Origin: Microgenomates group bacterium
GTDB lineage: Bacteria > Patescibacteriota > Microgenomatia > UBA12405
DNA length: 64,000 bases
Assembly: GCA_049303675.1 (NCBI GenBank)
Contig: JBAQNJ010000001.1
Location: 408,711-472,710, forward strand
Direction: 5' to 3'
This document shows, in pieces, positions 1 to 64,000 of this stretch; position 1 is the first letter of the stretch, and the number at the start of each line of letters is the position of its first letter. Under the pieces are notes generated by a model that saw only the letters and a list, made by a program, of their open reading frames with translations, made no database searches and had not been told where the DNA came from. Both the position numbers and the translations under genes were made by a program.

Positions 1-450
1 GGGGCTTCACTCTCGGGTAAAACAACCCTTGTAAAATATTTGCGCTCTCTAAAAGTTGACTGTTCCGAAATCGACGAGGAGTTGACCCTCCAAAACGGTG
101 GTACCTATCCTACTGACATTAATCAGAAGCACCTCGAATTAATCCCCAAAATTATCAAGGATTTGTTATCCCAAAAACAGGCACTTTTTTTTACCAATAC
201 CGATTATTTTACCCTTGACGATCTCCGCCTCGCCCGTTCATCAGATTTCAAAATATATTTATTGGATATCAATTTGCCAGAATTAGTTAAACGAAACAAG
301 TATCGTATGGAACATGAAAAGTATGAGGATATGTCGCCATGGTTAGAGGATATGGTTGATTACCAAAATGATCTCAAAAAATCAGGTCTCGTCGACAAAA
401 TCATCGACGCCACCCTACCTGTTGAAGATCTTGCTAAAATCATTCTATGA
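1..450 (+). CDS. P-loop NTPase / nucleotide-kinase-like protein, 5' end lies outside the window
   Basis: Frame 1 from nt 1 reads GASLSGKTTLVKYL (Walker A, GxxxxGKT) in frame with track ORF 40..450. No start codon within the window. Confidence 0.5.
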   Translation, partial: GASLSGKTTLVKYLRSLKVDCSEIDEELTLQNGGTYPTDINQKHLELIPKIIKDLLSQKQALFFTNTDYFTLDDLRLARSSDFKIYLLDINLPELVKRNKYRMEHEKYEDMSPWLEDMVDYQNDLKKSGLVDKIIDATLPVEDLAKIIL

Positions 451-1190
451 TTACTGACTCCTATCAAAAAATATTCGAGGATAAAAAAAGAATTTTAGTT
501 GTTACCGCCCACCCCGATGACCTCGAGCTTTATTGTGGTGGATTAGTTTCTCGGCTGATTGCCGACGGCAAAATGGTCAGATCGGTCAAAGTCACTAGCG
601 GTGACATGGGCTCCCGACTAATCAAAGTCACCCCAGAGGAGCTTCGAACTATTCGTGAGCGAGAAGACTCCGCTGCCATGAAGACACTTGGAATTACATC
701 TAAAAACAACATTTTTTTACATGTTATTGATGGCCAAGTTGAAAACAGTCTGGAAAATATTGGCAAAATTGCCCAGCAAATTCGTCTTTTCCAGCCGGAC
801 CTGATTATCACTCACAACCCCATCGATCCCGTTATCCGTTTTGATGCGGATAATAGTTGGTTCAATCATCGAGATCATCGCGCCACCGGCCAGTTGACCC
901 TCGACGCCGCCTATCCTTACTCCCGCGATATATTATTTTATCCAGAGCATTTTAATGATCCACTCGCCCAGTCTTGGGCCTGTACCGAATTTTTGATCGT
1001 CGACTCCTACGCCGATCAAGACAGCATTTTTATTGATGTCACTGACCATGTTGCCAAACGGGTCGAAGCTCACGCTTGCCACTCATCACAGTATTCAGTT
1101 GAAGCCGCCCAAGAATCAGCCGATTTTTTTACCAAGCAGTGGGATAAAGATAAGAACTACGAAACCTTTCGCCATGTCATCGTTGATTAA
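447..1190 (+). CDS. PIG-L/LmbE family N-acetylglucosaminyl deacetylase
   Basis: VVTAHPDDLELYCGG motif typical of LmbE/PIG-L deacetylases; 247 aa. Confidence 0.7.
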   Translation: MITDSYQKIFEDKKRILVVTAHPDDLELYCGGLVSRLIADGKMVRSVKVTSGDMGSRLIKVTPEELRTIREREDSAAMKTLGITSKNNIFLHVIDGQVENSLENIGKIAQQIRLFQPDLIITHNPIDPVIRFDADNSWFNHRDHRATGQLTLDAAYPYSRDILFYPEHFNDPLAQSWACTEFLIVDSYADQDSIFIDVTDHVAKRVEAHACHSSQYSVEAAQESADFFTKQWDKDKNYETFRHVIVD

Positions 1191-1202
1191 CACATTTACT
1201 AA

Positions 1203-1231
1203 TTGACAACACGTACGTAATCACGTACCAT
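1203..1231 (+). promoter_or_regulatory. sigma70-like promoter (TTGACA-N17-TACCAT) with inverted repeat GTACGT-N4-ACGTAC in the spacer; likely TA operator
   Basis: TTGACA at 1203-1208, palindromic ACGTACGT / GTACGTAATCACGTAC in the spacer, 6 nt upstream of the antitoxin ATG at 1237. Confidence 0.4.
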
Positions 1232-1236
1232 ATATT

Positions 1237-1500
1237 ATGAACCTTCAATCATATACAGCCAGTGATGCACGGAAACAACTTTATACTCTAATTAAAACCG
1301 CTGCATCCGGCTTAGCTCCAATCGAAATTAATTTACTTCATACAGATCCGGTAATCATGATGTCCAAGGCCGACTACGAATCATGGTTAGAGACCCTCGA
1401 TATAATGTCCTCCCCAGAAGAAATTAAGGCCATTAGAGCAGGTAGAAAGAGTCGAAAATTGGTATCCCATGCCCAAATGAAAAAACAGTTTGGTATATAA
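1237..1500 (+). CDS. Phd/YefM family antitoxin
   Basis: N-terminus SDARKQLYTLI is typical of YefM/Phd. 87 aa. Overlaps the downstream toxin by 11 nt. Confidence 0.7.
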   Translation: MNLQSYTASDARKQLYTLIKTAASGLAPIEINLLHTDPVIMMSKADYESWLETLDIMSSPEEIKAIRAGRKSRKLVSHAQMKKQFGI

Positions 1501-1753
1501 TCTTCTTGTGGAAATAGTATTTGAAAATCAAGCTATCAAGCAGTTGAAAAAAATACCTAAGGCTGAAATAAGAAAGATTAACTCAAAAATAGAGAAACTA
1601 TCCCAAAATCCGCATATTGGCAAGCGACTTCAGGGAGAATTGATAACTCTATTTGCGCTTCGAGCTTGGCCCTACCGGATTTTATATGAGATTGAAAAGA
1701 ACAAAATAATCATTTGCTCCATTGGCCATCGGCAGGGAGTATACAAAAAATGA
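1490..1753 (+). CDS. RelE/ParE family toxin
   Basis: 87 aa with C-terminal ICSIGHRQGVYKK, matching the RelE/ParE HRKDIY-type motif. Translationally coupled to the upstream antitoxin. Confidence 0.7.
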   Translation: MVYNLLVEIVFENQAIKQLKKIPKAEIRKINSKIEKLSQNPHIGKRLQGELITLFALRAWPYRILYEIEKNKIIICSIGHRQGVYKK

Positions 1754-1758
1754 CAAAG

Positions 1759-1792
1759 TTATGAAACCTTCCGCCATGTCGTCGTTGATTAG
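1759..1792. repeat. Imperfect direct repeat of the PIG-L gene 3' end (copy of 1157-1190)
   Basis: 1161-1190 versus 1763-1792 are 27/30 identical. The second copy still encodes YETFRHVVVD-stop in the original frame. Confidence 0.8.
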
Positions 1793-2285
1793 TCGGCCAG
1801 CCAGTTTGTCAGACCTAGACATTATTTCGGAGATAGTTTTCTCCTGTGCCACTCGCCTTGCGGATCGCCACTATCCCGATTGGTCTAATTATTACACCAT
1901 CGATCGGTTAAAAGAAAAACTAGAAAAGCAAATTGTCTTTTTGTTTTATGAAGACAATCTCGCAATTGCGGTCGTTTTTTTATCAGACAATGATCTTTAT
2001 TATTATTCCAAAATTGATGTAGCCAAGTTCGCCAATCCGAAGGCTAAAGGGATCTATATCAGTACCCTCTCTGTTCGACCAGAGTGTCAGGGTAGGGGCA
2101 TCACCAGTCAGATAATAAGTTTTTGTGAAAAATATACTCTCCAAAATGACGGTAAATATTTACGCCTCGATTGCTTTGGAGAAGATGAATTATTGGTGAA
2201 TTTTTACAAGAAAAACGGATTTGTAGTTGTCGGCCCCATGTCTGAGGAACCCAAATATTTATTAATGGAAAAACCCCTCACCTAA
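1762..2285 (+). CDS. GNAT family N-acetyltransferase
   Basis: QGRGIT motif (GNAT acetyl-CoA binding Q/RxxGxG/A). Track ORF begins at 1722; the ATG at 1762 is more likely. Confidence 0.65.
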
Positions 2286-2315
2286 TTTTTCATCAATATA
2301 TTACAATAGGTAAAT

Positions 2316-3230
2316 ATGAAAATATATCTGGTTGGACCAGAAAAAGAATATCTTTACTCAGTAGAAGAACTTAATAAAGTCGGTAACGTTGTTTATGTAA
2401 ATAATTTATCGGAAATATTTTCCGATCCAGACGATAAAATATTGGGTATTGCTCCAGGTGTTATTGATTGGAAATTTCCACTAGAAGATCTTAAGAAGAT
2501 TCAGAATTTAAAAGGTATCTGTACCAAGTCATCTTGGGGTTTTTATATTGATATCGAATATTGTCGCCAAAATAATATTCACGTATGCAATGTCCCAGGT
2601 GCCAACTCTCGCTCTGTTGCTGAGTATGCATTTTGGATGATGCTGTCTCTTGCCAGAAAATTACCCCAGCAAATCAGGGATAGTTTCCAAATCCATGAAT
2701 CTGACAATTTACATGTTGAAATAAGCGACAAAAAAATCGGTATTATTGGACTTGGTAAAGTTGGTGGTCATCTTGCCAAAATGGCGCAGGGTTTTGGTAT
2801 GGAAGTATGGTATTCAGGGCGCAGTCCCAAGAAAAATTCCTACAAGTATTCCCCAGTCGAAGATCTATTAAAAAATTGTGATTTTATTTTTGATTGTCTC
2901 GAAAATTGTCCTGAGACTCAAAACTATTTAAATAAAGACAGACTTAGTTTGATGAAATCATCTGCCTATTTCATAAGTGTTATGGGCGGCGCTGGTTGGG
3001 GAGTTGAAGATGACGAATTTTTAGTTCAAATGGTTCAAAACAATAAACTGGCTGGTTTTTCGATCGAGAATGAGCACAAAGGCAACTTTCCTAAGAAATT
3101 CGATGGCAATATTTTTATTCCCCCTGCATATGCTTGGAAAACTGTTGAGGCTCAAGATAGAACCAACAAAATATTTACCGAGACTATCGTCGGTCTTGCT
3201 ACTGGTAAAGTTATTAATGTAATTAAATAA
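2316..3230 (+). CDS. D-isomer-specific 2-hydroxyacid dehydrogenase family, NAD-binding
   Basis: KKIGIIGLGKVGGHLAKMAQGFGMEV Rossmann GxGxxG motif; 304 aa. Confidence 0.65.
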   Translation: MKIYLVGPEKEYLYSVEELNKVGNVVYVNNLSEIFSDPDDKILGIAPGVIDWKFPLEDLKKIQNLKGICTKSSWGFYIDIEYCRQNNIHVCNVPGANSRSVAEYAFWMMLSLARKLPQQIRDSFQIHESDNLHVEISDKKIGIIGLGKVGGHLAKMAQGFGMEVWYSGRSPKKNSYKYSPVEDLLKNCDFIFDCLENCPETQNYLNKDRLSLMKSSAYFISVMGGAGWGVEDDEFLVQMVQNNKLAGFSIENEHKGNFPKKFDGNIFIPPAYAWKTVEAQDRTNKIFTETIVGLATGKVINVIK

Positions 3231-3232
3231 AT

Positions 3233-4213
3233 ATGAAAATAAAAGTCACCGAACTCACCCAGCTTACCTTATCAGCTCTCAAAAAGTATGGCTATTCAGA
3301 TAATGAATCAGCCATAATTTCTAGAGTTCTATTATTCGCCCAACTCAGGGGCAACAATCAAGGTGTCGTCAAACTAATTGGCAAAGGCATACCTCGTCGA
3401 CCGGAGGGGCAAGCACCAATCAATATCAAAGACACCCCTGTTTCTGCCCTAATTGATGGCAATGCCACTCACGCGATTATTGTCATGGATCAGTTGGCAA
3501 ATATCGCCATCGATAAAGCCAAAAAATCAGGAATAGGACTAGTTGGTAGCTTTAATACTTCGGAGTCAACTGGCATTTTAGCCTATTATGTCGACAAAAT
3601 TGCTCGTGCTGGATTCATTGGTCTGGCATTTTCCTCTGCCCCATTCCAAACTACTGCCCCTTTTGGTTCCACCGAGGCTCGTTTTTGCACCAATCCTTTG
3701 GCCTATGGTGTCCCCACCAATTCGGATCCCATTCTATTTGATATGACCACTTCTGCTATGGCCTATTATGGACTGATAGAAGCGAAAACGGCCGGTAAAG
3801 ATGTCCCAGAAAACATAGGTTTTAATTCAGAAGGACAGCCAACTACCAACCCAGCCGAAATCATGGGTGGAGCGTTGCGAACAATAGCTGGACACAAAGG
3901 ATCAGGTCTTGCACTTCTAGTTCAAGTTCTTTGCGGACCTCTTGTTGGTGCCGATTCGTTTAACAGCAATAGTCACAATGCCGGTAATTTTGTTATCGCC
4001 ATCGATCCAAGTTTATTTACACCGACTGATGAATTCAAAAACAGAGTTGCCGATGTCGCCACTAAAATAAAATCAGCTCGAAAAATCAATGGAGTCGATG
4101 ATATATTGTTGCCAGGTGAACGCGGTACTCAATTACAAAAACAAAATATAGATAATGATGAGCTCGAAATTGGTGACAATCTATTAGCTGAGTTACAAAA
4201 AGTAGCTCCATAG
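3233..4213 (+). CDS. Ldh_2 family malate/L-lactate/sulfolactate dehydrogenase
   Basis: Ldh_2 family (AllD/ComC-like) signature including GHKGSGLALLVQVL; 326 aa. Confidence 0.6.
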   Translation: MKIKVTELTQLTLSALKKYGYSDNESAIISRVLLFAQLRGNNQGVVKLIGKGIPRRPEGQAPINIKDTPVSALIDGNATHAIIVMDQLANIAIDKAKKSGIGLVGSFNTSESTGILAYYVDKIARAGFIGLAFSSAPFQTTAPFGSTEARFCTNPLAYGVPTNSDPILFDMTTSAMAYYGLIEAKTAGKDVPENIGFNSEGQPTTNPAEIMGGALRTIAGHKGSGLALLVQVLCGPLVGADSFNSNSHNAGNFVIAIDPSLFTPTDEFKNRVADVATKIKSARKINGVDDILLPGERGTQLQKQNIDNDELEIGDNLLAELQKVAP

Positions 4214-4216
4214 TTC

Positions 4217-4600
4217 ATGAATATCATTCCCCAAAAAAAATCAATTCATGTAGACAAACCGGATGGTACCTCAGTTAATTATTATTTATTTCCTGAATAC
4301 GAAGTTCATTACAATGTAGTTGCCCCCCAGACTACTCAGCAATGGCATCACCATTTGAAAATTACCGAATCAATCCTAATTCTGGATGGTCAAATAGAGG
4401 TTCATTGGGTCGACGTGCATCAGCAAAAACAGCACCAGTTGGTCAAAGCAGGTGATCTGGTTGAAGTTGGCAACACTCCTCATACGTTTGTAAACAGCAG
4501 TAATTCCCCAGTCAAATTTGTCGTCTTTAGGTTTGTCCCGAGTGGCTACAACCAGCAAGAAGTCATCAAAAACGACAAGTTTCTTGATAATATTGACTAA
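4217..4600 (+). CDS. cupin domain protein
   Basis: HHHLKITESILILDGQ...VKAGDLVEV cupin beta-barrel motifs; 127 aa. Confidence 0.5.
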   Translation: MNIIPQKKSIHVDKPDGTSVNYYLFPEYEVHYNVVAPQTTQQWHHHLKITESILILDGQIEVHWVDVHQQKQHQLVKAGDLVEVGNTPHTFVNSSNSPVKFVVFRFVPSGYNQQEVIKNDKFLDNID

Positions 4601-4602
4601 TC

Positions 4603-5406
4603 ATGTTCAAAAATTTATTGATTATTTTTCTCGCCAGTGTCTGGATATCTTTATTAGTCCAATTAGTTCCCCAGCCCCAAGTTTTGGGAGTGACGACTGT
4701 CAACACACCTCCCGCCTCTGGCTATCGTCGCCAATTAGTTAGGACTGACAGTGGCAATTTTTATGTACGCATTATTGCCGCCGATACCAGTAATACTCGC
4801 ATTATCATCGATACTGCTTCTGGCTCAAATTGCGGCAATGATTGTCCGGTTTTATCACTCAAAGATTATGTCAAACGCAATGGTGCCATCGCTGGTATCA
4901 ATGGCGGTTACTTTTGCCCCGCCTCCTATCCAGCCTGTAGCAGCAAAAAAAATAGTTTTGATTTATTGCTGATGAATTCTAAGAAAACTTATTTCAATTC
5001 TGATAACAATATCTATAGTAATAATCCGGCTGTAATTTTTGGAGGTGGATATGTTCGTTTTGTACGCTCTGCCTCAGAGTGGGGGAGAGATACTGGTATC
5101 GACGGTATGATTTCCAATTATCCTCTTTTAGTTTTCAATCGCCAAAATGTTTACGGTGGTTCTGGTGACACCAAGTTGACATCTCGAGGCTCACGGGGTT
5201 TTGTGGCCAACAATGGCAACCGTGTCTATATAGGTATTGTTGAAAGAGCTACGGTAGCGCAGGCAGCCCAAGTCTTGACTACTCTTGGTGTCGACAACGC
5301 TATGAATCTCGACAGTGGCGGATCTACCGCTCTTTGGGCCAATAATGCGTATCGTGCCGGCCCAGGTCGTGCCATCCCCAATGCCATATTATTCGTAGCC
5401 CGTTGA
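4603..5406 (+). CDS. secreted phosphodiester glycosidase-like protein (NAGPA/DUF2233-like)
   Basis: N-terminal signal/TM segment; INGGYF and NLDSGGSTALW motifs. Confidence 0.45.
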   Translation: MFKNLLIIFLASVWISLLVQLVPQPQVLGVTTVNTPPASGYRRQLVRTDSGNFYVRIIAADTSNTRIIIDTASGSNCGNDCPVLSLKDYVKRNGAIAGINGGYFCPASYPACSSKKNSFDLLLMNSKKTYFNSDNNIYSNNPAVIFGGGYVRFVRSASEWGRDTGIDGMISNYPLLVFNRQNVYGGSGDTKLTSRGSRGFVANNGNRVYIGIVERATVAQAAQVLTTLGVDNAMNLDSGGSTALWANNAYRAGPGRAIPNAILFVAR

Positions 5407-5454
5407 TACATATTTTGATATTTACTTTAACTCCAGTAAGTCTATAATTTTCCC

Positions 5455-5745
5455 ATGGTCAAGAAAAGTGATTATGTCACCAAAAAGGATCTAGTAGATC
5501 TAGAGGAAAGATTAGAAATAAAACTAGGCAAGCAATTAGAAGAAAAACTAGATGTAAAATTTGGTGAATATTTTGAGATAATGATCACTAGTGTCCAAAA
5601 AACAATTGATTCTGCTCTAGGTTTACACAAAAGTGAGGTCGAGAAAACCACCACTCAACTGGCTTATGAGGCAGGCGTTATGGAAGGTAAGCTCCAGTCA
5701 CTTGACTACAAAACAGAAGAAAATCCCATAGGATTGGTACTTTAG
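5455..5745 (+). CDS. hypothetical coiled-coil protein
   Basis: 96-aa ORF with charged heptad-like repeats. Confidence 0.3.
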   Translation: MVKKSDYVTKKDLVDLEERLEIKLGKQLEEKLDVKFGEYFEIMITSVQKTIDSALGLHKSEVEKTTTQLAYEAGVMEGKLQSLDYKTEENPIGLVL

Positions 5746-5783
5746 AGAAAAAAGTTTTTGGTTCCGTTGTGTAGCTGATATAA

Positions 5784-6599
5784 TTGGCTGTGTTTACCCA
5801 TCCTGATATAAAAAGTTTTGAGCCAACTCCATATGAATATCCCCGAGGATATTTTGATATCCAATATCAGTTTGCCCAAGAGGTTGTCAGAATAGGTATC
5901 ACTCCTGATATACCGACTGCAGTTGCCAAATATACCTCAATTCCCCGACGCCTTTTTGGTAAAGATTATGTATTGCCTAGCAATTGGCCGGACTTATGTC
6001 ACAGTTCAACTGTCATCTGGAATACATATACTAAGGAAAATGCTCACTTTTTTGTTTCTCCGGAACCAATAAATGATGGCTGTCATCACGGAAGTTTTAT
6101 CTACAAACCATACCCCGATACTGATCTGATAATTGATCGGCCGACAGGGCTACAAAAAATGGAGTTACATTTCAACAATCACCGTGGTCACGTTGGTGAG
6201 TATTCTAGATCCAACTTATCAACACTGACTACCAATCTCTCAGACTTATTTCAGTCAGTTGCCGATCGTAAAAAAGCTGATCCAAATTTTCGACCAGAAG
6301 TCGTTACGCTAGGTTCTTGGATGAACAACTTTACTGGAATCCAGCAGGCATTACCTTCCGAGTTTGTTGACAGTTCTGTAGTAGTTCGTCCACCAAATCT
6401 CTCATTCGCTGGTGACTCTTTGTGGGGACAATTTCTTACCAACAATGCTGGAATTAATAAGCAATATTATCAACATTTTTCCGAAAAAATTGCAACTGCC
6501 GCGGATATTAATGATTTAGTCGATGCCTTTCCTATGCCAGTACTTTTTTCTCGATCTATTATTAAGCCATTTTTTGATAAGTATCAAACTAAGTTATAA
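5784..6599 (+). CDS. hypothetical protein
   Basis: 271-aa ORF, no recognisable motif. Confidence 0.4.
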   Translation: MAVFTHPDIKSFEPTPYEYPRGYFDIQYQFAQEVVRIGITPDIPTAVAKYTSIPRRLFGKDYVLPSNWPDLCHSSTVIWNTYTKENAHFFVSPEPINDGCHHGSFIYKPYPDTDLIIDRPTGLQKMELHFNNHRGHVGEYSRSNLSTLTTNLSDLFQSVADRKKADPNFRPEVVTLGSWMNNFTGIQQALPSEFVDSSVVVRPPNLSFAGDSLWGQFLTNNAGINKQYYQHFSEKIATAADINDLVDAFPMPVLFSRSIIKPFFDKYQTKL

Positions 6600-6605
6600 T
6601 CAAGC

Positions 6606-7328
6606 ATGAAAGATAAAGTCGTAATTGTCACCGGTGCTAGTCAAGGTCTCGGTAAAGAATTATCTTTGCAATTAGTCGCACTTGGCGCCAAGGTAGCTCT
6701 AGTATCTCGTAACGAAAAATTATTAATAGAATTAAAAGAAAAAATTAATAGTAATGGGGGAGTCGCTGAATATTTTATCTGTGACGTTACTGACTTTAAT
6801 CAAGTAAATTCTACAGTAGAAAAAATATTAAAATCTTTTGGTAAAATCGATATTTTAATTAACAACGCCGGTCTCTGGTTACCCGATCAAGTTGCCGCCA
6901 CTGATCAATCTCGAATCGAAAAAATATTTAAAGTTAATTCTCTTGGTCCAATTTATTTTTCTCAAGCAGTAATGTCCCTGTTTGATTCTCAACAAACAGG
7001 CCATCTATTATTTATCAATTCTATCGGTGGATTAAATTATCCAATTATCAAAGATTGGCAAATATACTCTGCCACCAAATGGGCCATTACCGGATATGCC
7101 AAATCGTTAAGTTACAAATACGACAATACTCCAATCAAGGTCACTTCAATTTATCCTGGTCCATTTTCTAGTAACATTGACAAAAATGCTGGTGATGATT
7201 TTGGTGCCGATCGTAGTTTTGAAACACCAGTCGCTGATTTGGCCGAGCAAATAGTCCATGTTTTAAATACTCCGAAAAAACTAATGGTTGATACTCTAGA
7301 ATTAAAAAATACTAACTGGAATTCATAA
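6606..7328 (+). CDS. short-chain dehydrogenase/reductase (SDR)
   Basis: VTGASQGLGKEL (TGxxxGxG) and YSATKWA (YxxxK) motifs. Confidence 0.8.
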   Translation: MKDKVVIVTGASQGLGKELSLQLVALGAKVALVSRNEKLLIELKEKINSNGGVAEYFICDVTDFNQVNSTVEKILKSFGKIDILINNAGLWLPDQVAATDQSRIEKIFKVNSLGPIYFSQAVMSLFDSQQTGHLLFINSIGGLNYPIIKDWQIYSATKWAITGYAKSLSYKYDNTPIKVTSIYPGPFSSNIDKNAGDDFGADRSFETPVADLAEQIVHVLNTPKKLMVDTLELKNTNWNS

Positions 7329-7330
7329 GC

Positions 7331-8215
7331 ATGTACGATTTACTGGAAAAATTAGTTAAAATCTCTCCCCGATTTGGTGTCGACGAAATGAAGGCTGCCA
7401 AAATAATTACAGATGAATTGAGTAAATTAAATATTCCATTTACCGAAGAACCATTTGATTCTACTGTCCCTCGAGTTATCACTGCCGAGCTTTTTGCGGA
7501 TGGTGTTTCTATTCCCTGTCTTAGCAGTACCTTCAAAAGTGGCGCCATAAATAATCTCAATCAAATTCACTTTAGTCCCCACACTGATGATATTAGTGTC
7601 ATCTCCTTTTATGACGAACCATCAGTTTCAGTATCAAAATTGTCAATGTCGGCATTGACTGCTGCCAAAATAATCAGTGGTGAGGTCGTGATAGCTGAAG
7701 AAAAATTTACCACCGAAAATATTTTAGTTGGAAATACTGTTAATCCAAAAAACATTATTTTTGCCCACTTTGATTCCATAATTGGGTCAGGTGCTCTTGA
7801 TAACGCTGCTGGCGTTTCTCTAGTTTTTGAAATTATTAAAACAAACCCAGGGTTGTTACCAGATAATCTTTTCGTTTTTACTGGCAATGAAGAAATCTCC
7901 TATGATGGGGACGATTACGATAGTCACGGCTATCGAGTCTTTGAGAGTGTTCATCAGGATATCTTAAAATCAGCATCTCAAATTATTATTGTCGATGGTG
8001 TCGGTGTCAGTTCACCAATGTTGACTCAAGAGGGAATTGAGTTGGTTTTTCTACTAACCAATCTACCTATTTACCTATCAAAATGTTTTTGGCTCCAAAA
8101 CAATCAAAGATTGGTTCTCCAACACTACCATTCAACCAATGACACTATTGATAATATTAAAATAGAATATTTAAACGAAGCCAAAGAATTACTAATTAAT
8201 AAAATAACTTTATGA
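7331..8215 (+). CDS. M28-family metallopeptidase-like protein
   Basis: AHFDSIIGSGALDNAAGVSLVFEI fits the M28 HxDS...GAxDNxxGV zinc-ligand motif. Confidence 0.5.
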   Translation: MYDLLEKLVKISPRFGVDEMKAAKIITDELSKLNIPFTEEPFDSTVPRVITAELFADGVSIPCLSSTFKSGAINNLNQIHFSPHTDDISVISFYDEPSVSVSKLSMSALTAAKIISGEVVIAEEKFTTENILVGNTVNPKNIIFAHFDSIIGSGALDNAAGVSLVFEIIKTNPGLLPDNLFVFTGNEEISYDGDDYDSHGYRVFESVHQDILKSASQIIIVDGVGVSSPMLTQEGIELVFLLTNLPIYLSKCFWLQNNQRLVLQHYHSTNDTIDNIKIEYLNEAKELLINKITL

Positions 8216-9255
8216 ACTATCGCACCCTTGGTAAAACAGGATTAAAAATTTCCGAAGTTGGCTTTGGCACATGGCAGCTGGCCAATGACCCAAATTGTTG
8301 GATCGGATCAGACATTAATGAAAGTTTAAAATGTCTTTACAAATATGCCGAGGCCGGTGGTAATTTTATCGACACTGCTTGGATTTATGGTTACGACTCC
8401 ACATTTCCCGATCGTCACCCCTCTGAGCAATTAATTGCCAAATTTTTGGACGAATCGGGACACAGAAAAGACATGATTGTCGCCACCAAAATACCCGGTA
8501 AAAATATGAATTGGCCGGCTCTCTATGGTGTGGGTATAGATCAAGTTTTTCCTGATGATTGGATTATTTCTTGTGTCGAAGATTCGCTTCGAAGTCTCCG
8601 CACCGAGTCTCTCGATTTAGTTCAATTTCACGTCTGGCAAGATGAATTCGCCACTCATGACGAATGGAAGCAGACAATTACTAAATTAACTAGGGAGGGT
8701 AAAGTAAAGCATTGGGGAATATCAATTAACGACTATCAGCCCAGTAATTGTCTCCAGACTCTCGATACAGGCTTAATCGCCACCATCCAATTTATATTCA
8801 ATATTTTTCACCAAAAACCGACAGAAAAACTATTGACGTATGCCAAGGAACACAACATTGGTCTAATTGCTCGAGTACCCTTAGACGAGGGCGGTTTGAC
8901 TGGTAAGTATACTGCTGAGACTATTTTTGAGAACGGTGATTTTAGAAAAGAATATTTCACCCAAGACAGATTGGTTGAGCTAGTCCAACGCACTGATGAG
9001 CTCAAAAAATTATTAGGAGAAGAAGCCTCAACTCTATCCGAGCTGGCCCTTCGTTATATTTTATTTTTTGACGAAATGTCTGTGGTTATCCCTGGTATGC
9101 GTCGACTTTATCAAGTTGATTCCAATATCGCTGCTTCTGGCCACAAATTATCATTGGAATTAATGGAAAAACTAAAACAACATGCATGGAATCGCAATTT
9201 TATTCCTATCGGTCGCGATCCCGCCCTCGAATCTACTGGATATATGGAAGCCTAA
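8212..9255 (+). CDS. aldo/keto reductase
   Basis: YRTLGKTGLKISEVGFGTWQL N-terminal AKR signature; 347 aa. Confidence 0.85.
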   Translation: MNYRTLGKTGLKISEVGFGTWQLANDPNCWIGSDINESLKCLYKYAEAGGNFIDTAWIYGYDSTFPDRHPSEQLIAKFLDESGHRKDMIVATKIPGKNMNWPALYGVGIDQVFPDDWIISCVEDSLRSLRTESLDLVQFHVWQDEFATHDEWKQTITKLTREGKVKHWGISINDYQPSNCLQTLDTGLIATIQFIFNIFHQKPTEKLLTYAKEHNIGLIARVPLDEGGLTGKYTAETIFENGDFRKEYFTQDRLVELVQRTDELKKLLGEEASTLSELALRYILFFDEMSVVIPGMRRLYQVDSNIAASGHKLSLELMEKLKQHAWNRNFIPIGRDPALESTGYMEA

Positions 9256-9259
9256 AGTA

Positions 9260-9299
9260 TTGACAAAGTATATACCTATACTATACTATATATAGTATA
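9260..9299 (+). promoter_or_regulatory. Promoter TTGACA-N16-TATACT overlapping an 18-bp perfect palindrome (TATACTATATATAGTATA); likely TA operator
   Basis: -35 at 9260-9265, -10 at 9282-9287. The palindrome spans 9282-9299 and ends at the antitoxin ATG. Confidence 0.5.
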
Positions 9300-9586
9300 T
9301 GAACAACGCGGTTATTACCCTAAAAACAAACAACTCACTTAAATCTGAGGCCATGAAAATTGCCAATGAGCTTGGTTTTAGTCTTAGTTCTCTTATCAAC
9401 GCCTACCTCAAAGACTTAATTCGTACCAAATCAGTCAATTTTAGCGTTAGTGACGAAAGCCATCCCTCCACTTTTATGGTCGATAGTTTACTTGAATCTT
9501 CAAATAACAAAAAATTAGGCAAGGTCTCACCACCTTTTACCGATCCTAAAAAAGCAGTAGAATGGTTAAGAAGCGATAAAAGTTAG
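9299..9586 (+). CDS. DinJ/RelB family antitoxin
   Basis: N-terminal ribbon-helix-helix-like region; located immediately upstream of a YafQ-like toxin. Confidence 0.55.
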   Translation: MNNAVITLKTNNSLKSEAMKIANELGFSLSSLINAYLKDLIRTKSVNFSVSDESHPSTFMVDSLLESSNNKKLGKVSPPFTDPKKAVEWLRSDKS

Positions 9587-9836
9587 ATTTAGTACCAAAT
9601 TTAAAAAACTGTATAAAAAGGCACCTCTTAAAATAAAAAATGCCTTTGATTTTAGTCTTGAATTATTTTTAAATAATCCAGACAATCCCGTATTGAACAA
9701 TCATCGGTTGATCGGCAATTATCGAGGTTATCGTAGTATTAACGTCAATGGTGATTGGCGAGCAATTTATTCACAATATTCCACAGACGAAATAATATTT
9801 GAATCGATTGGTACTCATAGCCAACTATATCGTTAA
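9576..9836 (+). CDS. YafQ/RelE family mRNA interferase toxin, no canonical start codon (possible pseudogene or non-canonical initiation)
   Basis: Frame 3 reads ...KFKKLYKKAPLKIKNAFDFSLELFLNNPDNPVLNNHRLIGNYRGYRSINVNGDWRAIYSQ...FESIGTHSQLYR. This is close to E. coli YafQ (HPLQGSWKGYRDAHVEPDWILIYK...FERTGTHAALFG). The frame opens at 9570 without ATG/GTG/TTG and is +1 relative to the antitoxin. Confidence 0.5.
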   Translation: MKVRFSTKFKKLYKKAPLKIKNAFDFSLELFLNNPDNPVLNNHRLIGNYRGYRSINVNGDWRAIYSQYSTDEIIFESIGTHSQLYR

Positions 9837-9855
9837 TCTGTTAAAATATACCCTT

Positions 9856-10314
9856 ATGACTCCTATTACTTCCTTGGGGCTATTGACGCTCCAAGAAAAT
9901 TTGAAAAACTTAAAAGCCGAGCTGGTGCGGACTTTTGACGAGCGATCGGCCGCCGCCGCTGAAGGGGATTTAAAGGAAAACTCTGCCTACATCTTCATGA
10001 CCGAGCGGGCCAACGTCCTCCAATCCCAAATTGACCAAGCCTCCGCCGATATCAAGGCCGCTGCTATTATTGTTTCCCCCACCAAAACCGACAAAGTGGC
10101 GCTAGGACATCAGGTCAAAATCTTGTTCAAAAACGACAAAAGAGAACTAACGATCACTTTAGTAGGCAAGAATGACAATGCCCTCAAAAAAGGCTGGATT
10201 TCTGGGGATAGCCCACTCGGTATTGCCATCCTCGGCCGTCCCGCTGGTACCACTGTCACCGTCAACGACCAACCCGTCGCCATAATCGAAATATCTAAAG
10301 GGGATATTGAATAA
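9856..10314 (+). CDS. greA: transcription elongation factor GreA
   Basis: N-terminal coiled-coil domain plus C-terminal FKBP-like domain. Track ORF starts at 9799, overlapping the toxin; the in-frame ATG at 9856 gives 152 aa. Confidence 0.8.
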   Translation: MTPITSLGLLTLQENLKNLKAELVRTFDERSAAAAEGDLKENSAYIFMTERANVLQSQIDQASADIKAAAIIVSPTKTDKVALGHQVKILFKNDKRELTITLVGKNDNALKKGWISGDSPLGIAILGRPAGTTVTVNDQPVAIIEISKGDIE

Positions 10315-10324
10315 CACCTGCATC

Positions 10325-10353
10325 AAAAAACCCGTCTTTCGACGGGTTTTTTT
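10325..10353. terminator. bidirectional rho-independent terminator
   Basis: AAAAAACCCGTC-TTTC-GACGGGTTTTTTT between convergent greA and the RRM gene. Confidence 0.8.
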
Positions 10354-10368
10354 AGATTTAAAGATATT

Positions 10369-10731
10369 TTAGTATCTATCACCACCGCCGTAGCTTCCGC
10401 CACCGCGATTTCCACCGCCATAGCTACTGCCACCACTTCGTTGTGGTCCGCGGGAGTAGTTATCACGTCGTGGGGGTCTTTCTTCCATTGGGCGAGCTTC
10501 GTTTACACGAAGGGTTCGACCTTCGAAGTCTTTACCATCCCACATGGAGATGGCTGCATTCATTACTTCTTCAGACTCAACTTCTACAAATCCAAAACCT
10601 TTGGATTGTCCAGTGAATTTATCTTTAATAACAACTACCGAAACAACTGTTCCGGCTTGCGCGAATGCTTCACGCAAACTATCTTCGGTGGTTTGATAAG
10701 ACAAGCCGCCTACGTACAATTTTTTTACCAT
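10369..10731 (-). CDS. RNA-binding protein with RRM domain and Gly-rich RGG tail
   Basis: RNP-2 LYVGGL and RNP-1 KGFGFVEV; C-terminal GGSSYGGGNRGGG. Confidence 0.9.
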   Translation of the reverse strand: MVKKLYVGGLSYQTTEDSLREAFAQAGTVVSVVVIKDKFTGQSKGFGFVEVESEEVMNAAISMWDGKDFEGRTLRVNEARPMEERPPRRDNYSRGPQRSGGSSYGGGNRGGGSYGGGDRY

Positions 10732-10827
10732 TTTGTAAAAAACTATTAATCTGTAGTGGCCTCTCCCTCAAACTTTACTTCAAAGAATCCTCCCTACAGC
10801 TAGGTATTATACAGTATTCTAGTTTTA

Positions 10828-11178
10828 TTGTACGTTTTGGCTTGTTTTGTGTTATTATCCCAATATATGCCTAAAGTAGATCAGCTTACGACTCAAACAA
10901 TTTTTGTTTTAGCAGATTCAATTAAACAATCTCTCACCAGAGATGCTCGGCTTAGAAACAGATGCCGAACAGTTTTAGAATTAAAGATGCGTGGAGGGAT
11001 TAATGTTGCCAAGCGTGAACTAACTGAACTCACCAAGAGACCATATTTAAGAGAAGAAGACCCCCTTATGCAAGGCTTCTTCAAAAGGCATGAGTTAGGT
11101 GTCTCAACTATCGCCAAAGGCCGTCTCGTCTCTATTTTGGCTCAAGACACTTTGGATAGAAGAAAAATTATTAAATAA
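10828..11178 (+). CDS. hypothetical protein
   Basis: 116-aa ORF, no recognisable motif. Confidence 0.3.
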   Translation: MYVLACFVLLSQYMPKVDQLTTQTIFVLADSIKQSLTRDARLRNRCRTVLELKMRGGINVAKRELTELTKRPYLREEDPLMQGFFKRHELGVSTIAKGRLVSILAQDTLDRRKIIK

Positions 11179-11306
11179 CACATTTATTCTGGCTCAATGA
11201 AAGTTTCGGGATGTTTTTCCAGTCAATGTTGCTGCCCATGCCAGATATTTACGGAGAATTGATCGCTTACTGGACACTACCAGAAATTTTGCTATAATCT
11301 GCCCAT

Positions 11307-11573
11307 ATGACAACCCGGCCAAATCAATTTGACGTTGATAAAAATTTTATCAAAATTAAATCATTAGCTGATAGGGCCATTCAAGTTTTTGAGCAGAGTG
11401 AGCTAACTGTAGCAAAATTTGTCGCCGATGATGCACGCCGAGAATTAGAGATATATGACGCTATTGTTGCTCGTGGCATAATATCAAGACAAGCTCTTAG
11501 ACCTAGCCTTGTTAATGAGGTTGTCAAGACTCAATCGGCCCTTCTAGCAGTCAAGGTCCGTCAAAATCTTTAG
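11307..11573 (+). CDS. hypothetical protein
   Basis: 88-aa ORF. Confidence 0.3.
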   Translation: MTTRPNQFDVDKNFIKIKSLADRAIQVFEQSELTVAKFVADDARRELEIYDAIVARGIISRQALRPSLVNEVVKTQSALLAVKVRQNL

Positions 11574-11628
11574 TTTTTGTTTTATTCATAAATCATACTT
11601 CTTAAATCATGAATCTGTTTTTGCTCTC

Positions 11629-11657
11629 TTGACTTCGGGTTTTATTCGGTTTATATT
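11629..11657 (+). promoter_or_regulatory. sigma70-like promoter TTGACT-N17-TATATT upstream of dinB
   Basis: Consensus-like -35 and -10 hexamers in an AT-rich intergenic region. Confidence 0.45.
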
Positions 11658-11936
11658 AATTTAATTGTTTTTATTTTTGTTTTTTAAATTCTGTTAAATT
11701 TTTAAATTTTATGGTCATTAATTCTCCCGTCTCCGTCATCTCCTCCTACAATCACCATCTCAAAAGTGTTGCTCCTCGCAAAGTTCTCTGGGCCGGCAAA
11801 GAATATTTAATCACCAAAACCGGACTCCATCATACTCATCGCATTGGTCGGACATTATTTCATGTTTTTTCGGTTACCGCCAACCATACTTTTCTTCGCC
11901 TGACTCTCAACACTGACAATTTATTTTGGCAGTTAG

Positions 11937-13172
11937 ATGAGGTCGAGGATGCAGTTTAACCCCGCTCCAGCCTTAGTCATGCACCTCGATATCAATTCTT
12001 GTTTTGCCACCATCGAGCAGCAAGCCAACCCCACTCTTCGCGGTCGGCCCATTGCTGTGGCTGCCTACAATTCCCCGCATGGTTGTATTTTGGCCGCCTC
12101 CGTCGAAGCCAAGAAGCTGGGCATAAAAACAGGCATGCGAGTCAAGGATGGTAAGTCCTTATGTTCTGATCTAGTTATTCTCACCCCCGACACCGCCAAA
12201 TATCGTTTTGTCCATCAGTCACTGCACCAGCTTTTATCTTTTTACACCCCCAATTTAGTTGCTAAATCAATTGATGAATTTGTCCTCAATTTTACTCATA
12301 CTCAGTATCATGATTTGTTCTTTGTTAGTCGCCAAATCAAAGAAAAAATTCGTCAGCAAATAGGGGAATGGCTCACCGTTTCTATTGGTCTTGGCCCCAA
12401 CCGTTTTTTGGCCAAGGTGGCCTCAAATCTAAAAAAACCTGATGGGCTGGAAATAATAAATATTGACAATTATCAGTCTGTCTATTCTCGCCTAGAGTTA
12501 ATGGATCTTCATGGCATCAATACTCATCTCTGTGCTCGTCTTCATGCTGGTAATATTTTTAACGTTTCTGATTTTCTGACATCAGACATCTCTCACCTGA
12601 GATCTGTTTTTCACTCTGTCAACAGTTACTATTGGTATCTGCGTCTGCGTGGTTATGAAATAGACAGTATTGATTTCGGTCGTAAAAGTTTTGGCAACAT
12701 GTATTCTCTGCCCCAAAAATTTTCTAGTCTCGACAAGTTATCACCTGTTCTTCACAAGTTAGTCGCCAAAACTAGTTTTCGTCTCCGTAGTAGTGGCCAT
12801 CATGCTCGTGGTTTTTATCTGGGGCTTCTATATTCTGATCATACATTTTGGCATCATCGTTACTCTTGTCCCCAACCAATTTTTAGTGAGACAGATGTTT
12901 ATCGTATATTTCATCGACTTCTCCTCCGTTCTCCTCTAACTCAAAAAGTCGCCAATATCGCCATAACTTGTTTTGATCTTCGTCAAGACAATACTACCCA
13001 GCTTGATTTATTCAATGTCATTAGTAAAAAAATATGTCTTTCTACCGCCATGGACGATATCAATCGACGTTATGGCAGTTTTGTAATTTCGTCTGCCGGC
13101 ATGATTGGCACTCAGTCTTTGGTTCCCGATAGAATTGGTTTTGGCAACATTGATTCATTGACAGATATTTAA
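11937..13172 (+). CDS. dinB: DNA polymerase IV (Y-family translesion polymerase)
   Basis: HLDINSCFATIEQ (palm domain D...E) and KSIDEFVLN (SIDE motif). The likely start is the ATG at 11979, which aligns with E. coli DinB IIHVDMDCFFAAVE. Confidence 0.8.
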   Translation: MRSRMQFNPAPALVMHLDINSCFATIEQQANPTLRGRPIAVAAYNSPHGCILAASVEAKKLGIKTGMRVKDGKSLCSDLVILTPDTAKYRFVHQSLHQLLSFYTPNLVAKSIDEFVLNFTHTQYHDLFFVSRQIKEKIRQQIGEWLTVSIGLGPNRFLAKVASNLKKPDGLEIINIDNYQSVYSRLELMDLHGINTHLCARLHAGNIFNVSDFLTSDISHLRSVFHSVNSYYWYLRLRGYEIDSIDFGRKSFGNMYSLPQKFSSLDKLSPVLHKLVAKTSFRLRSSGHHARGFYLGLLYSDHTFWHHRYSCPQPIFSETDVYRIFHRLLLRSPLTQKVANIAITCFDLRQDNTTQLDLFNVISKKICLSTAMDDINRRYGSFVISSAGMIGTQSLVPDRIGFGNIDSLTDI

Positions 13173-13211
13173 ACTACCACTACACTAGTAGTAGTTATAA
13201 TAATTAAAATT

Positions 13212-13601
13212 ATGAAAAATATTTATGTCTTTATACTTTTATTAGTATTAGTTGCTGCCTCTGGTTATATAATATTAAAACCCAGCACAGATATTGTCTC
13301 GGCTCCACAAACCACCGTTCTGGTCGCCAGTAAAGTTTTCGATATAAAAGGATTAAATTATAGCTATGACCAAAAGGAAATCAAAGTAAAATTAGGTGAT
13401 GTTGTCCAGATAAACTTTACCAACACCGAAGGGTTTCATGATTTCAAAATTGACGAATTCAATCTCGCCACCCAGCAAATAAAAGCCGGTGAAACCGAAT
13501 CTATTTCTTTTGTCGCCGACAAAGCCGGTACTTTTGAGTACTATTGTAGTGTTGGTCAACACCGTGCCAATGGCATGTTTGGCAATCTGATTGTCGAATA
13601 A
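13212..13601 (+). CDS. membrane-anchored cupredoxin (type 1 copper)-like protein
   Basis: N-terminal TM segment; C-terminal YYCSVGQHRANGMFGNL with Cys-x4-His-x4-Met ligands. Confidence 0.55.
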   Translation: MKNIYVFILLLVLVAASGYIILKPSTDIVSAPQTTVLVASKVFDIKGLNYSYDQKEIKVKLGDVVQINFTNTEGFHDFKIDEFNLATQQIKAGETESISFVADKAGTFEYYCSVGQHRANGMFGNLIVE

Positions 13602-13689
13602 TAAGCTATAATTAATCTCTTATCTGTTTTATCCCCCATTTTTCAAGGGGGGATGTCCGAAGCATAGGCGAGGACAGGGGGGTTTTGAA

Positions 13690-14295
13690 ATGCTCACTGA
13701 AGTATTTTTCGACATCGAGACCAAAAAAATATTCGACGATATTACCACCGGCAATCCTGCCGATTTAGGTATTTCCATTATCTCTGTTTACAAGCGCACT
13801 ATTGATGAAAAGCTCAGAGAAATTTCTGGCCAAATGTTTAGTTTTTGGGAAGAGGATTTTCCTAGTATGTGGCCACTTTTTACCAATGCCGACCGTGTGA
13901 TTGGTTTCAATACCCAACATTTCGACATTCCCGCAGTTGCTCCACTGGCTCCATATGATTTTCAAAAATTAAATCATTTTGACATTATGACCCACGTCAA
14001 AGATGCACTAGGGTTTCGTCTTAGTCTCAACTCTATCGCCAGTGAAAGTTTAGGTGAGACCAAAATTGACCATGGGCTCAATGCCGTCAAATATTGGGCA
14101 CAGCATTCTCCCGAATCGTTGGCCAAACTAAAAAAATATTGTGAGGCCGATGTTGATGTCACCCGCAAAGTTTACGATTACGGGCTGGCCCATGGCTTCC
14201 TCAAATTCAAAGACAAGTGGAATAGTGTCCGTACCCTCGAAGTAAATTTTTCCTATCCCAAGGCAGACATCTCTCCCCAAATGGGATTATTTTAG
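13690..14295 (+). CDS. DEDD-type 3'-5' exonuclease (RNase H-like fold)
   Basis: FFDIETKK (D-x-E exo motif I), GFNTQHFD, CEADVDVTRKVY (exo motif III). Confidence 0.55.
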   Translation: MLTEVFFDIETKKIFDDITTGNPADLGISIISVYKRTIDEKLREISGQMFSFWEEDFPSMWPLFTNADRVIGFNTQHFDIPAVAPLAPYDFQKLNHFDIMTHVKDALGFRLSLNSIASESLGETKIDHGLNAVKYWAQHSPESLAKLKKYCEADVDVTRKVYDYGLAHGFLKFKDKWNSVRTLEVNFSYPKADISPQMGLF

Positions 14296-14363
14296 GATTA
14301 CTTGACAACCACGGTACACCTATAATAGAATAAAAAGGCATTGTTATAAATTTAAAATATATA

Positions 14364-14597
14364 ATGCCCAATCCCCTCAATCGCGATCACCGCTCTCCCG
14401 TTTACAACTCTTTTGGTGCCGAAGGTGGTATTCCACTCGATCCACCAGTAGGTAGAGAAATGGTAGTTTCTGATGCACCAGCCGGTAGAGGAGATAAGAT
14501 GATGCCTATGGGCGGTGGTCCTCCAGTAGTTGACTATAGAGTTCCACAAGAAAGCAAATCTGCACCAAAAGTACTTGACTTATCTAAACTAAAATAA
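14364..14597 (+). CDS. small Pro/Gly-rich hypothetical protein
   Basis: 77-aa ORF, low complexity. Confidence 0.25.
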   Translation: MPNPLNRDHRSPVYNSFGAEGGIPLDPPVGREMVVSDAPAGRGDKMMPMGGGPPVVDYRVPQESKSAPKVLDLSKLK

Positions 14598-14599
14598 AG

Positions 14600-15472
14600 T
14601 TATAGTATTTTACTATCATCTCCATCTGTTTTTGAGGGTTGGTTGATGACATAGACATCCGCTTTGTACTCATCTTGCCCGACATGTTCCGCCTCGCCTC
14701 GGAGCACCATTTCATAGGGGCGACAGCTACGACAGCCACTCTCACCATTGGGGCACTTAAATCTTTCCAACTGTCGTGCCAATTTTATCTGTTTAGCCAC
14801 TTTCAGTATTTTTTCATGCGACTGCGCCAACTCAGGTAATTCTTTTTTTGTCAAACTGTCATTAATTCCCAAATACCAATACCATGCCCCATCCACTTTT
14901 CTTTTTTGACAGTTATGAACTAGCAGGTTGTATATCGGTAATTGCAAGCTATCCACCCCTTCTTCATTCTTACTAGTTTTAAAATCAATAATCTCCACAC
15001 TATCAGTATCAGCATTATATTTAAGCCAATCAATTTTGCCACAGAGAATGATATTATCTTCCTCCGATAGCCAATAGTAGGGGAGTTCCATGTTAATTTT
15101 TACCGCCAATTCTGCCACTGGTCCAGGATTATTTTGTACTCTCCGAATCATTTCCTCTCCTCTGACCTTATATTTATATTCAGTATCTTGATCAAAAAAC
15201 CCTCCCATTTTGCCGCCGACTTTTTTCCATGCTTTTTCAAATTTTTCCAGTAGCGGTTGTTTAAATCTTTCACTTGTTTTTAGTTCCGACAGCGACTCGA
15301 CTACCTCGTGAACAGCCGCCCCCAGTGATAGTGGCGGTGAAACTATTTTTATTTTGTGAGTTGTTGTCGGATCCTTGTAAACGTTACGTAAATAATATCC
15401 TCTCGGACACTCTAAGAAGCTACTAATTGATGAATGCGACACCCAGACTGCACTAAATTTATCTTTGGCCAT
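14600..15472 (-). CDS. PD-(D/E)XK nuclease, Cas4/RecB-like with Fe-S cysteine cluster
   Basis: N-terminal LECPRGYYL (Cas4 CPRxxY motif), IIDFKTSK (D-x-K nuclease motif), and C-terminal FKCPNGESGCRSCRPYE (C-x6-C-x2-C). Track ORF extends to 15670; the likely start is MAKDK near 15472. Confidence 0.6.
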   Translation of the reverse strand: MAKDKFSAVWVSHSSISSFLECPRGYYLRNVYKDPTTTHKIKIVSPPLSLGAAVHEVVESLSELKTSERFKQPLLEKFEKAWKKVGGKMGGFFDQDTEYKYKVRGEEMIRRVQNNPGPVAELAVKINMELPYYWLSEEDNIILCGKIDWLKYNADTDSVEIIDFKTSKNEEGVDSLQLPIYNLLVHNCQKRKVDGAWYWYLGINDSLTKKELPELAQSHEKILKVAKQIKLARQLERFKCPNGESGCRSCRPYEMVLRGEAEHVGQDEYKADVYVINQPSKTDGDDSKIL

Positions 15473-15482
15473 ATAATATATT

Positions 15483-16166
15483 ATGCCATTAATTAGACTC
15501 AATAAATACTTGTCTTCACTCGGAGTAGCCTCGCGCCGCAAAATCGACGAATTTACTATCCAAAAAAGAATTACCATCAACAGCCGTACTGCCGTTCTTG
15601 GAGACAAAGTCGATCCAGAAGTCGACAAAGTTATCGTCGACAAAAAAATTATCAATCCACAGCCGCGCAAACTTGTCTATTATTTACTCAACAAACCAAA
15701 ATATGTTCTCTCTAGTTCTTCCGACGATCGCGGCCGCGATGTTGTTACCAACTATGTTCCCCGCGACATTCGCGTTTTTCCTGTTGGTCGACTCGATTAC
15801 GAATCGACCGGACTAATTTTACTGACCAACGATGGTGACCTATCTCTTCGCCTGACTCACCCTCGCTATCATTTACCCAAAGTTTACTTGGTGACTATTT
15901 TAGGCAAAATTACTCCCCAAAAACTCAAGTCGATGAATGATCCCAGTACCGAAACCGAAATTTACGACCAAAAGTCCAACAAAACTATTTTAAAAGTTAC
16001 CCTGTATACTGGCAAAAAGCGTCAAATTAGATTACTCTGCGCCTCACTTCACCTCTTTTTATTGGAGTTGCACCGTATCAGTATTGGTCCAATTAATATC
16101 AACAATTTAGCTCTCGGCGCTTACCGAGAGCTAAAAGTTAGTGAATTAAAAACTATCCGACTTTAA
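15483..16166 (+). CDS. pseudouridine synthase, RsuA/RluB family
   Basis: N-terminal S4 domain (LNKYLSSLGVASRRK) plus catalytic VGRLDYESTGLILLTNDGDL. Confidence 0.85.
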   Translation: MPLIRLNKYLSSLGVASRRKIDEFTIQKRITINSRTAVLGDKVDPEVDKVIVDKKIINPQPRKLVYYLLNKPKYVLSSSSDDRGRDVVTNYVPRDIRVFPVGRLDYESTGLILLTNDGDLSLRLTHPRYHLPKVYLVTILGKITPQKLKSMNDPSTETEIYDQKSNKTILKVTLYTGKKRQIRLLCASLHLFLLELHRISIGPININNLALGAYRELKVSELKTIRL

Positions 16167-16566
16167 CCTCAATTTCTTTTGGCTTGGCCTCTTCGGCAAT
16201 CTTTGCCTTAATGGTAATTATGCCATTTTTTATTTTGGCACTAATACTTTTAGAATCGATCGGCCGATGTAAGGTCGTCACATAATCAACTGCCGTACTC
16301 ATATCCCATTTTTTGACTACCTTACCTTTTCGCTTCTCTTCTTCTGATTCGCTCGATTCACCGTAGATGTGTAATAAGCCATCTTGATAAGTCACCTTGA
16401 TATCTTTTTGATCAAGTCCGGGGACAGATGCTTCTACTGTTACTTCTGTCTCGCTTTCATCTACGTAGACATTCATTCCACTGTTGGCTTGGAAGTTGGG
16501 TAGGTTTTCCTCATCCCACAGTAGTGGACTCCAATTTAATAACGGTTTGAGAGGTAAATATCTCAT
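16153..16566 (-). CDS. Hsp20/alpha-crystallin small heat-shock protein
   Basis: Alpha-crystallin domain with AKIKNGIITIKAKI (AxxxNGVLTV motif). Confidence 0.85.
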   Translation of the reverse strand: MRYLPLKPLLNWSPLLWDEENLPNFQANSGMNVYVDESETEVTVEASVPGLDQKDIKVTYQDGLLHIYGESSESEEEKRKGKVVKKWDMSTAVDYVTTLHRPIDSKSISAKIKNGIITIKAKIAEEAKPKEIEVKVG

Positions 16567-16578
16567 ATTTTTATAAAT

Positions 16579-16594
16579 TAATTGTTAACAATTA
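16579..16594. promoter_or_regulatory. 16-bp perfect palindrome TAATTGTTAACAATTA upstream of hsp20
   Basis: Lies 13-28 nt upstream of the hsp20 start codon on the minus strand, next to a TATAAA -10-like box. Does not match CIRCE, HAIR or CtsR consensus sequences. Confidence 0.35.
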
Positions 16595-16621
16595 GCAGTA
16601 TAAATATCTACTGCCAGCATG

Positions 16622-17860
16622 TCAAGTACCATGTTGCCAGATCTCTTTGGTCAGCTCCCGATAGCTTTTTGTCTCTACCAATTTATATCCTTTTTCTGTC
16701 AATATTTTCACATGATCTACTCCATGAATTGTTTCGCCATAAGATATTACAGTAATATTTTTTTCAACTATCGGAGATCTGATATCTGATATCTGAATAT
16801 CTGTTTTGTAATATTTCACTGGGTCTGCAAAACTATCAATCATATAGACTTTTTCCGGCAAATCACGGCTCAAACTCTTCCAGTCCTCTCGGTGAAAACT
16901 AAGATTAGCTATATAGATTAATCCCCAAATCAAAAATCCAATAGATATATATTTGTTTTCTTTGATTGCCAATCCCATCAAGGGGATTAGGTAGACAAAT
17001 CTAAAATACTGCAGCATCGGCGTAAACATCGAAAAAATTACCCCAATTCCCAATGTTGTCCAAAACAAATAACTATAAATATTTTTTTTAAATAATTTTG
17101 AAAATACCAAAATAGACCATCCTCCGGCAATCAGGTAGTAAACTATTTTTGGATAAAAGCTAATTCTGCCAGAAGTAAATTTCATGGGTATTAGTAACAT
17201 ATTTTTTATATTAACTTTACCCAGCACCAGACTCCAGTTACTCACCATCGTCAACATCTCTGCCGAATGTTTTATCTGTTCTTTCAGTAGTGGCCACATT
17301 AGTAATATTGCCAGCATTGGACCCAATCCAAACATTATCGCTTCTCTGTATTTTTTGTTGAGCAGTAAATATATACCAATAGCTGCGCTCATAAACACTG
17401 AACCATAAAATATGGTAAATCCTAGTCCACACATTACTCCAGTCCACAGATATTTTTTCTTTACCAAAAAATATATAGCCAGAGTCATTACCATAGTTAC
17501 CAGCGAATACATTCTCGCCTCATGCGAGTAATAGATCAGGAGTGGATTAAATGCCACTAGCATCGCCGCATTTACCCCAGCCATTAGATAGACAACATAT
17601 ATAGTGACCAGACAAAATATTATCGATGGCATCCGCGCCGCCACTTCCGAGTATCCAAATATACTCGTCCATGTTTTTAGAATTAGATAATAAACTGGCG
17701 GGTGAAAATCATACTTCGAAAAGTTAGACACAATTCCGCCATAACTATTATTTTTGACTACGTTTACCGATATCGCCTCATCCAGCCACAACGACTGGTT
17801 GGCGACTGATAGGTACAATCCTAGCGACGCTATTAACAAAAGCCATATCTTCATGTACAC
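16622..17860 (-). CDS. polytopic membrane glycosyltransferase, GT39/GT83 (ArnT/PMT)-like
   Basis: First loop WLDEA...HPPVYY (DE and HPPL motifs of GT-C ArnT/PMT); more than 10 TM segments. Confidence 0.65.
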   Translation of the reverse strand: MYMKIWLLLIASLGLYLSVANQSLWLDEAISVNVVKNNSYGGIVSNFSKYDFHPPVYYLILKTWTSIFGYSEVAARMPSIIFCLVTIYVVYLMAGVNAAMLVAFNPLLIYYSHEARMYSLVTMVMTLAIYFLVKKKYLWTGVMCGLGFTIFYGSVFMSAAIGIYLLLNKKYREAIMFGLGPMLAILLMWPLLKEQIKHSAEMLTMVSNWSLVLGKVNIKNMLLIPMKFTSGRISFYPKIVYYLIAGGWSILVFSKLFKKNIYSYLFWTTLGIGVIFSMFTPMLQYFRFVYLIPLMGLAIKENKYISIGFLIWGLIYIANLSFHREDWKSLSRDLPEKVYMIDSFADPVKYYKTDIQISDIRSPIVEKNITVISYGETIHGVDHVKILTEKGYKLVETKSYRELTKEIWQHGT

Positions 17861-17998
17861 TTAATTTACCATGAAAAAAGTCACCAAATCCAAAAAGCTC
17901 AGTCCTCATGATCTCTCTATCAACAAATCAAATTTTTTTCAGGTAATCTTACTTCTCACCGTCATTCTCGCTTCCATTATTATCATTTTTAGCAAAAT

Positions 17999-18850
17999 AT
18001 GATCGATTGGTTGAAGAAAAATTGGGCCATCATTGCTCTTTTAGTTATTGGTATTTTATGGTTGAAGAATAATTATGCCACTGCGCCTATTATGCCTTAT
18101 TCGGGTGGTGGTGTGGCCATGGACTCAGTTGGTTTTGCCGCTCCCTCTACCAAAATGATGGCTTTCCGCGAGTCAGCCCCGACTGATTCTGCCAATAGGA
18201 TAGTTATTCAAGACACCAGTCTGTCCCTGCAAGTCAAAGATGTTTCCCAAGAAATTACTACCATCGAGACTTTAGCCAAAGGTATGGGTGGATTTTTAGT
18301 CAACTCCAATTTATCCAAGCCTGATTCCGCCGCAAGTGGCAGTATCACTGTCCGAGTCCCCGAGGCTAGTCGTACCGATGCCCTTAATGCCTTCAAAAAA
18401 TTGGCCGTCAAGGTGGTCTCCGAGTCAGTTTATGGCAACGACGTCACCGATTCTTATGTCGATCTTCAGGCCCAGCTCGATGTTCTCACCAAAACTAAAG
18501 TCAAATACGAAGACATTCTCGGTAAAGCAGTCCGAGTCGAGGATTTGCTCAATGTCCAGCAGCAGCTGACCAATCTTCAGCAGCAAATTGACAGCATCAA
18601 GGGTCAGCAAAAATATTATGAGCAATCTGCCAAATTAACCAAAATATCAATCTATTTATCTACCGACGAGTTAGCTCTGCCTTATGCTCCCACCAATACT
18701 TGGCGCCCAGCTGTAGTCTTCAAAGAAGCCGTTCGTTCCCTCATCGGCTCACTCCGATCTTTGGGAAATCTTCTTATCTGGGGAATCGTCTATGTACCAG
18801 TCTTAATCCCAGTTGGATTAGTTTGGTGGTATTTTAAACGACGTGACTAA
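17999..18850 (+). CDS. DUF4349-like membrane-anchored protein
   Basis: N-terminal TM, central coiled coil (VRVPEASRTDALNAF...YVDLQAQLDVLT...LTNLQQQIDSIKGQ...ISIYL), C-terminal TM. Confidence 0.55.
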   Translation: MIDWLKKNWAIIALLVIGILWLKNNYATAPIMPYSGGGVAMDSVGFAAPSTKMMAFRESAPTDSANRIVIQDTSLSLQVKDVSQEITTIETLAKGMGGFLVNSNLSKPDSAASGSITVRVPEASRTDALNAFKKLAVKVVSESVYGNDVTDSYVDLQAQLDVLTKTKVKYEDILGKAVRVEDLLNVQQQLTNLQQQIDSIKGQQKYYEQSAKLTKISIYLSTDELALPYAPTNTWRPAVVFKEAVRSLIGSLRSLGNLLIWGIVYVPVLIPVGLVWWYFKRRD

Positions 18851-18962
18851 TTCGCACCCCAATATTATTCTTCCAGATCTCAGTTTGGATTACGGTTTAT
18901 TCCTAGATTTAAAAGCACTTCTATTATTGTTTTTCATAATTGTCACAAACTTCTAATTAACA

Positions 18963-19334
18963 TTATTCGCTAGTTTTGCGCTTTGATCGTAGCTGTTGCA
19001 CAAATCTGCTCATATTATTTAGCACCTCTTTAGTTTCTACACTCTCAAGTACATGTTCTGTAAATTTCACTGCGACTTCATAGTTTGGCTTATCTCGATT
19101 GCTTTCCTCAAACATCTCGAGAAGGTACTGCCTATCTCTATTTTGAACCCGTCCATCTTCTTGGGCCATTATCATTCCGCGGTAAGCAAAGTCAAAAAAC
19201 TCCCTCTCTGTTGGTAGAGAGTATGTTCTCAACATGATTTTGCAGAGTCCAATAACGTAATCGGCCACGTCATTCATTTCTTCAAATCGGTTTACATAGA
19301 CATCATTTTGATAATTCTCATTGTTAGTATTCAT
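18963..19334 (-). CDS. hypothetical protein
   Basis: 123-aa ORF divergent from the regulator gene. Confidence 0.4.
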   Translation of the reverse strand: MNTNNENYQNDVYVNRFEEMNDVADYVIGLCKIMLRTYSLPTEREFFDFAYRGMIMAQEDGRVQNRDRQYLLEMFEESNRDKPNYEVAVKFTEHVLESVETKEVLNNMSRFVQQLRSKRKTSE

Positions 19335-19393
19335 ATTTATTTAATTTCTAATTGCTCATAATATAACTTATAGGACGCGCAGATACTTGACAT

Positions 19394-19428
19394 AACCTGA
19401 CGCAAAACTGGACAAACCTGACACAAAA
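19394..19428 (+). promoter_or_regulatory. Two direct repeats AACCTGAC(G/A)CAAAA, 21-bp periodicity, abutting the regulator start codon
   Basis: Repeats at 19394-19407 and 19415-19428; a TTGACA hexamer at 19387-19392. Confidence 0.4.
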
Positions 19429-20510
19429 TGCTAGAATACTATCGTATTATGTACAACTACAGAATAAAAGAGACTACAAGTTGGGTTGACAAACTTATAT
19501 CCACTCGCGAATCCGGCACAATTATAGGATTGCCAATGTCAGGTAAACTTAAAACGATTGAGTCAGTTTTTGAGTCAAAAAATATAATCGACCATTTATT
19601 AGTTATCGATCTGTCCATCGCTCCAAAGCGAATCTCTGATTTCATATCAGTGGTTCAGCCAAAAATAAACCAGTTTATTTTATTAGGAGGCAAGGTCGTC
19701 TATTTTGAAAATTGCTCAATCAGTTCCAAAAACCGTCGTCGTCAACTAAAGGCAGCTGATTCAATTAGGACCGAAGCTCATCGCTCATATATCCATATTT
19801 TTAGTTTTTCTGAAGATATCTCTTTAAAAACCAAAGCAATCCAAAAATACAAATACCTTAACTCCATTCAAAACAATTGTTATTTTTTTCCTTACGCATC
19901 ACCGTCTGAAATCGCCGAGCTGGTGTCCCAAAACGAAAACCGATACCAAGAAAAAGTCCAACTGTCCTCGCCTGAGATATATTCACAAACCAGCGGTGTT
20001 CCTTATTTAGTAAAATCTTTTTTTCATGGTCACAATCAACTTGGCGACAGTATTCGCCATTATATTTCACAATTTTCTCGTGCTCAAATTAACGAGCTCA
20101 AACATCTGACTCCAACCACCATCAAATCTTACCGTCAGTTAGGTCTATTGACCGACAACGGAGACTTTATATCACCTAGTATTGCCAAAGAAATTTCAGA
20201 ATCAAAAGCTTGTTCAAAATTTGTTATTGATCCAGTCAAAAAACTAATTTCTGTCGATGGTCAATCAGTCGTTACTGACTTAAATAGTTATGAAAAAGAA
20301 ATTCTGTTCAAATTAAAACAAGACAACAAAATTTCTCGTGAAGAAATTGCTGTTTATTGTTATGGTTCCAAAAAAGCATCTAACTATTCAGATTATGCCA
20401 TTGACAAAATTATCTCTCGTCTACGCAATACTCTGACAAATTTAGGCGCTGACCCCTCGGTTATCAAAACCAATCGTGGGTTTGGTTACAGTCTCCACAA
20501 CCATGGCTAG
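19428..20510 (+). CDS. transcriptional regulator with C-terminal OmpR/PhoB-type winged helix and a novel N-terminal domain
   Basis: C-terminal SREEIAVYCYGS...IDKIISRLRNTL...VIKTNRGFGYSL matches the trans_reg_C domain. The N-terminal ~270 aa is not a receiver domain and contains a degenerate P-loop (IIGLPMSGKL). Confidence 0.55.
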   Translation: MLEYYRIMYNYRIKETTSWVDKLISTRESGTIIGLPMSGKLKTIESVFESKNIIDHLLVIDLSIAPKRISDFISVVQPKINQFILLGGKVVYFENCSISSKNRRRQLKAADSIRTEAHRSYIHIFSFSEDISLKTKAIQKYKYLNSIQNNCYFFPYASPSEIAELVSQNENRYQEKVQLSSPEIYSQTSGVPYLVKSFFHGHNQLGDSIRHYISQFSRAQINELKHLTPTTIKSYRQLGLLTDNGDFISPSIAKEISESKACSKFVIDPVKKLISVDGQSVVTDLNSYEKEILFKLKQDNKISREEIAVYCYGSKKASNYSDYAIDKIISRLRNTLTNLGADPSVIKTNRGFGYSLHNHG

Positions 20511-21597
20511 TCAACTTGATACCACACCTCGCCTAATTCAAAATTATTATTACGAACCTAAATTGCGCCCACCCGAGGCTTTTCTGGACCACCGATACCA
20601 AAGACTAGTCGAAATCCTTCACAAATCTCTACCTGACCCCCAAATGATAATGATTGGCTTTTGGCCGACTTATGACACTCGTCTCCTCGATCCGGATACT
20701 GTTGCTCAAATGGGTCAAAGCAGACAAAATCTTGATATTGACATGTTTCTACCGGTCGCCAGAACTGATGATGAGTACTGGACGAGAATATATCAAGAAG
20801 GGTACTCACCCGTGGAATATGCAGCTGCTCCAAATCGTGATCGAAAAATAATTCCTGTTGGCGGCAATCCTAATATTATATTTTTTGACGGTTTTACGTT
20901 CCTCTCACCTAAGCTAAGCCAATTATCAGAAGATGAGCTAAAGCCAATAATCAGCCAGGCTTTCTTCGATCATTTACCCAAAGAACATCGATATCAAAAA
21001 ACGGGACGTACTGGCGACCAATTAACCGTCATTGGTGAAGATGTCTCAATGTGGGGAGCCAATAGACGCGCTCAGCCAGAAGGTGAAGGTCGGCCATATC
21101 TCGAAATTATGCCACTTGTCGTTGATGGCCCGTATGAGGAATATCTAGACCGAACACTGGAGAGGTATGGTTATTCATCTGATCTTAGCCCGCTTTATTG
21201 TCAGGTCTACGAAGGTCAATACACTCCACTTGATCTGCATATACGAAAACCAGAATATTACTCATTTGGAATGTCGGGGCTTCCTGAGTTGAATTATGAA
21301 TATATAAAAGTGTCTCCAGCAAATGCCCTAAATTGGATCAGGCGTGGAGTCAAGACCATTGCTCTGTATTCGCAACTGGCCAACACTACTGGAAATTTAG
21401 GTGAACTTGTCATTCCACAGTTAGAACTTCTTTATCAGCATATCGATGCTATTGCATCCACTCAGCCAGATATTTACGACAGTGTTGAATTAGTTGATAA
21501 AATAAACTCCTCGTTTGCTGTAGTTGCCACAGTATTAAAACAAAGGCTAGGAATCGAAGTTCCGCCTGTTCTCCTAGCCAAATCGGAGCACACCTAG
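20503..21597 (+). CDS. hypothetical protein (about 365 aa), co-directional with the regulator
   Basis: Track ORF 20476..21597; the likely start is MASQLD. No recognisable domain. Confidence 0.45.
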   Translation: MASQLDTTPRLIQNYYYEPKLRPPEAFLDHRYQRLVEILHKSLPDPQMIMIGFWPTYDTRLLDPDTVAQMGQSRQNLDIDMFLPVARTDDEYWTRIYQEGYSPVEYAAAPNRDRKIIPVGGNPNIIFFDGFTFLSPKLSQLSEDELKPIISQAFFDHLPKEHRYQKTGRTGDQLTVIGEDVSMWGANRRAQPEGEGRPYLEIMPLVVDGPYEEYLDRTLERYGYSSDLSPLYCQVYEGQYTPLDLHIRKPEYYSFGMSGLPELNYEYIKVSPANALNWIRRGVKTIALYSQLANTTGNLGELVIPQLELLYQHIDAIASTQPDIYDSVELVDKINSSFAVVATVLKQRLGIEVPPVLLAKSEHT

Positions 21598-21715
21598 TCC
21601 AATTAATCCCGTTACAATTAGATAAATTGCCACCAATACTGACAATAGTTTTGGATTTACCAAAATTAGTATTCCAAAAACTAGTGACATTAAGGGGCTG
21701 ATATTTCTTAACATA

Positions 21716-21744
21716 TTGACTAAATTATATATCTAAAATAATAT
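21716..21744 (+). promoter_or_regulatory. sigma70-like promoter TTGACT-N17-TAATAT upstream of rarA
   Basis: Consensus-like hexamers about 30 nt upstream of the rarA ATG. Confidence 0.45.
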
Positions 21745-21771
21745 AGTGTATATCCGAATAAAACCCAAAAC

Positions 21772-22980
21772 ATGTCCAACCAGCCACTAGCCTCACATCT
21801 ACGTCCCAAAAGTTTAGCCGATTTTGTCGGCCAATCTCATCTAGTTGGCGAGGGCAAGCCTCTCCGTCTGGCCATCGACAACCATCAAATATTTTCCATG
21901 ATCTTTTGGGGGCCACCAGGGGTAGGCAAGACAACTTTAGCCAAAATTATTGCTCACGAAGCCCAAGCAGAGCTATACGAAATGTCCGCAGTCTCTGCCT
22001 CTAAAGATGATATAAAAAAAATTCTTGGTAATTCTGTAGAGACGCGCCATGGCACGTCTCTACCCTTAATAAAAAAAATATTATTTCTCGACGAAATCCA
22101 CCGCTTCAACAAAGCTCAGCAAGATTTTCTACTACCCTACGTCGAGTCAGGTCAATTGACTCTGATCGGTGCCACTACTGAAAATCCTAGTTTTGAGGTT
22201 ATTTCCCCACTTCTTTCCCGCTGTCGTGTCTTTACACTAAAAGAACTTTCTGATACTGAAATTGGACAAATTATTGACAGAACTGCCTCGATTCTTTCAC
22301 CCCTTGTTAAAGGGGGGACTAAAGGGGGGATTGGTAAACGTGCAAAAGATTGGCTAATCAGTATGGCCAATGGTGATGCTCGGCAGGCTATCACTATGAT
22401 TGACAATGCATTTACTCTTTATCAAAAAATCACCATTGATACCTTAAAGTCCACCTTACAAAATTCTTTTCTTCGTTTTGACAAGCAGGGCTCCGAGCAT
22501 TACGACACTATTTCCGCTTTTATCAAAAGTATGCGAGCATCAAATATCGATGCCGCCCTCTATTATTTGGCTCGGATGGTCGAGGCAGGGGAGGACCCCA
22601 AATTTATCGCTAGGCGGATGGTTATTTTTGCCTCCGAGGATATTGGCATGGCCAACTCCAATGCTCTGCTTTTGGCCAATCAGGTGTTTCAAGCCGTCAC
22701 TCAAATCGGCTATCCCGAGTGTGCTATCAGTTTGGCCCATGGAGTGGCATATTTAGCCTCGTCTGCTAAGAATCGATCCGCCTATGACGCACTCCGATCA
22801 GCCCAAGCCGATATCAAAACTTACGGCAATCTCCCTATCCCTCTCAATCTTCGCAACGCGGAGACTTCCCTGATGAAGGAGCTGGGTTACGGCAAGGGCT
22901 ATCAAAAATATACTACCGAATCTTTATTGCCTGACAAGATTAAAAACAAAAAATACTTTAAAAATTTAAAGAAAAAATGA
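21772..22980 (+). CDS. rarA: recombination factor RarA/MgsA (AAA+ ATPase)
   Basis: FVGQSHLVGEGKPLRL...FWGPPGVGKTTLAKIIA Walker A, followed by the MgsA C-terminal domain. Confidence 0.9.
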   Translation: MSNQPLASHLRPKSLADFVGQSHLVGEGKPLRLAIDNHQIFSMIFWGPPGVGKTTLAKIIAHEAQAELYEMSAVSASKDDIKKILGNSVETRHGTSLPLIKKILFLDEIHRFNKAQQDFLLPYVESGQLTLIGATTENPSFEVISPLLSRCRVFTLKELSDTEIGQIIDRTASILSPLVKGGTKGGIGKRAKDWLISMANGDARQAITMIDNAFTLYQKITIDTLKSTLQNSFLRFDKQGSEHYDTISAFIKSMRASNIDAALYYLARMVEAGEDPKFIARRMVIFASEDIGMANSNALLLANQVFQAVTQIGYPECAISLAHGVAYLASSAKNRSAYDALRSAQADIKTYGNLPIPLNLRNAETSLMKELGYGKGYQKYTTESLLPDKIKNKKYFKNLKKK

Positions 22981-23327
22981 AAAAGGTTGGCTTGTCTTCT
23001 CCAGCAATTTTTAATCAAAAAACCATTCGCCGGTTGTGGGATGACAATTGCGAATTATGGTACTTCTCTGTAATTGATGTTGTTGAGGCGCTTACAGACA
23101 GTAGTATCCCACGTCGATATTGGTCAGATTTAAAAAATAAACTAATCCAAGAAGGTAGTCAGGTGTACGAAAAAATCGTACAACTAAAGATGAAGTCCCC
23201 TGACGGAAAAAATTACTTCACTGACTGTGGTGATACTGAAACAATATTTAGAATAATCCAATCGATTCCTTCTCTGCAACGCCGAGACCTCGCTTATGAA
23301 AGCGCTTGGCTTTGGAAAGAGATATAA
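22977..23327 (+). pseudogene. truncated Bro-N/DinD-like gene (5' fragment) fused out of frame to a rarA 3' remnant
   Basis: Residues 1-98 are about 55% identical to the N-terminus of the 277-aa protein at 39910. Homology ends after RIIQSIPS at about 23271, exactly where the rarA 3' remnant begins. Confidence 0.6.
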
Positions 23328-23373
23328 AAAATACACAACCAAAGATTTACTCACAGATAAATTAAAAGGCTAA
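23272..23373 (+). repeat. diverged duplicate of the rarA 3' end (remnant)
   Basis: Frame 1 encodes NAETSLMKALGFGKRYKKYTTKDLLTDKLKG-stop, compared with rarA C-terminus NAETSLMKELGYGKGYQKYTTESLLPDKIKN. About 75% nucleotide identity to 22871-22948. Confidence 0.75.
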
Positions 23374-23401
23374 AAACATTATAAACAAACATAAAAATAA
23401 C

Positions 23402-23863
23402 ATGAAATCGGCATTAGAAAATACTAAAGTACTCTGGAGTCTAATTGAGTTAGCACGTGAATCAAGGAAGTCAAAAAGTGTCAAAGACAATCTTGCATCA
23501 GTATTAATTTATGCAAATTTAGCTGAATTTCTATCAGTGGGGATTCTAGATGCCGTTATATCAAGAATTGATAGTGAATCTTTTCTGAAGAAGTGTAAAA
23601 TTAACCCAAAATCATTTGATGAAAGTAAGTCAAATCTGGAAGCGATAGTTCCAAAGTTAAAATTGTTCAACTTTCCAAATGATTTTAAGATTATTCCTCT
23701 AATACTTAAAGTAAAGGATAATAGAAATAAATTATTTCACAATCTACTAAATATGAACCAAAAAAATCTAAACATGAACAGTCTTATAAGAAATATTCAA
23801 GTGGACACTGAAACATTATTTAAATATTGGTCAGCGATATATAAAGATCTTCTGAGTATATAA
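23402..23863 (+). CDS. hypothetical protein, possible HEPN-domain protein
   Basis: 153 aa, very AT-rich gene. RNKLFH fits the HEPN Rx4-6H motif in the C-terminal half. Confidence 0.35.
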   Translation: MKSALENTKVLWSLIELARESRKSKSVKDNLASVLIYANLAEFLSVGILDAVISRIDSESFLKKCKINPKSFDESKSNLEAIVPKLKLFNFPNDFKIIPLILKVKDNRNKLFHNLLNMNQKNLNMNSLIRNIQVDTETLFKYWSAIYKDLLSI

Positions 23864-23883
23864 AATAAATGCTCACCAAAAAA

Positions 23884-24408
23884 CTAAATATATTTCACTA
23901 ATTTTTCTTCAATATCTTTAGCTATAATTTCTGGCGCATCATGGGAATACATTTTGATATCACCCGTCCTTTGGTATTTATAGAATCTCTCATTTACTTT
24001 TTGGCCCTCCCGACCATTCTCTAGTTTTAAACCCCTGTTCATTTGTCGACTGATAATAATTTTTCTGCTAACTATTATGTCTGGTGATGGTAGCAGAAGT
24101 ACTGAAATCCCTTCCTTTGTTATTGTTTTTTTGTGCAAATTGGCCAAATCTTTGTACACCAAAAACCCAGATGACAATGCAAAAACACAATTATTTTCTG
24201 AGGTATTTAGCAGTTCATAAAACAACTTTGAATTATCGGTACAATATTTTTCATAAACAAAATTAGTATGTAAATATTTGTTCTCTTTTTTTGACCAAAA
24301 TATTTCATCTAGGTCAATTAACTGATAGCCCAAATTTTTTGCCAATATCTTGCCCACAGTTGACTTGCCAACCCCACCAGGTCCTATCATAAATATTCTC
24401 ATAAGCAA
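23884..24408 (-). CDS. P-loop kinase (shikimate-kinase/NMP-kinase-like)
   Basis: IFMIGPGGVGKSTVGKILAKNLGYQLIDLDEIF Walker A plus a kinase-like arrangement; 174 aa. Confidence 0.55.
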   Translation of the reverse strand: MLMRIFMIGPGGVGKSTVGKILAKNLGYQLIDLDEIFWSKKENKYLHTNFVYEKYCTDNSKLFYELLNTSENNCVFALSSGFLVYKDLANLHKKTITKEGISVLLLPSPDIIVSRKIIISRQMNRGLKLENGREGQKVNERFYKYQRTGDIKMYSHDAPEIIAKDIEEKLVKYI

Positions 24409-24428
24409 TAATAGCGCTAAAATATATA

Positions 24429-24758
24429 ATGTCCAAAACCATCGTACCTAGCCTCTTTACTCAAAAAGTCTGGCAGTTGGCACTTTCTATCCCTTATGGT
24501 CGGGTCACCACCTATGGCTATCTCACCGTGGCAGCTGGTGGCCATCCCATGATGGCCCAAATGATTACTACCATTCTTAGTCGTTCAACCAATGTCGATC
24601 GTATCCCGTTTCATCGCATAGTTTATGCCGGCGGTAGAGTATGGCTCGATGATAAGCATCGTAAAGATAGACTAAAACTATATAAATCAGAAAATATAAA
24701 TATTGATAAAAATAATAAGATAATCAACTTCGAAGAGATTGTCTACACTTTTTCTTGA
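24429..24758 (+). CDS. alkyltransferase-like protein (MGMT DNA-binding domain lacking the active-site Cys)
   Basis: TQKVWQLALSIPYGRVTTYGYLT...IPFHRIVYAGG. The canonical PCHRV has Phe in place of Cys. Confidence 0.65.
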   Translation: MSKTIVPSLFTQKVWQLALSIPYGRVTTYGYLTVAAGGHPMMAQMITTILSRSTNVDRIPFHRIVYAGGRVWLDDKHRKDRLKLYKSENINIDKNNKIINFEEIVYTFS

Positions 24759-24769
24759 CATCCTATAAG

Positions 24770-25252
24770 AGGGGAGGTACAATACCCTCACGTCTGAATT
24801 TTCGATGTAGCGTCGAACATATTCGGTCAGCCCTTTTACATTTTTTTTGGTTTGTGCTCAGGTTCACCTGAACTAACAAGTTGCCAATCCCTTGGCCATT
24901 TATTAGTTTAGGTGAAATGAAAATCCCCCCATCAATATATCCGGAGGGATTTTAGCTCACCTGGGCCGGACAGTCGCTCAACAAAGAAACAAAATCCGAG
25001 CGACTGTCCTCAATTACAATAGCTGAATAGTTCTTGGAGCTATTGTAAAAGTCTAGAGGGGCGAGCTCAGTCATCCCTCAAAACCTCCGTGCCGCAAGGC
25101 ACCCCACCCAACAAACCAAAAACCCCGAAAAAAGTACCAAGACCAAAAAAACCAATTTTATATCATTTGATATATTATTTATTTTTTTGCTCTACTTTTT
25201 TCACCCTCCACCTCGCTACATTATCAATTACCCCACTTGGGGTATTTTTTAT
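24770..25252 (+). ncRNA. structured GC-rich non-coding region, candidate ncRNA of unknown class
   Basis: No ORF. Hairpins present: 12-bp stem GGACAGTCGCTC/GAGCGACTGTCC (24970-25012), CAATAGCT/AGCTATTG (25019-25047), GTGCC-GCAA-GGCAC (GNRA tetraloop) near 25091, and a terminator-like CCCCACTTGGGG followed by TTTTTT at 25232-25252. Confidence 0.3.
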
Positions 25253-25567
25253 GTCACAATATGTCTATGTCTACCGATAAAACCACCCGAGGTGATTTCA
25301 AAATTCTTCTGATCATTATTTTATGCTCGACGCTGGTCTGGGGCTTTTTCAAATACAAGAACAAAGTTTTTCTACCCACTGCCACCTCTACCCAGTCCAC
25401 AGTCGCCAAATAATTTAGGGTGTATAATCCGGTATGAAAATATTTGATGGTCTAAATAGTAAAATCCAAACTTTAGTTACTGGTGTCCCCACCGAAGTTA
25501 CCACCATTAATGTTCTAGTCCCTCATCTCTACCCCAAACCACCAGAGGCTAATTGTGAAGTGTTAGT

Positions 25568-26242
25568 ATGATTCCCAAAAAGTCCGGCCCAGAATTACGT
25601 GCGTGGCTTCAAAAATATCTTGGTACCGACAAGCCTACCAACTGTACCCGCTCCATCGATATCAAATACCAAGCTACTCAAATCCTCCACGATTCAATTC
25701 ACAGCGCCACCGAGTTTTATAATTATATCGACCATCTCTATACCACCGGCACCACCTTTGAAGATCTAGCCCTCGCTGCCAGCATATTTAGCCGTGGCCA
25801 TAAATACCGGCAAGACTTTGACTTAAGTTATTTAGATAAATGGCTAAATTACACCGTTGGTTGGGCCGAAGTCGATTCACTATGCCAGTCCAATTTTCAT
25901 GCAATAGAATTGTTAAACAACTGGGACGATTGGCAAAAACTATTAACCAAATTATCAAACAGCCCAAATATTAATCAGCGCCGCGCCTCACTTGTGCTGT
26001 TATGCAAATCTCTAGGTGAGTCAGATGACCTACGTATCTATAATTTGGCGCTATCACTTGTAGAAAAAATGAAACACGAAAAAGAAGTCTTGATCACCAA
26101 AGCCATTTCATGGGTCCTTCGTCAAATGGTCAAGCATTACTCTCCAAAATTAAAGGTATATTTAGACAAAAACAAAGCCACCCTCCCCAAAATAGCCTAT
26201 CGCGAAACTCTCAAAAAAATAACTACTGGTAAGAAGAGTTAG
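25568..26242 (+). CDS. DNA alkylation repair enzyme, AlkD/AlkC-like HEAT-repeat glycosylase family
   Basis: NNWDDWQKLL...NQRRASLVLL...ITKAISWVLRQM pattern of the DNA_alkylation family. Confidence 0.6.
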   Translation: MIPKKSGPELRAWLQKYLGTDKPTNCTRSIDIKYQATQILHDSIHSATEFYNYIDHLYTTGTTFEDLALAASIFSRGHKYRQDFDLSYLDKWLNYTVGWAEVDSLCQSNFHAIELLNNWDDWQKLLTKLSNSPNINQRRASLVLLCKSLGESDDLRIYNLALSLVEKMKHEKEVLITKAISWVLRQMVKHYSPKLKVYLDKNKATLPKIAYRETLKKITTGKKS

Positions 26243-26465
26243 GGTCTTCTGGTACACGCAATACTCTTCTGGCATATTCCCTTCCTTCGTCATCTGTTTT
26301 TTGGGAAACAGAAACATCGACCAATTCGGACTCGACAACAATTTCTACCAGTCTATTAATTGCCTGATCTACCCTAGATTTAGGTAGTTCGCCATAAGTC
26401 CAAGGTTTGACTGGGAGAATGTGGGGTCTCTCTTTTTTTAATTCATCCATGATGTGTTTTATCAC
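26223..26465 (-). CDS. 82-codon ORF in the same frame as, and 2 codons downstream of, the DEAD-box helicase stop; possible severed C-terminal extension
   Basis: Minus-strand frame reads ...FVDGR-TAA-Q-G-V(GTG)-IKHIMDEL.... The single in-frame TAA is at 26472-26474. Confidence 0.35.
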   Translation of the reverse strand: MIKHIMDELKKERPHILPVKPWTYGELPKSRVDQAINRLVEIVVESELVDVSVSQKTDDEGREYARRVLRVPEDPNSSYQ

Positions 26466-26471
26466 ACCTTG

Positions 26472-27731
26472 TTATCTTCCGTCAACAAATGTCAGGGCGT
26501 AGCCCATAGCGTCACCTCGGCCGGTACGACCAATGCGGTGACAGTAGTCATCGTAGTTGTTTGGCTTGTCAAAGTTAATTACATGGGTAATATCGGCTAT
26601 ATCTAGCCCTCTGGCGGCCACATCAGTAGCTACCAATATATTAATCACATTTTCTTTGAACATCCGCACTACTGCCTGACGTTTATTTTGGGGTTTACCA
26701 CCATGGAGTGAAGCTACCTTAAATCCTTTAGTCGATAGGTTGACCGATATTCTCTCCACCATCATCTGAGTAGCTCCAAACACCAACACTTTCTTAAATT
26801 CTTCTTTGGCCAAGAGTTCCTGTAATTTATTTTCTTTTTCATGACGGGGGACTTGCACTATATTTTGTTCCACATGAGATGAACTATCCTGAGTTTTGAC
26901 CGACACTTTGACTGGATCAGTCAGTAGAGTATCAATCAACACTTCCACTTTTTTATTGGTAGTTGCCGAGAAAAACAAAGTTTGTCGAGTCTTGGGGATT
27001 TGGTTCATAATATGTCGGATATCTTCGATAAATCCCATATCTAGCATTCGATCGACTTCGTCGAGAACGACTGTATTCAGTTTAGTAAAATCAATTACTT
27101 TTCTCTGTCCCAAGTCTTTAATTCTTCCAGGGGTTCCAATAATAATATGGGGACCACGGCGAATATCAATTATTTGTTCTCGAATAAATGCTCCCCCAAT
27201 AGCCAGTGCCATATAAACTTTTAGATTTGGCGTAAAAGTTCTAAACTCTTGGCGTATTTGCATGGCCAACTCTCGAGTTGGTGCCAAAATAATTACCTTT
27301 TTATTGGGGTTTTTAATTATTTCATTGATAAGGGGTAATGCAAAAGCAGCCGTCTTCCCAGTACCTGTATTGGCAATTCCTAGTACATCTCGTCCCTTCA
27401 TTACTTCAGGAATTGTTTGGTCTTGAATTGGAGTGGGTTTTATATAACCCTTGGAAACTACGTTGGCTAGGAGTGTGGCATCCATTCCAAAATCGGCAAA
27501 ACTATTAACAGTTATTGTTTCTTCGATCTTGACTACCGGAGTCGCCTTGCGAATAAACAAATTAGTGTCAATATATTCACCAAAACCTGCTTTCTTGGGT
27601 TTGGCCCATTTAGCCGGACCCCGTTTGAACCAGCTTTTAGTGCCACCACTCGATCCGCCGGCACGGCTCCGATAATTGGTATTTGATCCGAAATTTTTAA
27701 AACCACTAGAGGGCTTACTATTGTTGTACAT
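26472..27731 (-). CDS. DEAD-box ATP-dependent RNA helicase
   Basis: Motifs Q, I (ANTGTGKTAAF), Ia (PTRELAMQI), II (DEVD), III (SAT) and VI (HRIGRTGRG). N-terminal Gly/Arg-rich tail. Confidence 0.9.
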   Translation of the reverse strand: MYNNSKPSSGFKNFGSNTNYRSRAGGSSGGTKSWFKRGPAKWAKPKKAGFGEYIDTNLFIRKATPVVKIEETITVNSFADFGMDATLLANVVSKGYIKPTPIQDQTIPEVMKGRDVLGIANTGTGKTAAFALPLINEIIKNPNKKVIILAPTRELAMQIRQEFRTFTPNLKVYMALAIGGAFIREQIIDIRRGPHIIIGTPGRIKDLGQRKVIDFTKLNTVVLDEVDRMLDMGFIEDIRHIMNQIPKTRQTLFFSATTNKKVEVLIDTLLTDPVKVSVKTQDSSSHVEQNIVQVPRHEKENKLQELLAKEEFKKVLVFGATQMMVERISVNLSTKGFKVASLHGGKPQNKRQAVVRMFKENVINILVATDVAARGLDIADITHVINFDKPNNYDDYCHRIGRTGRGDAMGYALTFVDGR

Positions 27732-28132
27732 AATTCATTAAATTGTGGCTAACACTCCGTAGAGGAGTAATATTGCCCACAAATTATTATTATGTACAGC
27801 TATCTGTACCAGGGGGCATTACCTGATTCTTCGCCTTAACTAAATCAGCTGGTATTCTATCACACCCACCCCAAATAGCAAATTTATCCCAATCTAATTG
27901 CTCTTATTGTTATGCCACTTGATTGACTCTTCCTCACCAACGAGGCTTCCTCAGTCATATTTTCGGTAACTGTAAGACTGGCTCTTTCAGCAGCTATTAG
28001 TAATCTGACTTCGTCAGCTTTCCTTCGTCTTGCCTCACCTAGCTTTCTTTTAGCGATCGCCAGATATCTAACCAATACTTTCGTTTGCTCTTCTTCAACC
28101 ATAACGCATTTATATCATAAAAATATCTCTTC

Positions 28133-29746
28133 GTGATAATATTATCCATGTCTCCAGTTACCACAGTCAAAATAACCGGTCCGGCTGGCGCTGGTATCAA
28201 AAGTAGTGGACTCCTCTTTTCCAATATGCTTTTGGCTCATGGTCAAAATCTGCGCGATTATTCCGAATACCCCTCTCTCGTTCGCGGTGGCCACAACACT
28301 TATCAGGTCAGTTTTTCGCCAGGGGAAGTACTTGCCCCCCATTATCAGGTTGATATTTTACTCTCACTTTTGCCCAATCATTGGCAAATGCATAGTTCCG
28401 AGTTGGTAGATGGTTCACTTGTTTTTGGTGAAGATGGCAAAAATATTTTGCCTCTGGCGAATCTGTCCAAGGAATTTGGCAGCCATCTCTATAGCAACAC
28501 TATCGGGTTGGGCGTGATGGTTTTTATTTTGGGTCTCGACAAAACTATCTGTCAAAAAATTGTTGCCGCCAATTATGGTGCGGATTCTCCCAACAACCCC
28601 GCCTTTTTATCTGGCTACACCTATGCTGAGAACAATTTTATGAATTTAAAATTAAATAATTTAGATTTAATTAAAAATTTAAAATTAAAAATTAAAAATT
28701 TTCTCTATGAGGGCAACGAAGCCTTTGGTTGGGGGTTTATTGCCGGCGGGGGCACCTTCTATTCCGCCTATCCCATGACCCCCAGTTCAGGGGCACTGCA
28801 CTTTTTAGCCGCCAAACAGGCAGAATATAAAATCAATGTCATCCATGCCGAGGACGAAATTGCCTGTGCATCGCTCGCTGCTGGCGCTACTTTTGCTGGT
28901 GCCCGGGCCGCTACTGGGACCTCTGGTGGTGGGTTTGCCCTGATGAACGAAACAGTTAGTTTTTGTGGAGCCGCCGAGTTGGGTACCTTATTTTATTTAG
29001 TCTCCCGCCCTGGTCCTGCTACTGGATTACCTACATGGACCGGCCAAGGAGACTTACTATATGCTGTTCATTCTGGCCATGGCGAATTTACCAAAATCGT
29101 CCTCGCCCCTAGTACACAGGCTGAAACATTCGAGTTTGCCTATACCGCCCTCAATTTAGCTGCCCATTTTAATGTCCCGACTATTTTATTATCTGACAAA
29201 TTTATTGCCGAATCAGGTTCTTCTTTACCAGATCTTTCAGTCCAAAAAGTTCCCATTATCAAATCAACTAAAGCAGTCCCAGGTACAGTCGGTTCCGAGT
29301 ATATGGCCAATAGTTACGAACACGATGAAAGTGGTTTTTCTACTGAAGATGCGTTAGTTATCAAAAAAATGGTCGAAAAAAGAATTGCCCTTAGTCAGCA
29401 AATCTCCTTAGTTGCCCCTAAATCTGTTTTATCTGGCTCCGTTTCCGCTCAAGGCCTTATTGTCACTTGGGGTTCGCCTACCCCAGTCATCCAAGAAGCT
29501 CTTCGTTTATCTGGCTCCACCGATTACGCCCTTTTACAAATCCGCACCGTGTGTCCTCTCGATCCTGAACTAGAATCTATTATCAATAAATACAAAAACA
29601 TTATAGTAGTGGAAAACAACGCTACTTCTCAATTGACTCAACTCTTGAAATCTCATTTTAATTTTAATCCCACCAAAACTATTCTCAAATACGACGGTCG
29701 TCCCTTTTTCCCCGAAGAAATAATTAATTTGTTGAATATCAGATAA
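28133..29746 (+). CDS. korA: 2-oxoacid:ferredoxin oxidoreductase, fused gamma-alpha subunit
   Basis: N-terminal gamma domain (VKITGPAGAGIKSSG) and alpha domain (GNEAFGWGFIAGGGTFYSAYPMTPSS...AEDEIACASLAAGATFAGARAATGTSGGG). Confidence 0.8.
   Translation: MIILSMSPVTTVKITGPAGAGIKSSGLLFSNMLLAHGQNLRDYSEYPSLVRGGHNTYQVSFSPGEVLAPHYQVDILLSLLPNHWQMHSSELVDGSLVFGEDGKNILPLANLSKEFGSHLYSNTIGLGVMVFILGLDKTICQKIVAANYGADSPNNPAFLSGYTYAENNFMNLKLNNLDLIKNLKLKIKNFLYEGNEAFGWGFIAGGGTFYSAYPMTPSSGALHFLAAKQAEYKINVIHAEDEIACASLAAGATFAGARAATGTSGGGFALMNETVSFCGAAELGTLFYLVSRPGPATGLPTWTGQGDLLYAVHSGHGEFTKIVLAPSTQAETFEFAYTALNLAAHFNVPTILLSDKFIAESGSSLPDLSVQKVPIIKSTKAVPGTVGSEYMANSYEHDESGFSTEDALVIKKMVEKRIALSQQISLVAPKSVLSGSVSAQGLIVTWGSPTPVIQEALRLSGSTDYALLQIRTVCPLDPELESIINKYKNIIVVENNATSQLTQLLKSHFNFNPTKTILKYDGRPFFPEEIINLLNIR
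28640..28702. repeat. AT-rich repeat (aaattaaaaatt)n inserted in frame at the korA gamma/alpha junction
   Basis: Encodes MNLKLNNLDLIKNLKLKIKNF. The 28-mer aaaaatttaaaattaaaaattaaaaatt at 28673-28700 is identical to 50512-50539. Related copies lie at 29747-29825. Confidence 0.7.
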
Positions 29747-29825
29747 CATACAATATTTCTTTAGATAATTAAAAATTATTAAATTAAAAATTGATTAAAA
29801 ATTTTAAATTAGAAATTAAAAATTT
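29747..29825. repeat. AT-rich (aaattaaaaatt)-type repeat in the korA-korB intergenic leader
   Basis: Several copies of ttaaaaatt/aaattaaaaatt variants. The korB N-terminus MLNLK continues the pattern. Confidence 0.6.
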
Positions 29826-30446
29826 ATGTTAAATTTAAAGTCATCGATTATTCCCACCTGGTGTCCGGGGTGCTATGACTTTATTATGTATCTGGGAATT
29901 GAAAATGCTCTCAAGACACTCGATATCCCTCTTGAAAAAATAGTTATTGTCTATGACATTGGCTGTATTGGTAATATGGCCGATTTTTTCAAAACATATG
30001 CCGTTCACTCTCTTCACGGTCGTTGTATTCCCACTGCTGTAGGTATCAAATTAGCCAATCCAGAATTAACTGTCATTGCTGTTGGTGGTGATGGCGGAGT
30101 CTATGGTGAGGGGATGGGTCACCTTATTGCTTGGGCCAGATCCATTGTGAATATCAATGTCTTTATTTCCAACAACAACGTTTATAGCCTAACCACCGGT
30201 CAAACTAGCCCGACCACTCCCAAGGGTAGCAAGACCAAGTCTACTCCTTTAGGCACTACCAATTTGCCAGTCGATCCAGTCCCGCTGTTAAAAGCTCTCA
30301 ATCCCGACATAGATGCCGTCTCTGTCGATGGTCACAATCCGCCCGAAGTTATCGAAGCCTTCAAAAAAGCCATCCAAAATCCTACTTTTTCTCTCGTCGA
30401 TTGTCGCCAAATCTGCGTTACCTTCGGCAAGCAAATCACTGGCTAG
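29826..30446 (+). CDS. korB: 2-oxoacid:ferredoxin oxidoreductase beta subunit (TPP-binding), short form
   Basis: WCPGCYDF, GIGC-like IGCIGN, GGDGG and NNNVYSLTTGQTSPTTPKGSKT motifs; 206 aa. Confidence 0.8.
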   Translation: MLNLKSSIIPTWCPGCYDFIMYLGIENALKTLDIPLEKIVIVYDIGCIGNMADFFKTYAVHSLHGRCIPTAVGIKLANPELTVIAVGGDGGVYGEGMGHLIAWARSIVNINVFISNNNVYSLTTGQTSPTTPKGSKTKSTPLGTTNLPVDPVPLLKALNPDIDAVSVDGHNPPEVIEAFKKAIQNPTFSLVDCRQICVTFGKQITG

Positions 30447-31222
30447 TCACGTAAGTGCATTAATTCACCGATATTTGCAGCCACAAAAGTTTCCTCATTT
30501 ACTTCTTGTTTGTGTACCGACCATATATCAACTTTGGCATTTTTAATCAACACCCGCTCTCTTACTCCCAGTTCTGCCAGCGGATTAATATCTGCCATTG
30601 GACTATCACCCACACCCATACTTTCTTCTGGTTTTGCTCCAAAAAATCTCATTGCCTTTTTCCATGAGTCTCTGGTTTTATGTCCGTTCTCATCAACTAT
30701 ATATATTTCATCATCTGCAAAATGTTTATCTAGTCCCGACCACTCCATTTTTTTTCGACTCCATGGTTCGTTTCCGTGGGTCACAATATATTTTTCCATG
30801 TCACACTTTTCCAAAAAAGTCATTGTTTTTTCAACTTCTGGATATGATGCAATTGGGGTAGTGTAGACATCTGCCATAATTTGATTGGCTTCTTCGACTA
30901 GTCTATTTGTTATTCCCGATACCCCCGCAAATGTATTTTTTAGTGTAGTTTGCCACCTCTTGGGATTGACTCCTAGTTTGGCAAACGAATCTTTATCCAC
31001 CTCTTCGGTTATTTTTACCCATTCTTCTCTAGTTCGTACCGGTGCTTTTTCCGCCAATAAATCAAACAGTTTATTTTTTTGTCTGATAAACACTGGTCTA
31101 GTCGGGATTAAGGTATCATCTAAATCAAATAATAATTTTTTTATATTCCTTTGTCTGCTCCATTGCCCAAACCTTAGTTCTTTTTCAATTTGTGGACCCT
31201 CATATTGGTTTATTACTCTCAT
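30443..31222 (-). CDS. HAD-superfamily hydrolase
   Basis: LLFDLDDTL motif I (DxDxT) and a C-terminal GDSPMAD-like motif IV. Confidence 0.7.
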   Translation of the reverse strand: MRVINQYEGPQIEKELRFGQWSRQRNIKKLLFDLDDTLIPTRPVFIRQKNKLFDLLAEKAPVRTREEWVKITEEVDKDSFAKLGVNPKRWQTTLKNTFAGVSGITNRLVEEANQIMADVYTTPIASYPEVEKTMTFLEKCDMEKYIVTHGNEPWSRKKMEWSGLDKHFADDEIYIVDENGHKTRDSWKKAMRFFGAKPEESMGVGDSPMADINPLAELGVRERVLIKNAKVDIWSVHKQEVNEETFVAANIGELMHLRD

Positions 31223-31239
31223 TCGTAGTTATATCACAC

Positions 31240-31995
31240 CTATTTTCGCACTGCCACAATACACATAAACATGGGAAATTCTTTGCGAGCCGCATCCTCA
31301 ATCTTAGCCATTCCTCCCTCAGATACTTTGGGACTAATCCACTCCTCAATTTTTTTTATCACCAGTCCATTGTCTAGTAGCATTTCACTATAAGCCGAAA
31401 TTGGATAATGATAAGACCAAGTTCTCTGATTATTTTTATTATCAAACGGGCTGGAGTCTATAGGAATGGTTAAGGGAGTCAGATAACTATCCACTGTCCG
31501 ATATTGCAGATTTTTTTGTCTATCCACTTCCCAATCTGCATGCTTGGGTATTCTAAATGCCGGATGATTGAGGACAATTATTAATTCACCCTCTTTGGCC
31601 ATGTACCGTTCCACATTTTTTATGACCGCAAATTGATTTTTTATATTTTGCAATGCTAAGATTATCGCAACTTTTGTAAATTCCCCCTGTCTTATCTTTA
31701 TATCCTTACTCACATCACTTACCGCAAATTTATGGCTTAGGTCTTTATCTAGCTTTCTAGCTTCCTCAATTAATTCTACCGACAGATCAATTCCCAAATA
31801 TTCTTTTATTTTTGGCAGGGCTCTGGCTAGTACCCCTTGGCCGCAGCCTAGATCGAGCAATCTATCAATCTCTTTCAGTTTCAATAAACGGAGTACATTA
31901 GGCAAAATTACTTCTCTATGAAAATAATTTCCTTTCTCCCCTACAGATTTGTTATACCAATCGCTGACTTTCCCCCACGAGGTGTTTTGCTTCAT
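31240..31995 (-). CDS. class I SAM-dependent methyltransferase
   Basis: RLLDLGCGQGVLARAL motif I. Confidence 0.75.
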   Translation of the reverse strand: MKQNTSWGKVSDWYNKSVGEKGNYFHREVILPNVLRLLKLKEIDRLLDLGCGQGVLARALPKIKEYLGIDLSVELIEEARKLDKDLSHKFAVSDVSKDIKIRQGEFTKVAIILALQNIKNQFAVIKNVERYMAKEGELIIVLNHPAFRIPKHADWEVDRQKNLQYRTVDSYLTPLTIPIDSSPFDNKNNQRTWSYHYPISAYSEMLLDNGLVIKKIEEWISPKVSEGGMAKIEDAARKEFPMFMCIVAVRK

Positions 31996-32085
31996 AGTCT
32001 ATTATATCCAATTAATTTAATTTCCGAAGACTTGCGGTTATAAGACTATTGTGAGAATTTTCTTTACTGCTATAATCGTTTTATT

Positions 32086-33720
32086 ATGACAAAAACTCTC
32101 AATATTTTTCTTGCCCTTTTCCTTACTACTTTTTCCCTCTCCTATTTTTTAGGATCTAAATTAAACATCTTAGTCCAAGCCCGTGATGAAGAGGATTCTT
32201 CAAATTGTGGCTACACCTGTCCCGTTATCCATTGGACATGGCAAACACGCGAAGTCGACGAAGCCGAGCACTATGAATATACCGACAAAGTAATCGATGT
32301 AGCCGGTCATTATGGTAACTGCCCCAATAATTATTCTGTTTATTCACAAGACAACACAAAATGTCGAAAAAATAATGGTAATCACGAAATAATCAATCGC
32401 CCTTGGGTTGACAGTACCTACAAATGCCCTTCAGGCTACCAGAGCAATCCTGGCCACAGCAATTGTCGTCAGCTTATTGCTACTACCTACAAAAATACCG
32501 ATCATTCGGCTGATGTCGCTTATGAAAAATCGTCAGACGGTAATCACTGTCACCGCCCCTCAGACGATACTCTCGAGGATACCTATGATATGGATCATGA
32601 CACCCGCGAAGATTTCAAAGACGAAAATAGTCAAAACAAAGATGCCACTCCAATTGCCTGTCCTACAGCTACACCAACCACTGCTCCTACTTCAACTCCA
32701 GTCTCAACTTCGACTCCCACCCCTACTCCCACCAGTGAAATAACCAACACTCCCACCCCCACTTCAACCGATGAAACTACCAATACTCCTACTCCCACCC
32801 AATCGGAGCAGTCAACTGGCACCCCTTCTCCCACAGTGACCCCTACCAACTCTCCTCATGTTGGTGGTGATGCTGGATCATCGAATAATAATAGTGCCCC
32901 CACTTGTAATGACTCCGACCCAGGCACTCCCCAAAATCTCCAAGCAATTGCCCTAGGTGGTGGCAAAGTTAAGCTAACTTGGGGCAATGCCTCCGGTCCG
33001 GTCACTTCATATGCTGTTGCTTATGGTCCATCTATCGGCAATTATTTATACGGTGATCCCAATGTTGGCAATGTCAACACTTATACCGTTCTTGCGCTCA
33101 GTCCGGGTGGCAAATATTGTTTCTATGTTCAGGCCCAAAATGGCTGTCGTGGTGGTAGTCCTTCAAATGTGGTTTGTACCAATCAGGGCGCTGGCTCACT
33201 TCAAGTCCTCGGTGCCAAGACGAACTACAATCCCTTAGTCGACGGCATTCGCCAGAGCTATGGCGGTTTGGTCTTAGGTACTTCAACTGAATTAATGGCC
33301 ACTGCTGAAGTTGTCTATTCAACTGAAAAACTACCCTCAGGCAATACTCTCGATGAGACTAAATCCATTAGTATTCCTAAAATCGGCATAACTCAAGCTA
33401 TCTATCATCCCCAAAAAATCGGTGATGATTTGACTGTTGGTCATAGAGAAGTTCTAAAAACCTCTCTCAATGGGGCCACAGTTTACTATGGACACAATGG
33501 CTATGATGTCTTCGGGTCACTTTATCTTCTCCGAGTTGGTGATGCTATTAAGTTACACAGTTCCGGTACTGTCTCAAATTATTCAGTCACCTCAACCCAG
33601 TTTGTTCACAAATCAAACGTTGAGGCTATTAAGAGTCAGGGTGATCAAATAGTTTTAGTCACTTGTAGTTTCACCCAACCAGATTATCGCATTATAGTTA
33701 CAGCTTCAATTCAAAAATAA
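32086..33720 (+). CDS. membrane-anchored Cys-rich / Thr-Pro-rich / FN3-like protein with C-terminal sortase domain
   Basis: N-terminal TM; Cys-rich segment; TPTPT repeats; FN3-like PQNLQAIALGGGKVKLTWGNASGPVTSYAVAYGP. C-terminal YYGHNGYDVFGSLYLLRVGDAIKLH...YSVTS...QIVLVTCS...YRIIVTASI matches the sortase GH...GD.I...Y.V...L.TC...R.IV.A pattern. Confidence 0.6.
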   Translation: MTKTLNIFLALFLTTFSLSYFLGSKLNILVQARDEEDSSNCGYTCPVIHWTWQTREVDEAEHYEYTDKVIDVAGHYGNCPNNYSVYSQDNTKCRKNNGNHEIINRPWVDSTYKCPSGYQSNPGHSNCRQLIATTYKNTDHSADVAYEKSSDGNHCHRPSDDTLEDTYDMDHDTREDFKDENSQNKDATPIACPTATPTTAPTSTPVSTSTPTPTPTSEITNTPTPTSTDETTNTPTPTQSEQSTGTPSPTVTPTNSPHVGGDAGSSNNNSAPTCNDSDPGTPQNLQAIALGGGKVKLTWGNASGPVTSYAVAYGPSIGNYLYGDPNVGNVNTYTVLALSPGGKYCFYVQAQNGCRGGSPSNVVCTNQGAGSLQVLGAKTNYNPLVDGIRQSYGGLVLGTSTELMATAEVVYSTEKLPSGNTLDETKSISIPKIGITQAIYHPQKIGDDLTVGHREVLKTSLNGATVYYGHNGYDVFGSLYLLRVGDAIKLHSSGTVSNYSVTSTQFVHKSNVEAIKSQGDQIVLVTCSFTQPDYRIIVTASIQK

Positions 33721-34235
33721 TGAATAAATACATTGTCCTCCTTATTGTTCTTGCCATTGGTGTTGGTTATTTTATGTCCAAGAATACCTTCAAAGGTCAA
33801 ACAGATATCAAAACTCCACCCACCATCGAGCAACAGCTAGGACTTCCTAATGGTTGGACCAAGGTGGAGACCTCAGATACCGATCTCAAATTAGAAAAAA
33901 AAGTTGAAGCTTCTCTCCAGCCCCAAATTGTTTTCAAACAAATAGTCTCCGATGAAGCCACTTCTCCCGCCAAATATACTAATACTATTATTGCCGGTGC
34001 TCGCTCTGCCATTCCTTCATTAAAAATAACCGACGATAAGAGAAGCTCGACCGATACACTTTATACAGCCTTAATTACCGGTAGTTACCTCAATCGTGGT
34101 CAAAAAGTCAACATCCTTCAGCGAGTCTATATTAAAAGTAACAATGTCTTCGTCATGACAGCCTCGTATAACGGAGATCTGAGTGATGAGATAAACAAAA
34201 TTTTTGACAGTCTGGTCAAAGAGAAGAGTTTATAG
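33720..34235 (+). CDS. hypothetical membrane-anchored protein
   Basis: 171 aa with an N-terminal TM segment. Confidence 0.4.
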   Translation: MNKYIVLLIVLAIGVGYFMSKNTFKGQTDIKTPPTIEQQLGLPNGWTKVETSDTDLKLEKKVEASLQPQIVFKQIVSDEATSPAKYTNTIIAGARSAIPSLKITDDKRSSTDTLYTALITGSYLNRGQKVNILQRVYIKSNNVFVMTASYNGDLSDEINKIFDSLVKEKSL

Positions 34236-34742
34236 TCTCTGTCCGACGTCATCCCAGTTCACTACACTCCACCATTTCTCTACATAAGTCTTCTTATCAT
34301 TGAGATAATCTAGATAAAAGGCGTGTTCCCACATATCTAGTACCAAAATTGGCTTGGCTCCATTTAGTCCCAGCAAATTGTGTTTTTCCAGTTGGCCCAC
34401 CGCTAGTCCTGATTCTGTTTTCCACAATACTGCCCAGCCCGATCCTTCGATTGTCAGAGCTGCATTAGTAAATTCTTCCTTAAACTTAGCAAAATCAGGA
34501 AACATTCCTTCAGGTGGCAAATTATTCTCAGTTGGCGAGCGCATGTTATTCCAAAAAATATCATGCATCACCGCTCCATTGTAGTTAAAGCTACTAATTT
34601 TACCCTGTTCTAGGGCAGCATTAAAGTTATTGACATAGGCGGCATAGTGTTTGTCGTGGTGCAGCTCCATTATTTTCTTGGAAATCACCGGTTCGAGAGC
34701 ATCATAAGCATAGGGGAGGGGGTTGATTGTTAGTTGATTCAT
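34230..34742 (-). CDS. sodA: Fe/Mn superoxide dismutase
   Basis: LPYAYDALEPVISKKIMELHHDKHY and DMWEHAFYLDY motifs. Track ORF extends to 34781; the likely start is MNQLT. Confidence 0.9.
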   Translation of the reverse strand: MNQLTINPLPYAYDALEPVISKKIMELHHDKHYAAYVNNFNAALEQGKISSFNYNGAVMHDIFWNNMRSPTENNLPPEGMFPDFAKFKEEFTNAALTIEGSGWAVLWKTESGLAVGQLEKHNLLGLNGAKPILVLDMWEHAFYLDYLNDKKTYVEKWWSVVNWDDVGQRL

Positions 34743-34798
34743 ATCTACTACAACTATAGTAGTAGATAACATTGCTGTCAAGAGTGATAAAATAACTT

Positions 34799-35491
34799 AT
34801 GAAAACATTATTTAAAATACTTTTAGTGCTAGTTATTTTGTTTGTTGTCTTTCCTTTTGCTGCCTATAAATATTTTTTTAGCAGTGGGCCTCGAGACCTA
34901 GGGGTTACTTTTACAGAGTCAGATAGAGCCGCAGCTTATGCTGCCAATGGTGTCGAATCAATCGCTATTACTTCCAGTCCCGATAATCCCCGAGGAATCA
35001 AGTATGAAGGTCAAAAAGATATCCAAGTTTCTTTTACCTCTGAGCAGATCACGGCCCTCAACAACAGTGTCAAATGGGTCAACTACCCCGTGTCGCATGT
35101 CCAGATAAAAATCAATCCCGATGGCACCGGTGAAGCCTCTGGCATTCTAGACATCCGCAAGATATTGTCATGGGTGTCTTTTACCCATCCGGTCAAGGAA
35201 ATCGAAGCCAAAGTTGATGAATATCATATCGGCCTCAACCCTGCTTTTTATCTCAAAGGCAGGGTCACAGTCACGGACAACCGCGTTTCTCTCACCCCTC
35301 AAACGATTGAAGTCGGCCGGATTACTATTCCCCAAAATATCGTCGCCGAAAATATATCTCCAGTCGAAAAATTTGTCGACGCTCGGCTGAGTGCTGTCCC
35401 CAATTTAAAAATCCGCTCACTCAATCTCGATGGCGGCAAAGTTAATTTAGATGCCACTGTACCCGAAAAAGAATATACAGTTCAGCCATGA
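34799..35491 (+). CDS. hypothetical secreted/membrane-anchored protein
   Basis: 230 aa with an N-terminal TM/signal segment. Confidence 0.4.
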   Translation: MKTLFKILLVLVILFVVFPFAAYKYFFSSGPRDLGVTFTESDRAAAYAANGVESIAITSSPDNPRGIKYEGQKDIQVSFTSEQITALNNSVKWVNYPVSHVQIKINPDGTGEASGILDIRKILSWVSFTHPVKEIEAKVDEYHIGLNPAFYLKGRVTVTDNRVSLTPQTIEVGRITIPQNIVAENISPVEKFVDARLSAVPNLKIRSLNLDGGKVNLDATVPEKEYTVQP

Positions 35492-36117
35492 TAAAAAAAT
35501 TCATTCCTTTAATTATTATTTTAATCGGTTTTATAGTTGCTTTTCTATCCTCACCCTATCTACCTAGCCAGTTGGCATCTCATTGGGATGCCAGAGGCCT
35601 TGTCAATGGCTATTCTTCCAAATTATTTGGACTTTACTTTATCCCCGTTCTATCTTTATGTTTTTACTTTTTATTTTTGTTTTTGCCTTCAATCGATCCC
35701 TATAAAAACAACTTCAAACAGTTTGTTCCTCACTACAACAATTTTGTAACTGTTATTCTCGGGTTCTTCTTTTATATCCATTCGTTGACTATTTTTTGGA
35801 ATCTGGGTTATCAATTCAATATGATTCAACTGTTATCACCCGCCTTTTTTGGACTATTTTATTTTACTGCCACGCTGATCCGTGTCGCCAAACGCAACTG
35901 GTTTGTGGGTATTCGGACACCATGGACTATGAGTAGTGACCGAGTCTGGCGGGAGACCCACTCACTTGGAGGTCAGCTCTTTAAATATGTCGCTTTCACC
36001 TGTCTAGTCGGACTATTTTATCCAGATTTGGCAATATTTTTTTTAATTATTCCAGTTCTGGGTATTACATTGTTTCTATTTATTTACTCTTATGTCCTGT
36101 ATTTGCGATATAATTAG
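35488..36117 (+). CDS. hypothetical polytopic membrane protein
   Basis: 209 aa with multiple hydrophobic segments. Confidence 0.4.
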   Translation: MIKKFIPLIIILIGFIVAFLSSPYLPSQLASHWDARGLVNGYSSKLFGLYFIPVLSLCFYFLFLFLPSIDPYKNNFKQFVPHYNNFVTVILGFFFYIHSLTIFWNLGYQFNMIQLLSPAFFGLFYFTATLIRVAKRNWFVGIRTPWTMSSDRVWRETHSLGGQLFKYVAFTCLVGLFYPDLAIFFLIIPVLGITLFLFIYSYVLYLRYN

Positions 36118-36119
36118 CC

Positions 36120-36878
36120 GTGGTTATCATCAAAACACCTAGTCAAATTGAGGGCATTCGTCAATCTTGCCAGCTTGCCGCCCAAACTTTAGAATACACC
36201 GCCTCATTTATCAAGCAGGGGATTAGTACCCAGTTTCTCGATGATCAGGCTAGTGAATTTATCCGATCTCACGGAGCAATCGCTGCCCCACTCGGTTACA
36301 ATGGTTTCCCCAAAAGTATTTGTACTTCAATCAACAATGTTGTCTGCCACGGTATACCCAGCCCCACCGAAATTTTAAATGAAGGTGACATTATCAATGT
36401 TGACATCACCACTATATTAAATGGATATTATGGTGATACCTCAGCTACCTTTCCAGTTGGCAAAGTTTCGGCCCTAGCCAATCAGCTTATCAAGGCGACT
36501 CATGATTCACTTGATCTAGCCATCAATTCCCTCCACCCCAGCAAAGGTCTCAATGCTTCTGTTGGTCAAGTAATTGAAAAGTATGTCGCTCAATTTGGAT
36601 TCACACCCGTCAGGGATCTGGGTGGTCACGGTGTTGGTCTCAAATTTCACGAAGATCCGTTTGTATTCCATTTTGCCACCTCCGATCAAGATACCGTACT
36701 CAAATCAGGGATGATTTTTACTATTGAGCCGATGATCAACGCCAGTTCCAACTGGCATGTCACCCTCGACCCCATTGATCACTGGACAGTCCGTACCGCC
36801 GATGGTTCCCTCTCCGCCCAATTTGAACATACTATATTAATCACCGACACTGGATCAGAAATCCTCACCTTATTATGA
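36120..36878 (+). CDS. map: type I methionine aminopeptidase
   Basis: GTG start; conserved metal ligands including GHGVGLKFHEDP. Confidence 0.9.
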   Translation: MVIIKTPSQIEGIRQSCQLAAQTLEYTASFIKQGISTQFLDDQASEFIRSHGAIAAPLGYNGFPKSICTSINNVVCHGIPSPTEILNEGDIINVDITTILNGYYGDTSATFPVGKVSALANQLIKATHDSLDLAINSLHPSKGLNASVGQVIEKYVAQFGFTPVRDLGGHGVGLKFHEDPFVFHFATSDQDTVLKSGMIFTIEPMINASSNWHVTLDPIDHWTVRTADGSLSAQFEHTILITDTGSEILTLL

Positions 36879-37633
36879 TTCTCTTAGAAGGCCAAAAAGT
36901 TGCCAGTCAAATTATTGAGAACCTCAAGACAAAAGATCTCAGTGCCGTATCACTCCACATAATTCTAGTAGGTCAAGACCAAAATAGTCTAAAATATGTT
37001 TCATTAAAACAAAATAAATGCCAAGAATTGGGCATAAAATGCATCGTCCACCATTTACCCGAAATTACCCCCACCCCCGATCTAATTACTTTGATTCAAC
37101 AACTAAATACCGATCCCGCAGTTACTGGTTTTTTCATCCAGTTGCCCCTACCACCTCATATTGACAAAAATAAAATTTTATCTCAAATTAATCCTCTCAA
37201 AGATGTCGACGGTCTCACTCCGGCTTCACGTTTTACCCCAGCCGTCGTCAGGGGAGTCATCACCCTTCTCGATGCCTACCACCTCTCATTTGCGGAGAAA
37301 ACTGCGGTAATTATCAACGATACCAATTTAATCGGAATTCCTCTGAAAAAAATATTAGAGCAAAGAAAATGTCGAGTAATAATTTGTAATGAATTCACCA
37401 AAAATGTCGCCAAAATTAGCAGGGGAGCTGACTATATTTTTAGTGCCACTGGGGTCAAGGGCCTAGTGACTGCCGACTATATCAAACCCAGTGCAGTAGT
37501 GGTTGATATTGGCGGAGGTGATGTAAATTTTGTCAATGTTTCCGCCCTTTGTAGCTACATCACTCCCACCTTTGGTGGGGTCGGCCCCTTGACCATCGCC
37601 TGTCTACTCCAAAATTTGGGTGAATTGTTATAA
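36875..37633 (+). CDS. folD: bifunctional methylenetetrahydrofolate dehydrogenase/cyclohydrolase
   Basis: KDVDGLTP motif, NAD(P)-binding region, C-terminal GGVGPLTIACLLQN. Confidence 0.85.
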   Translation: MILLEGQKVASQIIENLKTKDLSAVSLHIILVGQDQNSLKYVSLKQNKCQELGIKCIVHHLPEITPTPDLITLIQQLNTDPAVTGFFIQLPLPPHIDKNKILSQINPLKDVDGLTPASRFTPAVVRGVITLLDAYHLSFAEKTAVIINDTNLIGIPLKKILEQRKCRVIICNEFTKNVAKISRGADYIFSATGVKGLVTADYIKPSAVVVDIGGGDVNFVNVSALCSYITPTFGGVGPLTIACLLQNLGELL

Positions 37634-37639
37634 TCCATT

Positions 37640-37867
37640 ATGAGCGTTAGCCCCCAGTTTGAAAAAATATTGCGCCAAATAAATGCCACTGGCGCCGACC
37701 TTGCCCCTCCGGTTCATCCCCTCCACCGAATTCGTGCACTGGAAGACATTAATCAGGAGACTGCAGAAAGTTTTAGAAGATCCAACTTGACCTCCGAGGA
37801 AGTCGATGTGATTTCCGGTCAAATTATTAGACAGGTGGCCATTTATCGCCAACAATTAAATAATTAA
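37640..37867 (+). CDS. hypothetical small protein
   Basis: 75-aa ORF. Confidence 0.3.
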   Translation: MSVSPQFEKILRQINATGADLAPPVHPLHRIRALEDINQETAESFRRSNLTSEEVDVISGQIIRQVAIYRQQLNN

Positions 37868-37870
37868 CAC

Positions 37871-38113
37871 ATGAGAATCCAACTATTTGATCGTGGACTC
37901 CCCCAAGGAAAAAAATTATTTGCCGATATTGAGGCGGTTTGCCAACGTCTCCACATTGATACTGATCCAGAATATATTAAAGATATGAACCGTATTTATA
38001 GTAAGGGCTATCAGGGCAACACTATTTTACTCATCGACAATGAGGTCGCCTTCATCGACAAGTATCCAAATTTGAAGGAGTTGGAGTCTATTATTTCTGA
38101 TTTTATAAAGTAA
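37871..38113 (+). CDS. hypothetical small protein
   Basis: 80-aa ORF. Confidence 0.3.
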   Translation: MRIQLFDRGLPQGKKLFADIEAVCQRLHIDTDPEYIKDMNRIYSKGYQGNTILLIDNEVAFIDKYPNLKELESIISDFIK

Positions 38114-38132
38114 AATTATTTATTAATATTTT

Positions 38133-38894
38133 ATGAACAAAGTGATTTTCAATTCCCTCATATTTGCAGTCCTTGTCTCCTTTATTAGTTATTTATTTCG
38201 TAATTTTTTCCATACCGATTTGTATCTTAGCGATGTTGGCGGTCTCAGTACTTTTATCGGTGCCTTTGCCACCCTTTTTGGTCTACTCTCCGCCTTTGTT
38301 GTTTTCGAGGTCTGGGGCCAATACAACAAGACATCTTTATATGTCGACAAGGAAGCTACCGGTCTCGAGAGATTATATCGTCTAACTCTTTATTTTCGAG
38401 ACAAAAAGCTGACTGCCAAAATGGGTCAGGCTATTAGTAAATATGCCAATATGGTAATTGACGGCAAATTTAAAAAACTTAGCGAAGGAGTTCGTAATAC
38501 CGAAAATGGCTTAGCCTTTAGAGATATTTCCCGAATAATCCAAGACATCAAATTTGACGACAATCATGATGAAATTATTTTTGATCACATCGTATCTCAC
38601 TATGGTGATCTGGCAGAAATGCGTACCGAAAGAATTAATCAAAGTTTGGCTAGGCTCCCCTCACTCCTGAAAACTTTTCTTTATATTGCCTCTGCCTTTG
38701 TGGTCACCTGTCTAGTAATTATGCCATTTGCTAGTGTCTATTATTCCCTATTTGCCGTGTTTTGTATGACTTTTGTCATAGTTATGATCTATTATTTAAT
38801 AGAGGACCTAGACAATCCTTTTGTTGGTAATTGGAATATCACCCCCGAGCCCTTCTCCCGCGCCCTCAAACATATCAATGAGGATTATAAATGA
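38133..38894 (+). CDS. hypothetical membrane protein
   Basis: 253 aa with N- and C-terminal TM segments. Confidence 0.4.
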   Translation: MNKVIFNSLIFAVLVSFISYLFRNFFHTDLYLSDVGGLSTFIGAFATLFGLLSAFVVFEVWGQYNKTSLYVDKEATGLERLYRLTLYFRDKKLTAKMGQAISKYANMVIDGKFKKLSEGVRNTENGLAFRDISRIIQDIKFDDNHDEIIFDHIVSHYGDLAEMRTERINQSLARLPSLLKTFLYIASAFVVTCLVIMPFASVYYSLFAVFCMTFVIVMIYYLIEDLDNPFVGNWNITPEPFSRALKHINEDYK

Positions 38895-39148
38895 GTGACA
38901 GAATAAAACAGTTTTCAAATAATCTTGAGATAGTTACTAAAAGATATAAGGGTACAATTGGTCAAGATTTTTCAGAAAAAGTTACCTTAGCATTAGAACG
39001 AGAATTAGCAGAAAACGAGACCTGCCCGCTGGCCCAAGAAATAGAAGCAACTATTGATATTGCAGCCAAATCACCACGAGACCAGTACCTTCGGTTACAA
39101 AGTTTATTTGTGGTATTGACCCAGCGCGAAGAAGCACTTAAGAAATAG
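38891..39148 (+). CDS. hypothetical small protein
   Basis: 85-aa ORF. Confidence 0.3.
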   Translation: MSDRIKQFSNNLEIVTKRYKGTIGQDFSEKVTLALERELAENETCPLAQEIEATIDIAAKSPRDQYLRLQSLFVVLTQREEALKK

Positions 39149-39893
39149 GCAGGAACAATCTCTTGGCATTCTCATCCACAATCTTTTCTGTCTCTTCAAA
39201 GCTCGTTCCCCAAATCTCGGCCACTTTTTGATAGACATATTTTACATACTCTGGTCTATTTTCCTCACCGCGATGTGGCACTGGAGTCAGATAAGGGGAG
39301 TCAGTCTCCAGTAGTAGCCTATCTTTGGGTATATTTTTAACTACTTCTCCCAGTCCCCCTTCATAGGTCAAGTTGCCATCAATCCCCAAATAAAAAGACT
39401 CTGGTATATTTTTTATTCTCTTAATTCCCCCAGTATAGCAATGAATTACTCCCCTCAAATTCGTATAACTATTTAGTATCGCCAATGTCTCCTCCATCGC
39501 CTTGCGACTATGAATTATCAGTGGTTTATCGTATTTTATCGCCAACTCTATCTGCCTGCGAAACAATATCTCCATATCTTTATAGCCTCCCCTGTCAAGA
39601 GGAGGTACCCGCAGGGGGGAGGGGTTTTGACTAAAATCCAACCCACATTCCCCCACCGCTATGATCTCTTTATTGTTTTTTAGTAGTTCATCCAAATTCG
39701 TAATTGTTAATTCGTAATTCGTAATTATTTCTTGTGGATGAATTCCTACTGCTGCCAACAACTTTGGGTTACTCTTGGCCAATTCAACATTATTTTTCGA
39801 ATCTTCCAAGTTGCTACCAGACAATATTACAAACTTCAAACTGTCAACAGTTATCTGTTCACTTGGGCTAATATGTGAGTGTGTGTCTATCAT
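39138..39893 (-). CDS. tatD: TatD family metal-dependent hydrolase (DNase)
   Basis: MIDTHSHI start, GECGLD and LLETDSPYL motifs. Confidence 0.85.
   Translation of the reverse strand: MIDTHSHISPSEQITVDSLKFVILSGSNLEDSKNNVELAKSNPKLLAAVGIHPQEIITNYELTITNLDELLKNNKEIIAVGECGLDFSQNPSPLRVPPLDRGGYKDMEILFRRQIELAIKYDKPLIIHSRKAMEETLAILNSYTNLRGVIHCYTGGIKRIKNIPESFYLGIDGNLTYEGGLGEVVKNIPKDRLLLETDSPYLTPVPHRGEENRPEYVKYVYQKVAEIWGTSFEETEKIVDENAKRLFLPIS
39695..39729. repeat. heptanucleotide tandem repeat (AATTCGT-like, about 5 units) inside tatD coding sequence
   Basis: aattcgt aattgtt aattcgt aattcgt aattatt. Encodes ITNYELTITNLDE on the minus strand. Confidence 0.7.
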
Positions 39894-39909
39894 AATGATA
39901 TTATAAACT

Positions 39910-40743
39910 GTGGCTACAAAAGATAATTCAGTAATAATTTTTCAAAACAACAAGGTTCGTCGAATTTGGGATGAACAAAAAGAGCTATGGTATTTTTCAG
40001 TTGTCGACATTATTGAAATTTTGACTGGGAGTACAAATCCTCAAGTTTACTGGCGTGTCTTGAAAAAGAGACTAATCGATGAGGGATCAAATGAAACCGT
40101 TACAAATTGTAACGGTTTGAAAATGCTCGCAAGTGATGGCAAAATGAGAATTACTGATGTAGCTGATACCCAAAATATGTTTCGAATTATTCAATCAATC
40201 CCGTCTCCAAAAGCCGAACCATTAAAATTATGGCTGGCCAAGGTCGGATATCAACGATTAGAAGAAATTGAGGACCCTGAATTAGCCATCAATCGTGCAT
40301 TACAAAACTTTCTAAAAAAAGGATATTCAAAAGAGTGGATAAATCAAAGGTTAAAAACAATTGAAGTTAGAAAAGAACTAACAGACGAATGGCAGTCACG
40401 AGGAGTTGAAGAAGGTTTAGAATTTGCAATTTTAACAAATGAAATAACCAAAGCATGGTCAGGCAAAACTGTTCGCGAGTATAAAAATTTCAAAAATCTA
40501 AAAAAAGAAAATTTACGAGATAATATGACCAATTTAGAATTGGTCATAAATACACTTGCCGAAGCAACAACCACTGAAATTTCCAAAGATAGAAAACCTA
40601 AAACACTTAATGAAAGTAAACAAATCGCCAACCGCGGTGGACAAATAGCTGGTAACGCCAGAAAGGAAATAGAATTAGAAACGGGCAAGAAAATAGTTTC
40701 TCCCAAAAACGCAAAAAACACAAAAAATGCTCTGTTATCTTGA
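39910..40743 (+). CDS. DinD-like DNA-damage-inducible protein with N-terminal Bro-N domain
   Basis: N-terminus IFQNNKVRRIWDEQKELWYFSVVDIIEILT is a Bro-N/antirepressor-like fold. The C-terminal part (LRDNMTNLELVINTLAEATTTEISKDRKPKTLNESKQIANRGGQIAGNARKEIELETGKKIVSP) resembles E. coli DinD. It is a paralogue of the fragment at 22977. Confidence 0.55.
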   Translation: MATKDNSVIIFQNNKVRRIWDEQKELWYFSVVDIIEILTGSTNPQVYWRVLKKRLIDEGSNETVTNCNGLKMLASDGKMRITDVADTQNMFRIIQSIPSPKAEPLKLWLAKVGYQRLEEIEDPELAINRALQNFLKKGYSKEWINQRLKTIEVRKELTDEWQSRGVEEGLEFAILTNEITKAWSGKTVREYKNFKNLKKENLRDNMTNLELVINTLAEATTTEISKDRKPKTLNESKQIANRGGQIAGNARKEIELETGKKIVSPKNAKNTKNALLS

Positions 40744-40766
40744 CTCTATACTATTATAAGATATAA

Positions 40767-40982
40767 TTGGCTATGACATTAAAAGATGTACTAAAAAAAG
40801 CCCGCGCAGAAGCAGAGTCGCTTCACTCCGATGTCTACCCAGTAGCACAGCAAGTATTTAATAATATTGGTGAAGCAAACCAAGCAGCTGTTGCTCCACA
40901 ACCACTTAAAATGCGTCAAAAAGCAATAATTATTACAAAAAGCACTACTGGACCCGTCTTTGAACATCCAATCAATAACTAG
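40767..40982 (+). CDS. hypothetical small protein
   Basis: 71-aa ORF. Confidence 0.25.
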   Translation: MAMTLKDVLKKARAEAESLHSDVYPVAQQVFNNIGEANQAAVAPQPLKMRQKAIIITKSTTGPVFEHPINN

Positions 40983-42385
40983 CTGATCCTGCCAAAAAGT
41001 CCGGTTTCTAATGGTTTTATTTCACCCTCCAGCGCTCTGGTAATTTTTTCACAAGTTTCCGGCATGACTGGTGTCAGATAGTAGGCCGCGGCTCGTAAAT
41101 TATTTATACACTCGGTCAACACCTCAATCCTTTTAGGATCATTTGGTTCCAGTTTCCACGGGGTCACTACGTTCAATCTATTGTTTGATTCATCAACATA
41201 TTTTCCAAACACCCAATTTATCGCCTCATCTAATTTTAAATTATCAACTAAATTTATAAATTCTTCATCAGCTCGTAACTCGTAACTCGTAACTGTTAAC
41301 TTATCACTTAGTTTACAAACTCGCGAAACCAAATTTCCCAAATTGTTTGCCAAATCGGCATTATATTTCTCCTTGAATCTATTTATCCCCACATCAGAAT
41401 CATTTTCGCTAGGAAAAGATCTGGTAATCAGGTATCTGGCACCATCCACACCAAACAAATCAATCAATTGTTGTGGGCTAATTACATTACCCAAACTTTT
41501 AGACATTTTTTGTGAATCAATCATATAAAAACTATGAGTAAATGTCTTTTTGGGTAAGTCTATTTTGGCCGATAAAAGCATTGCCTGCCAAATAACTGCA
41601 TGGAACCACAATATTTCCTTACCCAACAAATGCAAATTTGCTGGCCAAAAATCTTTTTTACCCTCTACAAATTGGGTGGCACTATAATAATTAATTAAAG
41701 CATCAAACCACACATACACTGTTTGTTTTGTATCCCAGGGGACTGGTATACCCCACTCGACATTTTCTCGCGATAGGGAAATATCATTGACCCCACCTTT
41801 TAATTTTGCCAGTACCTCGGCCCGTTTTCCTGCAGGATATATATAATTAGTTTTATCATCTTCAATCAACTCGATTAATCTTGGCGCATATTTCGATAAT
41901 TTAAAAAACCAATTTTCTTCAGATTTTTTCACCGTTTTTTCTGGTGGGTGAAGTGGACAATGCCCCTCGTCCAAATCAGTTTCGGTTAAGAACTTTTCAC
42001 AACCAATACAATACCAGCCTTCATATTTGGCTTTATAGACATCGTCATTTTCTTTTATTTTAGTCAAAAATTCGGCCACCACTTTTTCGTGTCTTTTATC
42101 AGTCGTTCGTATAAAAAAATCGTTACTTATATTTAAATTTTTCCAGGCATTGATAAATGTTGGGGCAACTTTATCACAATATGTCTGGGTGTCCAAACTC
42201 TCTTTCTGAGCACATTCGGCTACCTTTTGGCCATGTTCATCAGTCCCAGTCAGAAAAAACACCTCATCCCCCAGTTGTCGGTGAAGTCGAGCGAGGACAT
42301 CTGCCGCCACAGTAGTGCAGGTATGCCCAATATGAGGGATATCGTTGATATAGTAAATCGGGGTCGTAATATAAAACTTAGCCAT
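40979..42385 (-). CDS. metG: methionyl-tRNA synthetase (short form)
   Basis: HIGHTCTT (HIGH) and KMSKSLGN (KMSKS) motifs; Zn-knuckle CPLH. Confidence 0.95.
   Translation of the reverse strand: MAKFYITTPIYYINDIPHIGHTCTTVAADVLARLHRQLGDEVFFLTGTDEHGQKVAECAQKESLDTQTYCDKVAPTFINAWKNLNISNDFFIRTTDKRHEKVVAEFLTKIKENDDVYKAKYEGWYCIGCEKFLTETDLDEGHCPLHPPEKTVKKSEENWFFKLSKYAPRLIELIEDDKTNYIYPAGKRAEVLAKLKGGVNDISLSRENVEWGIPVPWDTKQTVYVWFDALINYYSATQFVEGKKDFWPANLHLLGKEILWFHAVIWQAMLLSAKIDLPKKTFTHSFYMIDSQKMSKSLGNVISPQQLIDLFGVDGARYLITRSFPSENDSDVGINRFKEKYNADLANNLGNLVSRVCKLSDKLTVTSYELRADEEFINLVDNLKLDEAINWVFGKYVDESNNRLNVVTPWKLEPNDPKRIEVLTECINNLRAAAYYLTPVMPETCEKITRALEGEIKPLETGLFGRIS
41273..41307. repeat. heptanucleotide tandem repeat (TCGTAAC x3 plus variants) inside metG coding sequence
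   Basis: tcgtaac tcgtaac tcgtaac tgttaac ttatcac. Encodes VTSYELRADEEF on the minus strand. Confidence 0.7.
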
Positions 42386-42388
42386 TAC

Positions 42389-42697
42389 TTATTTTACCGC
42401 TTTTTTGACAGTCTTTTTGACCACTTTCTTGGCAGTTTTCTTAGTTATCTTCTTTATACCCTCTCCTCCGATCTTCTTGCTCAATTGAGATTTCATTCTA
42501 GCAACTTTGTTTTTATGCAAAATTCCCTTTTTGACCGCTTTGTCCAAGATAGATTGGGCTTCCTTCATATTTTCCATGTTGGGTTGACCCAAGAATTTCT
42601 TAACTAATTCTTTAAATTTGTTTTTTATCACCAAGTTTGTCTTTCGATTTTTAATCGATTTTCGCAGTGATTTTTTAGATGAGGCGCTGATTGGCAT
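42389..42697 (-). CDS. rpsT: 30S ribosomal protein S20 with Lys-rich C-terminal tail
   Basis: MPISASSKKSLRKSIKNRKTNL...GILHKNKVARMKSQLSKKI. Track ORF extends to 42805; the internal Met at about 42697 is the likely start. Confidence 0.8.
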   Translation of the reverse strand: MPISASSKKSLRKSIKNRKTNLVIKNKFKELVKKFLGQPNMENMKEAQSILDKAVKKGILHKNKVARMKSQLSKKIGGEGIKKITKKTAKKVVKKTVKKAVK

Positions 42698-42758
42698 GAC
42701 ATGTATTCTAACTGATAATAAATTCAAATACAAGAATTTATCTTGATTACATAATATA

Positions 42759-44378
42759 ATGACAATCATGTCTCTTCGCGATCTTTTCAAATATGTCAGT
42801 CTCAAGAAATCACACAGTATTTTTTCAGCTAGTCTTGTCCTCGGGATTACCTTCGGATTATCGGCTATTCTCGGGTTTCTCCGGAGTCGTTTTCTCTATG
42901 CTCAGTTTTTCAACTGCTGTGTCTTAGAGCTCGATGCTTACAATGCAGCCTTCCGGTTGCCCGATTTAATCTTCAAATTACTAGTTACCGGTGCACTTTC
43001 AGCGTCATTTATCCCTGTCTTTAGCTCATATTTACACAAAGATGAACACAAGGCATACGAAGTAGCCTCATCTGTGATAAATCTACTTCTGATTGTCTTT
43101 ACCCTCGCTTCACTCTTGGTCTTGATCTTTGCCAAGCCTTTGTCTGGCATAATTGCCCACGGGTTCACCCCCGAGCAACTAGTACTCATGACTAGTCTGA
43201 CACGCATTTTATTAATAGCCCAGGTTTTCTTCCTCATTAGCAACTTCTTGACTGGTATGCTCCAGGTTCACCAGGTATTTATTATCCCCGCCCTTTCACC
43301 CATTGTTTACAATATTTTTATTATTCTCTCTATCTTCATTTTAGCCCCGACCATGGGTATTTATGGAGTAGCCATTGGCTCAGTCGTTGGTGCCTTTTTT
43401 CATTTAGCCATTCAAATTCCCACCGCCAAGGCCATGGGAGTCAAGTATCGTTTTGAAATCAAAACTCAGCTCGCTGGAGTCAAAGAAGTCATTAGACTCA
43501 TGTTACCTCGCAGTTTATCCCTAGGATTAGGTGAAATCGAGAATACAGTGACTTTGTTCTTCGCTAGCAGTTTGGCAGCCGGCTCTATCTCTCTTCTCAA
43601 TCTAGCCATGCAACTAATGTACTTACCCAGTCGAATTTTTGGGACTACAGTCGGTCAAGCATCACTCCCTATTCTTTCCAAAAACATCGCCCGCAACGAG
43701 CTAGATTTATTTAGAGATACTGTTCGTAAGACAATTTCCCAAAGTTTGTTTATTGCCGTTCCTATCACTGTTTTAGTTCTGGTCCATCGCCTAGCTATTA
43801 TCCGCATTGCCTTTGGTACCCGCCAATTTCCGTGGGCTGCTACTCTGCTGACAGCCAAAACTTTGGCCTATCTTACTCCAGCCATTGTTTGTCAAGCTGT
43901 CATTCAAATACTCGTCAGAGCCTTTTATGCCATCCACGATACCAAAACTCCACTTAAAGTTTCTTTCTTCTCTCTGGCCATCAACATTTCCTCAGCCTAT
44001 TTTCTGATTAATTACACCGATCTCGGAATTCTGGGACTAGCCATCAGTGCCTCACTTGGGAATCTCACCCAATGCCTTGGTTTATTTTATCTGTTCATCA
44101 AAACAGTTGACGGCGCTGGATGGCAGCAGACTTATTGGCACTATTTCAAAATATTACTGGCCTCTTTTATATTGGGCCTTACTTCTTGGGTCTGTGTTCA
44201 GTTTTTTGATTTATTTGTGCTCGATACCTCCCGAACCATCAACTTAATAATTTTATCCTCTCTCTCCGTTTTAATAAGTATATTTGTCTATTACTTCATT
44301 GCTATTTATCTACAAATTTCCGAAATATATGATTATCAACACTATTTTGGCAAGCTAACTAGATTTTTCAAAAGATAA
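42759..44378 (+). CDS. murJ: lipid II flippase MurJ (MviN)
   Basis: 539 aa, about 14 TM segments; LPRSLSLGLGEIENTV...GQASLPILS conserved region. Confidence 0.85.
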   Translation: MTIMSLRDLFKYVSLKKSHSIFSASLVLGITFGLSAILGFLRSRFLYAQFFNCCVLELDAYNAAFRLPDLIFKLLVTGALSASFIPVFSSYLHKDEHKAYEVASSVINLLLIVFTLASLLVLIFAKPLSGIIAHGFTPEQLVLMTSLTRILLIAQVFFLISNFLTGMLQVHQVFIIPALSPIVYNIFIILSIFILAPTMGIYGVAIGSVVGAFFHLAIQIPTAKAMGVKYRFEIKTQLAGVKEVIRLMLPRSLSLGLGEIENTVTLFFASSLAAGSISLLNLAMQLMYLPSRIFGTTVGQASLPILSKNIARNELDLFRDTVRKTISQSLFIAVPITVLVLVHRLAIIRIAFGTRQFPWAATLLTAKTLAYLTPAIVCQAVIQILVRAFYAIHDTKTPLKVSFFSLAINISSAYFLINYTDLGILGLAISASLGNLTQCLGLFYLFIKTVDGAGWQQTYWHYFKILLASFILGLTSWVCVQFFDLFVLDTSRTINLIILSSLSVLISIFVYYFIAIYLQISEIYDYQHYFGKLTRFFKR

Positions 44379-44427
44379 TCTTTCTGTTTGTGTTTTAATT
44401 TGGCCCAAATATATATATACTGTTTAT

Positions 44428-44991
44428 ATGCCAGTCAAAAAGGAGATGTCTTTTTTACCAGACGAAGAGGATGTCAACTCTCTCTCGGCCCGTGTCATCC
44501 GCTGGGTCACCACTGTTGGGCGTTTTGTTATTGTCTTTACCGAGCTAATAGTTATTTGCGCTTTTTTATCCCGTTTTTGGCTCGACCGCACCAACTCTGA
44601 TTTATCCGAAGTTGTCCGTCAGCAAAAAGCCATTTTAGAAAGCACCTCAGAGTTTGAAAATGATTATGCCCAGCTCCAAAGACGCCTAGAACTTATCCAG
44701 AAAATATATGCTTCTCAGCCAGAATATCAGACCAAAGTTGATACTCTCATCCAGAGTACCCCCTCCGATATCAATTACAACAGTCTTACTATTACCCACG
44801 ATCCCGACAAAAAAGAAGTTTCCGCCATCATCAATCTCTCTGCCTATCAAGAATCATCCATTGTCAACTTTATCACCAATTTAATTGCCAACCCCAAAAT
44901 AAGCTCAGTCGATATCAAGAAAATTGAAAAAAGGTCCAATGATAATAAATACAATGTCAATTTGTCATTAGTTTTTTCCCAAAAAGTATGA
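44428..44991 (+). CDS. PilN-like type IV pilus/competence assembly protein
   Basis: Short cytoplasmic N-terminus, single TM, periplasmic coiled-coil domain; 187 aa. Confidence 0.4.
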   Translation: MPVKKEMSFLPDEEDVNSLSARVIRWVTTVGRFVIVFTELIVICAFLSRFWLDRTNSDLSEVVRQQKAILESTSEFENDYAQLQRRLELIQKIYASQPEYQTKVDTLIQSTPSDINYNSLTITHDPDKKEVSAIINLSAYQESSIVNFITNLIANPKISSVDIKKIEKRSNDNKYNVNLSLVFSQKV

Positions 44992-45641
44992 GCCTAAACA
45001 TCGACAATCAGGTCAGTCGAATGAGGCCATTGTTTGATTTTATAAAAAAACAACAAGAAAATCGTCAATTCGTTAGGTCGGTTGAAATTACCGCCACTTT
45101 TGTCTTAATTACCTTTTTTCTAATTTTTGCCGTCAGACCAACCATCATCACTATCGCCAGTCTTCGTGGTGATATCGAATCGAAGAAAATCCTCAAGTCA
45201 GAATTAAAAAACAAAATCAATCAAGTTATCCAGGCACAAGACCTCTTTTCCCAAGTCCAAGAGCGATATCAGGTCATAAACAGTAGTCTCCCCGATAGGC
45301 CCAACTTTTATGATGCTGCCGACATAATTACCCAAATTTCCCAAAAAAACAGCATCACCCTCAACTCAATATTATTTGATTTAGAGGTAGTGCCATATAA
45401 AAACGAACCGAGTGTCAAATCATACAGCCTCCAAATCGGAGTTAGTGGATCTTTTGACAGTGCCCTCAATATTGCCTCAGAGTTACTCAAAAACCGTCGT
45501 ACCGACAACATTAGTTCCCTCAACTTTACCACTGGTCTTTCTCCCAATCAGAAAAGCGCCAGCCCCAGCGCCAGTTCCGGAGTCATCACCTCATTTTCCA
45601 CTCATTTTTATTATTGGCCAGCCACTTATGGAAAAAAATAA
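44988..45641 (+). CDS. PilO-like type IV pilus/competence assembly protein
   Basis: Single TM followed by a coiled coil and an alpha/beta domain; translationally coupled to the PilN-like gene. Confidence 0.4.
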   Translation: MSLNIDNQVSRMRPLFDFIKKQQENRQFVRSVEITATFVLITFFLIFAVRPTIITIASLRGDIESKKILKSELKNKINQVIQAQDLFSQVQERYQVINSSLPDRPNFYDAADIITQISQKNSITLNSILFDLEVVPYKNEPSVKSYSLQIGVSGSFDSALNIASELLKNRRTDNISSLNFTTGLSPNQKSASPSASSGVITSFSTHFYYWPATYGKK

Positions 45642-45831
45642 AATATCGGGATATCTCCTTTTAATTAGTGTTTTTACCTTTGCAGCCGTCTTTATTTATA
45701 TTGTTCAAAAAAGTTACGATGGTATGATGAAACCAATCCGTGACGTCAAACAGAGTGTCATAATTAAGCCAATTAATCCCAATTTTGATCTTAGTACTTT
45801 AGATGAAATTGAAAAAAGAGGTACCCCATGA
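45628..45831 (+). CDS. small single-TM protein
   Basis: MEKNKISGYLLLISVFTFAAVFIYIV; 67 aa. Track ORF 45412..45831 overlaps pilO-like; the internal ATG is more likely. Confidence 0.3.
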   Translation: MEKNKISGYLLLISVFTFAAVFIYIVQKSYDGMMKPIRDVKQSVIIKPINPNFDLSTLDEIEKRGTP

Positions 45832-47120
45832 AAAAGGAATTTAAATTCCCTACTATTATTGGTGTTGGGTTTTTGCTCATCTCTGTTTTTGTAGGCGTCA
45901 AGTATTCCACTAGAACAACTACTACCAGTTCAAACGCCTCAGGTAGTTGTCAGCCTGACAATGTCCAGATAACCAATCTCACCCACAATAGCGCTAGCTT
46001 ATCATTTTTAACTTCATCCAAATGTCAGTCCACCGTCTCTCTTGACAATCAAATTATCAAGGATCTCAAGGCAGAGACATTAAATATACCCGAATTATCT
46101 TCTCGGATTCATTATTTTTTTATCAATAATCTCAAGGAAAAGACCACCTACAACTATTCCATTATTTCTGGAGGCAGTACTTACCAAGAAAAATCCTACA
46201 GTTTTATCACTGGCTCTACGCCGATTAGTGGTACTCCCAACTCAAATTTGGCCTGGGGTAAGGTATTCTCACCCGACGGCAAAACCCCGGGTAACGCTCT
46301 TGTTTTTCTAAATATATCTGGGGCCTATCCCCTATCTTCGATGGTCACTACCAATGGCAACTGGTCGATTTCTCTGGCCAGTAGTTTTAATGATACTCAG
46401 ACAAATTGGTTCACCCTCTCGGATACTGTCTCCTCCGAAGATATTATTGTCTATTCCGAAGATGGAGTTTTTACTCAAGTTACCAATTCTACATCACGCA
46501 ATAATCCTGTCCCCGATATCATTATTGGTACCAATTCTCTGGATACTACAAATTATGACACTGCTAAAAATAGTAGTACCGGTCAAGTCGACTCTATCTC
46601 TCCAGTTGTCGATCAAAAAAAAGTCGATATTGCCAATCCTCGCGAGGGTGATATGCTCAATGTCTTGCGACCTGATTTTTTCGGCAGTGCCCCCAACAGT
46701 ACCCAAGTCATTATTGAAGTCCACTCTGACACAGTCATCAATGGCCAAACAACCTCTGACACCAGTGGTAATTGGCATTGGTCACCCCCCCAGAATCTTG
46801 AGCCAGGTCAGCATACTATCACTGTCAAATCACTCAATAAAAACACTGGTATCTGGGAAACAATCACCCGCTCATTTACAGTTCTAGCCTCCGACAACCT
46901 TTCCAGCCCCAACTTCGAGGCATCTGGATCTGCTTCTACACCCTCACCCGCAGCCACATTAGTTTCCACCCTAGCCCCCACGAAGACTCCGGTTCCTACA
47001 ATTCGGACTGCCCACCCTAGTACTACCATCCAGCCGCCAGTTACTGCCAATTATCTGCCTACCATCGTCATATTTATTTTCTCTTTTCTTTTTATATTAA
47101 TCTCGTTTAAACTATTGTAG
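45828..47120 (+). CDS. secreted Ser/Thr-rich surface protein with FN3-like repeats and C-terminal TM anchor
   Basis: N-terminal TM/signal; FN3-like VQITNLTHNSASLSF; C-terminal hydrophobic tail LPTIVIFIFSFLFILISFKLL. Confidence 0.45.
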   Translation: MKKEFKFPTIIGVGFLLISVFVGVKYSTRTTTTSSNASGSCQPDNVQITNLTHNSASLSFLTSSKCQSTVSLDNQIIKDLKAETLNIPELSSRIHYFFINNLKEKTTYNYSIISGGSTYQEKSYSFITGSTPISGTPNSNLAWGKVFSPDGKTPGNALVFLNISGAYPLSSMVTTNGNWSISLASSFNDTQTNWFTLSDTVSSEDIIVYSEDGVFTQVTNSTSRNNPVPDIIIGTNSLDTTNYDTAKNSSTGQVDSISPVVDQKKVDIANPREGDMLNVLRPDFFGSAPNSTQVIIEVHSDTVINGQTTSDTSGNWHWSPPQNLEPGQHTITVKSLNKNTGIWETITRSFTVLASDNLSSPNFEASGSASTPSPAATLVSTLAPTKTPVPTIRTAHPSTTIQPPVTANYLPTIVIFIFSFLFILISFKLL

Positions 47121-48061
47121 TGAGTAAAATATTATTTCAATGGCGTTATCAAATTTTAACAGTAGTTTTTTTGCTACTTTCACTCACCGGTACAATGTAT
47201 TTAGTTGGATATAATCAGGATAATCGAGACAAAGCAGTTGGTAATGACAAGTGTCAGGCTGGCCAAAAATTGTGTCAAGAAAATAAACAGGGTCAAAATA
47301 CCGGCTATCTTTGTGAATGTCTCACCGAGCTAGACCCCAACGATTGGCGCTGCACCACCCAAGATCTAAAAACATGCCCCACCGATAGTGGAGGAGTTGA
47401 TCCCAGTTTTTTTGCTTGTGACCCTCAGGGTAGTATGACTATTGCCGGTCGATGTCTAGTCGCCAAATCAGGATCAAAAATAGATATTGCTTTCAAGTAT
47501 AATTGTCCGGACAAATTTGGGATGAGTAATGGTTGTCAACAAAACGAATCAGTTGTTCAAAATGTCACTAGTGTTTGTTTTGAAAATAATTTTTGTGGCA
47601 CTCAACAAATTGATAGCAAAACAGGCAGCTGCTTCATTAGTGTAGAAGACCATAATGGCTGCAATAATACACCCACAAAGCTACCTTCACCTACTCCCAC
47701 CAAAACACCAGTTCCCACTCGCACACTCACTCCAACACGTACCCCCACCCCAACCAAGACTCCTACTCCTACAAAAACACCTACAATTACGCCTTTTAAC
47801 ACCTCTATTCCTACATATCCAGTTACCAGTACACCAACTCAAGTTGCCACCAACACTCCTACAAATACTCCAACCAATACTCCCACTGGCACTGTTGCTC
47901 CCACAAACACGCCAATGTCTACAAATACCCCGACTGTTATTCCCACTGGACCCAGTCCTACTCGGATAATATTACCCAATGCTGGTTTTGATTTTCCCAT
48001 TCAGGCATTGTCAGTGGTTGGTATAATCACCACACTCTTTGGATTATTAATTCTTCTCTAA
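47120..48061 (+). CDS. secreted Cys-rich / Thr-Pro-repeat surface protein with C-terminal LPNAG plus hydrophobic tail
   Basis: Signal/TM, 16 Cys in the first 170 aa, (TPTPTK)n repeats, and C-terminal RIILPNAGFDFPIQALSVVGIITTLFGLLILL. Confidence 0.45.
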   Translation: MSKILFQWRYQILTVVFLLLSLTGTMYLVGYNQDNRDKAVGNDKCQAGQKLCQENKQGQNTGYLCECLTELDPNDWRCTTQDLKTCPTDSGGVDPSFFACDPQGSMTIAGRCLVAKSGSKIDIAFKYNCPDKFGMSNGCQQNESVVQNVTSVCFENNFCGTQQIDSKTGSCFISVEDHNGCNNTPTKLPSPTPTKTPVPTRTLTPTRTPTPTKTPTPTKTPTITPFNTSIPTYPVTSTPTQVATNTPTNTPTNTPTGTVAPTNTPMSTNTPTVIPTGPSPTRIILPNAGFDFPIQALSVVGIITTLFGLLILL

Positions 48062-48062
48062 A

Positions 48063-48986
48063 GTGAAAGGTAATATAAAAATATTTTCATTACTAGAAGC
48101 ACTTCGACCGAGCCAGTGGATCAAAAATTTAAGTTTATTTGCCGCCGTTATTCTCAATGGACAGCTCTTCAACCTCGAGAGTTTAGTTCCCAGTATTTTA
48201 GCTTTTGTTACATTTTGTTTTTTATCATCATCCTCATATTTAGTGAATGATATTTTAGACAAAGATAAGGATATTCAGCACCCCTACAAAAAAAATCGCC
48301 CCATAGCTAGGGGAGATGTCTCTACCACTGTGGCTACATTTGCCAGCTTTTTTCTGCTCTTTACTGGTCTAGGTATTGCCATGATTATTAGCTCAGAATT
48401 TTTTTTCATCTCGCTTCTCTTTATTATTTTGCAGTATTCCTATTCGTTCTTTTTCAAGAAAAAAGCAGTTGTGGATATCGCCGGAATATCCTTGTTTTTT
48501 ATTATACGTGCCTTTGCCGGTGAAATTGCCTCTGGCTACCACTTACCTATCTGGATTATGTTGACAGTCATTTTTCTGTCTTTATTTATTGCCAGTGGAA
48601 AACGCCGCAGTGAACTCATCAATTCTGGAAAGAAGACCCGTGCCGCACTCAGTGGATATGGTCGGTCACTTTTAAATTTTTATACCACGATGTTTGCTGT
48701 TTGTACTCTAATTGGTTATTCTATGTACGCTTTTTTTGAAGACAAACTAAAGTTTCAGGGCATTATTCATGAATTCTTGTTGGATAATTTTCCTGCTGCT
48801 ATCGATCGAAAGTGGTACATGTTGTCCATCATTCCTGTTATCTACGGAATTATGCGCTACGGACAAATAATTTTTGAAATGCAAGAGGGTGAGAGGCCCG
48901 AACGAGCCATTGCCACCGATATACCACTAATAATTTCCGTGCTCTCTTGGGGGTTGATGATAATTACTATTATTTATGTCCTTTAG
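48063..48986 (+). CDS. UbiA-family prenyltransferase, decaprenyl-phosphate phosphoribosyltransferase (DPPR synthase)-like
   Basis: N-terminal LRPSQWIKNLSLFAAV (RPxQWxKN signature of the DPPR synthase subfamily), NDILDKDKD (NDxxDxxxD) and HPYKKNRPIARGDVS. Confidence 0.75.
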   Translation: MKGNIKIFSLLEALRPSQWIKNLSLFAAVILNGQLFNLESLVPSILAFVTFCFLSSSSYLVNDILDKDKDIQHPYKKNRPIARGDVSTTVATFASFFLLFTGLGIAMIISSEFFFISLLFIILQYSYSFFFKKKAVVDIAGISLFFIIRAFAGEIASGYHLPIWIMLTVIFLSLFIASGKRRSELINSGKKTRAALSGYGRSLLNFYTTMFAVCTLIGYSMYAFFEDKLKFQGIIHEFLLDNFPAAIDRKWYMLSIIPVIYGIMRYGQIIFEMQEGERPERAIATDIPLIISVLSWGLMIITIIYVL

Positions 48987-50487
48987 TTCTGGTTTGTTAT
49001 TTTTTATTGCTTTAATTACCCGATTTTTTGGTTTAACTTGGGGTGGTGGTTTCCCTTTCCATCCAGATGAAAACAACATGGTCAATGCCATTGTGCAAAT
49101 GACCCCTATTAATTTGAATCCTCATTTTTTCGCCTATGGCCAATTTCCCCTATATTTAGGATATATTACCCAGCTAATTCTCGGGTTGCCTCACAACGCT
49201 ATCGCTATTACCTATGTACTCCGTTTCTGGTCAGCCATCTTTTCCACCTTGTCCGTTTATCTTTTTTATCTTATAAACCGGCAACTATTTCCCAAAATAA
49301 ATCCTTTTATTGCCACCTTACTTTTTATATTTACTCCGGGACTCATCCAAATAGCACATTTTGGTACCACTGAGAGTTTGTTGGTTCTTATTTTTTTGTC
49401 GACTATATATCTCTCCCTAAAACTCTATGGTCAGCCATTTCAATACAAATATTATTTTTGGCTAGCTTTAATATGTGGCATTGGAGTCTCTTCAAAACTC
49501 AGCTCCATAGTCTTTATTTTTCCAATATTGTTAGTTTCTCTGATAAGTTTTTTTAAACATAATAAAAAGCTTCATGTAGTTTTTTTTACTTTTTACTTTT
49601 TACTATTTACTTTAGTATTTTTTATATTATTTTCTCCATTCAATATTTTGTCCAGAGCTGATTTTCTCTCAGCCCTTAAATATGAGACCGAAGTCGCCAC
49701 CGGCACATTGTCAGTGTTTTATACTACTCAGTTTAAAAACACTTTACCTTATATATATCAAATAACCCATATCTTTCCATATGTTATTGGACTGCCCCTT
49801 AGTCTATTCTCCTTATTTGGTTTATGTATGTCGTTTAGAAAATATCATCAGTCCCTGTTCATAGTCTATGCCTCAGTTATTTTTTATTTTCTCTATTTTG
49901 GCCAGACATATGTCAAATGGACCCGTTTTATGTCACCTATATTTTTTATATTTCCCCTTATCGCCGCCATCTTTATTAATCAAATCCACTCCAAGAATTA
50001 TAGATATTTTGTTCTGATTGCTGCCATTCTCCCTGGGATATTTTTCCTGAAACTATATCTGTATCCCGATATTAGAATCACCGCTTCAAAATGGATAATC
50101 GAAAATCTACCCGACAAAACAACCATTTTGTCCGAAGGTGGCAATGTCGTCAACATTCCGGTTCTGGAAAATAACTTTGAAATAGACAATTACGACTTTT
50201 ATCAATACCATGTTGACACCTTATCCAAATCTATCGCCAAATCTGATTACATTATCATTCCTTCACGTCGAGTTTTTAAGAATTATAACTATACCTATTA
50301 CCAACATTTATTTGATGGCACACTCGGCTTTTCAAAAATCAAAGAGTTTGTCCCCGACAAATATCTGTTTTTTAATCCAGAAAATGCCGAGGAAACATGG
50401 ACAGTCTTCGACCGTCCTACCATCAGAATTTACCAGAAAACCACTCAACTGTCCCTTGAAGAATACTCTAGTTTATTAGAAAATTAA
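48976..50487 (+). CDS. GT-C polytopic membrane glycosyltransferase (GT39/GT83-like)
   Basis: First loop FHPDENNMVN...NPHFFAYGQFPLY; more than 10 TM segments; paralogue of 50506. Confidence 0.6.
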   Translation: MSFSSGLLFFIALITRFFGLTWGGGFPFHPDENNMVNAIVQMTPINLNPHFFAYGQFPLYLGYITQLILGLPHNAIAITYVLRFWSAIFSTLSVYLFYLINRQLFPKINPFIATLLFIFTPGLIQIAHFGTTESLLVLIFLSTIYLSLKLYGQPFQYKYYFWLALICGIGVSSKLSSIVFIFPILLVSLISFFKHNKKLHVVFFTFYFLLFTLVFFILFSPFNILSRADFLSALKYETEVATGTLSVFYTTQFKNTLPYIYQITHIFPYVIGLPLSLFSLFGLCMSFRKYHQSLFIVYASVIFYFLYFGQTYVKWTRFMSPIFFIFPLIAAIFINQIHSKNYRYFVLIAAILPGIFFLKLYLYPDIRITASKWIIENLPDKTTILSEGGNVVNIPVLENNFEIDNYDFYQYHVDTLSKSIAKSDYIIIPSRRVFKNYNYTYYQHLFDGTLGFSKIKEFVPDKYLFFNPENAEETWTVFDRPTIRIYQKTTQLSLEEYSSLLEN

Positions 50488-50545
50488 AAATTTGTTAATT
50501 AAAAATTGAATAAAAATTTAAAATTAAAAATTAAAAATTATTATC
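50487..50545. repeat. AT-rich (aaattaaaaatt)n repeat forming the leader/N-terminus of the GT-C gene
   Basis: Contains a 28-mer identical to korA 28673-28700. Encodes (TTG)NKNLKLKIKNYY. Confidence 0.7.
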
Positions 50546-52260
50546 CAATAGTAATAATTTTTATGTTGGCACTGTCTGTTAGATTATATGGTCTCAATTG
50601 GGATCAGGGCCAACACCTCCATCCCGATGAGAGAATGATTGTCATGGTCACCGAGAAAATATCTATCCCCACCACAAACCTCTTTTCGGTCGATTCTACC
50701 CTCAATCCTCATTTTTTTGCCTATGGCTCACTGCCAATCTATCTCTTGAAGTTCACTTCGTCATTACTCGTACCCATTTTTCCCCAAATTGGTTCTTATG
50801 AGCAAATAAATTTGTTAGGTCGAGTTATCTCGGCAATTTTTGACTCACTTACAGTTCTTCTGATTTTCCATATTTGCCAACGAATGTTCGAGAACACCCG
50901 ACAAAGCTTATTGGCTGCCTTAGTCTATACAGTCTCCATTTTACCCATTCAGTTGTCTCATTTTTATGCCGTAGACACTATTCTCACTTTTTTTATCTTC
51001 TTCACCCTTTTACAGCTTATAGCCTATTTTCAAAATCAAAAAATATTTAATTTACTGCTTGCTAGTATTGGTATTGGATTGTCTCTGGCTACAAAAATTA
51101 GTGCCACTGTCTTAGTTGCCTCACTCGGTACTAGTCTTGTTGCCGGTATCTTACTCACAATTAGAAATCAAATTTTTTCCCACAACCAACCGCTCCATCA
51201 AAAAATATCATCATTTATTGGGCACATATTCAGTCTAAAAAAGCTCAGACATTCACGTCTCTCAATAATAATTAAAGTATTTTGTTTGCTAATATTTACT
51301 TCTACTATAGCTGCGGTTGTTTTTATAGTTTGTGAACCATTTGCCCTCATCGATTACCCCAATTTTATTCGGCAGATAATGGAACAGCAGGCCATGACCA
51401 AAAACGCCTTTGTTTTTCCCTACACTCTCCAGTATGTCAACACCACTCCGTATTTATACCAATTAGAAAATATATTTTTATGGGGATTAGGTCCAATTAT
51501 TGGGACATTATCTTTTATTGGGTTTATCATCGTTAATATCAAACTCGTCAAAGGTCTTATTGTCCCTGGCAATGATCAATCAGAGGGTGCCCAATTAATT
51601 ATCCTCACATTTTTTTTGGCATATTTTTTCGTTGTGGGTGGTTTTGCTATCAAGTTCATGCGGTATTGTTTACCTCTTTATCCAATTTTTATAATTTACG
51701 CTGCCCATTTACTTACTAGTATTAAATCAAAGTTTGTTGTTTTATTTATTTTCTTAGGACATCTATGTTTATTGTTTGCTTTTTTGGCTATTTATCGTTT
51801 GCCCAACACCCGTGTCACCGCCACCAATTGGATAAACAGTCAGGTTCCCCAAGGTTCAACTATTCTCATCGAGCATTGGGACGATGCCCTACCCCTAGGT
51901 TATTTAAACAATCTTAATCAAATCTCTTTGCCGCTTTATGATAGTGACAGTGATCCCCATAAATGGAACTTTATCAACCAAATGTTGGTCCGTGGCGACT
52001 ACATAATTATTGCCAGTAACCGCCTCTCTACCCCACTTCCAAAATTAGTCAACTGTGACCAGTTACCCGAAGACAAGTGTTATCCCCTTACTGCTCGGTA
52101 TTATCGTGATTTATTCGCGGGTAATCTAGGTTACACAAAAGTCGCCGAATTTACCAGCTATCCTACTTTATTTGGATTTTCTGTCAACGATCAATCAGCT
52201 GATGAGTCCTTTACTGTCTATGATCATCCTCAAATAATGATATTTAAAAAGACATTTTAG
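50506..52260 (+). CDS. GT-C polytopic membrane glycosyltransferase (GT39/GT83-like), paralogue
   Basis: LHPDERMIVM...NPHFFAYGSLPIY; 584 aa. TTG start per track; the start is uncertain and the next ATG is at about 50563. Confidence 0.6.
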   Translation: MNKNLKLKIKNYYPIVIIFMLALSVRLYGLNWDQGQHLHPDERMIVMVTEKISIPTTNLFSVDSTLNPHFFAYGSLPIYLLKFTSSLLVPIFPQIGSYEQINLLGRVISAIFDSLTVLLIFHICQRMFENTRQSLLAALVYTVSILPIQLSHFYAVDTILTFFIFFTLLQLIAYFQNQKIFNLLLASIGIGLSLATKISATVLVASLGTSLVAGILLTIRNQIFSHNQPLHQKISSFIGHIFSLKKLRHSRLSIIIKVFCLLIFTSTIAAVVFIVCEPFALIDYPNFIRQIMEQQAMTKNAFVFPYTLQYVNTTPYLYQLENIFLWGLGPIIGTLSFIGFIIVNIKLVKGLIVPGNDQSEGAQLIILTFFLAYFFVVGGFAIKFMRYCLPLYPIFIIYAAHLLTSIKSKFVVLFIFLGHLCLLFAFLAIYRLPNTRVTATNWINSQVPQGSTILIEHWDDALPLGYLNNLNQISLPLYDSDSDPHKWNFINQMLVRGDYIIIASNRLSTPLPKLVNCDQLPEDKCYPLTARYYRDLFAGNLGYTKVAEFTSYPTLFGFSVNDQSADESFTVYDHPQIMIFKKTF

Positions 52261-52279
52261 ATCATTTAAATATGATATA

Positions 52280-52873
52280 TTGGTTAATACAAAAACAAAT
52301 ATGAATTTACTCTTTTGGCAGCCACAAAAAAATTACTATCAAATTATAGCGTCATCAGTTTTTGGAAAATTTTTACTAATATCTTCAAACTATATTACCT
52401 GGATTTTCCTAATTTATCCCTCCTATCTACTGGTCAAATTCGATTCCAATATATTTTGGCAACTACTATTTGCCACAGTTCTAGGAGAAATAATTGAGAA
52501 GGTTGTTAAACTGAAGAAATACTGGAAAAGACCGACCTTCGCCAAAAGTATTGATGTGCCTTACGGATTGATTAAGTCGTGGTATCTCACCGGTTCATTT
52601 CCCTCCGGCCACACCATCAAAGCCACTTTTTTTTTGTTGTTGCTCCTCCACTACCAACTATTTTTTTTGGCCTTTATACTCGTAATTGTCCCCCTCTTAT
52701 ATTTTCGTGTCTTAATTGGTTTTCACTATCCCATAGACATTATTGGAGGAATTGTCATTGGTGCTGTTATTTACTTTCTGGTAACCTATATCCAAATGCC
52801 ACCAGTCATAAATCAATATATCCAAAATATTTTTTCTGTCATTTTTTATTATCCGATTAAGCTAGGAATATAA
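52280..52873 (+). CDS. PAP2-superfamily phosphatase (polyprenyl-phosphate/phospholipid phosphatase)
   Basis: PAP2 motifs KRPTF...PSGH...RVLIGFHYPIDIIGG (KxxxxxxRP, PSGH, SRxxxxxHxxxD). Confidence 0.7.
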   Translation: MVNTKTNMNLLFWQPQKNYYQIIASSVFGKFLLISSNYITWIFLIYPSYLLVKFDSNIFWQLLFATVLGEIIEKVVKLKKYWKRPTFAKSIDVPYGLIKSWYLTGSFPSGHTIKATFFLLLLLHYQLFFLAFILVIVPLLYFRVLIGFHYPIDIIGGIVIGAVIYFLVTYIQMPPVINQYIQNIFSVIFYYPIKLGI

Positions 52874-52874
52874 C

Positions 52875-53921
52875 ATGTCCCTGCCAAAAACTATATTAAT
52901 CACTGGCGGATCGGGATTTCTCGGTATAAATTTGACCCGTTTTTTATTGAAAAAAGGTTACCGAGTAATTGTTTACGACATTGCCAAATTTGACTATCCC
53001 GAGAAAGACAAGGTAACTTGCCTGATCGCCGATGTCAGGGATAGGACTGCTCTAAAAAGGGCTCTTAGAGGTGTCGATGTCGTTGTCTCTGCTGCGGCAG
53101 CACTACCCCTCTATCCCCGCACCGAAATACTATCAACAACTATTGATGGTACTCGAAATGTTTTAGAGATATCTCAGAGTTTGGGAATCAAACGGGTCAT
53201 TTATATTTCGTCTACCGCTGTCTATGGAATCCCCGATCACCATCCTCTGTTAGAGGATGACAAATTATATGGTGTCGGTGCCTATGGAGAAGCCAAGGTG
53301 GAGGCAGAAAATATCTGCAATCAATACCGTCAAAATGGTTTTTCTGTTCCGGTCATTCGACCAAAATCCTTTGTTGGCCCAGAGAGATTGGGAGTATTTT
53401 CCTTATTCTACGATTGGGCCAAGGATGGTAAAAACTTCCCTATGATGGGGGATGGTAAAAATAAGTACCAACTACTCGACGTCGAAGACTTATGTCAAGC
53501 CATCTTTACCTGTATTACCGGTAAAGATAGTCAGGTAAACCACACTTTCAATATTGGAGCCAAGGAGTTCACCACCATGAAAGCAGACTATCAGGCAGTA
53601 CTAGACTTTGCCGGTTTTCACAAAAAAATAATTTGTTTTCCCAAAAAACCAATGATAACTGCCTTAAGAATATTAGAATTTTTTCATCTCTCTCCTCTTT
53701 ACAAATGGGTCTACGAAACTGCCGGTGAAGACTCATTTGTTTCTATCGCTAAGGCCGAAAAACTGTTAGGTTACAAACCAAAGTTTTCCAATAAACAGGC
53801 TCTAATCAGAAACTATAAGTGGTATTTGGCCAACTTAGACAAGTTCACCGGACTTTCTGGTGTCAGTCATCGAGTGCCCTGGAGTCAAGGTATACTAACA
53901 TTAGTCAAAATATGTTTCTAA
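52875..53921 (+). CDS. NAD-dependent epimerase/dehydratase (extended SDR)
   Basis: ILITGGSGFLG (GxxGxxG) and YGEAK (YxxxK); 348 aa. Confidence 0.8.
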   Translation: MSLPKTILITGGSGFLGINLTRFLLKKGYRVIVYDIAKFDYPEKDKVTCLIADVRDRTALKRALRGVDVVVSAAAALPLYPRTEILSTTIDGTRNVLEISQSLGIKRVIYISSTAVYGIPDHHPLLEDDKLYGVGAYGEAKVEAENICNQYRQNGFSVPVIRPKSFVGPERLGVFSLFYDWAKDGKNFPMMGDGKNKYQLLDVEDLCQAIFTCITGKDSQVNHTFNIGAKEFTTMKADYQAVLDFAGFHKKIICFPKKPMITALRILEFFHLSPLYKWVYETAGEDSFVSIAKAEKLLGYKPKFSNKQALIRNYKWYLANLDKFTGLSGVSHRVPWSQGILTLVKICF

Positions 53922-55984
53922 CTGACTTCAACTATATCTTCTTCTGGTGGCTGGTCTATTTTGTCTTTGGGATGGCAGGACTACCGCTAACTTTTTATTT
54001 TTTTGGTAAATTTTGGGACAAAGGCTATATTTTTGCCAAGACAATTGGCTTAGTTATCACCACCTTTTTTATTTTGGTTTTTGGTATTTTCAAATTAATT
54101 CCCTTCTCTTCTGTCTCAGTAGTTTTTTTGATGATGGCCACTGCCTTAATCGGGCTTATTTTACTTAAGCAAAAAAATACTTTGAATACTTTTAATAGTA
54201 TTATCAGAACACATTGGAAAATATTTTTATTTGAAGAAATTATCTTTTTATTAATTCTTACCCTCTGGAGTTATATTCGTGGTTTTGCCCCCGACATCGA
54301 AGGGCTAGAAAAATTTATGGACTGGGGATTTGTCAATTCGGCTCTTCGTTCTCAATTCATGCCCCCCCTTGATATGTGGTTCTCTGGTTTCCCCATAAAT
54401 TATTATTATTTTGGTCACCTCGAAATTGCCGTCTTGGCCAAAATAAGTACCCTTGATTCAGCTATAGTCTACAATTTAGCCATTGCTTCAACTTGTGCCC
54501 TGACTTTTGTTAATTCATTTTCCCTCGTGAGTAACCTCATTGCCAAATCCCTTTCAAAAATAAATTTACGATTAGTTGTACTCGGTGGGCTACTCTCTTC
54601 CCTGTTGTTAACTTTTGGCGGTAATCTACATCCTCTTTACAAAATTGGTGCCAACATAATCAAAAACGAAAGTCGGCTGATTATAAATCAAAAAACACTG
54701 ACTCAGGCTTCTTCATCTTATTGGTATCCGGATGCGACTCGGTTTATCGGCTTTGATCCAGATGTCCCTGACAAAACTATTCATGAATTTCCTTTATATA
54801 GCTTCGTCGTCGCCGATCTTCATGGACACATGAACGACATCCCCAACATATTATTGTTTATGGCGGTTTTACTTAGCTTATTTTTATTTAATTCTATTCA
54901 GAGTTTCTCTTGGGTCTTGATTCTTCCTTCCGCCTTTCTATTGTCTGTCGCCTACATGACCAATGCTTGGGATTTTGCAGTTTATGGACTTCTCTATGGC
55001 ATTTTTAGTGTTTTGTCACTATGGAACAGCCACAATTTTCGTCAGGCCATCATTGTCACCACCATCAACGGTCTGCTTGTCATTGTCTGTTGGTATATTT
55101 TCACCATACCTTTTTCACTCAATTTTTCTCCCATGACAGAGGGTCTCCGTTTATCTGATTCCCATTCACCTTTTTATCAACTTTTCGTGCTTTATGGCGG
55201 CTTTTGGCTAATTGCCCTGCCCTTTATTTTATTGGCAATAAAAAAAATGTTTTTTCATCACTTTTCACTAATCACTGATCACTTTATTCTTGCTCTAATT
55301 ATTACTGCCACCATTCTAATTATTATTCCCGAAGTTGGTTATATTAAGGATATTTATATATTTGAGCATCGTCGGGCCAACACCATGTTCAAACTGGTCT
55401 ATCAGGCTTTTATCTTGTATTCTTTAGTTTCTGGCTACATATTGGTCAAATTTCGACAAAACCTGTTTGCCAAAATCATTATCATTTTAGTCATGGCTAG
55501 CCATCTAATTTATCCTTTTTTTGCTATCAAGGGCTATTATCCCCTGACTGAATATAAAGGTATCTGGGGTCTCAACTTTCTCAAAAACAACTACCCCGAC
55601 AATTTGACTGCTATTAATTGGCTTAACAAAAATATCTCCGGCCAACCCGTAATTTTGGAGGCTGTCGGCGATAGTTACACTACCTTTAATCAGGTTTCCA
55701 TGGCTACTGGTTTACCTACTGTTGAGGGCTGGATAGTTCACGAATGGCTCTGGCGCGGCGGTTATGACCAGCCCAGTGCTCGTCAAAACGATGTCCAAAA
55801 AATATATGAATCTAGTGACCCAACCGAAGTTAGAAGTCTACTCCAAAAATATTCAGTCGAATATATTTTTGTAGGTGACAAAGAGAGAGAAAAATATTCA
55901 ACTCTGGACGAAAAAATGTTTGAAAATATCGGTGCCAAATCTGTCTTTCAGTCAGGGCAAACAAAAGTTTATAAAATATTTTAA
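53912..55984 (+). CDS. large polytopic membrane protein, putative GT-C-like glycosyltransferase with C-terminal soluble domain
   Basis: About 690 aa, more than 12 TM segments, YYYFGHLEIA loop, C-terminal extracytoplasmic domain of about 170 aa. Track ORF starts at 53819 inside the epimerase gene; the ATG at 53912 is more likely. Confidence 0.45.
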   Translation: MFLTDFNYIFFWWLVYFVFGMAGLPLTFYFFGKFWDKGYIFAKTIGLVITTFFILVFGIFKLIPFSSVSVVFLMMATALIGLILLKQKNTLNTFNSIIRTHWKIFLFEEIIFLLILTLWSYIRGFAPDIEGLEKFMDWGFVNSALRSQFMPPLDMWFSGFPINYYYFGHLEIAVLAKISTLDSAIVYNLAIASTCALTFVNSFSLVSNLIAKSLSKINLRLVVLGGLLSSLLLTFGGNLHPLYKIGANIIKNESRLIINQKTLTQASSSYWYPDATRFIGFDPDVPDKTIHEFPLYSFVVADLHGHMNDIPNILLFMAVLLSLFLFNSIQSFSWVLILPSAFLLSVAYMTNAWDFAVYGLLYGIFSVLSLWNSHNFRQAIIVTTINGLLVIVCWYIFTIPFSLNFSPMTEGLRLSDSHSPFYQLFVLYGGFWLIALPFILLAIKKMFFHHFSLITDHFILALIITATILIIIPEVGYIKDIYIFEHRRANTMFKLVYQAFILYSLVSGYILVKFRQNLFAKIIIILVMASHLIYPFFAIKGYYPLTEYKGIWGLNFLKNNYPDNLTAINWLNKNISGQPVILEAVGDSYTTFNQVSMATGLPTVEGWIVHEWLWRGGYDQPSARQNDVQKIYESSDPTEVRSLLQKYSVEYIFVGDKEREKYSTLDEKMFENIGAKSVFQSGQTKVYKIF

Positions 55985-55994
55985 GTGTCTTCCT

Positions 55995-56030
55995 TGTTAA
56001 TTCGTAATTCGTAATTGATAATTAGTAATT
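55995..56030. repeat. heptanucleotide tandem repeat (TCGTAAT x2 plus variants), intergenic upstream of uvrD
   Basis: tgttaat tcgtaat tcgtaat tgataat tagtaat. Same family as the repeats at 39695 and 41273. Confidence 0.7.
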
Positions 56031-56036
56031 AAATAT

Positions 56037-57914
56037 ATGTCCGATCTACTTCACGGGTTGAACCCTGCTCAACGCCAAGCAGTCCTCCATAACGGCTCTC
56101 CTTTGCTGCTTTTAGCTGGCGCTGGTTCTGGAAAAACTCGTGTCTTGACACATCGAGCTGCCAATTTAATTCTTACCCACCAGGCAACTGCATCCCAAAT
56201 ATTATTGCTCACATTTACCAACAAAGCCGCCATGGAGATGAAAGATAGAATGGGAAAATTAATTAATAATCCAAAAAACACAGTATTTGCAGGCACATTC
56301 CACTCTTTTTGTTGTCGTATCTTAAGAAAAGATGGTCATCACTTAGGCATTCGCCCTGATTTTGTTATCTACGATTCTGACGACCAAGAAACACTTATTA
56401 AAAATATTTTAAAAGATCTCAATTTAACTACTCAAGAATTCAAGCCTAGTTCTGTCATGTACTTTATCGAAGACTGCAAAAATAAATATATCTCTGCCGC
56501 CGACTCCGAAAACATCTCCACTGGTTTTTGGAACAAGCAGGCTAGTAAAATTTACCACCTCTATCAACAAAAGCTTACTGATTATCAAGCCCTTGATTTC
56601 AACGATCTCTTATTCAAAACAGTCAAGTTATTTAATGATTTTCCCGAAGTTTTAGATAAATATCAAGAGATCTATCGCCACATTTTAGTCGACGAGTATC
56701 AGGACACCAATCAAATTCAATATTTACTGACTCGTCTTTTGGCCAACAAATATTTTCAGGTAACTGCAGTCGGCGATGCCTCACAGGCAATCTATGGTTG
56801 GCGTGGCGCCAATTACAAAAATTTAGTTAATTACACCAATGACTTTGCCAATGCTACCACTATCAATCTCGAAGAAAATTATCGCTCCACCCAAATAATT
56901 CTAGATGCTGCCAATTCCGTTATCCAGAAAAATAATTCCCATCCAGTCCTTAAGTTATTTACCCGCAAAAAATCTTCTGACTTAATTAAAATATTTGCCG
57001 CCGACTCCGAAGTTGCTGAGGCGGATTATATTGCCTCTAAAATTCAATTTATCTATGCCAACCTGCGTATTCCCTATCGACAAATTGCTGTCCTCTACCG
57101 GATGAATGCCCAATCTCGTGTCCTTGAAGAGGCTTTTCTCAAATACTCTATCCCCTATGTTTTAATTGGTGGGCTACGTTTTTATGATCGCTCCGAAGTC
57201 AAAGATGTTATTGCCATGCTCCGAGTTGTTCGCAACAGTGATGACCACCTTTCCCAAGAACGGGTCCAAAAAGCCATCGGTAAACGCAAAAAAGTCTTAT
57301 TCGATCAACATCTACCCGACATCGACGTCGACCACCTATCCTCCACTCAAATTCTCGAATCAGTGCTCAACTTTTCTAGCTATTTGTCAAAATATGACGC
57401 CACCGAAGAAGACGACCAAAAGAGAATTGAAAACATCAAAGAATTATCCTCGGTGGCTGCTACCTATCCCTCACTCAATGATTTTTTAGAAAACATCGCC
57501 CTAGTTCAGCAAGAATATTCTATTCAGGAAAAAAATAAGAAAAAAGAAAGCCGCGAAGGCGTTCGTCTCATGACTCTCCATAGTAGCAAAGGTCTCGAGT
57601 TTGAAGTGGTATTTTTGGTGGGCTTTGAGGAGGGGATTTTACCTCATTCTCGGTCAATGATTGATGATTCGGATATCGAGGAGGAGCGTCGACTTTGTTA
57701 TGTTGGTATTACCCGAGCCAAGGATTATTTATATATTTCCTATGCTACACGGCGACTATTTTTTGGCAAAAGTTCTTTAAACGAACCTTCCCGATTTCTG
57801 ATTGATATCCCCGAAAAACTAATTGAGTTTGAAAAATCATTAGACATCTCCCACGATTTACGAAAACCAAAAAAAGAAAGTAGCGATTTAGTCTACGACC
57901 CTGATATATACTAG
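56037..57914 (+). CDS. uvrD: UvrD/PcrA/Rep family ATP-dependent DNA helicase
   Basis: LNPAQRQAV...LLLAGAGSGKTRVLTHR (motifs Q and I), DEYQDTN (motif II), C-terminal VGITRAKD. Confidence 0.9.
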   Translation: MSDLLHGLNPAQRQAVLHNGSPLLLLAGAGSGKTRVLTHRAANLILTHQATASQILLLTFTNKAAMEMKDRMGKLINNPKNTVFAGTFHSFCCRILRKDGHHLGIRPDFVIYDSDDQETLIKNILKDLNLTTQEFKPSSVMYFIEDCKNKYISAADSENISTGFWNKQASKIYHLYQQKLTDYQALDFNDLLFKTVKLFNDFPEVLDKYQEIYRHILVDEYQDTNQIQYLLTRLLANKYFQVTAVGDASQAIYGWRGANYKNLVNYTNDFANATTINLEENYRSTQIILDAANSVIQKNNSHPVLKLFTRKKSSDLIKIFAADSEVAEADYIASKIQFIYANLRIPYRQIAVLYRMNAQSRVLEEAFLKYSIPYVLIGGLRFYDRSEVKDVIAMLRVVRNSDDHLSQERVQKAIGKRKKVLFDQHLPDIDVDHLSSTQILESVLNFSSYLSKYDATEEDDQKRIENIKELSSVAATYPSLNDFLENIALVQQEYSIQEKNKKKESREGVRLMTLHSSKGLEFEVVFLVGFEEGILPHSRSMIDDSDIEEERRLCYVGITRAKDYLYISYATRRLFFGKSSLNEPSRFLIDIPEKLIEFEKSLDISHDLRKPKKESSDLVYDPDIY

Positions 57915-57917
57915 TCT

Positions 57918-58967
57918 ATGATTACTCGAATACTTTATGACGAGGAAAAGCTAGCCTACAACAAGCTGGTCAAGCACCCTATCCAAACGTGGGAATGGGG
58001 TGATTTTCAGAAGAAAGAGGGTCATCGAGTCTATCGTCTTGGTGTATTCGAAAATGACAAATTGATTTCTGCCTACAGTGTTAGTTTTCATGGTATTCCT
58101 CACACCAAATATTCTATCGGTACAATTTTGCGCGGACCAGCTATTGATATCGAAATGATCAACAACATCCGCAAAATTGCCCTCGACGAAAACGCCATCT
58201 TTGTCAAATTTGAGCCAGATGTCTATCAAAAAACTTTTGACCTCAACAATCAACCGACAACTGTCAACGAGCTCCCTCATTTTAATGATCTTCATGTCTC
58301 TCCCAAGGTGGCCTTTTATCCTTATTCTTATGTAATTGATTTGTCTCAGACCGAAGACGAGCTCTTAGCTGCCATGCATAGCAAAACACGTTACAATATC
58401 AAAATTGCCAATCGTCACGGAGTGAAAGTGGAGGAGGTCAATACCGCTGCTGGCTTTGCCAAATATTTAGAATTATTGTTTGATACCACCAAGAGGCAGG
58501 GATTCTATCTCCATTCTCACAATTATCACCGTACCCAATGGGAAATACTTCAGAAAACCAAAATCCCTCACATTATGCTCGCCTCCTATCAAGGCAAGGT
58601 GCTCTCTGCCTTCATGCTATTTACACTCGGCAAAAAACTATTTTATCCCTATGGCGCTTCACTCGATATCCATCGGGAAGTCATGGCCCCCACCCTTCTG
58701 ATGTGGGAATGTATCAAGTTTGGTAAGCAAATGGGTCTCAAAACTTTTGACATGTGGGGCAGTCTCGGCCCCGATGCTCGCGAGTCCGATCAAGGCTATG
58801 GTTTTCATCGCTTCAAACAAAGTTATGGCGGTCAGCTAGTTCAATTTATCGGCACTTATGATCTAGTTATTTCACCCAAACTTTATCAACTCTACAATCT
58901 AGTTGACAAATATCGCTGGAAACTATTGCGCCTTCGCGCCGATATAATTGGCAGATTTAAATCATAA
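57918..58967 (+). CDS. FemAB-family aminoacyl-tRNA-dependent peptidyltransferase-like protein
   Basis: 349 aa with two GNAT-like halves: LRGPAID...FVKFEP and SYQGKVLSAFMLFTLGK...YPYGAS pattern of FemX/MurM. Confidence 0.55.
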   Translation: MITRILYDEEKLAYNKLVKHPIQTWEWGDFQKKEGHRVYRLGVFENDKLISAYSVSFHGIPHTKYSIGTILRGPAIDIEMINNIRKIALDENAIFVKFEPDVYQKTFDLNNQPTTVNELPHFNDLHVSPKVAFYPYSYVIDLSQTEDELLAAMHSKTRYNIKIANRHGVKVEEVNTAAGFAKYLELLFDTTKRQGFYLHSHNYHRTQWEILQKTKIPHIMLASYQGKVLSAFMLFTLGKKLFYPYGASLDIHREVMAPTLLMWECIKFGKQMGLKTFDMWGSLGPDARESDQGYGFHRFKQSYGGQLVQFIGTYDLVISPKLYQLYNLVDKYRWKLLRLRADIIGRFKS

Positions 58968-59210
58968 TTCAATTAGGTCAAGTCTTAGAGTACCACTGTA
59001 TGGTTTATCAAGTATCGCATTTTCTGCTTCTAATACCGTTATTACCCTTGCACTAGATATTAGTGCAAAGTTCCTATCTCGACTTTCACCATCAATTACC
59101 CAACGATGAAGGGCTTTTTTCCTATCGTCTTCAAAATATGCGATTAGTTTATCTCTATTTGTTATCAATTGTTCATCAGCCATGCCAGATAATATCATAA
59201 AACAATTCAT
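58962..59210 (-). CDS. hypothetical small protein
   Basis: 82-aa ORF. Confidence 0.3.
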   Translation of the reverse strand: MNCFMILSGMADEQLITNRDKLIAYFEDDRKKALHRWVIDGESRDRNFALISSARVITVLEAENAILDKPYSGTLRLDLIEL

Positions 59211-59230
59211 AATCCGAGTATTATTTACCT

Positions 59231-59817
59231 ATGCCATGGATTAATTATCCATTTAAATTTGAAAAACGGTACCGTCGGGTGGTTGGGATTATTCCAATAA
59301 TGGATATTATTTTATAACAATTTGTACCAAGGATAGGGTGAATTATTTTGGTGAAATTGTTAATAACAAAATGTATTTATCTGAAATTGGTGATCTGGTT
59401 AGTAAATATTGGTGCGAAATACCACATCATTTTAATGATATTAGAATTGATAAATACGTCGTTATGCCAAATCATTTTCATGGAATATTAATCGTAAACA
59501 AAACCAACAATAATGTAGGAACGCATTATAATGCGTTCCTACCAACAGGAATAAAAAACAATGTTGATTTACAACAACCGGCCGTTAACGCTAAATATAG
59601 AGATTTGGCGAATAAATCAATCCAAACAATTCCCTTGGCAATCAAATTATTTAAAAGATCTGTTAAAAAATATGCCAACCAAAACAATATCACCTTTGCC
59701 TGGCAACCCCGATTTCATGATCGGATTATCAGATCAGAAAAAGAATATTGGGCAAAACGAATTTATATTGAGAACAATCCCGAAAATTGGGGGAAAGATA
59801 TTGAACATCTTATGTAG
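59231..59817 (+). mobile_element. IS200-like / REP-associated tyrosine transposase (RAYT, HUH-Y1) gene, frameshifted, carrying a palindrome insertion
   Basis: ATG at 59231 (MPWINYPFKFEKRY, frame 2), then frame 1 from about 59263: GGWDYSNNGYYFITICTKDRVNYFGEIV (RAYT N-terminal signature), VMPNHFHGIL (HuH) and YIENNP (catalytic Tyr). The frameshift lies near 59265-59275. Confidence 0.7.
59515..59542. repeat. 28-bp perfect palindrome GTAGGAACGCATTATAATGCGTTCCTAC (REP-like), copy inside the RAYT coding sequence
   Basis: Identical to 59814-59841. Encodes VGTHYNAFLP within the transposase. Confidence 0.85.
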
Positions 59818-59841
59818 GAACGCATTATAATGCGTTCCTAC
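59814..59841. repeat. 28-bp perfect palindrome GTAGGAACGCATTATAATGCGTTCCTAC overlapping the RAYT stop codon
   Basis: Exact second copy, 299 bp downstream of the first. Confidence 0.85.
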
Positions 59842-59925
59842 ATGAATAAATAATCAAACCTTAATAATCTTCAACATAAAAATTCAAACCATAACATTCA
59901 ATTATTTATTAGGTTAAAATACCCT

Positions 59926-60228
59926 ATGTCCTCAATCATTACCGATGATGTTATTACAAAAGTAGCGAAGTTGGCCAGAATCAACATTCCTACCAAAAAA
60001 GTCAGTTTATTTGCCAGTCAACTTGAGCCAATATTAGAACATTTTGAGTCCTTATCAAAAGTTGACACCAAAAATGTTATCCCTACCTATCAAACCACTG
60101 GTTTAAATACCACTCTCCGTAATGATGACATTGATACAAATCGTATGTTAACCCAAAAACAGGCAACATCAAACGCACCAAAATCACAAGATGGCTATTT
60201 TGTTACTTCCGCCACTATTCACAAATAA
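59926..60228 (+). CDS. gatC: Asp-tRNA(Asn)/Glu-tRNA(Gln) amidotransferase subunit C
   Basis: 100 aa, VAKLARINIP...LEPILEHFESL GatC pattern, immediately upstream of gatA. Confidence 0.8.
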   Translation: MSSIITDDVITKVAKLARINIPTKKVSLFASQLEPILEHFESLSKVDTKNVIPTYQTTGLNTTLRNDDIDTNRMLTQKQATSNAPKSQDGYFVTSATIHK

Positions 60229-60229
60229 T

Positions 60230-61651
60230 ATGTTACTAGACAAATCAATTTCCGAATTAGCCTCAGGTCTACGTGCCAGCGAGTTTACCTCAGTCCATTT
60301 GATCAATGAATGCTATGACAATATTGAAAAATATAACTCAAAGGTCAATGCTTTTATAACTATAATTCCTCGTCAGACTGCATTATCAAACGCAAAATCC
60401 ATTAAATTTACCTCTCCCCTATCCGGCATTCCTTTTGTTCTCAAAGACTGTTTTGTCACCGAAGGGATAAGAACTACTGCTGCCTCAAAAGTATTAGAAA
60501 ATTTTATTCCACCCTACAGTGCCACAATTTACAAAAAACTAATTGATGCCGGGGCGATATTAATTGGCAAAATGAATATGGATGCTTGGGGACATGGTGG
60601 ATCATCGGAAAATACAGACTTTGGCCCAGTCAAAAATCCTTGGGATTTATCTCGTGTGGCTGGCGGTTCCGGCGGAGGTCCAGCGGTTGCTATCGCCACT
60701 CGTATGGCAGTTTTTGCCATCGGCGAAGACACCGGCGGTTCAATTCGTAATCCTGCCGGATGGACTAACACCACTGGTTTAAAAGTAACCTATGGCCGAG
60801 TTTCTCGTTATGGCGCCATTGCTTATGCTTCATCTTTTGACACTGTCGGTCCGGTAGCCAAAACTGTCGATGATTGTGCCATTGTTCTGGAAACAATCGC
60901 TGGTGTTGATCCCTACGACGCCACCTCCTCACCACATCCAGTTCCCAGTTATTCAAAATTGCTAAATAAAAATTTGTCAGAAGTAACTGTCGGTATTCCC
61001 CAAGAATTTTATGGTGAGGGGATTGATCTAGAAATAAAAGAGGCTGTCCTAAAAGTTTCGACTGATTTGCAAAAAGCTGGTGCCAAAATCAAAGAAATTT
61101 CTATGCCACTTTTTGACCTATGTTTACCGGTATATTATTTAATTGGACCCAGTGAAACTTCTTCCAATTTAGCCCGATATGATGGCATCCGTTATGGTCA
61201 GGATCGACAAAATTTTACTGACGAAACCATTCGCCGAATCTTAATTGGAACTTATGCCCTGTCTGCCGGTTACTACGATGCCTACTACAAAAAAGCCCAG
61301 CAGGTTCGGACTCTTTTTATCGAAGAATACAAAAAAGCCCTTGATCAGTGTGATATTTTGCTTCAGCCAATAATGCCTGCTCGTCCACCAAAATTTGGTG
61401 AGTTACTTTCCGATCCACTCCAAAATTTATTAGCCGATATTTATACTGTTTCCCAAAATCCTGTCGGTGTCCCCTCTCTAGCTCTTCCCTGTGGATTTAC
61501 CAAATCAGGATTACCCATTGGCGCCCAAATTGTCGGCAAAATGTTTTCCGAAGAATTGCTACTTAGTATCGGTCATGAGTATCAAAAATTAACAAATCAT
61601 CATTTAAAGTCTCCCTTGTTAAAGGGAGATTTAGAGGGATTGAAATTATGA
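60230..61651 (+). CDS. gatA: Asp-tRNA(Asn)/Glu-tRNA(Gln) amidotransferase subunit A (amidase signature)
   Basis: Amidase signature region GGSSGGSAAAVA-like (AGGSGGGPAVAIA) and Ser-cisSer-Lys residues. Track ORF starts at 60191; the ATG at 60230 follows the gatC stop. Confidence 0.9.
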   Translation: MLLDKSISELASGLRASEFTSVHLINECYDNIEKYNSKVNAFITIIPRQTALSNAKSIKFTSPLSGIPFVLKDCFVTEGIRTTAASKVLENFIPPYSATIYKKLIDAGAILIGKMNMDAWGHGGSSENTDFGPVKNPWDLSRVAGGSGGGPAVAIATRMAVFAIGEDTGGSIRNPAGWTNTTGLKVTYGRVSRYGAIAYASSFDTVGPVAKTVDDCAIVLETIAGVDPYDATSSPHPVPSYSKLLNKNLSEVTVGIPQEFYGEGIDLEIKEAVLKVSTDLQKAGAKIKEISMPLFDLCLPVYYLIGPSETSSNLARYDGIRYGQDRQNFTDETIRRILIGTYALSAGYYDAYYKKAQQVRTLFIEEYKKALDQCDILLQPIMPARPPKFGELLSDPLQNLLADIYTVSQNPVGVPSLALPCGFTKSGLPIGAQIVGKMFSEELLLSIGHEYQKLTNHHLKSPLLKGDLEGLKL

Positions 61652-62232
61652 TATTTGATGCCGCCATAGTATTGGGAACCGGAATCAAACAAGACGGCTC
61701 TCTCCCAGACAGCTGTCTTTCCAATCTCAAAACCGCTATCAAATTATACAAAGATAAAAAAGTTTCCAAACTAATCTTCTCCGGTCGCTGGGCATGGAAC
61801 TGCAAGTTTACGCCCCCACTTACTGAAGCATTGGCTATGAAGCAAATCGCAATTAGTCGCAATGTCCCTGAATCGGATGTCTTCATAGAAGACAAATCAG
61901 TCACCACTGTCTCCAACATCTGTAACCTCAAACAAAATATTTTAATCCCCAACAATTATAAAAATATTATTTTAGTCTGTATTTCCGATATTGTCCGTGA
62001 TCGCAATGAATACAATTTAAAAATGGTGTTGGGTCCAGAATACACCTATGATATTGTTATCACCGACTCAGTCTACACACCTGAAAAATATGAAGAATTA
62101 AAAAACATTGAAACTGAAAAGTTGGGTGAATGTAAAAAATTTTATGTGGGTATCGCCGCTGGCGATCATCAGACAATACTCGAAAAATCAGATTACGATT
62201 TGCAAAAAAATTATCTTCACTTCAAAACATGA
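61648..62232 (+). CDS. DUF218 (YdcF/ElyC/SanA-like) domain protein
   Basis: DAAIVLGTGIKQDGS...LIFSGRWAW...EALAMKQIAISRNVPESDVFIEDKSVTTVSN, the DUF218 pattern. Confidence 0.55.
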   Translation: MIFDAAIVLGTGIKQDGSLPDSCLSNLKTAIKLYKDKKVSKLIFSGRWAWNCKFTPPLTEALAMKQIAISRNVPESDVFIEDKSVTTVSNICNLKQNILIPNNYKNIILVCISDIVRDRNEYNLKMVLGPEYTYDIVITDSVYTPEKYEELKNIETEKLGECKKFYVGIAAGDHQTILEKSDYDLQKNYLHFKT

Positions 62233-62765
62233 ACAATCCTTGGAAAACAATTAAAAAAAATATTATATACAAAAATAATTTTGGCTATACTGTTCGTGAT
62301 GATGATGTCATCACTCCCGCCGGTAAACCAGGAAAATTCATGGTTATCGAACACGACGATTTTGTGGTAATTGTTGCAGTTACCCCCGACAAGCACATTG
62401 TTTCAGTGCGTCAATGGCGTTATGCTAGGGAACAGGAATGTTTAGAGTTACCAGCCGGAAGTATTAATGAGGGTGAGGAAATTTTATCTGCCGCCAAACG
62501 AGAACTCCAAGAAGAAACTGGTTATAGCAGTGACAATTGGCAAGAATTACATTCATATTACGCTGGTTTAAATGCTATGAAAATTCGAGGACATATATTT
62601 TTAGCCAAAGATGCTGTACTATCCTCAGAACCACACAATGATGAGACAGAAAATATCATCGTCGAAACTCATACTTATTCAGAATTATTAGATATGATCG
62701 ATCAAAATGTTATCGCCAACGAGCACTCAATACTTGGATTATTTTTTGCAAAAAAATTTCTATGA
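62229..62765 (+). CDS. NUDIX hydrolase (ADP-ribose pyrophosphatase-like)
   Basis: Nudix box GSINEGEEILSAAKRELQEETGY. Confidence 0.85.
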   Translation: MNNPWKTIKKNIIYKNNFGYTVRDDDVITPAGKPGKFMVIEHDDFVVIVAVTPDKHIVSVRQWRYAREQECLELPAGSINEGEEILSAAKRELQEETGYSSDNWQELHSYYAGLNAMKIRGHIFLAKDAVLSSEPHNDETENIIVETHTYSELLDMIDQNVIANEHSILGLFFAKKFL

Positions 62766-64000
62766 CCATCACACCAATAATAGGACTAGAGGTCCACATC
62801 GAACTAAAAACAAAATCAAAAATGTTTTGTGGTTGTGATGCCTCTCATTTCCATGTCGAGCCCAACACCCACACATGCCCAGTTTGTCTAGGGCTACCGG
62901 GAGCTCTGCCCATCCCCAACAAAACCGCCTGTGAGTGGACTATCAAATTGGGTCTAGCCCTAGGTTGTACTATCAATAATGAAACTTTTTTTGAACGCAA
63001 AAATTATTTTTACCCCGATCTGGCTAAGGGCTATCAGATTACCCAGCTCCAAAAACCATTTTCAATAAATGGCAAATTAAATATTGATGGCCACGAAATC
63101 CGTATCAATCGCGCCCATCAAGAAGAGGATACTGGCAAGTCTGTCCACCTGAATGGTGAAACACTTTTAGATTTCAATCGCTCCGGTGTACCCCTAGTCG
63201 AAATTGTCTCCGAGCCGGATATTACCAGTCCCGAGGAAGCCAAAAAATATTTACTCAAAATCCAGCAAATTGTCCGATACCTAGGAATTTCCGATGCTGA
63301 TATTGAAAAGGGTAGTATGCGTTGTGAGCCAACTATAAATGTCAACATTGACGGTAATTTTACCCCACTAGTCGAAATCAAAAATGTCGCTTCGCTCACC
63401 GGCGTCATGACCGCCATCCAGTTTGAAATAGATAGACAAATTGATCAATACAGCCAAGATAAAATCACCAAAAACTCGACCAACAAGACGACTCGCGGTT
63501 GGGACGCCGACAAAAATCAAACTTTTTTACAGCGGGACAAAGAGGGGAGCGCCGACTATCGCTATTTCCCCGAGCCCGATATCCCGCCAATAATTTTTTC
63601 CAAAGATCAAATCGATGAAATCAAAAAAACTCTCCCTGAAATGCCCGATGCCAAAATCGCCAAATACAAGGCCTTAAAATTATCTGACTATGACGCCAAT
63701 TTATTGTCAGAAAATCAAATGTTCTCTGCTATTTTTGAAAAAGTTTTAGACAATTCAACCGATAGTGAGTTTGCTAAATTTATTGCCAATTTATTAATTG
63801 GTCCTCTCAAAACTATTGAAATTAAAATCGACAAAATTAACCCAATATATTTTAAAAATTTATTTGACGACAGAGACAAATTATCATCTACTGCCATCAA
63901 ACAATTAATTTTGGATTCTTACAGTTCTGATACTAATCCCCTCATACTAGCCAAAGAAAAAAATCTTTTTCAGGTATCGGACACAGGAGCAATTGAAGAA
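62762..64000 (+). CDS. gatB: Asp-tRNA(Asn)/Glu-tRNA(Gln) amidotransferase subunit B, 3' end lies outside the window
   Basis: MTITPIIGLEVHIELKTKSKMFCGC...THTCPVCLGLPGALP...NYFYPDL, GatB N-terminal domain. The ORF is open to the window end. Confidence 0.9.
   Translation, partial: MTITPIIGLEVHIELKTKSKMFCGCDASHFHVEPNTHTCPVCLGLPGALPIPNKTACEWTIKLGLALGCTINNETFFERKNYFYPDLAKGYQITQLQKPFSINGKLNIDGHEIRINRAHQEEDTGKSVHLNGETLLDFNRSGVPLVEIVSEPDITSPEEAKKYLLKIQQIVRYLGISDADIEKGSMRCEPTINVNIDGNFTPLVEIKNVASLTGVMTAIQFEIDRQIDQYSQDKITKNSTNKTTRGWDADKNQTFLQRDKEGSADYRYFPEPDIPPIIFSKDQIDEIKKTLPEMPDAKIAKYKALKLSDYDANLLSENQMFSAIFEKVLDNSTDSEFAKFIANLLIGPLKTIEIKIDKINPIYFKNLFDDRDKLSSTAIKQLILDSYSSDTNPLILAKEKNLFQVSDTGAIEE

Follow-up and report, generated by a model that had tools for sequence, protein, structure and literature searches.

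Heptanucleotide tandem repeats of the TCGTAAY type within housekeeping genes and a spacer of a Microgenomates genome

Introduction

The STRRs of heterocystous cyanobacteria are dispersed arrays of 7-nt units, whose canonical forms STRR1-3 are CCCCAGT, TTGGTCA and CAACAGT. They reportedly also occur in the variable part of an essential gene, rnpB, where close relatives carry unrelated units (Vioque 1997, Nucleic Acids Res 25:3471). Tiny mobile elements are reported to be embedded in tandem heptamers (Elhai 2008, Genome Res 18:1484; cited in PMC3116915); SDR are found in or beside such heptamers, and RPE are inserted in-frame in protein genes. Since 2007 heptanucleotide repeats have been recognised as the dominant bacterial long-SSR class, and the distribution of TAACTGA repeats and STRRs across phyla is unexplained. 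Two papers summarise heptanucleotides as the most abundant long-SSR class, with a 7-nt polymerase-slippage ruler as the proposed cause (PMC4679880, PMC4692102). TAACTGA repeats have been described in marine Beggiatoaceae, Cyanobacteria and Bacteroidetes (PMC4679880).

Here we analyse a stretch of 64,000 nt (the window) from the genome of a Microgenomates bacterium (CPR, Shapirobacteria-like), an organism with a tiny genome. It carries three arrays, L1, L2 and L3, of a class that is already known and that is extended here to CPR bacteria.

Results

Three (TCGTAAY)n arrays were found in the window, far above chance expectation. Each forms a tract of about 35 nt with five units, the outer of which are degenerate. 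The three or more head-to-tail 7-nt copies that define arrays of the LSSR/STRR type were recovered by TRF (period 7, 3.3-4.7 copies, 84-100% matches), and five units are visible by eye. Matches to TSKTAAYTCGTAAYTCGTAAY, when as many as 3 mismatches are allowed, are confined to L1, L2 and L3, and the overlapping matches number 7 in the window, compared with 0.04 expected from shuffles, which bears out the recurrent 7-nt family proposed in an earlier note. The single heptamer showed no enrichment outside the arrays of the window; the signal is thus the tandem arrangement. L1 and L3 have the exact 23-mer TTGTTAATTCGTAATTCGTAATT in common, and one TGTTAAY variant unit is present in each array. Both the NCBI MAG GCA_049287145.1 and an assembled Logan contig of SRR28062879 contain the three arrays, which are not assembly artefacts, since they are much shorter than one sequencing read. 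The earlier note had located the arrays correctly, apart from L2, which it gave as 41273-41307 (Table 1). It was also right that two are translated in housekeeping genes (TatD and MetRS) and the third is intergenic, and its translations hold (IITNYELTITN in TatD, LTVTSYELRADEEF in MetRS).

Table 1 Coordinates of the arrays, the hairpin element and their host genes in the window
Feature	Position	Strand	Description
Heptamer array, TATCTGA type	16769-16803	-	Inside PMT_2 glycosyltransferase ORF (16622-17860); one mismatch from TAACTGA
A/T-rich period-7 array, AATTAAA/AATTTAA	28643-28701	+	Inside POR-family ORF 28133-29746
A/T-rich period-7 array, AATTAAA type	29767-29836		Mostly intergenic; last bases overlap start of ORF 29826-30446
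TatD-family hydrolase gene	39138-39893	-	251 aa; host of L1 and the G/C-rich hairpin insert
Two-hairpin G/C-rich mini-element	39585-39626	-	AACCCCTCCCCCCTGCGGGTACCTCCTCTTGACAGGGGAGGC; in-frame in TatD, translated NPSPLRVPPLDRGG
Array L1	39695-39729	-	Inside TatD-family gene; forward strand AATTCGT AATTGTT AATTCGT AATTCGT AATTATT; sense strand AATAATT ACGAATT ACGAATT AACAATT ACGAATT; approximately residues 56-66 (IITNYELTITN)
Methionyl-tRNA synthetase gene (metG)	40979-42385	-	468 aa; host of L2
Array L2	41270-41304	-	Inside MetRS gene; forward strand AGCTCGT AACTCGT AACTCGT AACTGTT AACTTAT; sense strand ATAAGTT AACAGTT ACGAGTT ACGAGTT ACGAGCT; residues 361-372 (DKLTVTSYELRA)
Heptamer array, TTTTTAC x4	49583-49613	+	Inside PMT-family ORF 48976-50487
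A/T-rich period-7 array, AAAATTA type	50475-50540		Junction of two PMT-family genes
Weaker heptamer array, ATCACTN	55257-55283	+	Inside DUF2298 ORF
Array L3	55992-56033	+	CCTTGTT AATTCGT AATTCGT AATTGAT AATTAGT AATTAAA; intergenic
UvrD/PcrA-like helicase gene	56037-57914	+	Directly downstream of L3

Seven is the only strongly over-represented tandem-repeat period, both in the window and in 822 kb of relatives. Specifically, 7 period-7 arrays were counted in the window against 0.0-0.05 in shuffles, with 0-2 for the other non-multiple periods, and 22 were counted in the relatives against 0.3 in shuffles (68 loci). The excess involves several different units in both sets, as in the LSSR/STRR class, and 6 of the 9 arrays of 7-nt units in the window lie in coding regions.

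L1 and L2 encode variable parts of their proteins; the earlier note had expected surface loops. In an AF2 model, MetRS residues 361-372 are predicted to lie in a loop, as a coil that links helix 334-359 to helix 374-381 of the anticodon-binding domain. This segment is the most variable one among orthologues, and it measures 25 aa in almost every one of them and is longer in T. thermophilus MetRS, so that the peptide is not an insertion as had been claimed. The TatD peptide sits in a hypervariable segment, a loop of 17 to 36 aa among relatives; the 27-aa loop of the window is one of two alternative loop types, the other having about 21-24 aa. The claim of an inserted peptide fails here as well: the alignment with T. 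maritima TatD is essentially gap-free, and the window loop is 3-6 aa longer only in comparison with the common array-less loops of relatives. L3 occupies the 52-nt spacer that follows a DUF2298 membrane-protein gene (stop at 55984) and precedes uvrD/pcrA. Its end is 3 nt away from the ATG at 56037, it contains TAA stops in all three frames, and no Shine-Dalgarno sequence is visible. Most relatives have no array in this spacer, and it is missing in L205, L207 and L208.

At the MetRS site, the unit is TTACGAG in the window, TTACGAA in L123/124 and L139-142, CTTCAAA in L125, degenerate in L126 and L128, and an 8-mer in L173. The heptamer units of the window and of L123/124, L139-142, L125, L126 and L128 are in register, with the same start and end nucleotide in a 25-aa segment. 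L123 and L139 agree at 26/30 nt of the site, compared with 10/30 for the window and L125, its nearest relative. At conserved residues, third positions are identical in a fraction of 0.48-0.61 when lineages are compared, and the synonymous sites of the distant lineages sharing TTACGAA are near saturation. Rare codons (ACG, 4% of Thr; TAC, 25% of Tyr; CGA, 18%) are nevertheless retained in the arrays of every lineage, and it is therefore the DNA repeat that is maintained, not the peptide. The TatD sites of the window and its relatives carry AATTACG, AATTAGG, GATAACT, TCAGATN or AAGTCAA units.

Changes between near-identical genes are concentrated in patches. The MetRS genes of L338 and L339 are 98% identical and equal in length; 18 of their 24 differences over 1401 nt fall within 57 nt at the array. 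The differences between the patches are not of the adenine-specific kind that marks targets of diversity-generating retroelements, in which a template repeat is paired with a variable repeat near a reverse transcriptase. Between the L338 patch and the distant L139, 53/58 nt agree, and the flanks of the patch match L139 no better than the sister L339. Similarly, the whole TatD loop is swapped between L201 and L338/L339, with flanks about 93% identical. Copy-number variation in 7-nt steps was absent across the array-bearing orthologues and the repeated samples (L139-142, L123/124 and L001/L002), a comparison that for L3 rests on one spacer (L206); the slipped-strand length variation raised by the earlier note was thus seen in no orthologue or repeated sample. 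Its rule that only multiples of three units preserve the frame does not apply either, as the arrays have five units (35 nt) and act as overwritten patches rather than inserted units. What does stand is its suggestion of mobile-like behaviour at the DNA level, given the swaps in L338/L339 and L201 and site states that are decoupled from phylogeny. Turnover thus acts on DNA, patchwise and length-neutrally, rather than through protein selection or phase variation, and tracts change by replacement of whole patches while staying internally homogeneous. At the MetRS and TatD sites an array is lacking altogether in the majority of orthologues, and the closest relatives carry an unrelated heptamer or a hairpin instead; therefore, the arrays are dispensable.

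The TatD gene also contains a G/C-rich two-hairpin mini-element, which contributes 10-11 aa that PDB homologues and L123 lack. Members of this family occupy the exact MetRS array site in about nine lineages and a second TatD site in two lineages, and are present or absent among relatives at the MetRS and TatD sites. Three versions of the stem, which covary, were seen over no fewer than 9 independent loci. The element thus has the dispersed copies, the conserved hairpin with compensatory changes and the presence/absence polymorphism of RPE/SDR-like palindromic mini-elements, and its patchy distribution suggests mobility.

The unit is not restricted to this phylum. TCGTAAY-type arrays also occur in Nostocales, with AATTACG arrayed in many of their genomes, and in Bacteroidota, Acidobacteriota, Chloroflexota and viral contigs; the genome collection contains no fewer than 120 such loci. 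In IMG/VR, 65 stretches carry the unit, against 4-22 for composition-matched heptamers (22, 14, 4, 21 and 3 with the period-6 and period-8 versions included). In high-GC viral contigs, 4-7 (ATTACGA)n arrays stand just upstream of SD+ATG, on the opposite strand relative to the start codon from L3. The MetRS unit TAACTCG is intermediate between TAATTCG and TAACTGA, and the L139 TatD array, (GATAACT)n, is TAACTGA in another rotation.

Discussion

We favour, with a probability of about 0.55, the reading that L1-L3 represent the bacterial heptanucleotide tandem-repeat class (LSSR/STRR type) in Microgenomates, as tracts that originate by slippage or conversion and are most likely neutral or selfish. 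Replication slippage or template switching, stepping by a ruler of 7 nt, would generate such tracts and keep them homogeneous, and short-patch gene conversion, among units as well as among arrays, would homogenise them further; the 23-mer shared by L1 and L3 and the TGTTAAY unit of all three arrays point to such intragenomic exchange. At a coding density of 93%, tracts would persist only in permissive loops and spacers, and those of the window occupy protein segments tolerant of any sequence, or a spacer. As (TCGTAAY)3 has TAA in all three frames, genic tracts would survive only in the ACGAATT-sense orientation, and the stop-laden reverse would account both for the common array orientation and for the T[NS]YEL peptide that they share. 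The repeats are probably neutral or selfish as far as the host proteins are concerned. The spacer array before uvrD may, speculatively, influence the start of translation, an effect also suggested for TAACTGA repeats. Slippage alone, however, leaves unexplained both that the same unit is kept or re-created across lineages with saturated synonymous sites and that it recurs across phyla, at 120 or more loci and in 65 IMG/VR stretches. It also predicts copy-number polymorphism, which was not seen; selection against frameshifts could mask it in the genic arrays, though not in the spacer array. The substitutions flanking the L338 patch are better accounted for by recombination or error-prone repair than by slippage in situ.

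These same patches invite the alternative that a mobile cassette or dedicated writer copies ~35-nt tracts and hairpin elements into defined sites by length-neutral overwriting. The copying would go through an enzyme dedicated to it, through an intermediate of RNA or ssDNA, or through short-patch recombination after uptake of DNA from co-occurring lineages. The swaps between near-identical genes, site similarity uncoupled from phylogeny, the resemblance of the L338 patch to L139, the TGTTAAY unit common to the window arrays and the hairpins at the very MetRS and TatD sites all speak for it; unrelated STRRs reportedly occur at one rnpB site in close strains, and mobile elements are said to lie within tandem heptamers. 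We nevertheless consider it rather unlikely, because a Pfam scan of 8 window ORFs turned up neither a transposase nor a reverse transcriptase or template, donor import is unsupported by flanks of the L338 patch that are no closer to L139 than to L339, and an appearance of site specificity could result if tracts survived only in permissive loops. It is likewise doubtful that the TAAYTSR heptamers (TAATTCG, TAACTCG and TAACTGA) are written as ~35-nt tracts at defined sites by a sequence-specific mechanism acting across phyla, with TTGACA-loop hairpins as alternative cargo; the sites would include loops of essential genes, in which resident DNA would be overwritten with its length kept, by patch conversion or a tiny cassette.

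Constancy of the unit despite saturated synonymous sites, together with its excess over composition-matched heptamers and period-6/8 versions in IMG/VR, would also be expected if the arrays were DNA or mRNA binding sites held by selection for a heptamer-reading protein, e.g., an OB-fold Csp/S1-like protein (one per 7 nt) or a nucleoid protein that recognises AATT at 7-bp intervals. The positions of L3 and of the viral (ATTACGA)n arrays before start codons agree with this, and published TAACTGA repeats are placed alike and have prompted a Csp/S1/Csr hypothesis (PMC4679880). Replacement of the unit by an unrelated heptamer or hairpin in the closest relatives, the array-less majority of orthologues, the spacers of L205, L207 and L208, and the opposite strand orientations of L3 and the viral arrays make it a doubtful explanation, and no candidate binding protein was identified. 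Units whose length is no multiple of three are the classic design of a frameshift switch, yet contingency loci toggled on and off by slippage are very improbable here: the hosts are housekeeping genes with arrays in mid-gene or late, the segment length is constant in in-register orthologues and repeated samples, a MetRS frameshift would be lethal, and the arrays lack the polymorphism switching a surface or R-M gene that marks such loci. Protein-level selection for (I/V)T(N/S)YELR(I/V), with the DNA repeat as a by-product, could draw on the recurrence of the peptide in TatD and many MetRS orthologues. The retained rare codons, the identical cyclic peptide that (ACGAATT)3 yields in any frame and the otherwise extreme variability of the segment leave it hardly credible, and the TSKTAAYTCGTAAYTCGTAAY count (7 against 0.04) does the same for plain chance or base composition. 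Iterons, which are 17-22-bp repeats next to a rep gene or origin, were rejected, as the repeats here measure 7 nt and two arrays are located within metG and tatD; neither the called genes around metG-tatD nor the Pfam scan of 8 window ORFs revealed a rep gene.

The locus provides a clean natural experiment, since its arrays lie in essential genes and sequences from dozens of lineages can be aligned along their flanks. Array gains, switches of unit and hairpin replacements therefore become datable and countable, and as no change in length is survivable, slippage becomes distinguishable from conversion or writing. Both the heptamer repeats and the small hairpin element regularly appear as translated loops in core enzymes, which matters for the annotation and alignment of CPR proteins. 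If writing were true, it would amount to a kind of templated genome editing not described before, restricted to certain sites and carried out by the smallest mobile units known.

Comparison with known systems

The TAACTGA repeats (MacGregor 2015), the nearest relatives of the window arrays so far described, likewise consist of one heptamer in many short tandem sets (2-6 or more units), are patchy across phyla including Cyanobacteria and Bacteroidetes, often stand a few nt upstream of start codons, in many cases with no Shine-Dalgarno sequence, and have no known transfer mechanism (PMC4679880). L3 fits this placement, whereas L1 and L2 are intragenic; the unit, TCGTAAY, is 2-3 positions off TAACTGA, and the host is a CPR bacterium. 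Two of the three window arrays are translated in housekeeping genes, while TAACTGA sets are overwhelmingly intergenic, and the unit switching and length-neutral patch replacement seen here at orthologous sites are undescribed for TAACTGA (PMC4679880). With the STRRs, the window arrays share dispersal in the genome, and AATTACG forms arrays in many Nostocales genomes too. A Microgenomates host and the TCGTAAY unit place the arrays outside STRRs sensu stricto (heterocystous host, STRR1-3), and here the host genes encode proteins, so that frame and stop codons constrain orientation and length.

The LSSRs of Mrazek et al. 2007, as summarised in two later papers, have heptanucleotides as their dominant class with a 7-nt slippage ruler, and units in multiples of three as the likeliest in coding regions, where two thirds of the window's 7-nt arrays lie (PMC4679880, PMC4692102). 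Unlike LSSRs, the window arrays show no length variation, and the 7-nt-step copy variation between close strains that is typical of LSSR/STRR was not found, L3 being judged on one spacer (L206). The window element resembles the Nostoc SDR of Elhai and the Rickettsia palindromic elements in being a tiny hairpin with compensatory stem changes, as well as in its association with heptamer sites (SDR) and its in-frame place in a protein gene (RPE), and differs from SDR and RPE in its sequence family (loop TTGACA) and its host phylum. Finally, the GGGAATC/GGGGAYT repeats of Xanthomonas and Nostoc (Rehm 2015) also have a lineage-specific preferred heptamer, with arrays between the same genes in related species, turnover of sequence and length, and some inverted pairs; they are G-rich, quadruplex-capable and intergenic, whereas the window arrays are A/T-rich and partly coding (PMC4692102).

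Heptanucleotide arrays in the window

The window lies in a 998-kb contig of the Microgenomates-group MAG GCA_049287145.1, and the relatives nearest to it carry the name Candidatus Shapirobacteria. Just one further assembly, Logan SRR28062879, covers the window, and it shows no difference. Three (TCGTAAY)n arrays, L1, L2 and L3, were read directly from the sequence, and TRF assigned period 7 to each. As the earlier note had described, L1 and L2 are situated within minus-strand ORFs of the TatD-family and MetRS genes and are translated into the peptides that it gave, and L3 is situated outside genes. L3 ends 3 nt before the ATG of a UvrD/PcrA-like gene. L1 and L3 have an exact 23-mer in common, and in all three arrays one unit is a TGTTAAY variant. 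They are the sole matches in the window to a degenerate three-unit pattern with at most three mismatches, for which 0.04 matches are expected. TCGTAAT itself occurs 11 times in 64 kb, five of them within arrays, without enrichment elsewhere. The single-heptamer count is unremarkable, and the signal resides in the tandem form only. All three TCGTAAY arrays run on the (+) strand. GC skew is negative in 31 of 32 2-kb bins, which places the window inside one replichore. Scanned against Rfam at gathering cut-offs, the full window matched no family.

In a self-match scan of the window, tandem arrays are in strong excess at period 7 alone (7 arrays vs 0.0-0.05 in shuffles), and besides it only periods 14 and 21 exceed two arrays. 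TRF detects nine period-7 arrays, six of which are within ORFs, the window being about 93% coding. The six arrays other than L1-L3 have the units TATCTGA, AATTAAA/AATTTAA, TTTTTAC, AAAATTA and ATCACTN, and four of them are within ORFs (PMT-family glycosyltransferases, POR and DUF2298). Among 68 non-redundant loci of relatives (822 kb), period 7 is again the highest, with 22 arrays vs 0.3 in shuffles; after it come only 12, 18 and 24, periods that are compatible with codons. A separate 36-nt period repeat of 2.5 copies, which encodes a Thr/Pro-rich low-complexity stretch, resembles an ordinary coding repeat of the linker type.

Arrays and associated features (window positions unless a locus is named)
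Feature	Position	Units	Location
L1	39695-39729	AATTCGT AATTGTT AATTCGT AATTCGT AATTATT	minus-strand TatD-family ORF
L2	41270-41304	AGCTCGT AACTCGT AACTCGT AACTGTT AACTTAT	minus-strand MetRS ORF
L3	55992-56033	CCTTGTT AATTCGT AATTCGT AATTGAT AATTAGT AATTAAA	spacer, DUF2298 membrane-protein gene to UvrD/PcrA-like gene
Period-7 array	16769-16803
Period-7 array	28643-28701
Period-7 array	29767-29836
Period-7 array	49583-49613
Period-7 array	50475-50540
Period-7 array	55257-55283
36-nt period repeat	32713-32802		ORF 32086-33720
Hairpin mini-element	39585-39626		TatD
Hairpin mini-element	~22298-22337		MgsA-like AAA ATPase ORF 21772-22980
Hairpin mini-element	61604-61653		C-terminal tail of amidase ORF 60191-61651
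Bro-N domain gene	39910-40743		between metG and tatD
Period-8 array	L173 ~6420-6460	AATCTACG x4	MetRS site
Heptamer array	L139, within 5000-5800	(GATAACT)n	TatD site

The array sites in relatives

The MetRS segment from SRV to LIDNLKFDEA comprises 25 aa in almost all of about 65 orthologues, with or without an array, and the L2 peptide is located where T. thermophilus MetRS is longer in an alignment with solved structures. The claim that this peptide is an insertion was thus rejected. Its assignment to a surface loop is supported where modelled, since in the AlphaFold model (pLDDT 86) helices 334-359 and 374-381 are separated by a coil that holds the array-coded residues 361-372. For TatD the insertion hypothesis is essentially rejected as well: the L1 peptide aligns essentially without gaps to the solved structure of T. 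maritima TatD, and it is longer only relative to the alternative loop type, as the array-bearing lineages have a 27-aa loop and most others 17-24 aa.

At the MetRS site, the window carries TTAACAG (TTACGAG)x3, the homologous loci L123/124 carry (TTACGAA)x3 TTACGAG, L139-142 carry TTAAAAA TTACGAA TTACGAA TTACAAA, and the closest relative, L125 (about 86-88% aa identity), carries (CTTCAAA)x3 CTTCAGA. Degenerate units are present in L126 and L128, and the 8-mer array of L173 lengthens the segment by one codon. Across lineages the heptamer arrays have the same first and last nucleotide positions, and in about nine other lineages the array is replaced by a G/C-rich hairpin insert with 2-7 extra residues. 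The TatD site is similarly variable, with AATTACG in the window, L128 and L201, AATTAGG in L126, AATTATG/AATTACA in L172, GATAACT in L139, TCAGATN in L158 and AAGTCAA in L200. Both sites are permissive. The uvrD spacers of L205, L207 and L208 measure 0, 12 or 18 nt and have no array; that of L206 equals the window's in length and is partly alignable (CTTGTTAA...GATAATTA.TAAT) but not regular.

Between metG and tatD, the window and the P0011 contig carry a Bro-N domain gene, a type that is often phage-derived; L123/L124 have a short-chain dehydrogenase and small ORFs in its place.

DNA-level maintenance and patch replacement

The arrays are maintained at the DNA level. In every lineage they retain ACG, TAC and CGA, which account for only 4% of Thr, 25% of Tyr and 18% of Arg codons in window genes. 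Third-position identity at conserved residues is 0.48-0.61 between lineages, near saturation, yet L123 and L139 (72% aa identity) match at 26/30 nt of the MetRS site. The window matches these two loci at 24/30 and 23/30 nt, and its closest relatives L125 and L126 at just 10/30 and 14/30. ITNYELRI-type sites are scattered over a rough NJ tree of MetRS.

Whole patches are also replaced. The relatives' MetRS proteins P0018 and P0025 are identical except for 9 of 466 residues, seven of which fall within a 13-residue stretch at this site; the corresponding DNA, L338 vs L339, is equal in length and has 24 differences, 18 of them inside 57 nt. L338 carries (ACAAATT)3(ACGAATT)2 and L339 has no array, with the direction of change in this clade ambiguous because the tree is rough. 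In the same close clade, L201 has a 27-aa array loop in TatD vs a 22-aa array-less loop in L338 and L339, between flanks that are about 93% identical. A donor search gave the distant L139 as the best outside match to the L338 patch (53/58 nt). The patch flanks are no nearer L139 than those of the sister L339, and the match therefore proves neither import nor writing in situ.

Hairpin mini-elements

The hairpins belong to a group of G/C-rich mini-elements of 35-45 nt with the consensus CAATCYCCCTAAA-TCCCTCTT-TGAC-AAGAGGGA-CTT and the loop TTGACA. Three are present in the window, and others in the relatives' loci L127, L130, L136, L137, L139, L152, L154, L158, L162, L166, L170, L172, L189 and L201. 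Their stems covary (TCCCTCTT/AAGAGGGA, TCTCCCTT/AAGGGAGA, TCCCCCTT/AAGGGGGA), they are translated in-frame in both orientations, and their presence varies among orthologous genes; in about nine lineages they occupy exactly the MetRS heptamer site. They have no Rfam match and resemble Rickettsia palindromic elements or Nostoc SDRs.

Occurrence beyond the lineage

The three-unit pattern was found at no fewer than 120 loci (at least 120) in a collection of species-representative genomes, against about 9 expected by our uniform-composition estimate. Among the matches listed, which do not include the source genome, about half are Nostocales, and the others include Bacteroidota, Acidobacteriota, Chloroflexota, Planctomycetota, Akkermansia and one Shapirobacteria genome. 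The arrays listed are mostly intergenic in these other phyla, with 4/47 in cyanobacteria and 14/59 in the others lying within open frames of 100 codons or more. The listed loci further contain 129 other heptamer arrays of 89 other units (71 and 52 in the non-cyanobacterial subset), and only a handful of other periods. In IMG/VR, exact 21-mer matches occur in 107 stretches for (TAACTGA)3, 65 for (TCGTAAT)3 and 7 for (TCGTAAC)3, vs 22, 14 and 4 for composition-matched heptamers, 21 for a hexamer version and 3 for an octamer version; judged against only three composition-matched controls, this unit preference is suggestive.

The high-GC (0.55-0.65) viral contigs L225, L233 (IMGVR_UViG_3300009868_000138), L238 and L243 each contain 4-7 A/T-rich (ATTACGA)n arrays, typically immediately upstream of a Shine-Dalgarno sequence and ATG. 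Inverted pairs of arrays, with a spacer of about 18 nt between the two, also occur in these contigs and could form long hairpins. At the matching loci L036, L041, L081, L098, L043 and L064 (Bacteroidota, Acidobacteriota, Akkermansia), (TCGTAAT)n arrays are part of larger repeated units, either two copies with identical flanks or inverted arrays around a palindrome, an arrangement that suggests MITE-like carriers.

Origin of the arrays

The best-supported reading is that heptamer tracts arise, and are homogenised, at the level of DNA through slippage or template switching combined with short-patch conversion, which would include exchange between arrays within one genome, and that in a 93%-coding genome they would be kept only in protein segments that accept any sequence. 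Their orientation is forced, as follows directly from the TAA stops that the TCGTAAY strand carries in all frames. The data show the excess of period 7, the permissive sites, the maintenance at the DNA level and the replacement of patches; the slippage/conversion chemistry and the neutrality of the arrays we infer. Selection for the encoded peptides is effectively excluded by the retained rare codons, and chance by the expectation for the three-unit pattern in the window; phase variation is likewise effectively excluded.

Slippage and conversion do not account for why the same unit persists and keeps recurring across phyla. This keeps two rivals alive, namely a dedicated process of cassette writing or recombination and a putative heptamer-binding factor; a truly new patch-writing mechanism behind the arrays is improbable. 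Together, the observation made in the earlier note is confirmed, and its interpretation is partly supported.

Comparison with known heptamer repeats

As summarised in PMC4679880, and also in PMC4692102, Mrazek 2007 found heptanucleotides to be the most abundant class of long simple sequence repeats (LSSR), with coding-region repeats mainly in multiples of three, and a 7-nt polymerase-slippage ruler was proposed. Beggiatoaceae, Cyanobacteria and Bacteroidetes carry TAACTGA direct repeats, for the most part shortly before start codons, with horizontal spread suspected and Csp/S1/Csr binding proposed as a hypothesis (PMC4679880). The TatD array of L139 is the TAACTGA repeat itself, the window array at 16769-16803 is one mismatch from it, and the MetRS unit TAACTCG is intermediate between TAATTCG and TAACTGA, which hints that all may form one super-family, TAAYTSR. 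Short tandemly repeated repetitive heptanucleotides (STRRs) were reportedly described within the cyanobacterial rnpB gene by Vioque in 1997, and Elhai in 2008 is said to have described tiny elements embedded in heptamer arrays; both are close parallels to the window arrays. The arrays are thus of a known kind, LSSR/STRR/TAACTGA-type heptamers, and what is new here is the CPR host, the translation within essential genes and the cassette-like, length-neutral turnover.

Follow-up and report, generated by a model that had tools for sequence, protein, structure and literature searches.

Pathways in which a pentofuranose is carried on polyprenyl phosphate and used by GT-C glycosyltransferases have long been described in mycobacteria, and Citrobacter was added in 2024. 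The Citrobacter systems combine a UbiA-family polyprenyl-phosphate 5-phosphoribosyltransferase (PPPRS) with a phosphatase, a flippase, a GT-C and auxiliary epimerases, a combination noted as widespread (Kelly et al. 2024, PNAS, PMC11127046). Their accessory single SDR epimerase acts on undP-Ribf to give xylofuranose, whereas arabinofuranose systems carry DprE1/DprE2 homologues in place of the single SDR (PMC11127046). Among the latter is the O-arabinofuranosylation of type IV pilin in Pseudomonas aeruginosa, where a PPPRS orthologue and DprE1/E2 homologues accompany a GT-C that uses the PPPRS-derived lipid-linked pentofuranose on Ser/Thr of a surface protein (PMC11127046). The locus described here, originally predicted to encode a possibly undescribed pathway, is thus not a new kind of system, the claim having been overtaken by that study (PMC11127046).

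The 64-kb stretch of DNA analysed (the window) comes from a bacterium of the candidate phyla radiation (CPR) whose genome is small and has a G+C content of 39%. The host was rightly called CPR-like, since the sequence derives from a MAG labelled “Microgenomates group bacterium”, on a contig of 998 kb. To our knowledge, no relevant enzyme activity, lipid intermediate or glycan has been described in CPR organisms. The cluster and its relevant neighbours comprise the following features:

42759..44378, + strand: MurJ (MOP-superfamily flippase), context only; TIGR01695, 273.5 bits against 235.55
45828-47120 and 47120-48061, + strand: two secreted Thr/Pro-rich proteins, context only; from translations, with C-terminal membrane anchors
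48063..48986, + strand: predicted UbiA-family polyprenyl-phosphate 5-phosphoribosyltransferase (PPPRS/DPPR-synthase type), 307 aa; PF01040, NF008978 and motifs
48976..50487, + strand: GTC1, GT-C glycosyltransferase (PMT_2), 503 aa; PF13231
50506..52260, + strand: GTC2, GT-C glycosyltransferase (PMT_2), 584 aa; PF13231, GTC1 paralogue
52280..52873, + strand: PAP2-family phosphatase, 197 aa; PF01569, intact motifs
52875..53921, + strand: GalE-like extended SDR, accessory gene, 348 aa; PF01370 and AlphaFold model
53912..55984, + strand: DUF2298/TIGR03662 “Chlor_Arch_YYY” membrane protein, 690 aa; GT-C fold, AglB-like domain at the C-terminus

As had been proposed, positions 48063-55984 hold six packed, co-directional ORFs, all on the + strand. 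Neighbouring ORFs are spaced by -11 to +19 nt, overlapping or almost abutting as in a single transcription unit, and no terminator-like sites were found between the six genes. The start of the last gene is most likely the ATG at 53912 (690 aa) rather than the GTG at 53819; an identical NCBI protein is annotated in this way. The predicted count of three GT-C proteins in the operon was right, and they are correctly described as two PMT_2 proteins and one DUF2298 protein. A further GT-C reported at 16622-17860 is real and also of the PMT_2 type, but it lies on the - strand amid housekeeping genes.

The UbiA protein matched Pfam PF01040 (E=1.7e-25) and scored 211.2 bits against the NCBIfam model NF008978, “decaprenyl-phosphate phosphoribosyltransferase”, above the curated cut-off of 207. 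Its top PDB match was Rv3806c (8j8j; E=3e-35), the mycobacterial member of the same NCBIfam family and its best solved relative. The RPxQWxKN signature on which the original DPPR-synthase assignment was based is present as RPSQWIKN (residues 15-22), together with NDILDKDKD (residue 62) and GKRRSE (residue 179). The latter two were conserved in 75/75 relatives, and RPSQWIKN in 74/75. PPPRS enzymes need an N/D-rich loop II and R/E in loop IV (Kelly et al. 2024, PNAS, PMC11127046); these catalytic loop motifs were found in the UbiA protein of the window and are conserved among its relatives. The assignment as a PPPRS/DPPR-synthase-type enzyme is thus supported at the level of sequence.

The predicted PAP2 protein was likewise present in the UbiA operon (51.6 bits against PF01569), but with the two PMT_2 genes in between. 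In the mycobacterial decaprenyl-phospho-arabinose pathway a PAP2 gene is also clustered with the PPPRS gene, and in M. tuberculosis Rv3807c, a PAP2-superfamily enzyme, directly adjoins Rv3806c. The active-site motifs KX6RP, PSGH and RX5HX3D were intact in the window and in all 58 sequences, duplicates included, from the 57 related loci in which PAP2 was detected. The protein is a candidate polyprenyl-P-ribose-5-phosphate 5'-phosphatase, in the role of Rv3807c. In Citrobacter youngae, by contrast, the phosphatase is a fused HAD domain. Active sites of PAP2 enzymes often face outward, which would make the order of dephosphorylation, epimerisation and flipping harder to explain.

GTC1 and GTC2 scored 44.1 and 43.6 bits, respectively, against PF13231 (gathering score 26.1), and are 28% identical over their full length (E=8e-50), in agreement with their description as paralogous GT-C transferases. 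They also match PMT_2 and PMT, as do the enzymes of ArnT/undecaprenyl-P-L-Ara4N lipid A modification and the PMT-type protein O-mannosyltransferases (GT83/GT39), and they have a conserved acidic HPDE motif after TM1 (D31 and E32 are invariant in GTC1). Their matches to the ArnT and Agl23 models are weak, however, with NCBIfam scores far under the cut-offs. The DUF2298 protein has a GT-C fold and, at its C-terminus, an AglB-like domain, even though no sequence similarity to any solved chain was detectable, also when the family profile was used. It shares a GT-C_A-type membrane core with the STT3/AglB/PglB oligosaccharyltransferases, but the family carries its own motifs, YYYxG and YWYPDATRFIGFDPD...HEFP. 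We take its conserved HEWLWRGGY stretch to recall the WWDYG motif of the oligosaccharyltransferases. Several GT-C consumers are likewise found in mycobacteria, but the window proteins fall outside the Emb/Aft Pfam families; in Citrobacter, the founder of GT136 is EpsG-like by CDD.

These assignments would also allow the three GT-C proteins to be hexosyltransferases using polyprenyl-P-mannose or -glucose made elsewhere, the adjacency of UbiA and PAP2 being no more than inherited synteny. On a Pseudobutyrivibrio plasmid, one DUF2298 homologue does lie in a polysaccharide cluster that includes GT2 enzymes but has no UbiA annotated, so that DUF2298 is not bound to pentose donors in general. Furthermore, the clade shares an entire syntenic block of ≈20 kb, MetRS to FemAB, and adjacency within the clade is therefore weak evidence. 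We nevertheless consider the hexosyltransferase reading very unlikely. No polyprenyl-P-hexose synthase (GT2) was present in the operon or in the scanned subset of window ORFs, and the overlapping and abutting genes resemble one transcription unit. Unrelated lineages give stronger evidence than synteny within the clade, and there, too, PPPRS genes are flanked by GT-Cs (PMT_2, TMEM260, YfhO, GT39). As far as we know, lipid-linked pentose serves only as a GT-C donor.

The arrangement UbiA-GTC1-GTC2-[slot]-PAP2-DUF2298 was observed across the loci of 59 related species, two of which are pared down to UbiA-PAP2-DUF2298, a reduction that also speaks against the hexosyltransferase explanation. GTC1 was found in 57 of the 59 (43-55% identity), and PAP2 always lies directly upstream of DUF2298. 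A synteny search, proposed with the original prediction, thus bore out a conserved core of UbiA, GTC1, GTC2, PAP2 and DUF2298, within a block that is syntenic as a whole, but not the SDR, which is outside this core. An SDR orthologue occurs in only 8/59 loci, always inside the hypervariable slot between GTC2 and PAP2, whereas the SDR gene in the window is downstream of PAP2. Across the loci, genes in the slot encode GT4, FkbM and SAM methyltransferases as well as additional PMT_2 proteins and SDRs. Slots with the orthologue contain only GT-Cs and no Leloir GT, and in 7/8 of these loci GTC2 is of the window subtype, with 50-57% identity compared to about 30-37% in most others (Mann-Whitney p=8e-6, a statistic that ignores phylogeny). 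The GTC2 of the window is one allelic type, whose occurrence goes along with that of the SDR. From the scarcity of the SDR it follows that the conserved pathway lacks an epimerase and would by default end in polyprenyl-P-ribofuranose rather than in a donor of arabinose.

The SDR belongs to the predicted extended class (PF01370, E=7e-40; TGGSGFLG and YGEAK motifs), and it is the single epimerase candidate of the cluster, which lacks a DprE1-type FAD oxidase, as had been noted. It is not the DprE2 counterpart that had been suggested: DprE2 is a classical SDR, while this protein is GalE-like and its adh_short match is under the Pfam cut-off. Unlike the mycobacterial pathway, then, the cluster has neither DprE1 nor a DprE2-type classical SDR, and its one extended SDR is dispensable in relatives. 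The AlphaFold model (pLDDT 85) is nearest to UDP-hexose 4-epimerases (TM about 0.75, 21-24% identity).

It is conceivable that the core pathway holds while the SDR, a common nucleotide-sugar epimerase or dehydratase, leaves the lipid-linked ribose alone and supplies a UDP- or dTDP-sugar for another glycan, with polyprenyl-P-ribofuranose as the GT-C donor in all strains. All of its Pfam, NCBIfam and PDB matches are nucleotide-sugar enzymes, and the family's identity of 60-70% among members in CPR, Chloroflexi and Firmicutes (47-49% with haloarchaea) would suit a universal soluble substrate. Most of the family is found away from UbiA: in an SDR-anchored metagenome sample, UbiA was a neighbour in 14/87 loci (median gap 41 nt), and where at least 3 kb was available on each side, 7/33 loci adjoined UbiA and about four-fifths did not. 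The copies of Roseiflexus, Chloroflexia and Acetivibrio also have other contexts, that of Roseiflexus adjoining LCP and MurJ. The family could thus have a more general substrate.

Several observations make this explanation unlikely in our view. No NCBIfam model scored the SDR at or above its cut-off, and its best solved relatives are distant, at the identities given above. The C-terminal tail (residues about 329-348; H332, R333, W336, K345 and F348 invariant) is conserved and is proposed to be a family-specific addition. The loci with an orthologue have no Leloir GT to use a nucleotide sugar, and the presence of the SDR follows the GTC2 subtype. PPPRS-type UbiA is the commonest neighbour of the family and the sole recurrent functional one; this holds in bacteria as well as archaea, and the phosphatase that goes with the pair is of five different types. 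Behind UbiA, the neighbour clusters that rank next by frequency in the metagenome sample are mostly housekeeping genes. The gene order is SDR-UbiA-HAD-RpiB-PRPP synthetase in Dojkabacteria, UbiA-SDR-ArnE/F-like SMR-HAD in Peregrinibacteria and TMEM260-HAD-SDR-UbiA-YfhO in a Gram-negative MAG, and haloarchaeal loci combine SDR/UbiA/PHP/LPG_synthase_TM/GT-C. The link recurs in Streptomyces, Nonomuraea and Rhizobium sp. CCGE531, the last at a locus listed by Kelly et al. (PMC11127046), whose epimerase-family protein is 35% identical to the window SDR (E=1e-58). We therefore retain the SDR as a candidate polyprenyl-P-ribofuranose epimerase.

GalE-type SDRs epimerise through transient oxidation and could in principle act on any secondary hydroxyl. 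A true decaprenyl-phospho-arabinose-like pathway, in which the SDR alone performs the C2 epimerisation of DprE1/DprE2 and the GT-Cs are arabinofuranosyltransferases, would be compatible with this property and with the PAP2 phosphatase, as in mycobacteria. However, the only characterised single-SDR system yields xylofuranose and every Araf system surveyed by Kelly et al. has DprE1/E2 homologues, which makes arabinose the less likely sugar. Most relatives lack the SDR, the Pfam families of the GT-Cs are PMT_2 and DUF2298 rather than those of arabinosyltransferases, and in the fold matches Aft scored below Pmt, STT3 and ALG. The arabinose-like donor of the original prediction was thus not borne out, and we regard such a pathway as quite unlikely.

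Taken together, family membership, motifs and gene context make it probable that the six genes specify a pathway for glycosylation with a polyprenyl-phosphate-linked pentofuranose, of the same kind as the mycobacterial route and the “three-component” system of Citrobacter. The logic originally proposed, from PRPP to polyprenyl-P-ribose-5-P, dephosphorylation, epimerisation and GT-C transfer, is supported on these grounds, with the epimerisation as an optional step. The PPPRS would move ribose-5-phosphate from PRPP to the polyprenyl-phosphate carrier, and PAP2 would strip the 5'-phosphate to leave polyprenyl-P-ribofuranose. In this genome and a minority of relatives, the accessory SDR, with bound NAD, would then epimerise the lipid-linked ribose, at C3 to xylofuranose by analogy with ORF13 of Citrobacter youngae O2, or possibly at C2 to arabinofuranose. 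The O1/O2 systems of that species (ORF15/ORF14/ORF12 plus ORF13) have the UbiA-family PPPRS, polyprenyl-P-ribose-5-P, dephosphorylation and GT-C use in common with this scheme, and there, too, a GalE-like single SDR sets the sugar (O2 versus O1), a pattern like its presence or absence across the relatives of the window.

A transporter would next flip the lipid-linked sugar. Unlike that of C. youngae, the cluster has no MATE or SMR flippase, and no SMR, GtrA, MATE-only or LPG_synthase_TM homologues were found in the 64-kb window. Along the run of co-directional genes, MurJ alone is of a flippase type, and we can only speculate that it flips the pentose lipid. Finally, GTC1, GTC2 and DUF2298 would pass the pentofuranose to acceptors outside the cytoplasm, which may be a surface glycan or else surface proteins rich in Thr/Pro. 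The Thr/Pro-rich pair, the first with a Big_13 domain, lies directly upstream of UbiA, a position kept in relatives; its role as an acceptor is speculation. The cluster is also just downstream of PilN/PilO-like genes, but the likeness to the P. aeruginosa system is positional only, and neither a pilin gene nor a homologue of DprE1/E2 was identified here.

The Citrobacter system is an O-antigen side-chain add-on, whereas the cluster described here counts among the conserved core loci of a CPR lineage. Most likely, the operon serves to assemble a ribose-derived sugar on a lipid carrier in the membrane for decoration of the cell surface. The core set probably fulfils a conserved role in the envelope of Shapirobacteria/Woesebacteria-type Microgenomates, while the hypervariable slot between GTC2 and PAP2 may alter the glycan in a manner comparable to serotype loci.

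Six open reading frames, all on the + strand, occupy the positions at which they had originally been predicted, and are joined by junctions of −11, +18, +19, +1 and −10 nt. A promoter and terminator scan found no intergenic terminator-like site inside the six-gene cluster and was otherwise uninformative. The genes are:

48063–48986, + strand: UbiA, UbiA-family protein (PF01040, Pfam)
48976–50487, + strand: GTC1, PMT_2 GT-C protein (Pfam/NCBIfam)
50506–52260, + strand: GTC2, PMT_2 GT-C protein (Pfam/NCBIfam)
52280–52873, + strand: PAP2 protein
52875–53921, + strand: SDR, extended SDR (PF01370, E = 7e-40)
53912–55984, + strand: DUF2298 protein (DUF2298/TIGR03662 "Chlor_Arch_YYY", 489 bits against a cut-off of 300)

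GTC1 and GTC2 are paralogues, with 28% identity over their full length (E = 8e-50). Identical proteins at NCBI are named decaprenyl-phosphate phosphoribosyltransferase (UbiA), NAD(P)-dependent oxidoreductase (SDR) and DUF2298 domain-containing protein; since the last of these is a product of 690 aa, the gene most likely starts at the ATG at 53912 rather than at the GTG at 53819. Directly upstream of UbiA, at 44428–48061, are genes for a PilN-like protein (a weak Pfam match), a PilO-like protein, a small membrane protein, and two secreted proteins that are rich in Thr and Pro and anchored at the C terminus, an arrangement that is kept in relatives. The second Thr/Pro-rich protein ends in a sorting-signal-like sequence (...LPNAGFDFP... 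followed by a transmembrane segment), and both could be acceptors for glycosylation. The additional GT-C gene at 16622–17860 also exists, encoding a PMT_2 protein of 412 aa on the − strand. It is isolated among genes of DNA repair and RNA modification, encoding a DinB-like polymerase, a PD-(D/E)XK nuclease, a pseudouridine synthase and a DUF4349 protein, outside any glycan cluster.

UbiA passed the cut-off of the NCBIfam model NF008978 by a narrow margin (211.2 bits against 207), and fell below that of NF008977 (186 against 234). Its scores against the heme O, ubiA, MqnP, ChlG and GGGP models were 17–52 bits, where the cut-offs are 180–419, which rules out a quinone-, haem- or chlorophyll-type prenyltransferase. 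The best solved relative is Rv3806c of M. tuberculosis (8j8j, E = 3e-35), and the UbiA loop motifs NDILDKDKD (residue 62) and GKRRSE (residue 179) align with NDVRDVEAD and GKRYAE of that enzyme. Both motifs are invariant in 75 of 75 relatives. The N-D-x-x-D-x-x-x-D motif of cytoplasmic loop II and the R/E of loop IV matter for the activity of polyprenyl-phosphate 5-phosphoribosyltransferases (PPPRS) (Kelly et al. 2024 and earlier work, PMC11127046). UbiA is, by sequence, a member of the PPPRS subfamily with a predicted catalytic activity, as the original prediction of a DPPR-synthase type had it. A phage search with UbiA returned one unannotated match, at 29% identity.

The PAP2 protein of the cluster carries the complete tripartite motif of its superfamily (KX6RP / PSGH / SRX5HX3D), in the form of KLKKYWKRP (residue 77), PSGH (108) and RVLIGFHYPID (143), and this motif is kept in 58 of 58 relatives. 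Rv3807c, which adjoins Rv3806c, belongs to the same superfamily, and we infer that PAP2 acts as the phosphoribose 5′-phosphatase partner of the PPPRS.

The SDR, of 348 aa, is the only such protein among the six. It displays the features of the extended, GalE-like SDRs, namely an N-terminal TGxxGxxG, a catalytic S/T...YxxxK and a two-domain extended fold, with TGGSGFLG at residue 10, SST at 112–114 and YGEAK at 137. Its adh_short match of 21 bits was below the cut-off of 26.6, and no NCBIfam model reached its cut-off in a scan of the protein. In a Foldseek search the nearest solved structures were UDP-hexose 4-epimerases (TM 0.71–0.76, 21–24% identity). An equivalence to DprE2, a classical SDR reductase, was rejected on account of this extended, GalE-like type. 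The family is unusually uniform in sequence: the SDR is 66–70% identical to proteins of Roseiflexus, Chloroflexia, Acetivibrio clariflavus, Dojkabacteria, Gracilibacteria and Peregrinibacteria, and identities are 60–70% from the candidate phyla radiation (CPR) to Chloroflexi and Firmicutes and 47–49% to haloarchaea, with a mean column identity of 77% over 48 diverse sequences. The C-terminal tail (residues ~329–348) is strongly conserved as SGVSHRVPWxQGxLxLxKIxF, with H332, R333, W336, K345 and F348 invariant; in the model it has low confidence and includes a short terminal helix. It is possible that the tail is a membrane-association element.

A prototype for such a system has been described in Citrobacter youngae, in which a PPPRS fused to a HAD phosphatase converts PRPP to undecaprenyl-P-ribofuranose (Kelly, Duong, Nothof, Lowary, Whitfield, PNAS 2024, PMC11127046). 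The predicted flippase is a MATE protein, and a GT-C enzyme, the founder of GT136, attaches the pentofuranose on the extracytoplasmic side (PMC11127046). Serotype O2 has a single component more than O1, a cytoplasmic GalE-like SDR (ORF13) that converts the donor, with the result that xylofuranose is added instead of ribofuranose, whereas arabinofuranose systems contain DprE1/DprE2 homologues (PMC11127046). Further systems were reported in Gram-positives and in a phage, along with "more elaborate" loci that have several epimerases or GT-Cs (PMC11127046).

In both the Citrobacter system and the window, a GT-C-fold transferase is encoded together with the PPPRS. The phosphatase is the HAD domain of ORF15 in Citrobacter, but a separate PAP2 protein, of the same type as Rv3807c, in the window. 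ORF12 is EpsG-like by CDD (PMC11127046), while the window has PMT_2 and DUF2298 proteins, so that the transferases probably belong to different GT-C families. ORF13 and the window SDR are both GalE-like, with TGxxGxxG and YxxxK. The mycobacterial DPA pathway, in contrast, employs the FAD oxidase DprE1 together with DprE2 for the 2′-epimerization; a profile search found no FAD-oxidase domain in the six cluster proteins, in agreement with the single epimerase and missing DprE1-type oxidase originally noted. The compact, single-epimerase polyprenyl-P-pentose pathway that had been proposed is thus biologically sound, and its logic was largely right for what is a real and coherent finding. The description of it as possibly undescribed overstated its novelty, since the prototype had been published (Kelly et al. 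2024, PMC11127046), and the analogy to arabinose and DprE2 is not supported. The Citrobacter prototype points to ribofuranose in loci without the SDR or xylofuranose in loci with it, rather than to arabinofuranose.

The Citrobacter locus has a MATE protein as its predicted flippase, whereas none of the six genes of the window cluster encodes a transporter, of the MATE or SMR family or otherwise. Searches of the 64-kb window by tblastn, for which SMR, LPG_synthase_TM and similar proteins served as queries, returned nothing. The only MOP-family gene encodes a MurJ that passes the MurJ equivalog cut-off, 3.7 kb upstream of the cluster. This MurJ is probably the lipid II flippase, and a role for it in carrying the pentose lipid is speculation.

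Scanning a single genome from each GTDB species, with UbiA as the anchor, we collected 78 Shapirobacteria/Woesebacteria-type Microgenomates loci, and three more with a Woesebacteria protein. The gene order is near-invariant: MetRS(−), MurJ, PilN, PilO, secreted protein(s), UbiA, GTC1, GTC2, a variable slot, PAP2, DUF2298, UvrD and FemAB. The neighbourhood is therefore conserved in related genomes; however, because the entire block from MetRS to FemAB is conserved, gene adjacency within the clade says little by itself. In two loci (L034 and L066; L-numbers denote loci from other genomes) both PMT_2 genes were lost, and a compact trio of UbiA, PAP2 and DUF2298 was retained. Many of the GTDB records with a Shapirobacteria-type cluster (L007, L008, L013, L026 and others) bear the title "uncultured Gammaproteobacteria bacterium", and one that of "Candidatus Methanoperedens sp.", apparently through mislabelling or mis-binning of the MAGs.

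The slot between GTC2 and PAP2 (equivalent to ~52260–52280 in the window) is hypervariable in loci L004–L081, ranging from 0 to 5.6 kb. It may hold a GT4 gene in reverse orientation (33 loci), FkbM-type and SAM methyltransferases, an extra PMT_2, HAD-like or DUF362 proteins, or two unrelated types of SDR, and its content already differs among the closest relatives of the window, whose UbiAs are 80–82% identical. Orthologues of the window SDR (58–66% identity) were present in only eight of the 59 loci that span the cluster, always before PAP2 rather than after it as in the window, while four other loci have an unrelated SDR (25% identity). The SDR is consequently an accessory, strain-variable component and not a core step. 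GTC2 was 50–57% identical to that of the window in seven of the eight SDR-positive loci, compared to ~30–37% in most others (Mann-Whitney p = 8e-6, uncorrected for shared ancestry), whereas the identities of UbiA, GTC1 and DUF2298 did not set SDR-positive loci apart from SDR-negative ones. No Leloir-type glycosyltransferase was found in the slot of the SDR-positive loci. In L009 (10650–11723) and L077 (4884–5939), a DUF362 protein with an Fe-S-type domain is found where other loci have the SDR, and GTC2 is of the window subtype (55% and 45% identity, respectively). This DUF362 protein may be an alternative tailoring enzyme.

Outside the clade, a PPPRS-type UbiA lies within 6 kb of the SDR homologue in at least eight of the 12 plasmid homologues listed. 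Among 80 metagenome loci sampled without bias by anchoring on the SDR, UbiA was adjacent in 13, and in seven of the 33 in which each flank reaches 3 kb or more. UbiA was the commonest neighbour cluster in this sample (median gap 41 nt), and the clusters ranking after it were mostly housekeeping genes, reflecting lineage synteny. Most sampled family members have no adjoining UbiA. In the family tree, the UbiA-linked members are scattered, but there is one large clade, to which the Chloroflexi copies belong, without any linked member. Contexts without UbiA include those in Roseiflexus (ValRS-SDR-LCP-MurJ), Chloroflexia (ABC1-LPG_synthase_TM-oxidase-methyltransferase-SDR), A. clariflavus and an 11-Mb genome. 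The ABC1 protein in Chloroflexia is a kinase, the oxidase an amine-oxidase-type flavoprotein and the methyltransferase UbiE-like.

The linked cases include close homologues of the SDR (Dojkabacteria, Peregrinibacteria and a Gram-negative MAG) as well as more distant ones. The Dojkabacteria locus L084 (JAFGMG010000001.1, 8001–11863) contains SDR, UbiA (PPPRS), HAD, RpiB and PRPP synthetase as a single run of genes, ahead of which lie three large membrane proteins that match no Pfam or NCBIfam model; the run amounts to a complete, self-contained supply line from ribose-5-P through PRPP to lipid-linked ribose or pentose. Peregrinibacteria have PMT_2...UbiA-SDR-ArnE/F-like SMR-HAD-GT2-Bac_transf-Wzy_C, and the UbiAs of both lineages pass the NF008977 cut-off. 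A Gram-negative MAG has TMEM260(GT-C)-HAD-SDR-UbiA-YfhO(GT-C)-FkbM-LPG_synthase_TM. On haloarchaeal megaplasmids (SDR 47–49% identical), including Halostagnicola larsenii plasmid NZ_CP007056.1 (L169) and a plasmid of Natronococcus sp. CG52 (L170), a PPPRS, a PHP-domain protein, LPG_synthase_TM, DolP-Man-type/GT39 GT-Cs and sulfotransferases lie next to the SDR, which hints at a pathway for lipid-linked pentose in archaea that may include sulfation. UbiA also adjoins the SDR homologue in Streptomyces (38% identity) and Nonomuraea (36%). Rhizobium sp. CCGE531, whose locus was listed as a candidate system by Kelly et al. 2024 (PMC11127046), has an epimerase-family protein 35% identical to the window SDR.

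Across these lineages the phosphatase varies (PAP2, HAD-IB, HAD-IIIA, PHP, EEP or a fused HAD) while PPPRS, SDR and GT-C recur, a pattern of non-orthologous displacement that is typical of a conserved pathway. The SDR family is a recurrent partner of PPPRS in bacteria and archaea, and its recognition as such is new. Genes for LPG_synthase_TM, which resembles the flippase domain of MprF, turn up repeatedly in the vicinity of the SDR, whether or not UbiA is present (L086, L087 and L096, which are Chloroflexi-like, and L088, L105 and L172), and are candidates for the flippase of the lipid-linked sugar.

The DUF2298 protein has a multi-pass membrane core that can be superimposed on solved GT-C enzymes, and its first extracytoplasmic loop bears an acidic residue that is conserved; computationally, it is a GT-C-fold protein. 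DUF2298/TIGR03662 is a large family, with ~6,500 representatives at 50% clustering. The most conserved stretches, residues 273–298 (YWYPDATRFIGFDPD..DKTIHEFP) and 585–618 (GDSYTTFNQVS..TGLPTVEGWIVHEWLWRGGY), are those with the lowest confidence in the model, and are probably mobile substrate-binding loops. We take the second stretch to be reminiscent of the WWDYG motif of oligosaccharyltransferases. For linkage of DUF2298 to PPPRS outside the clade, a single informative plasmid case was found, without an annotated UbiA: a homologue with 31% identity on plasmid pNP95 of Pseudobutyrivibrio xylanivorans (L174, 70272–72527; Lachnospiraceae), set in a polysaccharide cluster that also encodes GT2s, an O-antigen-ligase-family protein and an aminotransferase. 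We therefore do not extend the link between DUF2298 and PPPRS beyond the clade, and DUF2298 need not be specific for a pentose donor. The DUF2298 enzymes of different lineages probably use different lipid-linked donors. A literature search found nothing relevant on DUF2298, on PPPRS in Patescibacteria, or on GT-C glycosylation in the CPR.

From these genes we infer a pathway, with its enzymatic activities, order of steps, sugar, acceptor and topology. The PPPRS would use PRPP to form polyprenyl-P-ribose-5-P, which PAP2 would dephosphorylate to polyprenyl-P-ribofuranose (Ribf). The SDR, where present, would convert this to an epimeric pentofuranose, a flippase would carry the lipid-linked sugar across the membrane, and GTC1, GTC2 and DUF2298 would transfer it to acceptors on the surface. 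PAP2 active sites are often outward-facing; such an orientation would sit awkwardly with the SDR, which must work in the cytoplasm. It is a tentative proposal, and rather doubtful as a whole, that the SDRs are a new, very conserved family of single-subunit polyprenyl-phospho-ribofuranose epimerases and, jointly, that DUF2298 is a new family of GT-C pentofuranosyltransferases. If so, the SDR family would widely take the place of the DprE1/DprE2 enzyme pair in both Bacteria and Archaea, and DUF2298 and the two PMT_2 proteins would assemble a pentofuranose glycan, or protein O-glycan, that is a core part of the Microgenomates envelope and varies in the manner of serotypes.

What is new here is that a putative pentofuranose system forms a conserved core locus of a CPR lineage, with a slot that varies as serotype loci do. 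Also new are the PMT_2 and DUF2298 proteins as the predicted GT-Cs of such a system, and the GT-C assignment of DUF2298 itself, by which a large family annotated as "function unknown" gains a testable function. As a likely single-enzyme epimerase partner of PPPRS, the conserved SDR family bears on the origin of the diversity of Ribf, xylofuranose (Xylf) and arabinofuranose (Araf), and stands in contrast to DprE1/DprE2, which is a target for tuberculosis drugs. To our knowledge, almost nothing has been established experimentally about CPR cell envelopes, and a conserved operon with a clear biochemical prediction, namely that GT-C enzymes use a lipid-linked pentofuranose derived from PRPP, offers a concrete handle on them. 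The hypervariable slot suggests diversification of surface glycans in these episymbiotic bacteria, perhaps driven by interactions with phages or hosts.

Follow-up and report, generated by a model that had tools for sequence, protein, structure and literature searches.

A probable subclass 2.4 REPtron with an in-frame REP and a one-nucleotide lesion in a Microgenomates genome

Introduction

How does the gene of a presumed mobilising enzyme come to carry, in the middle of its own coding sequence, a palindrome of the kind that such enzymes act on? The question is raised by a locus in the 64-kb window (the whole stretch of DNA analysed here), where a sequence-only reading had seen a frameshifted RAYT gene with two identical palindromes, and had proposed that the inner one is a REP that inserted itself into the gene and may have helped to inactivate it. 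The TnpA-Y1 family was split into subclasses by Quentin, Siguier, Chandler & Fichant 2018 (BMC Genomics 19:475, PMC6006769), and subclass 2.4 of that scheme corresponds to Bertels group 4. Its members have the motifs NH[IFV]H, WQ and YIxNNP and a median length of 194 aa (PMC6006769, Table 1), together with a median HuH-Y distance of 88 aa and an insert between beta3 and alphaC that is enlarged and varies strongly (PMC6006769). The REPs of subclass 2.4 are of the ‘double foot’ type, with a 5' GT[AG]G and a 3' C[TC]AC, and occur in frame within tnpA-REP; in the structural model of Quentin et al. these in-gene REPs fall in a peripheral extension, and the published view of them is one of neutral tolerance (PMC6006769). 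The 16-mers that flank group 4 genes are of modest abundance only, at ~14 occurrences per replicon, and the group evolves slowly and congruently with housekeeping genes (Bertels et al. 2017, PMC5581495). More generally, TAG stop codons are often provided by the ends of GTAG REPs, and REPs that lie inside genes are found preferentially in those for replication and repair (Di Nocera et al. 2013, PMC3733652). Cleavage and joining of REPs in single-stranded DNA have been shown only for the E. coli enzyme of subclass 2.2 (PMC6006769, PMC3733652), in which the W-motif region is the region that recognises GTAG (PMC6006769).

Here, we argue that the locus is a REPtron of TnpA-Y1 subclass 2.4 (RAYT group 4) with a tolerated in-gene REP and an unrelated 1-nt lesion, a reading to which we assign a probability of roughly 85%. 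The in-gene REP is already a published trait of subclass 2.4, and what is new is a pseudogenised member from Microgenomates. To this we add the joint change of internal and 3' REPs, the absence of the GTAG foot from one codon phase and the occurrence of the same REP in a DNA-ligase gene.

Gene architecture and frameshift

The long frame of the gene holds, in this order, GGWDYSNNGYYFITICT, MPNHFHGIL, VGTHYNAFLP, WQPRFHD, YIENNP and HLM, and its stop codon is the TAG in the GTAG of the 3' palindrome (Table 1). The repaired protein has 195 aa, with 97 aa from the HuH histidine to the tyrosine, and H71 and H73 of the HuH motif are invariant in both homologue alignments (A1 and A3). As assembled, the gene opens in another frame. 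The frame that starts at the ATG at 59231 (... CGT CG) closes at a TAA at 59315-59317; intact homologues start MKWVNYPFKMEKQYRREGWDYS, and tblastn with the repaired protein places residues 1-16 at 59231-59278. A DNA alignment against two intact homologues gives a lone 1-nt gap between 59277 and 59278 (CGTCG-GGTGG in the window, CGTCGTGAGGG in the homologues). The frameshift of the sequence-only reading is hence present in the assembly, although it follows 16 codons, not 11, and lies at 59277-59279 rather than near 59270. The deletion is the sole lesion in the gene and is located 237 bp upstream of the internal REP, and the Logan assembly of run SRR28062879 matches the window at every base over 58842-59841 and has the deletion as well. 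In the NCBI annotation just 159 codons remain, from a GTG at 59338, and the product would miss the conserved first strand (YYFITICT), given that this GTG lies downstream of it. Judged by its sequence, the gene as assembled is inactivated by a 1-nt deletion that is unrelated to the internal REP.

Table 1. Positions of the features of the RAYT gene and its REPs, in window coordinates
Feature	Position	Strand	Remarks
RAYT gene, 5' part, 16 codons (MPWINYPFKFEKRYRR)	59231..59278	+	frame 1; translation; aligns with MKWVNYPFKMEKQYRR of intact P0002
G run with 1-nt deletion	59277..59279	+	DNA alignment: window CGTCG-GGTGGTTGGGAT, L002 CGTCGTGAGGGCTGGGAT
Remaining RAYT frame, GGWDYS...DIEHLM, then stop	59278..59817	+	frame 3
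HuH motif NHFH	59470..59481	+	translation; aligns with HuH of E. coli TnpA-REP 4er8
Internal ‘double foot’ REP, GTAG...CTAC	59515..59542	+	in frame, phase 0, encodes VGTHYNAFL
WQPRFHD motif	59701..59721	+	W motif of class 2 TnpA-Y1; aligns with 4er8
Catalytic tyrosine motif YIENNP	59764..59781	+	fits the subclass 2.4 signature YIxNNP; aligns with 4er8
3' REP, 28-mer 59814-59841 extended by AT/AT to a 32-bp palindrome	59812..59843	+	its TAG, 59815-59817, is the stop codon

Programmed frameshifting, in the form of a -1 slip on GAAAAAC (59261-59267) that would restore the length, was also considered. It was dropped because the frame-1 codons past GAAAAAC still encode the conserved (K/Q)YR(R/L), of which Y and R are near-invariant in alignment A3, and because the DNA alignment gives a simple 1-nt gap at 59277/59278.

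Protein family and fold

A Pfam scan of the protein gives no match at E <= 0.1, PF01797 Y1_Tnp included. The NCBIfam equivalog model NF047646 REP_Tyr_transpos scores 53.3 bits, below its cut-off of 80, and P0006, tested against the curated models (NF047646/PF01797), reaches 18 bits at a cut-off of 23. An annotation of the gene as an equivalog of the E. coli-type enzyme is not warranted. A search of a large protein collection returned 2815 relatives, several of which are labelled RayT or transposase by their sources. When a profile of 119 homologues was compared with the PDB, the sole match was E. coli TnpA-REP (4er8, E = 5.5e-8), via the HuH and the WQPRF...YI..NP regions. The AlphaFold AF2 model (pLDDT 82, pTM 0.75) leads to the same family, in that each of the 30 Foldseek matches with E <= 0.001 is an IS200/IS605 or REP Y1 transposase, and among these 30 it is 4er8_A that has the best query-normalised TM-score (0.51; TM 0.51/0.57) and the lowest rmsd (4.4 A). 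The earlier assignment to a RAYT-type Y1 HUH enzyme, made from the HuH and Tyr motifs, is thus borne out by NHFH, YIENNP and the match of profile and fold to REP transposases.

All sequence signatures of subclass 2.4 that were looked for are found at this locus, namely NHFH, WQ, YIENNP, a length of ~194 aa, a variable insert, a double-foot REP and a REP in frame. In the model VGTHYNAFL comprises residues 85-93 of 184 and sits in a loop with pLDDT<50 directly behind the HuH strand; the model has low confidence over residues 79-121, which align with length-variable columns. There is one copy of the gene in the 64-kb window, and a tblastn-type search with the repaired protein returned no second RAYT there, such as might be the source of the GTAGAGACG-type REP at 22036 described below.

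Palindromes of the locus

The 28-bp perfect palindrome GTAGGAACGCATTATAATGCGTTCCTAC has exactly two copies in the 64 kb. As had been read from the sequence, they lie over the stop codon and 299 bp upstream within the ORF (Table 1). Folded as single-stranded DNA, the two copies reach -12.9 and -15.1 kcal/mol (z = -7.9 and -9.0). They have the traits of a GTAG-type REP, with the GTAG foot at the base of a stem of 12-14 bp, and the double foot is seen as GTAGGAACGC...GCGTTCCTAC at 59814-59841. A chimeric assembly is an unlikely source of the internal palindrome, which recurs in metagenome assemblies that are independent of each other.

A terminator/promoter scan found no T run after the 3' REP on the + strand, with counts not above those of shuffled sequence, and the idea that this REP is a canonical terminator of the RAYT gene was dropped for the lack of a T run behind it on that strand. 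The Logan contig L001 breaks exactly at the final base of the 3' palindrome (window 59841), which fits a genomic repeat or a break of the de Bruijn graph at a self-complementary k-mer.

REPs in close and distant homologues

The same palindrome is found at the same place in intact relatives. L002, which encodes an intact 199-aa homologue with 79% identity, has three exact copies of the 28-mer. The first ends up 25 nt before the ATG and has no counterpart in the window, the second is in frame at the internal site known from the window, and the third lies over the stop in another phase, where the TAA of the loop is the stop codon. L003 (77% identity) and L091 (55%), both intact, have the exact 28-mer inside the gene at the in-frame position of the window, and L003 is devoid of a 3' copy. 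In L089 (59% identity) the palindrome is TGTAGGAACGCATCATGATGCGTTCCTACA, with TCATGA for TTATAA, a symmetric two-base change after which the palindrome is still perfect. L093 (54% identity) has a REP with different central 12 bases, GTAGGAACATGCCGCGGCATGTTCCTAC, both inside the gene (phase 1) and at the stop, where TAG is the stop codon. The gene order of L093 is that of the window (DUF2298, UvrD, FemAB, RAYT, GatC, GatA, GatB), and the FemAB-RAYT-GatC synteny is kept at 77% identity in L003 and at 54% in L093, which suggests that the RAYT gene is a fixed chromosomal resident of this lineage; P0004 and P0005 are in other contexts. By comparison of the syntenic orthologues, the internal and 3' REPs have changed together. 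A codon-identity test of whether the REP is constrained at the DNA level gave P = 0.056, 0.037 and 0.009 per pair, for pairs that are not independent, and is just marginal because codon usage is strongly biased.

The loop around the internal REP also varies in other ways. At 4301-4362 of L093, the left arm of the internal REP and its 5' flank (TTCTATCGGTAGGAACATG...) are tandemly duplicated with a 30-bp period within the coding loop, and in P0007 (Shapirobacteria) the unit SIGRNMTMAD occurs four times in tandem, from which it follows that the REP-bearing loop also grows by tandem duplication. At the position of the 5' REP, L003 has a different palindrome (3958-3977, GTACATGCCATGGCATGTAC) with a core like that of the L093 REP, ACATGCCGCGGCATGT, and this may be a decayed REP of the L093 variant.

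To cover more distant relatives, one genome per species was scanned, which gave at least 80 homologues of 35-44% identity among the matches listed. The listed homologues are from the candidate phyla radiation, Bacteroidota, Cyanobacteria, Gammaproteobacteria, Chlorobi/Ignavibacteria, Chloroflexi and others. In 61 of the 80 listed homologues the gene contains a perfect stem of 9 bp or more, which is missing in the other 19. Most of the in-gene hairpins in these 61 are of the form GTAG[AG]GAC...GTC[TC]CTAC at nucleotides 225-350, and of the 53 hairpins whose position could be assigned in the listed homologues, 48 are between the HuH and WQ motifs. Across the listed loci, there are 1.68 hairpins per kb in the genes, 2.43 in the 200-bp flanks and 0.19 beyond 700 bp, and both feet are present in 37 of 70 hairpins. 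Counted by the codon position of its G, the GTAG foot falls in phase 0 in 30 cases among the listed loci, in phase 1 in 12 and in phase 2 in none. Phase 2 would give an in-frame TAG, and it is the phase that the 3' REP of the window uses to terminate. In 16 of 31 listed loci, internal and flank hairpins have 10 nt or more of an arm in common, compared with 8.6% of cross-locus pairings, and the internal arm recurs more than 700 bp away in just 4 of the 80. In the homologue of L057, from a Marinifilaceae assembly, the match at 6001-6776 has internal stops and two copies of GGACACGACATGTCGTGTCC that are 422 bp apart; possibly this is a further subclass 2.4 gene that has been disrupted or expanded.

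REPs away from RAYT genes

A scan of the JGI metagenome collection found the exact 28-mer in two other contigs, L087 and L088; the scan missed the L002 contig, which bears the 28-mer, so that two contigs are no measure of abundance. In L087 the exact 28-mer (4281-4308) is in frame in a 660-aa NAD-dependent DNA-ligase-like ORF (2899-4881, minus strand), and it again encodes VGTHYNAFLP because the palindrome is identical on both strands. In L088 it is intergenic, beside two GTAGAGACG-type palindromes. The window itself has a second double-foot GTAG palindrome at 22036-22063, GTAGAGACGCGCCATGGCACGTCTCTAC, which has an imperfect centre and lies in an ORF at 21772-22980 (+). This ORF is the MgsA/RarA AAA+ ATPase gene (mgsA), in which the REP is in frame and encodes VETRHGTSLP between the Walker A and Walker B regions. 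The GTAGAGACG-type REP found at 22036 is present not only in L088 but also in L093.

Taken as a GTAG-footed REP, the palindrome has gained ground, given its presence in the ligase ORF of L087 and the intergenic DNA of L088. A search for further copies in the window came back empty even at <=3 mismatches (0 expected by chance), and the exact copies are in those two contigs instead. The notion of an accident that aided inactivation does not hold, as the internal REP is in frame, falls in a loop of very low pLDDT, is present as the identical 28-mer in the intact genes of L002, L003 and L091, has in-gene counterparts in 61 of the 80 listed distant homologues, and is well separated from the sole lesion. 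Alignment with intact homologues, which served to locate the frameshift, shows that the segment taken for an insertion is native and at the same place in the intact genes; since it is palindromic there as well, the identification as a REP stands.

Discussion

As we read it, the locus would comprise a single-copy, vertically inherited Y1 HUH gene and copies of its cognate double-foot REP (GTAG foot, stem, CTAC foot), of which one is placed in frame in what is probably a hypervariable loop at the surface, after the HuH strand and before the next helix, and a second over the end of the gene, where it would give the TAG stop. By analogy to E. coli TnpA-REP, an intact enzyme would bind the REP hairpin in single-stranded DNA. 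The GTAG foot would then be read via the WQ...R region, and the tyrosine of YIENNP would cut and rejoin the DNA, as in the E. coli subclass 2.2 enzyme; such activity may spread or homogenise REPs. The internal REP would be a tolerated, long-standing and subclass-wide feature, kept compatible with the frame in that its GTAG never takes the phase that gives TAG, and its identity to the flank REP would be due to conversion or re-insertion, or else to selection that acts on the substrate.

The lesion leaves room for another account, that the gene is intact and the missing base in the GGG run at 59277-59279 is an error of sequencing or consensus, which would make this an active subclass 2.4 REPtron. 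We regard this as rather unlikely. In its favour, there is a single lesion only, with the catalytic motifs and the entire remaining frame intact, that lesion is in a homopolymer run, and orthologues at the same chromosomal site are intact. On the other hand, the NCBI genome assembly and the Logan assembly agree in sequence, and a 3-base run is not a typical site of Illumina errors; the same reads are possibly behind both assemblies, and the deletion may still stem from a sequencing error at the G run. A different matter is whether the internal REP is tolerated or selected. As a cis element it might serve autoregulation, as a ‘master copy’ of the substrate within the gene of the enzyme, for example a site at which the enzyme binds the ssDNA or mRNA of its own gene. 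Alternatively it might form a self-targeting switch with the 3' hairpin, in which the enzyme would cut at both hairpins and excise or restore the 299-bp segment that encodes the tyrosine. If true, a cis role would account for the retention of the REP across the clade and for the joint change of internal and flanking REPs, and it draws on the prevalence and fixed position of the hairpin across phyla among the listed homologues, on the identity of the 28-mer across genes of 55-79% identity and on the joint change of both copies in the syntenic orthologue L093. We nevertheless consider it unlikely. The loop is hypervariable in length and sequence, with tandem duplications, and the perfect internal hairpin is absent from 19 of the 80 listed homologues; L003 lacks the 3' copy and the window the 5' copy. 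The in-frame REPs in the ligase ORF of L087 and in mgsA at 22036 moreover fit opportunistic insertion into permissive loops, and neutral tolerance is the published view (PMC6006769).

Two further explanations find little room beside the preferred REPtron. That the locus is an autonomous insertion sequence of the IS200/IS605 type, with the palindromes as the hairpins of its left and right ends, is very improbable. The Y1 HUH fold is common to the transposases of IS608 and ISDra2 and the hairpins are near the ends of the gene, but the tyrosine motif is the YIENNP of class 2 and not the Y---Q of IS200, there is one copy in 64 kb, and relatives down to 54% identity have the gene at the same site between FemAB and GatC. 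The hairpins, too, are identical perfect palindromes rather than distinct imperfect ends, and tnpB is absent. We give hardly any credence to the proposal that VGTHYNAFL is selected as a peptide and the palindromic DNA is incidental to it. The peptide is conserved in P0002, P0003 and P0005; however, the GTAG...CTAC palindromes of distant homologues differ from it, are read in two phases and encode unrelated peptides (VETLHATSL, RNMPRHVP), the same DNA is intergenic in L088 and lies at the stop codon, and the loop is predicted to be disordered.

Of the known systems, subclass 2.4 REPtrons (RAYT group 4) share with the locus NH[IFV]H, WQ, YIxNNP, ~194 aa, the variable insert behind HuH, double-foot REPs and probably a low copy number. 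Quentin et al. 2018 list Cyanobacteria, Bacteroidetes and ‘various phyla’ for subclass 2.4, whereas the host here is one of the Microgenomates (candidate phyla radiation), and in contrast to a typical subclass 2.4 REPtron the copy in the window is frameshifted, has no 5' REP and is accompanied by just two gene-associated REPs in 64 kb. E. coli TnpA-REP (subclass 2.2, 4ER8) with its REP/BIME elements has in common the Y1 HUH fold, a GTAG-footed hairpin, WQPRF...YI..NP and a domesticated gene, probably single-copy here too, flanked by REPs, but it differs in its DHLH and YIHYNP motifs, in bulged, imperfect, single-foot REPs that number hundreds of copies, and in the absence of an in-gene REP; the identity is only ~17% over the structural alignment. 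Intragenic GTAG/CGTC REPs and the Rickettsia palindromic elements (Di Nocera et al. 2013; Ogata et al.) are likewise in-frame palindromes in protein loops and provide TAG stops, and the bias of intragenic REPs to replication and repair genes is matched by mgsA/rarA in the window and the DNA ligase in L087. In contrast to both of these, the host gene here is that of the presumed mobilising enzyme, and the insertion is clade-wide and not sporadic. The IS200/IS605 elements (IS608, ISDra2) share the HUH/Y1 catalytic core and the recognition of hairpins in single-stranded DNA; none of their own features is found here, that is, autonomy, multiple copies, distinct subterminal imperfect hairpins, Y---Q and, often, tnpB.

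On its own, a known family trait in a degraded copy is of little importance. It does show that the in-gene REP trait reaches genomes of ~1 Mb in the candidate phyla radiation, and it holds a lesson for annotation, in that VGTHYNAFL, VETLHATSL and RNMPRHVP in genes called ‘hypothetical’ or ‘transposase’ are translated REPs. The orthologous loci of the window, L003 and L093 form a natural series in which homogenisation by the enzyme can be set against selection on the REPs.

Other features of the window

A tRNA scan of the 64-kb window found none, and an Rfam scan of 58500-60500 gave a chance-level match only. The spacer between FemAB and RAYT is occupied by an antisense ORF of 82 aa (58962-59210, minus strand), which overlaps the FemAB stop by 6 nt, has no Pfam match and is a predicted gene in the Logan contig; the same spacer holds the 5' REP in L002, and at this position L003 and L093 have a spacer of 19-74 bp only. 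Three strong perfect hairpins that are unrelated to REPs are located at 10325-10352, 16106-16135 and 40094-40118 of the window, and one of them, AAAAAACCCGTCTTTCGACGGGTTTTTT, resembles a bidirectional intrinsic terminator.
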